From: Candidatus Pelearchaeum sp.
GTDB lineage: Archaea > Thermoproteota > Nitrososphaeria_A > Caldarchaeales > Caldarchaeaceae
Assembly (NCBI GenBank): GCA_015520425.1
Contig: WAQC01000142.1
Coordinates: 1 to 24,000 of the forward strand
Direction of reading: 5' to 3'
DNA: 24,000 bases
How positions within the stretch are numbered: the first letter of the stretch is position 1; each line of letters opens with the position of its first letter. The translations under genes and the position numbers were made by a program. This document shows positions 1-24,000 of the stretch, piece by piece. The notes beneath the pieces were generated by a model. The model ran no database searches, was not told the DNA's origin, and was given only the letters and a program-made list of their open reading frames with translations.

Positions 1-1
1 G

Positions 2-913
2 ATTTACTCAATATACCCTCTCCTAACTGGAGACACCTATTTACTACGCGTCCTGATACTCGTCCATATATTCGCAATACTTGCCGCGAGTCTTGACATA
101 ATCGTGGGATACACTGGCCAGCTAACCGCTGGGCATACGGCGGTATGGGGGTGGGGTGCCTTCACAACGGCGTGGATGATACTATGGTTTGGTACCAACC
201 CGCTTCTAGCTGTTCTCATGGGCGCCCTCTTCGGCGCCCTCCTAGGACTGGGAATAGGGATACTCTGCCTCCGCTTCAGATACCTACTCCTAACCCTCGT
301 AACCTTCGCCCTCCTAGTACTCTCCTACGCCCTAGCGCGGCAATTCACAGACATAACAGGAGGAGAACTAGGCCTTCACGGAATAACTCCAATAACAAAG
401 AACCCAATACTCAGCTTCTACATCACCTTCGGCGCCCTCCTAATAACCGTGGTATCCCTCTTCGCATTAGGCAGGTCGCGTATAGGTCTGAGGATGAAAT
501 CCATCAAGGAAGATGAGGTAGCGGCCGAGACGATTGGGATAAACACTGTGCGCTACAAGGTTCTCGCCAACGTCATAGGCTCGTTCTACGCAGGGCTGGC
601 TGGGGGGCTCTACACAACATACACAACCAGCGTCGGGGCAAGCATATTCTTCCTAGACCACCTCCTACGCCTCATACTCATGTGGGGAATAGGAGGCGGC
701 GGCACAATAATAGGACCAGTAATAGGCGCCTACGCGGTCATGCTACTCTCAGAGTATCTTAGATTCATAGAAGAGTTTAGGCTAATACTCCTCGGAGTAA
801 TAATGATACTAATAATGCGCTTCTTCCCAGCAGGCCTTTATGGAATGATAAACTTAACACTCATGAAGACACCAGTGAGAGGAGGAAGACCAAATGAGCC
901 TCCTAAAAGTTGA
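2..913 (+). CDS. Branched-chain amino acid-type ABC transporter permease (LivM-like), 5' end cut by the window edge
   Basis: The frame is open from base 2, with no stop upstream of the GTG at 104 (...SLDIIVGYTGQLTAGHTA), so the gene runs off the left edge. The product is a hydrophobic multi-TM protein with a LivM/LivH-type GYTGQL..GH segment. Its 3' end overlaps the next ATPase gene by 20 nt. Confidence 0.8.
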   Translation: MYSIYPLLTGDTYLLRVLILVHIFAILAASLDIIVGYTGQLTAGHTAVWGWGAFTTAWMILWFGTNPLLAVLMGALFGALLGLGIGILCLRFRYLLLTLVTFALLVLSYALARQFTDITGGELGLHGITPITKNPILSFYITFGALLITVVSLFALGRSRIGLRMKSIKEDEVAAETIGINTVRYKVLANVIGSFYAGLAGGLYTTYTTSVGASIFFLDHLLRLILMWGIGGGGTIIGPVIGAYAVMLLSEYLRFIEEFRLILLGVIMILIMRFFPAGLYGMINLTLMKTPVRGGRPNEPPKS

Positions 914-1604
914 GAATGCCACCAAACGATTTGGAGGGAACGTGGCGGTTAACGCCATGAGCCTGGAGGTTAATGAGGCAGAGATAGTGGGCATCATAGG
1001 GCCCAACGGCTCTGGAAAAACCACCCTCCTAAACCTCATAAACGGAATAATACAACTAGACTCAGGAGCAATCTTCCTGCGTGGAAAGCCTATACATAAT
1101 AAAAAACCACATCAGCTGGTGCGTTTAGGAATAGGGAGAACATTCCAGATAACGCGGGTATTTCGGGAGCTTACGGTATTGGAAAACATGTTATCAATCG
1201 TTGAGGCTGGAAAGAGCGATAAGAATAATCTTGTGGAAAATGCTTTCAATCTCCTAGAGCTCATAGGTCTCTCAGACAAGCTTGACGCGCGGGCAGGGAC
1301 ACTCTCAGGTGGCCAGCAAAAGCTTCTGGAATTCGCCCGCACACTAATGCTAAACCCCACAATACTACTCCTAGACGAGCCATTCGCTGGCGTGCATCCA
1401 AAGATAGTGATGAAGCTCTCGGAGCTTATACTGGATATGAGAAAGCAAGGAAAGACATTCCTCATAATAAGCCACGACATACATACGATATCATGGCTTA
1501 GCGATAGGCTGGTTGTGATGAATGAGGGACGTAAGGTCGCTGAGGGGAGCCCAGAGCAGATTAAACAAGACCGTGAGGTAGTTAGAGCATATTTGGGGGT
1601 GTAA
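894..1604 (+). CDS. livG: ABC transporter ATP-binding protein, LivG-like
   Basis: Walker A GPNGSGKTT, signature LSGGQQKLLEFA and Walker B LLLDEPFAG. The ATG overlaps the end of the permease gene. Confidence 0.85.
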   Translation: MSLLKVENATKRFGGNVAVNAMSLEVNEAEIVGIIGPNGSGKTTLLNLINGIIQLDSGAIFLRGKPIHNKKPHQLVRLGIGRTFQITRVFRELTVLENMLSIVEAGKSDKNNLVENAFNLLELIGLSDKLDARAGTLSGGQQKLLEFARTLMLNPTILLLDEPFAGVHPKIVMKLSELILDMRKQGKTFLIISHDIHTISWLSDRLVVMNEGRKVAEGSPEQIKQDREVVRAYLGV

Positions 1605-1607
1605 TGT

Positions 1608-2351
1608 TTGTCGCTTGTTGTTAGGGATATTTACTCAGGATACTTCCGCGACGTGAATGTTTTACGCGGAGTGAGCCTTGAGGTCTGCGAAGGCTCCATA
1701 ACAGCCGTTCTAGGCCCCAACGGCTCTGGAAAATCAACACTACTAAAAACAATATACGGATACCTAAAACCATCCAGCGGTAAGATACTACTTGACAGCC
1801 ATGACATAACAGGAATGAAGACCCACGACCTCCTCAGGATGGGCCTCGCCTACGTTGCTCAGGAAAGTGGAATATTCCCACACCTAACAGTTGAGGAAAA
1901 CCTAAAGACTGGTCTCTGGATACTGCGCAAAGAAAAACATATCGTAAGAGAGAGGCTTGAAGAGATTTACAACAGATTTGAAATACTCTCCGAGAAACGC
2001 AACGTTAAGGCAGGTTTTCTAAGCGGAGGCCAGCAACGCCTCCTCCAGATAGCAAAAGCGCTCCTCACCAAACCAAGAATAATACTAATGGACGAGCCCT
2101 CCTCAGGGCTCTCACCAAAAGTCCTAGATGAAGTATATGGAATAATCACAAAGCTCCGCGACGAAGGAAAAACAATACTACTCGTGGAGCAGAACGTCAG
2201 AAAAGCCCTGGAAGTTGCTGACGCGATAAACGTGATAGAGCTCGGCCAGACAAAATTCAGCGGAACAAAAAGAGAGTTTGAAGAACGGCTGGAGGAGATA
2301 ATCGGAATATGGGGATTCAAGGCAGCAGGATTACAGCACGGCAAGGGCTAG
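1608..2351 (+). CDS. livF: ABC transporter ATP-binding protein, LivF-like
   Basis: Walker A GPNGSGKST, signature LSGGQQRLLQIA and Walker B ILMDEPSSGL. A TTG start lies 3 nt after the livG stop. Confidence 0.85.
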   Translation: MSLVVRDIYSGYFRDVNVLRGVSLEVCEGSITAVLGPNGSGKSTLLKTIYGYLKPSSGKILLDSHDITGMKTHDLLRMGLAYVAQESGIFPHLTVEENLKTGLWILRKEKHIVRERLEEIYNRFEILSEKRNVKAGFLSGGQQRLLQIAKALLTKPRIILMDEPSSGLSPKVLDEVYGIITKLRDEGKTILLVEQNVRKALEVADAINVIELGQTKFSGTKREFEERLEEIIGIWGFKAAGLQHGKG

Positions 2352-2454
2352 GGGGAAGAAACAGAAGACCAAGGCAACCGATATTTGATAGGTCTAGTGT
2401 GAATGCTCAATTTAGGAGGGTTTGAGGCTCTTCTACAGTGTTGTGAGTTGAATA

Positions 2455-2466
2455 AGATATATTAAT
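2455..2466 (+). promoter_or_regulatory. TATA-like box upstream of vapB
   Basis: The element agatatattaat is centred about 27 nt upstream of the vapB ATG at 2487, which is the spacing expected for a leaderless archaeal mRNA. Confidence 0.4.
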
Positions 2467-2486
2467 GTGGTTGCTGTATTACATGT

Positions 2487-2726
2487 ATGGCTGTAATTAC
2501 GGTTAGGGTTGATGACGAGACGAAGAGGATGATGGAGCAGGTCGGGATTAACTGGAGTGAATTCATCAGAGAAGCCATTAAGAAAAAGTTGTCTGAAGAG
2601 AGGAGGAAGAACCTGGCAAGAGCCGTTTTAATAAACGAGAAAGTTAGGAAGAAGAGTGGTGTAGAGCCTAAAGCAGAGGAACTGGTCAGAGCCTTTAGAG
2701 ATGGTAGGTATGGAGGTGGTAATTGA
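2487..2726 (+). CDS. vapB: VapB-type antitoxin (ribbon-helix-helix-like N-terminus)
   Basis: 79 aa beginning MAVITVRVDDETKRMMEQ.., the beta-strand plus helix pattern of RHH/CopG-like antitoxins. It overlaps the downstream PIN gene by 17-26 nt, the classic TA arrangement. Confidence 0.7.
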   Translation: MAVITVRVDDETKRMMEQVGINWSEFIREAIKKKLSEERRKNLARAVLINEKVRKKSGVEPKAEELVRAFRDGRYGGGN

Positions 2727-3135
2727 CGCCAGCGTCATCGTCAAGTGGTTCGTCGCGGAGAAAGGCTCCGACTACGCACTTAAGCTCAGAGACATGTACA
2801 TTAGCGGGGAAATCAAAATCGCCGCCCCAGAGCTACTGCTTTACGAGGTCTTAAACGCAGTCCAACATAAGGGGCTCTTCTCATAAAACGAGATAAAAGA
2901 TATTGCAGAAGCACTAGAAGAGTATTCATTCAACCTCTACCCACTCAGGGGAGAATACGCCGCAAAAACAGTCGAAACAGCACATAAGAACCGCGTAACA
3001 ATATACGACGCTGCTTACATAGCACTAGCAATAATGAAGAATACCCACCTCTATACAGCCGACATCAAACTAATAGAAAAACTACAAACCAAGTATTCCA
3101 GATATGTAAAAAGCCTAGAAAGCCTCTCACGCTAA
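2701..3135 (+). pseudogene. vapC: VapC PIN-domain toxin interrupted by a single in-frame TAA (codon 62)
   Basis: The ORF stops at TAA 2884-2886, but the same frame continues for 82 more sense codons to TAA 3133-3135. The joined 143-aa product is a complete PIN domain, with acidic residues present in VIDASV, LLYEV, IYDAAY and YTAD. Confidence 0.75.
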
Positions 3136-3251
3136 ACAACACTATCCACAACACTTCAAGCCACGCAACAACGCCTCTATATCATTATAACTTTCAATTT
3201 CCTTTTGGAATCAGCTTAAACTCTAGCCGTATATTACTCTCCTTTAGATGA

Positions 3252-3398
3252 TTATTCTGTAATCTCCATCTGTATAACTTTACCCTTCTTAATAGAAACT
3301 CACCTAACAAGACCATATCCAACAAGCCGATTCAACAACTCATAGACAGACTTACTACCCTACCTCCTCTCTAGCTCAGACGCGGAAACCCATAGCAT
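3252..3398 (-). pseudogene. Possible remnant of a small winged-helix regulator with two in-frame stops
   Basis: The minus-strand frame reads MLWVSASELERR*GSKSVYELLNRLVGYGLVR*VSIKKGKVIQMEITE*. The S.SVYELLNRL...GLV pattern is a typical wHTH recognition-helix region. TAG and TGA stops interrupt it. Confidence 0.3.
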
Positions 3399-3493
3399 AG
3401 TATAAAAAATAGCTAAAACAGAGACTCGGCCTCGCTCAGCCTTGAATCTTCAACCTAGTTCATGGCAGTTTAGTTAAATGGATTAAGTTGACC

Positions 3494-3591
3494 TGGGGGC
3501 GGTGGGACTTGAACCCACGGCCTTCGGGTGTCCTCTGACCAGTGTTGGTTGATCTGGAGCCCGACGCCCTACCTTGCTAGGCTACGCCCCC
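3494..3591 (-). tRNA. tRNA-Trp (anticodon CCA) with a 24-nt intron at the canonical 37/38 position
   Basis: Cloverleaf read by eye: acceptor GGGGGCG/CGCCCCC, D arm GCCT-AGCAAGGTA-GGGC, anticodon arm TCGGG-CTCCAGA-CCCGA interrupted after CTCCAG, variable loop AGGCC, T arm GTGGG-TTCAAGT-CCCAC, discriminator A. No CCA is encoded. Confidence 0.9.
3530..3553 (-). other. tRNA-Trp intron (boundary ambiguous by 1 nt)
   Basis: Removing 24 nt (ATCAACCAACACTGGTCAGAGGAC) restores a 7-nt anticodon loop and a 5-bp stem. The intron contains CTGG, complementary to the anticodon-proximal CCAG. Confidence 0.75.
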
Positions 3592-3664
3592 ATCCTATGG
3601 CTACCGTTTGAGTTATTCTCTAGCGGTTATTTGAATTTTATACTCCGTATTTCGGGGTTGGCTG

Positions 3665-4504
3665 TCATCTTAGTTGTTTGACGATTGTCATGAGTTGTTT
3701 TACGCGGTTTATGTCTATTGGGTTCCAGAATTTTCCGTCTTTGCGTAGGTATGAGCCGACTATTGCGCCGTCTGCGTGTTTTAGGAGTTGTGGGGCGTTT
3801 TCTGGTGTTAGTCCGCTTCCGACCAGAACTGGGAGGAGTGTAGCCTTTTTTGCGGCTATTACTTTCTCCGCTGGTGTTGCAGCCCCTGTCCTGGTGCCAG
3901 ATACGATTATGGCGTCTGCGTCAAAGAACTCCACATCAAGGACCTGCTCCTCAAATGGTCTATCACTGATTATGAAGTGGCTTCCGTGCTTTACCTGTAC
4001 GTCTGCGAATACCTTGATATGCTCTGCTCTTAGGTGGTTTCTGTATCTTAGCGCTTTGTGTGCGATTGCCTCTACGAATCCCTCGTCGGCTATGTATGCG
4101 TTTGCCCATTCTGCTGCCCTAACCCAGCGTGCTCCAGATGCTAGGGCTGCTGCCATAGCTTGTATAACTCCATTAGCTAAGCAGCAAATCCCCACTGGCA
4201 TTCCTGTGGTCTTCCTAACTTCGCGCGCCACAACCGCGAGTATGGCGGTGGTTTCATGTCCTATGTCGTCTGGCTTGAGGTATGGTATATCCCCTATATT
4301 CTCCACCTGTAGCCCATCTACATCACCCGACTTTAGAAGCTCCGCGTCTCGCAGCGCGTATTCAATTATATCCTCAACAGGCTGGCCCCTATAGCGCGGC
4401 GCTCCTGGAAGTGGTGGTAGGTGTATCATCGCTATTATCGGTTTAGGGTTCTTGAACAACTCCTTTAGAGGGTCTGGCTTGATTGGTGCATGAGCTTCGG
4501 GCAT
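3665..4504 (-). CDS. BtpA/SgcQ-family TIM-barrel protein (function unknown), paralog 1
   Basis: Family hallmarks are IIAMIHLPPLPGAPRY near the N-terminus and the C-terminal phosphate-binding-type motifs VLVGSGLTPEN and ADGAIVGSY. The ATG at 4504 is preferred over the TTG at 4513. It lies 50-60 nt downstream of a PfkB kinase on the same strand. Confidence 0.8.
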   Translation of the reverse strand: MPEAHAPIKPDPLKELFKNPKPIIAMIHLPPLPGAPRYRGQPVEDIIEYALRDAELLKSGDVDGLQVENIGDIPYLKPDDIGHETTAILAVVAREVRKTTGMPVGICCLANGVIQAMAAALASGARWVRAAEWANAYIADEGFVEAIAHKALRYRNHLRAEHIKVFADVQVKHGSHFIISDRPFEEQVLDVEFFDADAIIVSGTRTGAATPAEKVIAAKKATLLPVLVGSGLTPENAPQLLKHADGAIVGSYLRKDGKFWNPIDINRVKQLMTIVKQLR

Positions 4505-4563
4505 CGCCGTCAAGATGTGTAGCCGCGTACTTAAGGGTGTTGAGCCATGCGTGGCCTGCGGTA

Positions 4564-5499
4564 TTACCTTGGGCCCCTCCTGTGTTGAGTAACTATGTCA
4601 TCAATTCGGGGAGGCTCTCTGAGTCTTCCACCTATCGTTGCTGCTGCTAGGCCGCCCAGCCTATTTGCCAGGGTAGCGCAACGCTCTAAGCTGAGGCTCG
4701 TTACTATGCCATAAATAAAGCCAGCGGCAAAAGCGTCTCCAGAGCCTGTGGTATCCACTGGGTTTACGGATGCCGTAGGGACGTCTATAACGCCGCTCCT
4801 CCCCACAATACTACAGCCGCGGGAGCCACGTTTTAGCACGAAGATACTCCCTATACTCAAGGCTGCCTCACCAATGCTAGTAATGCCCAACCTACCGAGA
4901 AGTTCGCCTGCCTCATCCTCATTCATAAATACGTAGTCAAAAGACCTAAGAAGCTCGTCCAGTTGTTCTCCACCTCTTATGAGAGGTATGCATAGGTCTA
5001 GCGTCTTAGGTATGCCGTGCTTATCTGCTTTCTCCATAATATATTCGGCTGCTCTCTTCTGTGGTTCTTCCAAGAAACAATATCCAGAGATATGTATCAG
5101 TGTTGATTCTGATGCTATATCTCTAGGAAGCAACGCATGTGTAAGGTGCTTATTGGCCCCTCTATATGCGAACATCGTCCTCTCGCCGCCGCGGCTTACC
5201 ACAACATATACAACGCCTGTTGATTCTTTCTCGGTCTTCTGTATGTAACGTGTCCCAACCCTGGCTTTGCGGAGCTCCTCAACCAGAAACTCTCCAACGA
5301 TATCCATGCCCACGCAGCTCACCAGCTCGGAAGATAGTCCGAGAAGTCTAAGTGCATGGGCTACGTTGGCGGCTGAGCCACCAGAAGAAATGTAAGCCCT
5401 ATTAGCTATGGACTCGCCGCCGAGCTTGGGTATATCATCGTGAAAAGCTATAATATCCAGATTAAGGTCGCCGACGCATATAACGCGGCCCTCACGCAT
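4564..5499 (-). CDS. PfkB-family carbohydrate/nucleoside kinase, substrate unknown
   Basis: GGSAANVAHAL and the anion-hole motif DTTGSGDAFAAGF. The ATG at 5499 (MREGRVICVGDLNLD) is preferred over the TTG at 5523. Confidence 0.8.
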   Translation of the reverse strand: MREGRVICVGDLNLDIIAFHDDIPKLGGESIANRAYISSGGSAANVAHALRLLGLSSELVSCVGMDIVGEFLVEELRKARVGTRYIQKTEKESTGVVYVVVSRGGERTMFAYRGANKHLTHALLPRDIASESTLIHISGYCFLEEPQKRAAEYIMEKADKHGIPKTLDLCIPLIRGGEQLDELLRSFDYVFMNEDEAGELLGRLGITSIGEAALSIGSIFVLKRGSRGCSIVGRSGVIDVPTASVNPVDTTGSGDAFAAGFIYGIVTSLSLERCATLANRLGGLAAATIGGRLREPPRIDDIVTQHRRGPR

Positions 5500-5526
5500 G
5501 GTCAGAAAAACGATAACAAACAAAAC

Positions 5527-5537
5527 ATAAGAATTAT
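5527..5537 (-). promoter_or_regulatory. TATA-like box for the PfkB-BtpA transcription unit
   Basis: The minus strand reads ataattctta, centred about 32 nt upstream of the ATG at 5499. Confidence 0.35.
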
Positions 5538-5595
5538 CATACCCACGGTCAATCTACGCTCTTAATCGGGAAGTGATGGCATAATTTTTATCGGA

Positions 5596-5607
5596 TTATT
5601 TTTTAGA
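5596..5607 (+). promoter_or_regulatory. TATA-like box for cdd
   Basis: The element attattttttag is centred about 25 nt upstream of the ATG at 5626. Confidence 0.45.
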
Positions 5608-5625
5608 CTAGCGTTGTGCGTCTTT

Positions 5626-6024
5626 ATGGTATCGGATAAGGAGCTTCTTGGTTTGGCTTTCAGGGCTACGCGACGGTCTTATGCGCCTTATTCGCGCTTT
5701 AGGGTTGGTGCGGCCTTGCTATTAGACAGCGGTGAAGTAATCTTAGGGAGTAATGTGGAGAACGCCAGCTATGGGTTATCCATGTGCGCTGAGCGCGTCG
5801 CTGTCTTTAAAGCGGTTTCTGAGGGAAAGACGCAGTTCAAGGCTATGGCTGTTGTCTCGCGGAAGAGAAACCCCGTATACCCCTGCGGAGCATGTAGGCA
5901 GGTTCTGCGAGAGTTCAACCCAGCGATAAAGATAATCACCGCTGGAAAGAATAGAAAGCCGCTGATAACCAGTTTAAAGAAGCTGCTGCCGAAGAGCTTC
6001 GGCCCTGAAGACCTATCAAAATAA
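5626..6024 (+). CDS. cdd: Cytidine deaminase (short, homotetrameric type)
   Basis: Zinc and catalytic motifs CAERVAVF and PCGACRQVLREF. The ATG at 5626 is preferred over the TTG at 5614. Confidence 0.9.
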   Translation: MVSDKELLGLAFRATRRSYAPYSRFRVGAALLLDSGEVILGSNVENASYGLSMCAERVAVFKAVSEGKTQFKAMAVVSRKRNPVYPCGACRQVLREFNPAIKIITAGKNRKPLITSLKKLLPKSFGPEDLSK

Positions 6025-6072
6025 TAGAGACCTAGAATAAGGGCAGCATTACTGGATGGAGGTGCGCTATGG

Positions 6073-7023
6073 GTGAAGCGGTTGATAATTGATACAGACA
6101 CTGCTGGTGATGATACTATATCAATACTGTTGGCGCTTAAGTGGCCTGGGGTTAGGCTTGAGGCGGTAACAGTTGTTGCTGGTAATGTGGAGTTCTGGCA
6201 GGAGGTGGAGAATGCTCTCTATACCGTTGAGCGCTTCGCCAGCTATCGCGTCCCCGTCTATCCAGGATGTAGCCGCCCCCTCCTCAAGAGCTGGCGCTAC
6301 GCCGATTATGTCCATGGAAAGGATGGGATGGGAGAGAACTACTTCCCGAAAGCCAAACAGCGGCCAGAGAATAAACACGCAGTCCAAGCCTTGCTGGAGC
6401 TGGTCAACTCAAGCCCAGGGGAGTATACGATAATCGCTCAGGGCCCGTTAACCAACATAGCCACAGCGATATTGCTTGACCGTGATTTTGTCAAGAATAT
6501 AGATAGGCTATATGTTATGGGCGGCTATGCCGATGGTTTCGGGAACATAACCCCAGCAGCGGAGTATAACTTCTGGGTAGACCCCGACGCTGCGAGGATT
6601 GTGCTTGAGTCTGGTATTAGGCCTGTTATAGTTGGCTGGGATATTGCGCTGAAGTATAGTGTAGTCTCTGAGGAGGAGCATCGTGAAATAGCTGGATGGG
6701 GGACTAGTGAGGCGGATTTCTTCGTGAAGGTGAATAGGAAAGTTGTGGAGTTTGAGAAGCGTGTCGTCGGTGTTGCTGGGAGCACCCATCCAGACACCAT
6801 AACGACGGCCATAGCCATAGAGCCTCGCGTGGGGAAGAGGATAGAGCCGCGCTATGTGGCGGTTGAGAATGAAAGCGAGCTCACGCGGGGGATGTCGGTG
6901 GTGGACCACCTAGGAGTACTAGGCAAAGAACCCAACGCAGATGTATGCTACGAGGCTGATGGCGAGCTATTCAAGAAGATGCTATTCTCAGTCTTGAAGG
7001 GCAGGCCTGGTGAGCTTGGATGA
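6073..7023 (+). CDS. Nucleoside hydrolase (IU-NH family)
   Basis: N-terminal fingerprint IIDTDTAGDDTISILLAL (DxDxxxDD). GTG start with GGAGGTG 9 nt upstream. The stop overlaps the deoC ATG (ATGA). Confidence 0.9.
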   Translation: MKRLIIDTDTAGDDTISILLALKWPGVRLEAVTVVAGNVEFWQEVENALYTVERFASYRVPVYPGCSRPLLKSWRYADYVHGKDGMGENYFPKAKQRPENKHAVQALLELVNSSPGEYTIIAQGPLTNIATAILLDRDFVKNIDRLYVMGGYADGFGNITPAAEYNFWVDPDAARIVLESGIRPVIVGWDIALKYSVVSEEEHREIAGWGTSEADFFVKVNRKVVEFEKRVVGVAGSTHPDTITTAIAIEPRVGKRIEPRYVAVENESELTRGMSVVDHLGVLGKEPNADVCYEADGELFKKMLFSVLKGRPGELG

Positions 7024-7709
7024 GATTCTCGGCAAAGGACTTGGCTAGGAGGATACAGCATACAAACGTGGCTCCTGACGCTACGCGGGGTGATATTGAG
7101 AAGCTATGCAAAGAATGTATTGAGTATGGGTTTAGCGCAGCGGTGGTTAATCCGATATGGGTTAAGAGCGCTGTCAGCTTATTGAAGGGAACCGATGTTA
7201 AGGTCTGTGCAGCTCTCAACTTCCCGATAGGCGGCTCCACAACCCTGGCTAAGGTCGTTGAAGTACGCGATGTGGTGGCTGCTGGATGTGATGAGATAGA
7301 CTTCATGATAAACGTGGGTTATCTTAAATCAGGCATGGTTGAGGAGTTCAGGAATGATGTAGAAGCCATAGTGCGGGCTGCTGATGGGCGTGTGGTGAAG
7401 GCTATACTGGAGACAGCAATACTGAGCGAAGATGAAGTTAGGCTGGCCGCGAGGCTCTGCGAAGAGGCTGGAGTGGACTATATCAAGAACTCAACGGGCT
7501 GGGGCAAGGGAGGCCCAGCTACGGTTGATATTATAAGACTTATGCGCAGCTCGGTAAGCCCAAAAGTACGCATAAAGGCTTCGGGGGGAATACGCGACTT
7601 CAAGAGCGCTGTTGAGCTCCTAGAGGCAGGAGCCGACCTTCTAGGAACAAGCAGGGGAGTGCAGATAGTAAAGGGAACGATAGACGCTGAGGATGAGTCA
7701 TCCTACTAA
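7020..7709 (+). CDS. deoC: Deoxyribose-phosphate aldolase
   Basis: Class I aldolase pattern of the short DERA type: VKAILET, IKNSTGW, IKASGGIR and LGTS. It is translationally coupled to the upstream gene. Confidence 0.85.
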   Translation: MRFSAKDLARRIQHTNVAPDATRGDIEKLCKECIEYGFSAAVVNPIWVKSAVSLLKGTDVKVCAALNFPIGGSTTLAKVVEVRDVVAAGCDEIDFMINVGYLKSGMVEEFRNDVEAIVRAADGRVVKAILETAILSEDEVRLAARLCEEAGVDYIKNSTGWGKGGPATVDIIRLMRSSVSPKVRIKASGGIRDFKSAVELLEAGADLLGTSRGVQIVKGTIDAEDESSY

Positions 7710-7717
7710 GAGGAGGG

Positions 7718-8653
7718 TTGCCGCACTTGAGTAATGAGATAGTCGTGGTCGGGAGCTATAACACTGGCTTCCTAATCCACGTTGATAGACTCCCAACACG
7801 GGGCGAGACGCTGCCTGGTAGGGGGTTTAGGATGGAGCATGGAGGCAAGGGCTCTAACCAGGCTATACAGGCTGCGCGTCTCGGGTGTAGGACAGCCATG
7901 ATAGCCGCGGTAGGTGATGACATATTCGGAGAACGCGCTATCAAGAAGTGGCGCAACGAAGGAGTGGAGACAGCCTACGTCAAACGCTGCAAAACACCAA
8001 CAGGGGCTGGGCTAATAATCGTAGGCCCAGGAGGGGAAAACATGATAGCCGTAGACCTAGGAGCAAACCTTGAGCTAACACCAAGCGATGTTGATGAGGC
8101 TTTGCAGCGATTGAGCGGTGTAAAAATTGTGCTTACGCAGTTGGAGATACCTTTGGAAACGGCCCTACACGCTCTAGCTCTAGCACAGCGTAATGGGGCC
8201 ATGACTATACTTAACCCAGCCCCCGCAGCCCGTATAACGCCAGCCATGCTAAGGGGCGTCAGCATAATAACGCCTAATGAGGTTGAGGCCAAGATAATGG
8301 CTGGCCTAGGCCCAGATGAGCAGGTAGACTTGGCCGAGCTTGCTAGGACGTATTGCGATGCGGTGGAGCATGTGGTCATAACGCTTGGGGAGCGTGGAGC
8401 GCTCATAGTGGATAGTAAGGGTGAGCGGATAGTTAAGCCGCCGCGGGTAGATGCGGTGGACGCCACAGGGGCTGGCGACGCATTTAACGGAGCGCTGGCA
8501 GCGGCACTAGCGCGGGGCATGGATATTGATACTGCCGTTGAATACGCCTGCGCAGCAGGGGCTTTCCTAGCAGCGCGAATTAAGCGCGGCGAGCTTGTAG
8601 AAGCCCTAGCCACACGCGAGGAGCTAGAAAGATTCAAAAAACAACAACAATAG
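7718..8653 (+). CDS. rbsK: Ribokinase (PfkB family)
   Basis: GGKGSNQAIQAARLG, NPAPA and DATGAGDAFNGALAAAL. The start is TTG at 7718 or 7727, and GAGGAGGG lies immediately upstream. Confidence 0.85.
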   Translation: MPHLSNEIVVVGSYNTGFLIHVDRLPTRGETLPGRGFRMEHGGKGSNQAIQAARLGCRTAMIAAVGDDIFGERAIKKWRNEGVETAYVKRCKTPTGAGLIIVGPGGENMIAVDLGANLELTPSDVDEALQRLSGVKIVLTQLEIPLETALHALALAQRNGAMTILNPAPAARITPAMLRGVSIITPNEVEAKIMAGLGPDEQVDLAELARTYCDAVEHVVITLGERGALIVDSKGERIVKPPRVDAVDATGAGDAFNGALAAALARGMDIDTAVEYACAAGAFLAARIKRGELVEALATREELERFKKQQQ

Positions 8654-8662
8654 CTACCTGCT

Positions 8663-9496
8663 ATGTCGGCGAGAGAGCCGCGTAGCGGCGAGGAGTTTTA
8701 TCATGTGAGAGTCAGGCCTGGAGAGGTTGCGGAATACGTCCTAATACCAGGAGACCCTGAGAGAGTGCCTAAGATAGCCAAGTTCTGGGATGAGGCGCGC
8801 GAGGTCTCGTTTCATAGGGAGTTTAAGCTCTGGAATGGCCGTGTAGGCAGGGCTTCCATATCTGCGTGCTCAACAGGCATAGGCGCGCCATCAACAGCCA
8901 TAGCTATAGAAGAACTAGCCCGCGCAGGTGCGAATACCTTCATAAGGGTTGGAAGCTCAGGCGCAATACAACCAGGAATAAAGATAGGCGAGCTGATAAT
9001 ATCCAAGGCCGCTGTAAGGCTTGAGGGAACCAGCAGACAGTATGTTGTTGAGGGCTATCCAGCGTATGCAGACCTTGAAGTAACCCTAGCCCTAGTGGAA
9101 GCCGCCGAGACGCTGGGGCTACGCTACCACCTGGGAATAACCGCATCCACAGACAGCTTCTACACAGGCCAGGGCAGGCCAGGCTTCAAAAACTATTCCT
9201 GGAGCTACTCAGAGACGCTCCTAAAAGATATGCAGGCCATGGGTGTCGCGAATTTTGAGATGGAGGCATCGGCAATATTCACACTCGCCTCAATTTACGG
9301 ACTTAGGGCTGGCGCGGTATGTACGGTCTTCGCCAATAGGGTTGAAGATACCTTCGGCGTCGCTGGTGAGGAGGACGCTGCCCGCGTCGCTGTGGAGGCT
9401 GTAAAAATACTCCATGAATGGGATGAACTCAAGAAGAGCGCTGGGAAACGCTACATCTACCCATCACTACTAAAGCGGTGGATGCAAACCAAGTGA
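8663..9496 (+). CDS. udp: Uridine phosphorylase (PNP/UDP family)
   Basis: GDPERV, STGIGAPSTAIAIEEL, RVGSSGA, FYTGQGR (a Q/R pair typical of uridine-specific enzymes) and FEMEASAIF. Confidence 0.8.
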   Translation: MSAREPRSGEEFYHVRVRPGEVAEYVLIPGDPERVPKIAKFWDEAREVSFHREFKLWNGRVGRASISACSTGIGAPSTAIAIEELARAGANTFIRVGSSGAIQPGIKIGELIISKAAVRLEGTSRQYVVEGYPAYADLEVTLALVEAAETLGLRYHLGITASTDSFYTGQGRPGFKNYSWSYSETLLKDMQAMGVANFEMEASAIFTLASIYGLRAGAVCTVFANRVEDTFGVAGEEDAARVAVEAVKILHEWDELKKSAGKRYIYPSLLKRWMQTK

Positions 9497-9500
9497 TAGA

Positions 9501-10304
9501 CTACCTAATCTTCCTAACGAGGCGCATAACCTCCCTAACACGCCTGACATCAACAGGATTCGCCAATACCCCACCCATCTTAAAGTATGTTCCGACTATA
9601 GCGCCGTCGGCCACAGATAAGAGTCTCTCAACGTTATCTGGAGTTATCCCACTTCCAACCAACACTGGCCGCGAGGCAGCCGACTTAACCTGCTGAAGCC
9701 TCTCAAGCGGTGTCTCAGCTCCAGTGCGCTCGCCAGATACTATGATAGCGTCAGCCCCCAGCTCCTCAAGCCGCGAAACCTGGGTAGCGAGAGGAATGTC
9801 TGAGGTAATAAAATGACTCCCATGCTTAACCAAAACGTCAGCAAACACACTTACGGGCGTGTCTATCCCTCTTAGACGCTCCGCGCGAGGAGCGGCCGCT
9901 TCCACAAATCCTTCATCAGCGATATACGCATAGGCCCACATATTCGCACGCACCCAACTAGCACCGCATGCCTTCGCTGCGGCTATTGATTCCTCCACAC
10001 CATTGGCTAATATGAACACACCAGTGGGCAAGCCTGTTGTGCGCCTTACCTCGCGGGCAACAGCCGCGACTAGAGCTATGGCCTCGTGGCCAATCTCGCC
10101 AGGCTTAAGGAAAGGGCTATCGCCCATATTCTCAACCTGAACACCATCCACACCACCTTCCTTCAGCGCTTCAGCATCTCTTAGAGCGGTCTCAAACAAA
10201 TCATAAGCCCCTTCCTCAAATCTTGGAGAGCCAGGTAATGGCTTTAAATGAACCATACCAATAATAGGCTTGACAACGCCGAATATCTCTTCAAGAACAT
10301 TCAT
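9501..10304 (-). CDS. BtpA/SgcQ-family TIM-barrel protein, paralog 2
   Basis: IIGMVHLKPLPGSPRF, VLVGSGITPDN and ADGAIVGTY. By eye, about half or more of positions are identical to the protein of 3665..4504. It is convergent with udp and divergent from the transporter operon. Confidence 0.85.
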   Translation of the reverse strand: MNVLEEIFGVVKPIIGMVHLKPLPGSPRFEEGAYDLFETALRDAEALKEGGVDGVQVENMGDSPFLKPGEIGHEAIALVAAVAREVRRTTGLPTGVFILANGVEESIAAAKACGASWVRANMWAYAYIADEGFVEAAAPRAERLRGIDTPVSVFADVLVKHGSHFITSDIPLATQVSRLEELGADAIIVSGERTGAETPLERLQQVKSAASRPVLVGSGITPDNVERLLSVADGAIVGTYFKMGGVLANPVDVRRVREVMRLVRKIR

Positions 10305-10333
10305 CTACCGTGTTGTACTGGCTTGTAGGCATG

Positions 10334-10350
10334 TATATAGCTTTAATATA
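10334..10350. promoter_or_regulatory. Back-to-back TATA boxes in the 71-bp divergent intergenic region
   Basis: tatata (10334-10339) lies 30-35 nt from the minus-strand ATG at 10304. ctttaatata (10341-10350) lies 26-35 nt from the plus-strand ATG at 10376. An imperfect inverted repeat flanks them (gcttgtaggc ... gcctatacaacgc). Confidence 0.5.
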
Positions 10351-10375
10351 CGCTCAGCCTATACAACGCTGGGAA

Positions 10376-11911
10376 ATGAGTAGCCCAACCACGCGTGGCG
10401 AGGTTCTCGTTGAGGCGCGGAGAGTTGTTAAAGCTTTCCCAGGAGTATGGGAGCATTTGATACTTGACCATATTGACTTTGATGTCAGGGCTGGCGAGGT
10501 TCATGCCCTGCTCGGCGAGAACGGCGCTGGGAAGACCGTGCTAGCAAACATACTCTCAGGCTTCTACACACTATCAGAAGGTGAGATAAGAGTCAGGGGA
10601 AGGCCAGTCAAAATAAAATCACCGCTTGACGCCATAAGATATGGTATTGGAATGGTTCATCAAGAATTCACGCTCGTCCCATCTCTTACGGTAGCGGAAA
10701 ACATAGCCCTATCAATAAGGAGGCGTAACATCTTTTCATATCCAGTAAGAGAGGTAGCAACAAAAGTACGCGAGCTGTCCAAGAGGTATGGATTACGCGT
10801 AGACCCTGACATGCTCATAAGCCACATGTCTCTGGGCGAGCAGCAGCGTGTTGAGATACTGAAGGTGCTTTTCTGGGAGCCTAATGTTCTCATACTTGAT
10901 GAGCCTACGTCAGTCTTAACGCTTGAGGAGGCTAATGAGCTGTTTAAGATTCTACGCCGTATGGCGGATGAGGGTAAGGGGGTAGTCTTCATAACGCATC
11001 GCATAGAGGAGATAATGCGCGTGGCCGATAGGGTTACTGTGCTCAGGCTGGGTAAGAAGGTTGGAACGTTAAACGTTGCTGAAGCGTCGCGCGAGCAGCT
11101 TCTGCGCATGATGATAGGCGAGTTTGAGCCGTTTAGAGCTGAGAGAAAACCGCCAAGAATAGGTGAGCCTGTCCTAGAGATTAGAGATTTGCACGTCTGT
11201 GGTGATGATGGTCGGGAAGCTGTCCGCGGCGTTAGCTTCACCACACATGCTGGAGAGATATTCGGTATTGCTGGAGTTGCTGGTAATGGCCAGCGCGAGC
11301 TTGTGGAAGCGATAACTGGCCTGCGTAAAGCTGTGCGCGGCAGAATAATCATCCTAGGACAAGACGCTACCAATAAATCGCCACGCGAGGTCGCGGAGAT
11401 GGGCGTAAGACACATACCAGAAGAACGCCGCCGCGTGGGTGTGGCAGAAGCCATGTGCGTAGCTGAGAATATGATGCTCCGCGACTATAATATCGCTCCA
11501 TTCTCTAAGAAAGGAGTGCTGGACTTGAGACTGATAGGAGAGCATTCCAAGGCTCTTATTGAGAGGTTCAAGATACTCGCTCCTGACATCTGGAATACTG
11601 AAGTAAGGATACTCTCAGGAGGAAATATACAGCGCCTAATATTGGCGCGGGAGCTATGGCGCGCACCCAAGCTTGTAATCGCCTTCCACCCCACGTATGG
11701 CCTTGACCTAAAAGCTGTAAGCCATACCCACGACCTATTTATGCAACTCCGCGATAAAGGCTCATCAATACTCCTAGTCTCTGAAGACCTAGAGGAGATA
11801 CTAACACTAAGCGACCGCATAGGTGTGATGTATGATGGTCGTCTGGTGGGTGTGGTGGAGTCGGAGAAGGCTACTACAGAGGTTATCGGTAAGATGATGA
11901 CTGGTATGTAG
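10376..11911 (+). CDS. Two-domain ABC ATPase of a BMP/nucleoside (CUT2-type) importer
   Basis: NBD1 has GENGAGKT, LSLGEQQRVEI and ILILDEPT. NBD2 is degenerate (GVAGNGQ, LSGGNIQRLILAREL, AFHPTYGLDL), as in RbsA/NupA-like fused ATPases. The ATG at 10376 is preferred over the GTG at 10310. Confidence 0.85.
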   Translation: MSSPTTRGEVLVEARRVVKAFPGVWEHLILDHIDFDVRAGEVHALLGENGAGKTVLANILSGFYTLSEGEIRVRGRPVKIKSPLDAIRYGIGMVHQEFTLVPSLTVAENIALSIRRRNIFSYPVREVATKVRELSKRYGLRVDPDMLISHMSLGEQQRVEILKVLFWEPNVLILDEPTSVLTLEEANELFKILRRMADEGKGVVFITHRIEEIMRVADRVTVLRLGKKVGTLNVAEASREQLLRMMIGEFEPFRAERKPPRIGEPVLEIRDLHVCGDDGREAVRGVSFTTHAGEIFGIAGVAGNGQRELVEAITGLRKAVRGRIIILGQDATNKSPREVAEMGVRHIPEERRRVGVAEAMCVAENMMLRDYNIAPFSKKGVLDLRLIGEHSKALIERFKILAPDIWNTEVRILSGGNIQRLILARELWRAPKLVIAFHPTYGLDLKAVSHTHDLFMQLRDKGSSILLVSEDLEEILTLSDRIGVMYDGRLVGVVESEKATTEVIGKMMTGM

Positions 11912-11937
11912 GCTGTTTCATGAAAATTTCTACAAAG

Positions 11938-11947
11938 ATTTATATAA
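11938..11947 (+). promoter_or_regulatory. TATA box for the binding-protein gene
   Basis: The element atttatataa is centred about 29 nt upstream of the ATG at 11972. Confidence 0.5.
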
Positions 11948-11971
11948 CTTGGCTTAAGTGGCCAGCGCGCT

Positions 11972-13495
11972 ATGAACAGGAAGAGCGCATTAACCAGGCT
12001 AGAAGCAATTCTAGCTGTGCTTTTCGTCGTTGCGCTAATAGCGGCAGGTGTGGGCTGGACTATGCCAAGAGCGGCAGAGACGCTAACCGAGACAATCACA
12101 AAAACAGTAGGCGGAGAGACGGTAACCGTAACAGTTGGCGCTGGTGAGACTGTAACAAAGACAGAGACCATAGTCAAGACAAGCACGGTAACCGTTGAGA
12201 AGCCTGCTATGGGTGTTGTTAAGATAGCTGTGGTCTCCGACATAGGAGGCAGGGGAGACCTATCATTCAACGACATGGCCTTCAAGGGCGGCGACGAAGC
12301 CGTAAGGGACTTTGGTGTTGAGATGATTGAGCTAATCAGTAAAACCGAAGCAGACTACGTACCAAACCTAGAGACCGCAGCCCGCGATCCCGATGTTAAG
12401 CTCATAGTTGGTGTCGGATTCTTATTAAGCGAAGCTCTAGTAGAGGTTGCGCGTAAGTACCCTGATAAGAACTTCGCTGGAATTGACACGTTTAGCCAGG
12501 CTATCGTGAAGGATAAGTATCCTGACGAGTATCCACTACCCAACCTACTGGACATAAAATACGAGGAGCATAAGGGAAGTGCTCTAGTCGGAGCGCTTGG
12601 CTGCCTCCTCGCGGCATACTATAATGAGCAGGGGGCAAACTACAAGTATATAGGCGGTGTATTCGGGATAGAGATACCTGTTCTATGGAAGTTTGAAATC
12701 GGCTACAAGTGGGGATGCGACTGGGCTCTCAAGTGGTATGAGGACAGGTTTGGTAAGCGCGCCCCCATCATAGGCGAGGATAGTATCTACGGCTCAGGAG
12801 AGGGCTGGCAAGATGGGCTATACTGCCCCGAAGCAGGGCAGTGCTGGTATAAGGGCAGGGTCCTATGGACCTACACGGGGACATTCAGCGACATAACAAA
12901 AGGCTACGAGGCTGCCAAGCCTATGTTTGAGCAGGGGGCAGTGGCTGTCTATAACATCGCTGGGCCTCTTGGGCTTGGGATAAACCAAGCGGTTCAGGAG
13001 CTGGCAGAGGAGCGGGGGCTTGAGATGGGCCCACCGTTCTGGATAGGCGTTGACGCCAACCAAGACTGGATAAACCCAGGATTCATCATAGCCAGCATGA
13101 TGAAGCGCGTTGATAGGGGCGTGTATTATGCCACCATGCTTACGCTGATAGGCAAGTTCCGCGACGTAGTGAGGGAGAATGAAGGCGTCCTAACGCTGGG
13201 TATAGGAACTAAGATAGGCGGCCTAACGATGGAGGGAATATCGGTAAGCACACTCGCGGACCTAGACGAGTTCATAGAGATGGGAGTAAGGGCCGAGGAG
13301 CTGACGGGCAAGAAAGTACTACCTATGCCGCCTGAGGAGATAAAGGCGAAGGTCAAGCAGATGCGCGACTCCATAGCGCCGTGGATTTGGGAGGCCGTGG
13401 CTGAGCTGGAGTCAAAGATACGAAACGGCCAGGTTGAAGTACCGCTAGTCGTGACAGAGGACGCTATAGCTAAGTGGAGAGAGCTTCTCGGCTAA
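11972..13495 (+). CDS. BMP-family (PnrA/Med-like) nucleoside-binding protein with N-terminal TM anchor and Thr/Val-rich linker
   Basis: N-terminal TM segment (LEAILAVLFVVALIAAGVGW), linker TETITKTVGGETVTVTVGAGETVTKTETIVKTSTVTVEKP, then the BMP core KIAVVSDIGGRGDLSFNDMAFKG. Confidence 0.8.
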   Translation: MNRKSALTRLEAILAVLFVVALIAAGVGWTMPRAAETLTETITKTVGGETVTVTVGAGETVTKTETIVKTSTVTVEKPAMGVVKIAVVSDIGGRGDLSFNDMAFKGGDEAVRDFGVEMIELISKTEADYVPNLETAARDPDVKLIVGVGFLLSEALVEVARKYPDKNFAGIDTFSQAIVKDKYPDEYPLPNLLDIKYEEHKGSALVGALGCLLAAYYNEQGANYKYIGGVFGIEIPVLWKFEIGYKWGCDWALKWYEDRFGKRAPIIGEDSIYGSGEGWQDGLYCPEAGQCWYKGRVLWTYTGTFSDITKGYEAAKPMFEQGAVAVYNIAGPLGLGINQAVQELAEERGLEMGPPFWIGVDANQDWINPGFIIASMMKRVDRGVYYATMLTLIGKFRDVVRENEGVLTLGIGTKIGGLTMEGISVSTLADLDEFIEMGVRAEELTGKKVLPMPPEEIKAKVKQMRDSIAPWIWEAVAELESKIRNGQVEVPLVVTEDAIAKWRELLG

Positions 13496-13511
13496 AATAC
13501 CCAAACGCACA

Positions 13512-13524
13512 TATTTTTATTTTC
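13512..13524 (+). terminator. T-rich tract after the binding-protein gene (possible partial terminator)
   Basis: The tract tatttttatttt lies 17 nt after the stop at 13495. Oligo-T runs act as archaeal termination signals. It could alternatively be a TATA element for the permease genes. Confidence 0.3.
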
Positions 13525-13560
13525 TACCTAGTTATGCCCCAGCGTGGATGAGCGTGTGAT

Positions 13561-14649
13561 ATGGATTCATCCAGAAAGCTTGGTAGGCTTGGCATCTCGT
13601 CTTCTGTTATCAGGAAGTTTGGAAAGGCTATAGCTGAGTCCCTCTTCGCCGTGCTGATAGGGCTTCTGGGCGGCGCTCTCCTAATGTTAGCATACGGGTA
13701 TGATGCTCTCAGAGCCTATCGCGCCCTGTTCCTCGGCTCCTTCGGCGACCTAAACGGATTCCTAGAGACACTCGCATTTGCGACGCCTCTCATACTGACT
13801 GCCCTCACATTCGGAATAGGCGTCAGGGCTGGCCTATTCAACATAGGCGCGGAGGGGCAGATGTACCTAGGAGCAATCGGCGCAGTAATGATAGGCGGAG
13901 CCCTAAGCCTCCCCCCTGGAATACACCTAGCGGCCGCAACACTCTTCGCCATGCTTCTAGGAGCTCTCTGGAGCATCCCAGTAGCTCTCCTGAAAATATT
14001 CCGCGGGGTCCATGAGGTAGTATCCACCATAATGCTCAACTGGGTATCATTCTGGCTGGCGATGTACTTAATCACATACCACCTAGCGGAGCCTGGCCGC
14101 GCTGAGCGCGCAATACCAGCACAGGAGACGGCTAGGTATATGGTGATAGGCGCCTCCCTAACAACGGTCTTCATAGTAGCCATAGGATTCGCGTTATTGA
14201 CGTACTTCATACTTTGGAGAACAACCATTGGCTATGAGCTGCGCTTAGTGGGCTATAATCCAGATACAGCGCGCTATGCTGGGATTAGCATAATGAAAGC
14301 TACTGTGATAAGCTTCTTCATAGGAGGGTTGGCCGCGGGGCTTGCAGGAGCTACGCAGGTTCTCGGAAGACCCCCTTCATGGACGGTCTACGCAACTATG
14401 GGAAACCTCGTAAACCTAGGGTTTGAGGGGATAGGGGTCTCGCTAATAGGCAGGAACCATCCAATAGGAATAATCTTGGCAGCAATATTCTATGGCGGGT
14501 TCCTACACGGTGGGCGATTCATGGAGTTTGAGGTAGGTGTTGCGTCGGAGCTCGTGAGAGCCATAAACGGAATAATAATTATAGCCCTTGCAATGCCTGA
14601 GCTTCTTAACATTTTAAAGCGAGTTAGGCGTAGGAGGCGGCCTACATGA
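13561..14649 (+). CDS. ABC transporter permease (BMP/ribose-type)
   Basis: Multi-TM protein with the characteristic GLFNIGAEGQMYLGA segment. The stop overlaps the next ATG (ATGA). Confidence 0.85.
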   Translation: MDSSRKLGRLGISSSVIRKFGKAIAESLFAVLIGLLGGALLMLAYGYDALRAYRALFLGSFGDLNGFLETLAFATPLILTALTFGIGVRAGLFNIGAEGQMYLGAIGAVMIGGALSLPPGIHLAAATLFAMLLGALWSIPVALLKIFRGVHEVVSTIMLNWVSFWLAMYLITYHLAEPGRAERAIPAQETARYMVIGASLTTVFIVAIGFALLTYFILWRTTIGYELRLVGYNPDTARYAGISIMKATVISFFIGGLAAGLAGATQVLGRPPSWTVYATMGNLVNLGFEGIGVSLIGRNHPIGIILAAIFYGGFLHGGRFMEFEVGVASELVRAINGIIIIALAMPELLNILKRVRRRRRPT

Positions 14650-15647
14650 AGCTCGGCGCATTGGCACATAGGCTCATCTGGACTGCTGTGGGCCTAGGGC
14701 TCCTAGCGCTGGTAAGCTATGAGCTATCGCAAGCTGGGATTAGGCCCATCAAGCTACTGGAGACAGCCCTACTGCCCATGACGCCCCTAGTCCTAGCGGC
14801 GGTAGGTGAATGCGTCAACGAGAGGGCAGGAGTAATCAACATAGGTATAGAGGGAATATTCCTTATAACAGCGGTACTAGGCGTGTTCTGGGCTGAGGTT
14901 CTCGGCTCAGGACTATTGGGAATATTGATGGGCGGTTTATTCGGAGCCATAATAGGCGGCATCCTAGGCGTGATTAGCACGTACGGCCGCGCAGATCAGA
15001 TAATCGCTGGCATGGGACTAAATGTGATGAGCCTCGGCCTAGTCCAATACCTGCTGATGGCCATATGGGCCTTCCCAGGCATTCACGTATTCCCCCGCGA
15101 GCTGGTGCTACCCCGAATAGCTCTACCAACGCCAATAGGGGTTCTCAGAATAAGCCCCATGACAATCGCTGCAATAATAATAACACTCCTCACCGCACTA
15201 CTCCTCTATAAAACACTTCTCGGCCTCCGCATACGGGCCGCGGGAGACAAACCAGAAGCCGTTGACGTTGCTGGAATCAACGTGAACCGGGTACGCATCT
15301 TCGCCAGCGTATTTGCAGGCTTCCTAGCAGGCCTCGGAGGAGCCTTCATGCCCTTAGCATGGTTTGGCGGGCTTGTTAAAGAAGTATCAGCAGGCAGGGG
15401 ATTCATAGCGCTAGCAGCAGTAGTCTTCGCAGGGCTGAACCCAATACTAGCCCTAGCAGCATCATTCATCTTCGGCTTCGCTGAAGGTCTTGCATTCGCG
15501 ATAGCAGTAACACCAGGCGTAAAAGAAGTCATACCATTCCACTTCGTACAAATGACACCATACCTAGTTACCGTAATAATCCTAGCAATATTCGTAACCT
15601 CACGTAGATTCCCACGAGCACTCGGCAAACCATACATCAGAGAATAA
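14646..15647 (+). CDS. ABC transporter permease (BMP/ribose-type), second subunit
   Basis: Multi-TM protein with GVINIGIEGIFL, translationally coupled to the previous permease. Confidence 0.85.
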   Translation: MKLGALAHRLIWTAVGLGLLALVSYELSQAGIRPIKLLETALLPMTPLVLAAVGECVNERAGVINIGIEGIFLITAVLGVFWAEVLGSGLLGILMGGLFGAIIGGILGVISTYGRADQIIAGMGLNVMSLGLVQYLLMAIWAFPGIHVFPRELVLPRIALPTPIGVLRISPMTIAAIIITLLTALLLYKTLLGLRIRAAGDKPEAVDVAGINVNRVRIFASVFAGFLAGLGGAFMPLAWFGGLVKEVSAGRGFIALAAVVFAGLNPILALAASFIFGFAEGLAFAIAVTPGVKEVIPFHFVQMTPYLVTVIILAIFVTSRRFPRALGKPYIRE

Positions 15648-15668
15648 CCACGTTCATCTTGGGAGAAG

Positions 15669-15790
15669 TGCTCGCCGGCACGCGGTCTTCGCGAGGGGTC
15701 TCCCACCTCACTAAAAACCGCGCGGGCAGGGGCTTAGCTTCCAGGTTCGGATGGGTCTGGGCGTTTCCCCCCGCCCTATGACCGGCGAGC
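15669..15790 (-). rRNA. 5S ribosomal RNA, not linked to 16S/23S
   Basis: The minus strand reads GCTCGCCGGTCATAGGGCGG...CCGAACCTGGAAGCTAAGCC...TGCCGGCGAGCA. There is a 10-bp terminal helix plus the conserved CCGAAC..GAAG(Y)TAAGC core, total about 122 nt. The ORFs called here are spurious. Confidence 0.9.
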
Positions 15791-15810
15791 ATAATGCTCT
15801 TGTCTTCGCG

Positions 15811-15820
15811 TAAATTTATA
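15811..15820 (-). promoter_or_regulatory. TATA box for the 5S rRNA gene
   Basis: The minus strand reads tataaattta, 21-30 nt upstream of the mature 5' end at 15790. Confidence 0.55.
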
Positions 15821-15894
15821 CTGTTTGCCACGCTCTCCTAATATACGCTGCGTAAGGTTTTTCCCTGACTTGGAGGACTTGAATAAGGGGCGAG

Positions 15895-16449
15895 ATGTCA
15901 GAGGCCTCTCAGAGGTTTGGGAGGCTTCGCGAATTAGAGCTTTTACGAAGAGATGCGGCGAAACAATTCTCCACACCAGCTAAGATACCTTTTCTCCCCT
16001 CACCTACACACATAGTTAGGCGTATGCTGGAGATAGCTGACGTTAGGCCTGGAGAGGTTGTATACGACCTGGGATGCGGAGATGCCCGTATGCTTATAGA
16101 GGCTGCGCGCCTCTTTGATGCGCGGGGTGTTGGGATAGAGCTCCAGCAAAGCCTAGTAACTAAGGCTAGGAGACGCGTGGATGAGCTTGAGCTTGGCGAG
16201 CGGATAAAGATAATGCAGGGCAATCTATTCCAAGCATCACTGAAGGATGCTGATGTTGTGGCGCTCTACCTAACACGCGACGCGCTAACTCGCCTACGGC
16301 CAATACTTGAGGCGGAGCTAAAACCTAATGCCCGCGTAGTAACTCATGACTTTAGAATACGTGGATGGAAGCCAATATACGTGGAGAAGATAGGCGACCA
16401 CAGAATATACCTATACAAACGCCCCATCAATATGATTGGAAAAGAATAA
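15895..16449 (+). CDS. Class I SAM-dependent methyltransferase resembling crenarchaeal protein-lysine methyltransferase aKMT
   Basis: Motif I is VVYDLGCGDARMLIEAA. The flanking IVRRMLEIA and LKPNARVVTHDFRIRGWKP match my recollection of Sulfolobus aKMT, but this was not verified by alignment. Confidence 0.65.
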   Translation: MSEASQRFGRLRELELLRRDAAKQFSTPAKIPFLPSPTHIVRRMLEIADVRPGEVVYDLGCGDARMLIEAARLFDARGVGIELQQSLVTKARRRVDELELGERIKIMQGNLFQASLKDADVVALYLTRDALTRLRPILEAELKPNARVVTHDFRIRGWKPIYVEKIGDHRIYLYKRPINMIGKE

Positions 16450-16504
16450 GGATTTCCTAGTTAGGATATATTAGTCGTCGGAAAGGGGAAGGAGAGAAAC
16501 AGGC

Positions 16505-17452
16505 TTGGAAGTCCTATGCGCTCACTGCGGAGCATATAGTAAGATTGAGCGTATCTTTTGTCTAAGATGTAGAAGAAGGATAATCCCACTAACGCCTTAC
16601 GACATAACAATCAATGACTTCATACATCCACAAGACCAAGAAAACTTAGAAGTGCTAAAGGGCTCTCCACTCCTGTCATTCGCCGTCAAACAGGCTGTAA
16701 TTAACCGCCAATCCAAGAAGATGCGCGAGTGGCTTAGACGAAACGCAATTAGGGTAAAGCCGCTCAGCAAGATTGATACACTCATCAGAAACTGCGGAGA
16801 GATACTAGCTATACATATGCTGCCAGAGACGTATATTATTCCATCTAAGGATGTTAATGCATTCACGTTTGGAAGCGATGATAACCCCACTATGGCATTA
16901 ACCTCCGCCATGTTGAAAGTTCTGAACGAGCAGGAACTGCGTGCAGTCATAGGCCATGAGCTCGCCCATATCAAGAGCAAGCACCTGATTTACCACACAT
17001 TAGCAGAATCCCTGGCGCGGGGTGCTGGTATGTTAGCGTCATTCATCGGCTCAGGCCTATTATCGCTAACCATAGAACTACCAATACGGATGCTCCTCCT
17101 AGCATGGCACCGCGAGTCAGAGATATCAGCAGACAGAGCAAGCCTCCTAGTCGTGAAAGACCCAACAATAATAGAGTCGCTCATGCGCAAACTGATGCAA
17201 CACAGCAGAGAATCTGAAGACCCGCTAGAAGAGGACGAGATTGATGAATATTTCAAAACACATCCAAACTATGGACGAAGAATCAAAGAAGTACGGAAAT
17301 TTTATAACAGTAGAAAATACAGCGAAGCGATGGCGAAGCTTGAGAAAAGACTGGAGATAGCCGCCGCCTTAGCTCCAGCATGTAAGTTTTGTGGCGAACC
17401 AAAACACTGGCTAGATATATTCTGTCAGAAATGTGGAAAAAGCCAGCTATAA
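16505..17452 (+). CDS. M48-family (HtpX-like) zinc metalloprotease flanked by N- and C-terminal zinc ribbons
   Basis: HELAHIKSKH (HExxH). N-terminal CAHCG..(10)..CLRC and C-terminal CKFCG..(10)..CQKC. TTG start. Confidence 0.7.
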   Translation: MEVLCAHCGAYSKIERIFCLRCRRRIIPLTPYDITINDFIHPQDQENLEVLKGSPLLSFAVKQAVINRQSKKMREWLRRNAIRVKPLSKIDTLIRNCGEILAIHMLPETYIIPSKDVNAFTFGSDDNPTMALTSAMLKVLNEQELRAVIGHELAHIKSKHLIYHTLAESLARGAGMLASFIGSGLLSLTIELPIRMLLLAWHRESEISADRASLLVVKDPTIIESLMRKLMQHSRESEDPLEEDEIDEYFKTHPNYGRRIKEVRKFYNSRKYSEAMAKLEKRLEIAAALAPACKFCGEPKHWLDIFCQKCGKSQL

Positions 17453-17471
17453 GGTTGTTTGATTAAAATAA

Positions 17472-17476
17472 TTTTT
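17472..17476 (+). terminator. T5 tract after the M48 protease gene
   Basis: The tract aataatttttgg lies 20 nt after the stop, in a convergent intergenic region. Confidence 0.3.
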
Positions 17477-17512
17477 GGAGGCGAGATAAGTTGATGAAAC
17501 TTCCTCTGGTGT

Positions 17513-17938
17513 TTATGGCGGGGTTATCTTGATGGCCTTCGTTGGGCAAGACGATTCGCATGCCATGCAGAAGATGCAGTCAGCCTCCCTGATGGGGTCT
17601 GACTTGTCTGTCCGATATTTATCGTAGAGCTCTCCCTCAAGGGGGTATAAGTCGTTCCCTGTTCCTGAATTGCCTGGGTTGAGAAGCCACTCAAACACGT
17701 TGACTGGGCAAACATCCATGCATATTCCATCAGCAACGCATGAATCAAAATCTACTGCTACGCGTGTGCCGTGTATTCCTAGTTTTGTTGGGTATGGGTT
17801 GCCGTTCGCGTCTAGCCTTTGTATTCCTTCAGCCCTTACCTCATGGTCGTGGTGCTTGCCTGTAACTGGGTATTCGTCTGGCTTATTTAGAAAGTCTGGG
17901 TCAATTCCTTTTGGTGTGTAATCAACCTGCCGAGCCAA
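17513..17938 (-). CDS. Zinc-containing di-cluster ferredoxin (Sulfolobus type)
   Basis: LGIHGTRVAVDFDSCVADGICMDVCPVNVFEW and DCIFCMACESSCP, plus a His-rich N-terminal extension (GKHHDHE) like the Zn-binding extension of Sulfolobus ferredoxin. TTG start. Confidence 0.85.
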   Translation of the reverse strand: MARQVDYTPKGIDPDFLNKPDEYPVTGKHHDHEVRAEGIQRLDANGNPYPTKLGIHGTRVAVDFDSCVADGICMDVCPVNVFEWLLNPGNSGTGNDLYPLEGELYDKYRTDKSDPIREADCIFCMACESSCPTKAIKITPP

Positions 17939-17967
17939 GCCTGCTCGTAGGATGGCTCAACGCCTCC

Positions 17968-17979
17968 ACTATATAAGTT
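17968..17979 (-). promoter_or_regulatory. TATA-like box for the ferredoxin gene
   Basis: The minus strand reads aacttatatagt, centred about 35 nt upstream of the TTG at 17938. Confidence 0.35.
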
Positions 17980-18022
17980 ACAAGCCGCTAAACCTGCCCA
18001 GTGATATAACGCTGTATTGCTA

Positions 18023-19438
18023 TTATGAGAGGCTTAATTTCCCAGGGTTCATTATGTTATTCGGGTCTAGGGCTCTCTTTATCTGACGGAGGGCTTCCAG
18101 GCCATCTATCCCATGCTCACGCTCCATATACTTGGAGAGTCTCACGCCTACACCGTGGCAATATTCCATAGAGCCGCCCATATTATGGCAGAGCGCCATG
18201 AGCTCATCAAATGCTTCCAGCATCTCGCGGGCAGCCTCCGCGAAGCTTGGCTCTGGAAGCTTGACCATAACCATGGAGAAGAGTTCGGGTTGCTTCCAGA
18301 TGGAGCGGTCAAGTATCTTTATTCCCCGCTTCGCTAGTATTGGTGCGCTCTTCTCCCTATACGCCAGAACCCTGCTGGCTGGTAGGTAGATGTGGATGAA
18401 GTCAAGTAGAACCTCACCCAGCCATTCAGGAAATGTATCCTCGCGTATTATGCGCTCATACCTATACATTGGCTCGTGCCTAGTCTCCCAATATTCAACA
18501 GCCCAGGAATCATCTTTACGCCTGCCTCCAAACTGCTCACAGATACGCGATACCCGCTCCGCTACTGCCTCAACATATTCAGAGAAGCCCTCAACCATCA
18601 GAAAGAGATTGGCAGGATAGCTCCCCATAGGGTCTACAGGGCCATCACCCTCCTCACCATAATCAACCACTGTAGGCACTGCTCGGCTTTCATACATCTT
18701 CATTATAGCGTTAAAACCATCTGCGAATGTTTCAAACTCGTATCCAAGTAGCTTCTGGCGCTCAGGCTGGGGAAATACACGAAGCGTAGCCTTGGTTATT
18801 ATTCCAAGAGTTCCCTCCGCGCCTATGAAGAGCTGCGTCAGGCTGGGGCCTGTTGAGCTATCCTCGGCTGGCCGCGTTTCTATTTTAGCGCCCGTTGGGA
18901 GTACTACCTCAAGGCCCAAGACTTGTCGCCTTATAGAGCCGTAGCCCGCGGCGGTGTAGCCCATGCCGTTGGTTGATATGCTACCACCAAGCGTTGCACG
19001 GGGCCTGCTCCACGGGTCGTGGCCCAGCATAAGGCCTTTCTCCCTTAAAGCGGCGTCAAGCTCGCCTAGGGTAATGCCAGCCTCAGCGGTAACAGTCCTA
19101 TCTCTCACATTTATCTCTAGTATCTTATTCATTCTACTTAGGTTGATAACTATAGAATTAGTGAGCGACGCGGCTCCTCCCATTAAGCCAGTGCCACCAC
19201 CATAGGGAACTATCGGAACCCTATGCGTATTTGCTAGTTTTACTATCTCCTCCACCTCTTCCGCCGAGTAAGGCTTCACAACAACTATACTACGACCGCG
19301 CGATGGGAGGGTAAACGGCCTGAAACGCAGTAAAGCGTCGCGCGAGTATATCTTAGTTTCCTCGCCTGAAGTTACTACATTATCCTCCCCTACAATACTC
19401 GTCAAATCCCTAATAACCTGGCTACTTAATGTGCTCAT
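18023..19438 (-). CDS. FAD-linked oxidase (GlcD / D-lactate dehydrogenase-like)
   Basis: PCMH-type FAD-binding region VVKPYSAEEVEEIVKLANTHRVPIVPYGGGTGLMGGA and C-terminal HGVG...LDPNNIMNPGKL. The ATG at 19438 is preferred over the TTG at 19468. Confidence 0.8.
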   Translation of the reverse strand: MSTLSSQVIRDLTSIVGEDNVVTSGEETKIYSRDALLRFRPFTLPSRGRSIVVVKPYSAEEVEEIVKLANTHRVPIVPYGGGTGLMGGAASLTNSIVINLSRMNKILEINVRDRTVTAEAGITLGELDAALREKGLMLGHDPWSRPRATLGGSISTNGMGYTAAGYGSIRRQVLGLEVVLPTGAKIETRPAEDSSTGPSLTQLFIGAEGTLGIITKATLRVFPQPERQKLLGYEFETFADGFNAIMKMYESRAVPTVVDYGEEGDGPVDPMGSYPANLFLMVEGFSEYVEAVAERVSRICEQFGGRRKDDSWAVEYWETRHEPMYRYERIIREDTFPEWLGEVLLDFIHIYLPASRVLAYREKSAPILAKRGIKILDRSIWKQPELFSMVMVKLPEPSFAEAAREMLEAFDELMALCHNMGGSMEYCHGVGVRLSKYMEREHGIDGLEALRQIKRALDPNNIMNPGKLSLS

Positions 19439-19486
19439 GCCCAGCGTCACCCGCGCTAAGCTAAACAAAAACCTAAATCCAAATAC

Positions 19487-19888
19487 CTACCTTATCCCCC
19501 AACTAACCTTCTTTAAGGGAGTCACCGCTATAAACGGCGCTTCACCCTCATCCCACGGGTCGCGCCTAACCCAAGCGAAACGTTCATAGAAGATTGAATA
19601 CACACGTTTAAACTCAGGCCCCCTGTCTAAGAGTGTTGCCTCTCCCTCAATTAGTATTCCGCGATTAGGCTTATAGACATCTATAACAAGCGCAACCTTG
19701 TTGTTCTTCTGTACGTTCCTCACTTTTCGCGACTCATAATCTACTCCTATGTAGAATCTCCCATCCAAGAACACGTAATTAACGGGAACTACGTGCGGAC
19801 GGCAGTCTGGATATACTGTGGCTAGCCTACATAGGTCAAGGCTTTGGATGAACTTTAGTTCTTTCTCTGTAAATTTCACAGCGCACAT
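19487..19888 (-). CDS. Pyridoxamine 5'-phosphate oxidase-family FMN-binding split-barrel protein
   Basis: 133 aa with LATVYPDCRPHVVPVNYVF.DGRFYI and KVALVID...GILIEGEA, the typical PPOX-family pattern. Confidence 0.7.
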   Translation of the reverse strand: MCAVKFTEKELKFIQSLDLCRLATVYPDCRPHVVPVNYVFLDGRFYIGVDYESRKVRNVQKNNKVALVIDVYKPNRGILIEGEATLLDRGPEFKRVYSIFYERFAWVRRDPWDEGEAPFIAVTPLKKVSWGIR

Positions 19889-19933
19889 ACTATTTCCCCA
19901 CTCATCGCGGCGTTAAAACATTATGCGGGAAAG

Positions 19934-20302
19934 ATGCCTGTGTATACGGTGAGAATAAGCGGCGCAAAATCGTTAATTAGCAGTAGCTGTCTAAATCTCT
20001 CTAGAGAAAGATTGGCCTGGGATATTATCATAATTGCTGCTGTATTTATAGTCACGACACTCATAGCCCTACTTTATACGCGGTATTTCATCAAGAAGAT
20101 GGGTAGAAATATACCGCCTCCACCGCCCCCGCCTCCTCCACCGCCACAACAAACTGTGATAGTCTCTGTGGAAGACCTAAGAAATCTCCCGCAACCTCCA
20201 AGCCCTAAACTAGGTGCTCAAGTCATGGAGCTTCGTGAGCGCGTCAGGAATATGGAGGAGAGAGTAAAGAAGATTTTGGAGGAGGTTGATGAGATTGCAT
20301 AA
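19934..20302 (+). CDS. Hypothetical single-pass membrane protein with an 11-residue polyproline tract and a C-terminal coiled-coil-like tail
   Basis: TM segment WDIIIIAAVFIVTTLIALLY, then P11 (20114-20146) encoded with all four Pro codons, then ELRERVRNMEERVKKILEEVDEIA. The start is uncertain. Confidence 0.5.
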   Translation: MPVYTVRISGAKSLISSSCLNLSRERLAWDIIIIAAVFIVTTLIALLYTRYFIKKMGRNIPPPPPPPPPPPQQTVIVSVEDLRNLPQPPSPKLGAQVMELRERVRNMEERVKKILEEVDEIA

Positions 20303-20996
20303 GAATAATGCAACTGTTCAAGAAGCGCGTCGCGCAGCCATAATGAGGGCGCTTGAGGAGATTAAAGATGGAATGGTATTAGGTCTGGGAAGCGGCACTA
20401 CCGTTGCGCAGCTAATAGAAGAGTTGGGTAAGATAGTTCGCGGAAAAGGGTTGAGAATCTCGGTAATCCCCAGCTCATACCAAAGCTACCATAAGGCGAT
20501 TGAGCAGGGACTAAAGATAACGTGGCTTGATGAGAATCCAAACCCAGACTTGGTGATAGACAGCTTTGACCAAGTAGATTCTTCTGGCAACGCTATCAAA
20601 GGAGGTGGGGCGGCACTCATGCGTGAAAAGATACTATGCGCAGCCTCGCGACGCGTTATACTCGTAGGTGATGAGAAGAAGCTTGTCGCAAATCTAAACA
20701 TGCCAGTACCTGTTGAGGTCCTCCCTTTTGCTAAAGAGTTCGTAATGCAGTATCTTCGTAAAATAGGCGGTAACCCAAAGCTAAGGGAAGGTACTGGAAA
20801 AGTGGGGCCAATAATAACTGATAACGGAAATATGTTAATAGACGTTAATTTTGGAGTGATTAATGACCCAGAAGGGTTAGACACCCGCTTACATCGCATA
20901 CCTGGTTTGTTGGAGACGGGTATATTCGTTGGGATGGCGCATCGCATAATAATAGGAAAATCTGATGGTAATGTCAGAGAGATTTTACAAAAATAA
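20289..20996 (+). CDS. rpiA: Ribose-5-phosphate isomerase A
   Basis: GLGSGTTVAQLI, KGGGAALMREK, TDNGNMLIDV and ETGIF. ATG at 20289 with GGAGGAGG upstream. Confidence 0.9.
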   Translation: MRLHKNNATVQEARRAAIMRALEEIKDGMVLGLGSGTTVAQLIEELGKIVRGKGLRISVIPSSYQSYHKAIEQGLKITWLDENPNPDLVIDSFDQVDSSGNAIKGGGAALMREKILCAASRRVILVGDEKKLVANLNMPVPVEVLPFAKEFVMQYLRKIGGNPKLREGTGKVGPIITDNGNMLIDVNFGVINDPEGLDTRLHRIPGLLETGIFVGMAHRIIIGKSDGNVREILQK

Positions 20997-21015
20997 TTTT
21001 AGGGAATTAAAGGTT

Positions 21016-21030
21016 CTTGTTTTTGGTTGT
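21016..21030 (+). terminator. T-rich tract after rpiA
   Basis: The tract cttgtttttggttgt includes a T5 run 24 nt after the stop. Confidence 0.35.
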
Positions 21031-21198
21031 TTAGAGCTTTGACAGCTCGCCAGATAGTATCTTATCTACGAGGGCGTTCCACTCCTCTTTCTTGAGGACG
21101 CAGAGGTTGCCCTCCTCACCTATCTGGACGCTGTCTTGCTCTACGACAACCATCGGGCAGCATCCGCCGCTACCGCATAGGAAGACTGTTTTGGCCAT
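21031..21198 (-). CDS. Small cysteine-rich protein (55 aa), absent from the ORF track
   Basis: ATG at 21198 to TAA at 21031-21033, giving MAKTVFLCGSGGCCPMVVVEQDSVQIGEEGNLCVLKKEEWNALVDKILSGELSKL. A GGTGA Shine-Dalgarno-like motif ends about 5 nt before the ATG. It fills an otherwise empty 290-bp gap. Confidence 0.55.
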   Translation of the reverse strand: MAKTVFLCGSGGCCPMVVVEQDSVQIGEEGNLCVLKKEEWNALVDKILSGELSKL

Positions 21199-21286
21199 CT
21201 ACTTCACCTGCCAAGATAAAGGGATTACGCGTATTAATAAGTTGTTTCGTTAAACTGTTAAAGAACGGCCCAAGGGTCCTTTTCTG

Positions 21287-21976
21287 CTAGGAGCGCAGAA
21301 TCCCCACCAATTCTTCAAAATCTCTAACTATACTGTCTGGTTTTTGGTCAAATTCATCAAATACTGATGACTGTCTATTTACCCAGACGGTCTTAAGGCC
21401 ATATGACTTGGAGCCTATAGCGTCAAATGGGGAGCCTGCGACATGCATAATCTCTTCTGGCCTAAGGCTCCATCTCCTCACGGCCTGCTCATATATTGCT
21501 GGGTGTGGCTTGTAGACGCCTACATTCTCGGCTGAGAAGATGGCGTCAAACCTAACGTCAAGACGCCTTACTAAGCTCTCTAGCATGTCGTTATCACCGT
21601 TAGAGAGGGGCGCAAGCATATACCCCATCTCACGAAGCCTACGCAACGCTGGGATGACATCAGGAAACGGCTTTAACTCATACCATGCCGAGATAAGCTC
21701 AGAGAAAGCATTGGATGAAAAGCTAATGGCAAATGCCTTAACAGTATACCGCAACGCTCTCTCAGTTATCTCGCGAAAGCTCATCCACCCCTTGCCAAGC
21801 ATCGTGTTTATTTGAGTGTAGGATAGTTGCTTGGTACGCCATACAGTCATGAAGCTCTCCACATTAACTGCAGCGCCAGATTCTCTTAGGATTGACTCAA
21901 CACGCGGAATAAGGCTGCCATGCCAGTCAAATAGTGTGCCAAACACGTCAAATGTTATTCCCTTAACTCCAGCCAT
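21287..21976 (-). CDS. HAD-superfamily hydrolase, type II haloacid dehalogenase-like
   Basis: Motif I ITFDVFGTLFDW, then LSNGD, VGVYKPHPAIY and VAGSPFDAIG. Confidence 0.75.
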   Translation of the reverse strand: MAGVKGITFDVFGTLFDWHGSLIPRVESILRESGAAVNVESFMTVWRTKQLSYTQINTMLGKGWMSFREITERALRYTVKAFAISFSSNAFSELISAWYELKPFPDVIPALRRLREMGYMLAPLSNGDNDMLESLVRRLDVRFDAIFSAENVGVYKPHPAIYEQAVRRWSLRPEEIMHVAGSPFDAIGSKSYGLKTVWVNRQSSVFDEFDQKPDSIVRDFEELVGILRS

Positions 21977-22003
21977 ACGATATTATAGAAAATCGTGAAG
22001 ATA

Positions 22004-22013
22004 GATAAAATAT
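22004..22013 (-). promoter_or_regulatory. TATA-like box for the HAD hydrolase gene
   Basis: The minus strand reads atattttatc, centred about 32 nt upstream of the ATG at 21976. Confidence 0.4.
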
Positions 22014-22017
22014 TCCT

Positions 22018-22569
22018 TTAATGTTGCTCTCTGCTTTTTTCGGACCCCCAGCCAGAGTACTCTGGCATATTACGGGCGTCTTCCATCTTCTCTTGATGAG
22101 CTCTTATCGCTTGTGAATGTTTATGGAATAGTAGCGCTCCTAAGAACCATAGGGAAGCCAGCGCTGTGGGTATAATGGCTGCGAATCCATGAATGGGTAT
22201 TGATGCAACCCCGTAAGCAGTCCCTGCAACACCCACAACCATCGCCGCCCACACTCCGCCTGTTGTTCCTAGAAATAGAAATAAGGCAAGCAACAAAAAT
22301 AAGATATAGGCGACTACCTCTGGAATGAGCGTGAATGATATCATGAGATTTATGAGCGTAGGCGATGATGGGGTGAGGAAACTGAAGAAAGTGTAGCCTA
22401 TGATGAGAAGTACCCCATATTCGCGGGCGGTAAAGATTTTTCGCCCCTCGCGAGGCGTCTCAACCAACGTAAGGGTGTATTCAGATTGACAGTTGGGGCA
22501 TACAGCTTTCCAAGCCTGTAAGTAATACTCAGCCCCACACTCGGAGCACACGAACCTATGCCTCTCCAT
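22018..22569 (-). CDS. Hypothetical membrane protein with N-terminal zinc ribbon
   Basis: CSECG..(12)..CPNC followed by about four hydrophobic helices. No recognisable family. Confidence 0.55.
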   Translation of the reverse strand: MERHRFVCSECGAEYYLQAWKAVCPNCQSEYTLTLVETPREGRKIFTAREYGVLLIIGYTFFSFLTPSSPTLINLMISFTLIPEVVAYILFLLLALFLFLGTTGGVWAAMVVGVAGTAYGVASIPIHGFAAIIPTALASLWFLGALLFHKHSQAIRAHQEKMEDARNMPEYSGWGSEKSREQH

Positions 22570-22626
22570 ATCAAGCCACCAGAGCCCAGCATGTCATAAT
22601 ATATGTTGCTTAGTTATTCAATCCAT

Positions 22627-22637
22627 TGTTTAAATAC
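22627..22637 (+). promoter_or_regulatory. TATA box for trxB
   Basis: The element tgtttaaatac is centred about 31 nt upstream of the ATG at 22663. Confidence 0.5.
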
Positions 22638-22662
22638 GCCTAAATGCATACCATTATCCAAT

Positions 22663-23625
22663 ATGAGTGAGTACGACGTTATAATCATAGGAAGCGGCCC
22701 TGCAGGCTACACTGCCGCAATATACACGTGCCGCGCAAATCTAAAGACCTTGATAATAGCTGGGATAGAGAGCGGCGGCCAGCTCATGCTCACACGCGAG
22801 GTTGAGAACTATCCTGGTTTCCCTGAGGGGGTGCTTGGGCCAGACCTGATGGAGCGTATGAGGCAGCAGGCAGAGAATATGGGCGCCGAAATAATCTACG
22901 AGGATGCCACTGCAGTGGATTTTAAAAGCTATCCATTGAAAGTGTTTGTGGAAGACAGGGAATATGTGGCTAAGGCTGTGATAATCGCAACAGGCGCCTC
23001 CCCCAAATGGCTTGGTCTAGAGTCTGAGAAACGCCTCTTAGGCAGGGGGGTCTCTAGCTGTGCTACCTGCGATGGACCATTATTCAAGGGAGCTAACAAT
23101 GTTGTGGTGGTCGGAGGCGGAGACGCTGCTATGGAATACGCCCTCTACCTCGCTAATCTAGTCAATAAAGTTACAGTAGTCCACCGCCGTGATAAGCTTC
23201 GCGCATCTAAAGTCATGCAAGAGAGAGCCTTCTCTAATCCTAAGATAGAGTTCATCTGGAATAGCGTGGTAAGCGATATACTGGGTGAAAACCGTGTTGA
23301 GGGTGTTAAGGTGAAGAATATACAGAATGGCGAGGAGAGTGTTATAAAATGCGAGGCTATCTTTATCGCCATAGGCCATAAACCAAATACTGACATATTC
23401 AAGGGACAGGTTGAACTGGATGAAATCGGATATGTAAAGCTACATAATGGTATGGAGACGAGTGTTAGAGGCGTATTTGCCGCTGGTGATGTCCATGACT
23501 ATAAGTATAGACAGGCCATTACCGCCGCTGGCTACGGATGTATGGCAGCTATGGAGGCTATCAGGTTTATTGAGGAGGGAATACCAGAAAAGCTAGCTGA
23601 GGCTCGCCAAGCACACACGGCATAA
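22663..23625 (+). CDS. trxB: Thioredoxin reductase
   Basis: IIIGSGPAGYTAA, redox-active CATC, VVGGGDAAMEYALYL, HRRDKLRAS and FAAGDV. The ATG at 22663 is preferred over the upstream start at 22603. Confidence 0.9.
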   Translation: MSEYDVIIIGSGPAGYTAAIYTCRANLKTLIIAGIESGGQLMLTREVENYPGFPEGVLGPDLMERMRQQAENMGAEIIYEDATAVDFKSYPLKVFVEDREYVAKAVIIATGASPKWLGLESEKRLLGRGVSSCATCDGPLFKGANNVVVVGGGDAAMEYALYLANLVNKVTVVHRRDKLRASKVMQERAFSNPKIEFIWNSVVSDILGENRVEGVKVKNIQNGEESVIKCEAIFIAIGHKPNTDIFKGQVELDEIGYVKLHNGMETSVRGVFAAGDVHDYKYRQAITAAGYGCMAAMEAIRFIEEGIPEKLAEARQAHTA

Positions 23626-23658
23626 GAATACCATAGGAAAGATACTCGGTGATGATAT

Positions 23659-23961
23659 GTGGTTAAGGTTATGTACCTACTAAAGAAGAAGCAAAACCTT
23701 AGCTTGGAAGACTTCAAAAATTACTGGCTCACAAAACATGTTCCTATAGTGCTTAAACTGCCGAATCTTCGCCGCTATGTAGTTAGCGTCAGCATTGATG
23801 AGCGCTCTGAATTCGCTGGGGTGGCTGAGCTCTGGTTTGAAAATCGCGAAGAGATGCGCGCAGCTCTAAAATCTGATGTAGGTAAGGAAATGGTTTCAGA
23901 TGCTTCCAACTTCGTGGAGAGCGCCATAATGCTCGTTGTGGAGGAGAATGTTATCCGCTAA
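23659..23961 (+). CDS. EthD-family (dimeric alpha/beta barrel) protein
   Basis: 100 aa beginning MVKVMYLLKKKQNLSLEDFKNYWLTKHVPIV, with GVAELWFENREEM, the typical EthD-domain pattern. GTG start. Confidence 0.6.
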   Translation: MVKVMYLLKKKQNLSLEDFKNYWLTKHVPIVLKLPNLRRYVVSVSIDERSEFAGVAELWFENREEMRAALKSDVGKEMVSDASNFVESAIMLVVEENVIR

Positions 23962-24000
23962 ACCTCTACAAAGACTTCCTGCTCTCTAATCACTACCTTG

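Follow-up and report, generated by a model that had tools for sequence, protein, structure and literature searches.

What determines which synonymous codons are used along this stretch of archaeal DNA? The window, by which we mean the whole 24,000 nucleotides analysed (1-24000), comes from a Caldarchaeales (Aigarchaeota) archaeon and carries 27 protein genes, the synonymous sites of which form a mosaic on the keto/amino axis. An earlier note had described G+T-rich and A+C-rich blocks that ignore gene boundaries and gene orientation; the counts and their non-randomness were confirmed, but the independence from boundaries and orientation was not. On recount, the block figures were reproduced exactly, with G+T fractions of 0.400 (1681-2280), 0.578 (2401-2760), 0.365 (2761-3420), 0.574 (3421-4560), 0.415 (9481-10320) and 0.619 (1500-1680). 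The variance of G+T per 60-nt line was 29.4 in the window, versus 15.0 in a binomial model. Synonymous shuffling, which had been named as a possible refutation, gave a variance of 22.6±0.7 within genes and 18.9±0.8 across genes. None of the 300 shuffles of either kind attained the observed value, and the mosaic therefore withstood this check; amino-acid composition and simple gene orientation fail to explain it.

It is thus hardly credible that ordinary causes generated the pattern, whether amino-acid composition, the orientation of genes, wrongly called frames or an artefact of metagenome assembly. Such causes do account for some of the raw variation in G+T, as seen in the variance that remains above the binomial value after the across-gene shuffle (18.9 vs 15) and in the hydrophobic permeases, with their T-rich second positions. 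Nevertheless, the observed variance exceeded that of every synonymous shuffle, full-length Pfam matches establish the reading frames, and gene calling took no account of third positions. The pattern was also found in independent assemblies from several studies, and it is missing from other organisms that came out of the same assembly project series (as in L092 vs L093 and L095). For the window itself, two Logan contigs, L081 and L082, with identities of 98.3% and 99.5%, span 3494-4910 and confirm the sequence, and the mosaic is present both in these contigs and in a MAG of a related species (L001, ~91% identical), the bin-by-bin profile of which is the same as that of the window.

Within genes, synonymous sites were clustered on the keto (G+T) versus amino (A+C) axis (Stouffer z 9.1), but not on the GC (z -0.8) or purine (z 0.1) axes. 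T-versus-C and G-versus-A choices co-varied (cross-covariance z=6.7), bearing out the earlier claim of an amino-to-keto axis of the deamination type. The G+T fraction at third positions of the coding strand (K3) ranged from 0.21 to 0.65 per gene and GC3 from 0.39 to 0.68, with neighbouring genes on the same strand differing in K3 (0.28-0.65). Stretches of 20-80 codons draw their synonymous codons almost exclusively from those ending in G/T or from those ending in A/C, and this behaviour is real and lineage-specific. In all, 95 blocks of 20 codons contained three or fewer G/T-ending codons (12 expected) and 77 contained at least 16 (8 expected). The tracts have a scale of ~50-200 bp, with sign changes every 50-300 bp. 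Third positions were coupled to one another (0.08-0.16) and weakly to neighbouring first and second positions (mostly ≤0.04). Segmentation, a check that had also been proposed, was run on all positions with a conservative threshold and returned two blocks only (2853-3455 and 3456-3879); outside these blocks, the mosaic is a third-position phenomenon. Such patches of codon choice are apparently new to the literature, no prior description of them having been found in literature searches.

The first of these blocks, the strongest A+C-rich one on the plus strand (2853-3455, G+T 0.36), spans the remainder of a vapC pseudogene and non-coding DNA directly downstream, in the sense of transcription, of a minus-strand tRNA gene with an intron (3494-3591; Rfam RF00005, 61.1 bits), which was missed by ARAGORN and caught by Rfam. 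The strongest G+T-rich block (3456-3879, plus strand, G+T 0.64) contains this tRNA gene and the 3' end of the gene for BtpA1. The plus-strand polarity switch, at the segmentation boundary 3455/3456, lies ~40 nt past the 3' end of the tRNA, downstream of which G+T in the tRNA sense is 0.54 (1-100 nt), 0.71 (101-200), 0.48 (201-300) and 0.68 (301-600). BtpA1 itself (3665-4513, minus strand) displays the strongest intragenic switch (CUSUM z=6.1, autocovariance z=6.7), with ~11-13 G/T-ending codons per 20 in the 5' half but 0-2 at the 3' end, where the final 43 codons include only two. Its reading frame is secure because a Pfam BtpA match covers residues 24-279, and the 3' tract is also present in L001 (0/20 and 4/20). 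The paralogue BtpA2 (9501-10304), also on the minus strand, has a coding strand that is keto-rich over its full length (K3 0.65, versus 0.35 for BtpA1), which shows that the bias is set neither by the strand nor by the family of the protein.

On the plus strand, livG contains 20 codons in a row with no G/T-ending codon (1014-1073; third bases C8, T0, A12 and G0), in agreement with the earlier count for 1020-1079, followed by a stretch with C7 and T17 (1074-1253), and the third-position flip previously described in this gene is therefore real. Amino-rich tracts were likewise found in livM (224-463, plus strand; 8/80 G/T-ending codons) and perm2 (14826-15647, plus strand). The perm2 run, which becomes more extreme toward its 3' end (9/74 in the final 74 codons), lies directly downstream, in the sense of transcription, of a stand-alone minus-strand 5S rRNA gene (15670-15789; Rfam RF00001, 84.7 bits), and the strand downstream of this gene, read in its own sense, is keto-rich (0.61 then 0.56 in the first two 100-nt bins). 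Plus-strand keto-rich tracts occur at the 5' end of IUNH (6073-6192; 32/40), where the tract is common to L001 (12/20 and 17/20), and inside ABC2 (10850-10969; 31/40; CUSUM z=4.3 for the gene).

We investigated codon and amino-acid choices with local K3 centred on the gene mean. The choice between the Leu codons TTR and CTR followed local K3 (p=1e-12), as did the amino-acid pairs Val/Ile (2e-23), Asp/Asn (3e-13) and Val/Ala (3e-14); the amino/amino control, AGR versus CGR, did not. Intergenic 50-nt blocks were over-dispersed on the keto/amino axis in the clade (variance z 2.03), and this over-dispersion was lacking outside it (0.82 for relatives with a GC content of 0.6 and 1.08 for other controls). 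The bias operates at the nucleotide level and extends to third positions, to synonymous first positions in Leu codons, to conservative amino-acid replacements and to non-coding DNA. The "codon-level effect" put forward earlier is therefore wrong as an effect of decoding, because Leu TTR/CTR, Val/Ile and intergenic DNA track the same bias.

The mosaic was found in all 17 of the Caldarchaeum-like loci tested (GC ~0.49-0.55), and was absent from sister lineages with a GC content of 0.6, four thermophiles of the Thermoproteota and ~50 other loci. It is confined, among the loci tested, to Caldarchaeum- and Pelearchaeum-like Caldarchaeales. As the profile is common to the window and L001, it is older than the split from this ~9% diverged relative. 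The 636 keto/amino-changing differences between the two displayed no directional clustering (runs z=-0.7), and the synonymous transition rate in extreme tracts was 0.78x that of the middle range, whereas one-sided extra damage predicts ~1.5x. These results bear on kataegis, the strand-coordinated clustering of mutations in single-stranded DNA at resected breaks known from yeast and tumours, a form of which, in a hyperthermophile, had been proposed as a possible source of the tracts. The axis is the one that would be expected if A and C were deaminated on one strand and, as in kataegis, changes are coordinated on one strand and polarity can flip along the DNA. However, kataegis consists of fresh clustered events, whereas the tracts here are old, common to species and near equilibrium. 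Tracts with <10% keto third positions beside intact proteins need long directional pressure rather than single events; moreover, tracts end at gene junctions (see below) and four other (hyper)thermophiles lack the pattern. Kataegis-like hypermutation is already largely refuted, and we consider it very unlikely indeed. The earlier interpretation stood for the axis, and amino-acid composition and simple gene orientation indeed fail as explanations, but it did not stand for kataegis or a codon-level effect.

The tracts outlast ~10% sequence divergence and, in part, in some relatives, synonymous saturation. The cross-genome lagged correlation with L007-L010 was ~0.03, where site identity on the GC axis is only ~0.05. 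Every lineage in this clade has tracts of its own despite the saturation of synonymous sites between lineages, which argues for a persistent and local cause rather than one-off events. One candidate is a fixation bias for strand-segregated keto/amino tracts, through selection on some putative property of the mRNA or duplex or through a self-reinforcing process, as when a G-rich non-template strand, prone to R-loops, increases its own exposure to A>G and C>T. A leaning stretch would then favour more change in the same direction, and polarity would be arbitrary and persistent, with slow turnover. The near-equal frequency of the two polarities (95 vs 77 extreme blocks), tract persistence past site-level saturation in some relatives, the movement of amino-acid usage with the tracts and the restriction to one clade are consistent with this bias, which also predicts no transition excess in extreme tracts. 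Conversely, avoidance of RNA structure was rejected as the selected property, native genes being slightly more stable than their synonymous shuffles (Stouffer z -3.2 at 37 °C and -5.8 at 75 °C), and the weak coupling of third to first and second positions would be unexpected if overall purity were selected. Fixation bias alone also leaves the promoter-dependent part of the pattern (below) unexplained. We regard it as rather unlikely.

For junctions, data from 16 loci of the clade were combined. Neighbouring blocks of 15 codons were correlated inside genes (r=0.29), but not across co-oriented junctions with gaps ≤60 nt (r=-0.02, n=114); coherence ends at junctions, contrary to the view that the mosaic ignores gene boundaries. 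Orientation was only partly dismissed correctly: simple gene orientation is no explanation, but one component of the pattern, linked to promoters, does depend on orientation. In 97 genes with their own upstream region, the first 40 codons were enriched in keto bases (+0.08 to +0.13, fading by about codon 70), whereas the enrichment covered only the first 10 codons in 70 operon-internal genes. An A/T peak was present 26-35 nt upstream of start codons, and the first 250 nt of transcription units had a shift of +0.061 (+0.004 in controls). Keto bases prevailed on the sense strand downstream of all six stable-RNA genes tested (mean 0.60 over 1-100 nt and 0.59 over 101-200 nt), and amino bases upstream of them (mean 0.41), a pattern that the flanks of the tRNA gene at 3494-3591 follow. 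Some of the composition of these flanks could come from T-rich terminators and A-rich promoter elements. The 3' ends of genes upstream of a promoter-bearing co-oriented gene were amino-rich (-0.04 to -0.07, n=25), an enrichment missing at gaps ≤25 nt and at convergent pairs. The non-template strand is amino-rich upstream of promoters and keto-rich downstream of tRNA and 5S genes and, to judge from sequence, transcription determines where part of the pattern lies, with a non-template strand that is keto-rich for ~100-200 nt downstream of the start sites of promoter-bearing genes. Promoter-like motifs inside genes were not followed by keto enrichment (sense -0.005±0.013, antisense +0.021±0.016), a weak negative because the motif model is weak; AT-rich 8-mers gave a shift of only ~0.02, and no operon-long gradient was found across the clade.

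The promoter-linked part also weighs against short-patch gene conversion, the second idea of the earlier note, which leaves it unexplained. In a strand-specific version of such recombination, the choice of transferred strand would decide whether a transition polymorphism in heteroduplex gave a G.T or an A.C mismatch. If the two mismatches were treated differently, for example by a nuclease of the NucS/EndoMS type that cut G.T but not A.C, only tracts with amino alleles on the transferred strand would survive, and the resulting patches would have a coordinated polarity and the length of conversion tracts. This bias would affect the keto/amino axis alone, with GC content unchanged, as seen; the ~50-200 bp scale fits the conversion tracts of Sulfolobus, which have been reported as short; as a fixation bias, it is compatible with the 0.78x transition rate; and it could be clade-specific if dependent on the repertoire of repair genes. 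Nevertheless, none of the tests in this analysis gave evidence of recombination, the window and L001 differ without directional clustering, and there is no reason for tracts to end at gene junctions or to be linked to promoters and stable-RNA genes. Saccharolobus, which has an enzyme of the NucS/EndoMS type, was among the four (hyper)thermophilic archaea without the mosaic. We consider this explanation improbable.

The best reading, held tentatively and at somewhat less than an even chance, is a transcription-linked asymmetry, in mutation and/or repair, of deamination-type transitions between amino (A, C) and keto (G, T) bases, giving a persistent local strand asymmetry. The exposed non-template strand would gain C>T and A>G, with the template strand protected or repaired. 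Archaeal promoters often fire both ways, with numerous internal and antisense start sites, and sense and antisense initiation would, by analogy, mark the insides of genes with both polarities. Mapping in Pyrococcus furiosus has yielded 797 antisense and 739 internal start sites, and single TATA boxes initiate bidirectionally in vitro (PMC6640164). The resulting antisense transcripts upstream of promoters match the amino-rich upstream sense strand here, although that study concerns transcripts and ours base composition, and Caldarchaeales promoters would behave likewise only by analogy.

Bacterial chromosomes have replication-related GC and keto skews (PMC2804667 and PMC3269016), in which, as here, G exceeds C and T exceeds A on one strand. 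No polarity on the scale of replichores is visible in our data, however, and the sign flips inside genes and between same-strand neighbours. In vertebrate mitochondrial DNA the L strand is A+C-rich and the H strand G+T-rich, a bias attributed to deamination of the strand left single in replication (PMC1794132). The chemical axis is the same and the A/C-dominated third positions are comparably extreme, but the mitochondrial bias has a single polarity over the whole genome and is graded with replication, whereas that described here flips every 50-300 bp and ends at junctions.

A likeness to the preferred, transcription-linked reading is offered by E. coli genes, in which C>T is in excess on the strand that is not transcribed, and by the sense strand of mammalian genes, with skews of T over A and G over C that are strongest near the 5' end. 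Transcription-associated strand asymmetry (see also the review PMC10030826) shares with our pattern a 5'-proximal, promoter-dependent keto excess on the non-template strand. It differs in that the local amplitude is far larger here (0-10% or 80-90% keto third positions), with both polarities in single genes and in one archaeal lineage only. Against the preferred reading, the averages linked to promoters (+0.06 to +0.13) are modest next to such internal tracts, and four (hyper)thermophilic archaea, the promoters of which are presumably equally bidirectional, have no mosaic. A lineage-specific factor must therefore be assumed, and a change in repair or in open-state time could account for the unusual strength of the asymmetry in this lineage, in which, over tens to a few hundred bp, the freely variable sites of one strand drift to G/T and those of its complement to A/C.

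The mosaic of G+T-rich and A+C-rich blocks is real, strong and confined to one lineage. The hand counts of the earlier note proved exact, with G+T fractions of 0.400, 0.578, 0.365, 0.574 and 0.415 in the five blocks that it named, and the G+T-rich block that it placed across the livG/livF junction gave a fraction of 0.619 on recounting. The variance of G+T per 60-nt line was 29.4, versus a binomial expectation of 15.0. It fell to 22.6±0.7 when synonymous codons were shuffled within each gene, leaving the proteins unchanged, and to 18.9±0.8 when they were shuffled across genes; in this control, which the note had called for, not one of 300 shuffles, whether within or across genes, attained the observed value. 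Of the excess above the binomial value, roughly one quarter had ordinary sources, namely non-coding DNA and amino-acid composition; differences in synonymous usage between genes made up a second quarter, and the order of synonymous codons along each gene about half. The shuffles exclude amino-acid composition or gene orientation as a full explanation, and the coding-strand third-position G+T (keto) fraction (K3) is 0.35 in one and 0.65 in the other of two BtpA paralogues that share the minus strand, which also argues against orientation. The doubts raised in the note about ordinary explanations were justified. A literature search found no earlier description of such a mosaic.

The keto/amino axis (G+T against A+C), which the note had named, was the correct one. 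Per-gene K3 spanned 0.21–0.65 in the window, and GC3 spanned 0.39–0.68. With third bases permuted within codon boxes and within genes as the null, the lag 1–5 autocovariance gave Stouffer z values of 9.1 for keto/amino, -0.8 for GC and 0.1 for purine, and the choices of T versus C and of G versus A co-varied with each other as strongly as each did with itself (z=6.7). The tracts, or runs of keto- or amino-ending codons, can be extreme: G or T ends none of 20 codons in livG (1014–1073), 8 of 80 in livM (224–463), 2 of the last 43 in BtpA1 and 9 of the last 74 in the perm2 gene, and 32 of the first 40 in the nucleoside hydrolase gene (IUNH). In the pooled clade of Caldarchaeum- and Pelearchaeum-like Caldarchaeales, 95 blocks of 20 codons had ≤3 G/T-ending codons (12 expected) and 77 had ≥16 (8 expected). 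Coherence peaked at 1–4 codons and was followed by a tail; for 30-codon blocks, r was 0.31 when adjacent and 0.08 across a 30-codon gap. Nearest-neighbour context was rejected as an explanation, because third positions were only weakly coupled to the first and second positions beside them (mostly ≤0.04, with one offset at 0.077); third-to-third coupling was 0.16 at 3 nt and 0.06–0.09 at 6–12 nt.

The bias acts on nucleotides, not on decoding. With local K3 centred on the gene mean (76,853 codons, 16 loci), the choice of TTR versus CTR for leucine, a synonymous choice at the first codon position, tracked tract state (p=1e-12), as did the amino-acid choices Val/Ile (2e-23), Asp/Asn (3e-13), Val/Ala (3e-14) and Glu/Lys (3e-7); AGR versus CGR, the amino/amino control, did not track local K3 in the same codons and loci (p=0.74). 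Intergenic 50-nt blocks were over-dispersed on the keto/amino axis in the clade (variance z 2.03), and such over-dispersion was absent from the relatives with a GC content of 0.6 (0.82) and from the other controls (1.08). Translational codon-usage bias (optimal codons, tRNA reuse or a 5' ramp) is therefore rejected, since first-position leucine choice, amino-acid replacements and intergenic DNA follow the tracts too; a 5' ramp is further contradicted by operon-internal genes, which show no 5' effect past codon 10. Selection against mRNA secondary structure was likewise rejected: native genes were slightly more stable than their synonymous shuffles, not less (Stouffer z=-3.2 at 37 °C and -5.8 at 75 °C). 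The largest contributors to the extra stability were perm2 (z=-4.9), IUNH, Bmp, PfkB2 and HAD.

Pfam and Rfam gave a clean gene map of the window. It comprises a branched-chain-type ABC transporter (livM/G/F-like), vapB and a vapC whose frame is broken, a tRNA gene with an intron (3494–3591, minus strand; Rfam, 61.1 bits), a nucleoside-salvage cluster (BtpA and a PfkB kinase, each twice, along with cytidine deaminase, nucleoside hydrolase, a DeoC-like aldolase and a phosphorylase), a further ABC system that includes a Bmp binding protein together with two permeases, a minus-strand 5S rRNA gene that stands alone, and assorted enzymes. The vapC (PIN-domain) frame at 2701–3135 (+) is broken by an in-frame TAA at 2887–2889; read through, it gives a 144-residue product that retains its PF01850 match (E=1.7e-8), and it represents either a recent pseudogene or a case of read-through. 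Nowhere else in the window does K3 fall as low as in the 3' part of this frame (0.21). The tRNA gene was detected by Rfam and missed by ARAGORN; its most variable part, relative to a 98%-identical contig (L081), lies at 3522–3551 (10 differences in 30 nt) and is probably the intron. Long antisense ORFs (220–266 aa), of a length unusual for a genome of 50% GC, lie within well-supported genes at 3678–4394 (+), 10660–11454 (-), 11485–12285 (-) and 7975–8637 (-), and skewed third positions, by eliminating antisense stop codons, may have produced them incidentally.

The closest genome record was a MAG of “Candidatus Pelearchaeum maunauluense” (order Caldarchaeales, formerly Aigarchaeota; hereafter referred to as L001), with 98% protein identity for BtpA1 and ~91% DNA identity over 3469–7249 and 8604–13210, followed by Caldarchaeum MAGs (65–75% DNA identity). 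Positions 3494–4910 are also covered by two Logan contigs, built from different sequencing runs (98.3% and 99.5% identity), so the sequence is not peculiar to a single assembly. The species is represented in the runs SRR10312490 and SRR10312498. No exact-protein matches to the two BtpA proteins were found, and a metagenome scan yielded no relative closer than ~85% amino-acid identity. The interval 7250–8603, which takes in most of PfkB2 and two-thirds of the DeoC-like gene at its 3' side, has no equivalent in the L001 contig, in which the flanks are directly joined; the DeoC-like protein of L001 shares only 46.5% identity. An insertion, deletion or replacement inside the nucleoside-salvage cluster would appear to separate the two. 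The cluster carries two BtpA/PfkB pairs (3665–5523 and 7718–10304), and the best matches of BtpA1 beyond Caldarchaeales were bacterial (Chloroflexota, Rhizobiaceae and Enterobacterales; ~50% identity), which hints that the cluster moved between domains long ago.

The distribution of the signal among lineages was uneven. All 17 loci from Caldarchaeum- and Pelearchaeum-like genomes (GC content ~0.49–0.55) had keto/amino Stouffer z values of 4.9 to 17.3; on the GC and purine axes, most values lay inside ±1.6. Values were 0.8 to 2.7 at three loci from sister Caldarchaeales of the same metagenome series (GC content 0.59–0.60), 2.2 at one locus from a more distant Nitrososphaeria MAG, -1.6 to 2.4 at 17 bacterial loci, -2.8 to 3.3 at 35 other metagenome loci, and -1.8 to 0.2 at four loci from Saccharolobus, Ignisphaera, Zestosphaera and Metallosphaera. 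The bacterial and further metagenome loci speak against a universal property of genes and the last four against a general trait of hyperthermophiles; the mosaic is thus neither universal nor a simple outcome of growth at high temperature. Three metagenome Caldarchaeales contigs (L093, L095 and L099; GC content 0.59–0.60) carry the same gene cluster, with a nucleoside hydrolase of 78–79% identity, a largely missing mosaic and a weaker 5' keto enrichment (+0.026), and form a natural comparison set for locating the responsible factor. A Zestosphaera tikiterensis locus (NBVN01000002.1, 119774–140067) had gene K3 values of 0.32–0.68 (sd 0.116) without within-gene clustering, a heterogeneity of a different kind, possibly related to strand or gene transfer.

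The bin-by-bin profiles of the window and L001 were identical in pattern, and the lagged correlation across the two genomes (0.072) equalled that within each (0.080 and 0.064). Relative to Caldarchaeum, synonymous sites were saturated (GC-axis site correlation -0.01 to 0.055) and gene-level K3 differed (0.42–0.69 for BtpA2 orthologues, for example); four of six relatives nevertheless retained a lagged keto/amino correlation of ~0.03, with ~0 on the GC axis. Tracts are thus long maintained and then turn over. The kataegis-like hypermutation put forward in the earlier note was not borne out: the 636 keto/amino-changing differences from L001 lacked directional runs (runs test, z=-0.7), and tracts had no excess of transitions. 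Synonymous transitions in extreme tracts were 0.78 times as frequent as in the middle range (non-significant, with tracts classified from a single genome), and transversions 1.3–1.5 times. One-sided extra damage, for which a transition ratio of ~1.5 would be expected, is excluded by this value, which we preferred to the 0.5–0.6 of an earlier classification from both genomes that was biased towards low divergence. A two-sided asymmetry of mutation or repair and a fixation bias would each fit the preferred value. The within-species differences available for polarising numbered only ~20.

The note had also stated that the blocks ignore gene boundaries, and here it was contradicted. Across junctions between co-oriented neighbours with gaps of ≤60 nt, block correlation was -0.02 (n=114), versus 0.29 for adjacent blocks inside genes; for oppositely oriented neighbours, the plus-strand correlation was -0.04 (n=38), and the means of neighbouring genes were uncorrelated. 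Replication-related skew, with one polarity per replichore, is rejected, because polarity flips within genes and between co-oriented neighbours and plus-strand continuity over junctions is missing.

Several features point to transcription. In 97 genes possessing an upstream region of their own, the coding strand was keto-rich over the first 40 codons (+0.08 to +0.13), an enrichment that faded by about codon 70; 70 operon-internal genes were keto-rich in the first 10 codons only. An A/T peak lay 26–35 nt upstream of start codons, the pattern expected for leaderless transcripts. Downstream of stable-RNA genes, the sense strand was keto-rich in six of six cases (0.54–0.74 in the first 100 nt; mean 0.59–0.60 over 1–200 nt), and upstream it was amino-rich (mean keto fraction 0.41). 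The two longest plus-strand amino-rich runs in the window (2853–3455 and 14826–15647) lie directly downstream of the minus-strand tRNA and 5S rRNA genes, its only stable-RNA genes, and 3' ends were amino-rich in genes upstream of a promoter-bearing co-oriented neighbour. This keto bias of the non-template strand in transcribed DNA is the one expected under transcription-associated mutational strand asymmetry, and it depends on transcription initiation rather than translation, given its limit in operon-internal genes and its presence at RNA genes and in non-coding DNA. Bidirectional promoter firing and abundant antisense and internal start sites have been described in the archaeon Pyrococcus (PMC6640164). 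Inside genes, a promoter weight matrix and AT-rich 8-mers gave no clear downstream keto enrichment and did not predict tracts, and at 47 strong polarity switches A+T was just slightly higher at amino-to-keto switches. K3 seems to fall along window operons (0.57 to 0.44 from CDA to PNP; 0.51 to 0.28 from ABC2 to perm2), but an operon-long gradient was not general over 104 transcription units of the clade. As internal motifs were not predictive and this gradient was lacking, the tie between internal tracts and transcription is one that we infer.

We tentatively favour, at rather less than an even chance, a transcription-linked asymmetry of deamination-type transitions, unusually strong in this clade. 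Somewhat less probably, internal tracts are not transcription footprints, and a novel lineage-specific process segregates keto and amino bases locally by strand. A self-reinforcing loop of R-loop and deamination would be one candidate for such a process, and a strand-specific short-patch recombination filter distinguishing G·T from A·C heteroduplex mismatches another. As explanations in their own right, a fixation bias favouring strand-segregated tracts is a live but less likely alternative, and strand-specific heteroduplex filtering a live one of still lower probability. A process independent of transcription would be a new evolutionary force on synonymous sites, of a standing comparable to that of GC-biased gene conversion but on the keto/amino axis instead.

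Synonymous sites are widely taken as near-neutral, varying chiefly with GC content or codon optimality. In this clade, third positions are driven almost wholly to A/C or to G/T over runs of 20–80 codons, with amino-acid choice moving in step, a mosaic that can mislead codon-usage work, the detection of horizontal transfer, dN/dS estimates and phylogenetic models in these archaea. Should their cause be linked to transcription, the tracts would record over evolutionary time where sense and antisense transcripts start in never-cultured organisms, and would give a handle on archaeal transcription-coupled damage and repair, a debated subject; if not, they would point to an unknown directional force along this axis. 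Close Caldarchaeales with and without the mosaic have been sampled from similar hot springs, and their comparison could reveal the responsible gene or trait.

Follow-up and report, generated by a model that had tools for sequence, protein, structure and literature searches.

We found that a ribokinase-superfamily kinase (PfkB-A) and two BtpA/SgcQ-family barrels (BtpA1 and BtpA2) are embedded in a nucleoside uptake and catabolism cluster of a Caldarchaeales (Aigarchaeota) archaeon; the window, that is, the whole stretch of DNA that was analyzed, spans 24,000 nt. The chances appear about even that these three proteins form a conserved module in which a sugar is phosphorylated and the product is then converted. 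Since the pairing of kinase and barrel recurs across bacteria and archaea, the BtpA family is probably a missing step in the handling of the ribose of nucleosides. BtpA may convert a phosphorylated ribofuranose supplied by a kinase or a phosphorylase, and both the identity of this substrate and the type of reaction are put forward here as hypotheses. The original prediction, that kinase and barrel together carry out a pentose-phosphate step, held with respect to PfkB linkage and a phosphate-binding barrel, while ribose-1,5-bisphosphate (R15P) as the substrate and an isomerase, epimerase, or aldolase chemistry gained no support.

The kinase and barrel genes on the minus strand were confirmed, with PfkB-A at 4564 to 5499 (PF00294, 192.5 bits, E = 1.4e-56) and BtpA1 at 3665 to 4504. 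The PfkB-A open reading frame encodes 311 aa from ATG or 319 aa from TTG (4564 to 5523). For BtpA1, the ATG at 4504 (279 aa) agrees with the N termini of homologs, and the frame from TTG (3665 to 4513) encodes 282 aa. The two genes are 59 bp apart in the window and 6 to 32 bp apart in other Caldarchaeum genomes, where the operon continues past BtpA1 with the Bmp and permease genes. A 98-nt tRNA (3494 to 3591, minus strand; Rfam RF00005, 61.1 bits; no ARAGORN call) lies directly downstream of BtpA1, and synteny with the other Caldarchaeum genomes ends there. As had been predicted, the pair is divergent from cdd across 126 bp (5500 to 5625, between the PfkB-A ATG at 5499 and the cdd ATG at 5626); on inspection this intergenic region is AT rich with TATA-like runs, and it is a putative divergent promoter.

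On the plus strand, cdd (cytidine deaminase, 5626 to 6024; NF004064, 146.5 bits; cut-off, 74) is followed by an inosine-uridine-preferring nucleoside hydrolase (RihA/RihC-like, 6073 to 7023; PF01156, 287.8 bits), deoC (deoxyribose-phosphate aldolase, 7020 to 7709; TIGR00126, 230.9 bits; cut-off, 117.3), the ribokinase-like kinase PfkB-B (7718 to 8653), and udp (uridine phosphorylase, 8663 to 9496; TIGR01718, 297.6 bits; cut-off, 280.3). PfkB-B carries the motif GGKGSNQA, is 37% identical to Escherichia coli RbsK, and scored just below the ribokinase cut-off (TIGR02152, 291.8 bits; cut-off, 299.65). BtpA2 (9501 to 10304, minus strand) is convergent with udp and divergent from the ATPase gene of a four-gene BMP-type ABC transporter (10310 to 15647, plus strand; PF00005, PF02608, and PF02653), which comprises the ATPase (10310 to 11911), a Bmp/PnrA-like binding protein (11972 to 13495), and two permeases (13561 to 14649 and 14646 to 15647). 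A ribose-5-phosphate isomerase A gene, rpiA (20286 to 20996, plus strand; NF001924, 225.6 bits; cut-off, 192), lies near the cluster and possibly belongs to the same pathway. Neither BtpA2, beside udp, nor RpiA had been noticed in the original prediction. Its statement that the window encodes no phosphopentomutase, e2b2-type R15P isomerase, or RuBisCO was confirmed by profile searches.

Comparative genomics shows that the coupling between kinase and BtpA is not due to chance. In an HMM-based count across 95 genome loci with 104 BtpA genes, 78 BtpA genes had a PfkB gene no more than 150 bp away and 88 had one no more than 1 kb away; beyond 3 kb from BtpA, the density of PfkB genes dropped about ninefold. 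An independent metagenome sample gave a similar picture, with PfkB adjoining BtpA in 41 of the 50 loci that had enough flank, and the PfkB linkage put up for testing by the original prediction was recovered. Archaeal BtpA genes are in addition linked to genes for uridine phosphorylase, for nucleoside hydrolase, and for BMP transporters. The pairing occurs in archaea and at least seven bacterial phyla, the loci ranging over Caldarchaeales, Bacillota, Alpha- and Gammaproteobacteria, Actinomycetota, Chloroflexota, Thermotogota, and Deinococcota. Nearly all loci contain a ribose/nucleoside-type ABC transporter, either RbsB-like or Bmp, and the regulators beside kinase-BtpA pairs are of the GntR, LacI, or DeoR type. 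BtpAs sharing ~50% identity are partnered by several PfkB subfamilies whose identity to PfkB-A is only 20 to 35%, a pattern in which, judging from the sequences compared, the kinase partner is swapped and BtpA stays. The kinases adjoining BtpA keep the ribokinase residues D16, N46, and D255.

Within Caldarchaeales the cluster is conserved in loci L001, L002, L009 to L011, and L101 to L104, and udp adjoins BtpA in every Caldarchaeales locus. BtpA2 occupies the same position in L001, L002, L009, L010, and L011 and stands in tandem with PfkB and BtpA1 in L016, L092, L099, and L103. L092 has an operon in the order IUNH-BtpA-PfkB-BtpA, flanked by udp and a Bmp transporter.

Both paralogs, which are 58% identical to each other, belong to the BtpA family. 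BtpA1 matched PF03437 over its full length (235.5 bits; E = 9e-70; cut-off, 30) and passed TIGR00259 (218.6 bits; cut-off, 153.4), and BtpA2 likewise scored above both cut-offs (236.1 and 226.5 bits, respectively). In the AlphaFold2 model of BtpA1 (pLDDT 94.6), eight strand-helix units form a (β/α)8 barrel with a Gly-rich C-terminal phosphate site at β7/β8. This agrees with the phosphate-binding loops previously read from the C terminus, as do sequence and profile searches in which residues ~196 to 259 matched TrpA, GGGP synthase, HisF, HPS, and OMP decarboxylase. H31, E71, N72, D75, R132, R156, D171, K175, and G232-S-G234 are invariant, and the constellation H31-E71-D75-R132-R156-R158-D171-K175 is found family-wide. 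The model places the invariant polar residues at the C-terminal ends of the strands, and it is strongly implied by this modeled active-site constellation that BtpA is an enzyme. K175 is kept in 143 of 146 distant BtpA representatives and is positioned four residues past strand β5, in the β5-α5 loop. The Schiff-base lysine of class I aldolases is on a barrel strand, and placement in a loop is unusual.

Foldseek searches of the PDB returned only generic phosphate-binding barrels (TM ~0.55), with HisA, PriA, TrpF, and HisF among the best fold matches; KDPGal aldolase and TrpA were also among the fold and profile neighbors. These neighbors span isomerases, aldolases, decarboxylases, and synthases and do not discriminate the reaction type. 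Sequence and profile searches for a BtpA-family structure in the PDB gave only matches to the C-terminal phosphate loops. A full-text literature search on the BtpA/SgcQ family names yielded no BtpA biochemistry, and the earlier remark that the family lacks an established function stands, as none of the papers, PDB entries, or curated models found gives a reaction for it. Literature matches to the name BtpA were to the Brucella TIR protein BtpA and to unrelated acronyms. Among 150 distant BtpA representatives, the longer proteins carried no informative extra domain; one of them (P0246), a chimera of partial PfkB and partial BtpA, is probably an artifact.

PfkB-A matches the PfkB family over its full length; in an alignment with E. 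coli RbsK it keeps the GG dipeptide (G41, G42), N46, and G254 and D255 of the GAGD-type anion hole with its catalytic Asp. It retains the ribokinase residues D16, G41-G42, N46, E143, and D255, with K43 replaced by Ser. With regard to specificity, every equivalog model scored below its cut-off: the best curated match was the haloarchaeal ATP-dependent ribose-1-phosphate (R1P) kinase (NF053626, 141.4 bits; cut-off, 330), and lower scores were obtained for ribokinase (TIGR02152, 128.3 bits; cut-off, 299.65), the Thermococcales ADP-dependent R1P kinase (NF041134, 113.9 bits; cut-off, 500), and nucleoside-kinase models (59.6 bits; cut-off, 450). The motif in PfkB-A is GGSAANVA, not the GGKGxNQ of ribokinase, and the closest solved structure is the uncharacterized PH1459.

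In the mechanism that we propose, nucleosides would enter via the BMP-type ABC transporter, and cdd, udp, and the nucleoside hydrolase, going by their curated family assignments, would strip the base to leave R1P or free ribose. PfkB-A would then phosphorylate the 5-hydroxyl of a ribofuranose (R1P or ribose), a role suggested by the sugar-binding residues that it shares with ribokinase and by the curated models closest to it. The sugar phosphate would be held by the Gly-Ser-Gly and Gly-Ser loops of BtpA at β7 and β8, with R132, R156, and R158 probably forming a second anion site, and H31 (at the end of β1), E71/D75 (β2), D171 (β5), and K175 could carry out acid-base chemistry at C-1 to C-3 of the pentose. 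As the putative chemistry we favor aldose-to-ketose isomerization and/or C-C cleavage to a triose phosphate. The nonoxidative pentose phosphate pathway has been reported in the literature to be absent from Caldarchaeales MAGs, and RuBisCO has been reported absent from six Aigarchaeota bins.

The module has the same two-gene grammar as established pairs of a kinase and a barrel lyase (KdgK-Eda, DeoK-DeoC, LacC-LacD, and FucK-FucA), with which we group the DHAP shunt (a kinase or phosphorylase, an MtnA-type isomerase, and an aldolase) for comparison. Common to them are a PfkB or FGGY kinase, a phosphate-binding enzyme, a sugar transporter, and a regulator. Further points of contact are the KDPGal aldolase and TrpA neighbors of BtpA and a Korarchaeota BtpA located beside a 5′-deoxyadenosine-deaminase-like gene. 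Unlike the aldolases of those systems, BtpA falls outside every known aldolase family and has its conserved lysine in a loop.

Several observations count against reading PfkB-A, BtpA1, and BtpA2 as such a module. RpiA is already encoded in the window, bacteria with a full pentose phosphate pathway carry the kinase-BtpA module too, and the fold neighbors of BtpA are weak and of mixed reaction types. There are also archaeal lineages with BtpA lacking a nearby PfkB: in some, BtpA is found with two uridine phosphorylases and no PfkB within 7 to 8 kb, and over the same distance a Korarchaeota BtpA, which adjoins a 5′-deoxyadenosine-deaminase-like gene, has none either. In bacteria with the full pathway the module is accompanied by M20 deacylases and by proteins of the PF07090, PTE, and TenA-like types, so that something other than a plain ribose phosphate may be the substrate. 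A glutamine amidotransferase pairing of PF07090 with BtpA (compare HisF/HisH and PdxS/PdxT) was considered and rejected because, in a representative PF07090 sequence, the position of the nucleophile is not occupied by cysteine.

The original prediction drew on a pathway in which a kinase makes R15P and passes it to an isomerase. Under a strict pentose-bisphosphate scheme, udp would yield R1P, PfkB-A would be an R1P 5-kinase, and BtpA would be a nonhomologous R15P isomerase or bisphosphate lyase, an assignment that we consider unlikely. The Thermococcus pentose bisphosphate pathway consists of a nucleoside phosphorylase, a PfkB-family ADP-dependent R1P kinase, an e2b2-type R15P isomerase, and type III RuBisCO and shares the goal of bringing nucleoside ribose into glycolysis, as described in PMC9700705. 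The window likewise has an R1P-producing phosphorylase (udp), and the adjacency of udp to BtpA throughout Caldarchaeales fits the scheme; however, neither an e2b2 isomerase nor RuBisCO was found in the window or in any of the Pfam-annotated BtpA loci examined, a TIM barrel stands at the place of the isomerase, and PfkB-A fails the Thermococcales kinase model. The absence of these two enzymes would in turn leave room for a BtpA with R15P isomerase activity, and the standard phosphate site together with the three conserved arginines could hold a second phosphate.

The haloarchaeal noncarboxylating pathway (ATP-dependent R1P kinase, R15P isomerase, RuBP phosphatase, and Ru1P aldolase) is comparable in being RuBisCO free, in having a kinase whose model is the best curated match to PfkB-A, and in its last step, an aldol cleavage that yields DHAP and is among the candidate reactions for BtpA. 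However, that kinase match is far under its cut-off, with ribokinase scoring nearly as high, and neither an R15P isomerase, a class II aldolase, nor a downstream RuBP-consuming enzyme was found in the window; the HAD protein at 21287 to 21976 scored 31.8 bits against the RuBP phosphatase model (cut-off, 330). A pair of kinases, one ribokinase-type and one non-K-type PfkB, would suit a bisphosphate and was present in 16 loci, but 67 of the 95 genome loci have a single kinase and bacterial BtpA loci lack a phosphorylase, which excludes a bisphosphate as the general substrate. Archaeal lineages that carry udp and BtpA in the absence of PfkB count against the scheme as well.

Persistence of the BtpA-udp adjacency in those PfkB-less lineages is instead in line with BtpA being a nonhomologous phosphopentomutase that interconverts (deoxy)ribose-1-phosphate and -5-phosphate and links udp to deoC and RpiA, while PfkB-A would supply a ribose-1,5-bisphosphate primer or simply make ribose-5-phosphate. 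The cluster resembles the E. coli deo operon (deoC-deoA-deoB-deoD) plus cdd/udp in its catabolic logic, and all deo-type members (cdd, udp, deoC, and a nucleoside transporter) are present except the mutase; neither the window nor L001, L002, and L092, the Caldarchaeales loci annotated with Pfam, showed a DeoB or PGM/PMM-type gene. In contrast to the deo system, it also has PfkB-A, two BtpA paralogs, and a nucleoside hydrolase and ribokinase branch. The two paralogs could serve ribose and deoxyribose, and the invariant His31 and two anion sites would suit phosphoryl transfer via a bisphosphate. Nevertheless, no phosphomutase is known with the BtpA fold, a PGM/PMM-type mutase may lie elsewhere in the genome, and bacterial BtpA loci show kinases rather than phosphorylases. 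Enterobacterales and Bacillales, which are among the bacterial BtpA carriers, normally have DeoB/Drm, a further point against this role, and we judge it quite improbable.

Similarly small is the likelihood that the kinase is a riboside 5′-kinase and BtpA acts at the anomeric center of a 5-phosphoribosyl-N compound, by N-glycoside cleavage, phosphorolysis, or a TrpF/HisA-like Amadori-type rearrangement (deglycase), comparable to PsuK/PsuG. C-N hydrolases abound in the BtpA operons of bacteria, among them M20 deacylases of the ArgE/DapE type, an amidase, a carbamoylase-type amidase, PTE-family and TenA-like proteins, and, in Meiothermus, a LOG-like nucleotide phosphoribohydrolase; M42/M29 aminopeptidases are paired with the SgcQ branch, and a dTMP-kinase-like P-loop protein follows BtpA in a PfkB-less archaeal lineage. 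The high ranking of HisA, PriA, TrpF, and HisF would also fit, as the His at β1 and Asp at β5 mirror their acid-base pair. However, BtpA stays ~50% identical across differing hydrolases and kinases, which is hard to square with an aglycone pocket that varies; udp and a nucleoside hydrolase are already in the archaeal cluster, and PfkB-A scores low on nucleoside-kinase models.

Two named relatives were compared with the window proteins. The E. coli sgcQ gene does lie in a PTS operon, as stated previously (sgcX-sgcB-sgcC-sgcQ-sgcA-sgcE-sgcR), where phosphorylation is by the PTS. SgcQ is in the same Pfam family, but it proved a poor guide to BtpA1: the two are 29% identical, the window proteins fall outside the SgcQ subfamily, and residues E71, D75, D171, K175, and G232 are S, S, N, E, and N in SgcQ. 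FGGY kinases or PTS components take the place of PfkB in the SgcQ branch, with M42/M29 peptidases as partners, whereas BtpA1 has PfkB. Cyanobacterial BtpA (photosystem I biogenesis) shares the family and the H-E-D-R-R-R-D-K signature, and its subfamily also takes in Korarchaeota, Thermoprotei, and Bathyarchaeia proteins. In comparison, both window paralogs scored 181.6 bits against NF045918 (cut-off, 400), H179 is Pro in the cyanobacterial branch, and a nonphotosynthetic archaeon has nothing to match the photosystem phenotype. That BtpA is a membrane-complex biogenesis factor with incidental gene adjacency, as database names such as "membrane complex biogenesis BtpA family protein" and a solitary Thermoprotei homolog with no kinase might suggest, is very improbable given the recurrence of PfkB adjacency across domains in two independent samples, a modeled soluble barrel with an invariant catalytic face and phosphate site, and the failure of BtpA1 on the cyanobacterial equivalog model.

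Returning to the phosphorylate-then-convert module, BtpA/SgcQ is a large cross-domain family (PF03437, ~5,500 clusters at 50% identity) that was named from an indirect photosystem phenotype only, yet is linked nearly always to a sugar kinase and to a transporter of the ribose/nucleoside type. This linkage narrows the question of its function to a short series of assays with pentose phosphates that are commercially available. We suggest, tentatively and with some doubt, that PF03437 represents a new class of enzymes converting pentose phosphates, namely lyases or isomerases that work on ribofuranose phosphates derived from a kinase or phosphorylase. If so, PfkB-A, BtpA1, and BtpA2 would give Caldarchaeales a third route by which archaea bring nucleoside ribose into glycolysis, one that uses neither RuBisCO nor an e2b2 isomerase, and BtpA would be an unrecognized terminal step in many bacterial riboside or sugar-amine catabolic operons. 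The survey also flags a recurrent uncharacterized operon in Klebsiella, Pantoea, Bacillus, Rhizobium, and others, in which a kinase and BtpA are combined with an M20 deacylase, with PF07090, and with proteins that are TenA-like or of the PTE family.

The original prediction placed a PfkB kinase gene and a BtpA/SgcQ-family gene together on one strand, and profile searches confirmed both, on the minus strand. The kinase, PfkB-A, has an open reading frame (ORF) at 4564 to 5523 when read from a TTG, with an ATG at 5499 (PF00294, 192.5 bits); after a 59-bp gap comes BtpA1 (3665 to 4513 from a TTG), whose ATG at 4504 (279 amino acids [aa]) agrees with the N-termini of homologs (PF03437, 235.5 bits, E = 9e-70; TIGR00259, 218.6 bits, cut-off 153.4). 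The spacer predicted between divergent PfkB-A and cdd is indeed 126 bp long, AT-rich, and bounded by the ATGs at 5499 and 5626. The nucleoside cluster comprises cdd, an inosine-uridine nucleoside hydrolase, deoC, a ribokinase-like PfkB, udp (above its equivalog cut-off), and a BMP-type ABC transporter (an ATPase, a Bmp binding protein, and two permeases), with a stand-alone 5S rRNA gene (15670 to 15789, minus strand; Rfam, 84.7 bits) directly after the permease genes. A second BtpA gene absent from the prediction, BtpA2 (9501 to 10304, minus strand; 58% identical to BtpA1), is convergent with udp and divergent from the transporter ATPase, a position conserved among Caldarchaeum genomes. The closest named homologs (80 to 84% identity) belong to Candidatus Caldarchaeum/Aigarchaeota. 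As predicted, no phosphopentomutase, e2b2-type ribose-1,5-bisphosphate (R15P) isomerase, or RuBisCO is encoded within the 24,000-nucleotide window. RpiA (20286 to 20996, plus strand) passed its equivalog cut-offs, and interconversion of ribose-5-phosphate and ribulose-5-phosphate is thus already available ~10 kb from the cluster.

The predicted linkage of BtpA to PfkB kinases was surveyed in the neighborhoods of nine BtpA1-like homologs (49 to 80% identical to BtpA1), in 80 loci retrieved with a BtpA alignment from genomes sampled at one per GTDB species, and by running BtpA and PfkB HMMs on every six-frame ORF of 95 genome loci. In that HMM count, PfkB lay within 150 bp of the BtpA gene in 78 of 104 cases and within 1 kb in 88 of 104. 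PfkB density was ~1.3 per 10 kb at <3 kb from BtpA versus 0.14 per 10 kb in the remainder of these loci. In JGI metagenome contigs, scanned as an independent sample, PfkB adjoined 57 of 84 BtpA genes, and 41 of the 50 flanked by ≥1.2 kb on each side. BtpA-PfkB pairing therefore exceeds chance, and the two are coupled across Caldarchaeales/Nitrososphaerota, Bacillota, Alpha- and Gammaproteobacteria, Actinomycetota, Chloroflexota, Thermotogota, Verrucomicrobiota, and Deinococcota. Nearly all loci carry a CUT2- or BMP-type ABC transporter, i.e., ribose/nucleoside-type transport, and a GntR, LacI, or RpiR regulator.

One recurrent bacterial arrangement is GntR-PfkB-BtpA, two small proteins, and a CUT2 transporter. 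The small proteins (~240 and ~100 aa), found in Actinomycetota and Alphaproteobacteria (8852 to 9888 in locus L006 and 8849 to 9864 in L008; also L054, L066, and L024), have no Pfam family and match DUF6616 weakly; the longer appears to be the shorter one duplicated in tandem, and the sequences are similar to those of small alpha+beta-barrel proteins, e.g., sugar mutarotases. Another arrangement is GntR-BtpA-PfkB-binding protein-ATPase-M20 deacylase-permeases-PF07090. A Bacillales operon combines a ribokinase (329.7 bits, cut-off 299.65), PF07090, two ArgE/DapE-type deacylases, an RbsB-like binding protein, and BtpA with a second PfkB resembling PfkB-A and an SDR. Loci in Enterobacterales and Rhizobiales encode a PTE-family protein, a TenA-like protein, and a carbamoylase-type amidase, and that of Meiothermus encodes a LOG-like protein and a PHP-family hydrolase. 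ArgE/DapE-type M20 genes are inserted between ABC ATPase and permease genes in bacterial operons. PF07090 ("putative glutamine amidotransferase") occurs in L014, L021, L084, L094, and 30 other loci; the nucleophile-elbow position of a representative sequence is not occupied by cysteine.

BtpA-adjacent kinases share only 20 to 35% identity with PfkB-A, with BtpAs at ~50%, and retain the ribokinase sugar-binding D16 and N46 and catalytic D255. The Escherichia coli SgcQ branch differs: it is 29% identical, has E71, D75, D171, K175, and G232 replaced, and is partnered by a PTS or FGGY kinase and an M42 or M29 peptidase. The strongest case for BtpA requiring a phosphorylated substrate is that the kinase type is replaced while BtpA stays constant.

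The archaeal BtpA family is repeatedly tied to nucleoside phosphorylases, including udp, and nucleoside hydrolases, with or without PfkB. Five genome loci and several metagenome contigs share a Caldarchaeum-type order—ATPase(-), BtpA2(+), udp-rbsK-deoC-nucleoside hydrolase-cdd(-), PfkB-BtpA1-Bmp-permease-permease(+)—in which the kinase-BtpA pair shares an operon with the nucleoside transporter. Relative to this order, Bmp and permease genes in the window are relocated beside the ATPase, and synteny ends directly downstream of BtpA1 (2487 to 3664). Their former site holds a 98-nucleotide tRNA (3494 to 3591, minus strand), probably intron-containing because Rfam finds it and ARAGORN misses it, and VapBC remnants: a VapB antitoxin (2487 to 2726) and a truncated PIN fragment (2701 to 2886), followed by ~600 bp with no ORF of >43 aa. 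In a lineage whose BtpA is 69% identical to BtpA1, the order is Bmp transporter(-), nucleoside hydrolase-BtpA-PfkB-BtpA(+), and udp(-); L016 and L099 carry tandem BtpA2-PfkB-BtpA1, other nucleoside genes being absent. With such single-operon orders, the two paralogs might form a heteromer or act in two successive steps. In a lineage 61 to 63% identical, a single BtpA is divergent from two uridine-phosphorylase-type genes and adjoined by a Bmp transporter, with no PfkB within 7 to 8 kb. There, BtpA is followed by a weakly dTMP-kinase-like P-loop protein (36 to 43 bits, cut-off 83; L107, 7079 to 7612; L108, 1471 to 2190; L109, 2682 to 3344), which might serve as a non-orthologous kinase partner or be there by coincidence. 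The "classic" subfamily includes the cyanobacterial photosystem I protein. Its Korarchaeota locus L097 has BtpA, a co-directional 5'-deoxyadenosine/MTA-deaminase-like gene, and an MFS gene, with an ECF transporter, nucleoside hydrolase, and PNP/UDP phosphorylase 3 kb away (groups at 7001 to 10291 and 11977 to 14810), hinting that the classic branch may take part in 5'-deoxynucleoside or MTA salvage. A lone Thermoprotei BtpA of this subfamily adjoins ETF, MetE-like, and MTHFR genes. The Thermoprotei family protein P0418 is named "phosphorybosylanthranilate isomerase" in its source record, probably an annotation transfer that mirrors the TrpF-like fold rather than evidence of function.

BtpA is a phosphate-binding barrel whose catalytic face is conserved. 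AlphaFold2, given a 69-sequence alignment, modeled BtpA1 as a regular eight-fold barrel in which a beta-hairpin follows strand 4 (pLDDT 94.6, pTM 0.92). Foldseek found no close relative among solved structures; the best matches (TM ~0.55, 12 to 18% identity) were thiamine phosphate synthase, TenI, HisA/PriA, TrpF, HisF, KDPGal aldolase, OMP decarboxylase (OMPDC), HPS, ribulose-phosphate epimerase, NanE, and GGGPS. In PDB sequence and profile searches, only residues ~196 to 259, the standard beta6-beta8 phosphate site, matched (TrpA, GGGPS, HisF, HPS, and OMPDC), which bears out the predicted C-terminal phosphate loops. The BtpA profile retrieved 5,563 clusters (E ≤ 1e-3) from 1.84 billion representatives, and the 148 nearest define a signature of H31, E71, N72, D75, N114, R132, R156, R158, D171, K175, T209, and G232-S233-G234; H179 is limited to the BtpA1-like branch. 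In the model, H31, E71, and D171 end strands beta1, beta2, and beta5, R132 lies within beta4, and N72, D75, N114, R156/R158, K175, and T209 lie in loops and the helix after those strands. Three conserved arginines lie apart from the Gly-rich site, which may point to a second anionic group.

No reaction is assigned to the family in the literature searched, the PDB, or the June 2026 NCBIfam release, and window BtpA scored 181.6 of the 400 bits set by the cyanobacterial BtpA equivalog model. The locus, similar in purpose to the deo operon (minus deoB) and the pentose bisphosphate pathway, represents nucleoside-ribose catabolism, known in kind, with an uncharacterized enzyme at a key position. PfkB-A fell below the cut-offs of both ribose-1-phosphate (R1P) kinase models (141 of 330 and 114 of 500 bits), and the window contains neither an R15P isomerase nor a RuBisCO. 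PfkB-A would phosphorylate the 5-OH of a ribofuranose (R1P or ribose), and BtpA would bind the ribofuranose phosphate and perform acid-base chemistry at C1 to C3, with isomerization and/or C-C cleavage favored; we regard this general reading as evenly balanced. We infer that the lineage needs a new pentose-phosphate step. The predicted pentose-phosphate role is partly supported, by kinase coupling, the phosphate-binding barrel, and archaeal udp linkage. Its strict R15P form is unlikely, since 67 of 95 loci have a single PfkB and bacterial loci lack a phosphorylase. Of the other loci, 18 have two PfkB genes (ribokinase type plus non-K type in 16) and 10 have none. A phosphopentomutase analogue, which we consider quite improbable, would suit both a deo-like gene set without deoB and the lineages that pair udp with BtpA; the bacterial operons do not fit it. 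We hold an N-riboside/Amadori-type enzyme to be similarly doubtful; it agrees with the many C-N hydrolases in the loci but not with the high conservation of BtpA itself. A non-enzymatic role is very improbable. Near the cluster lie a GlcD-like FAD-linked oxidase (18023 to 19468, minus strand; 212.9 bits, under cut-off) and a type II HAD hydrolase (21287 to 21976, minus strand), which, purely speculatively, might process glycolaldehyde/glycolate or a phosphate ester if BtpA were a lyase.
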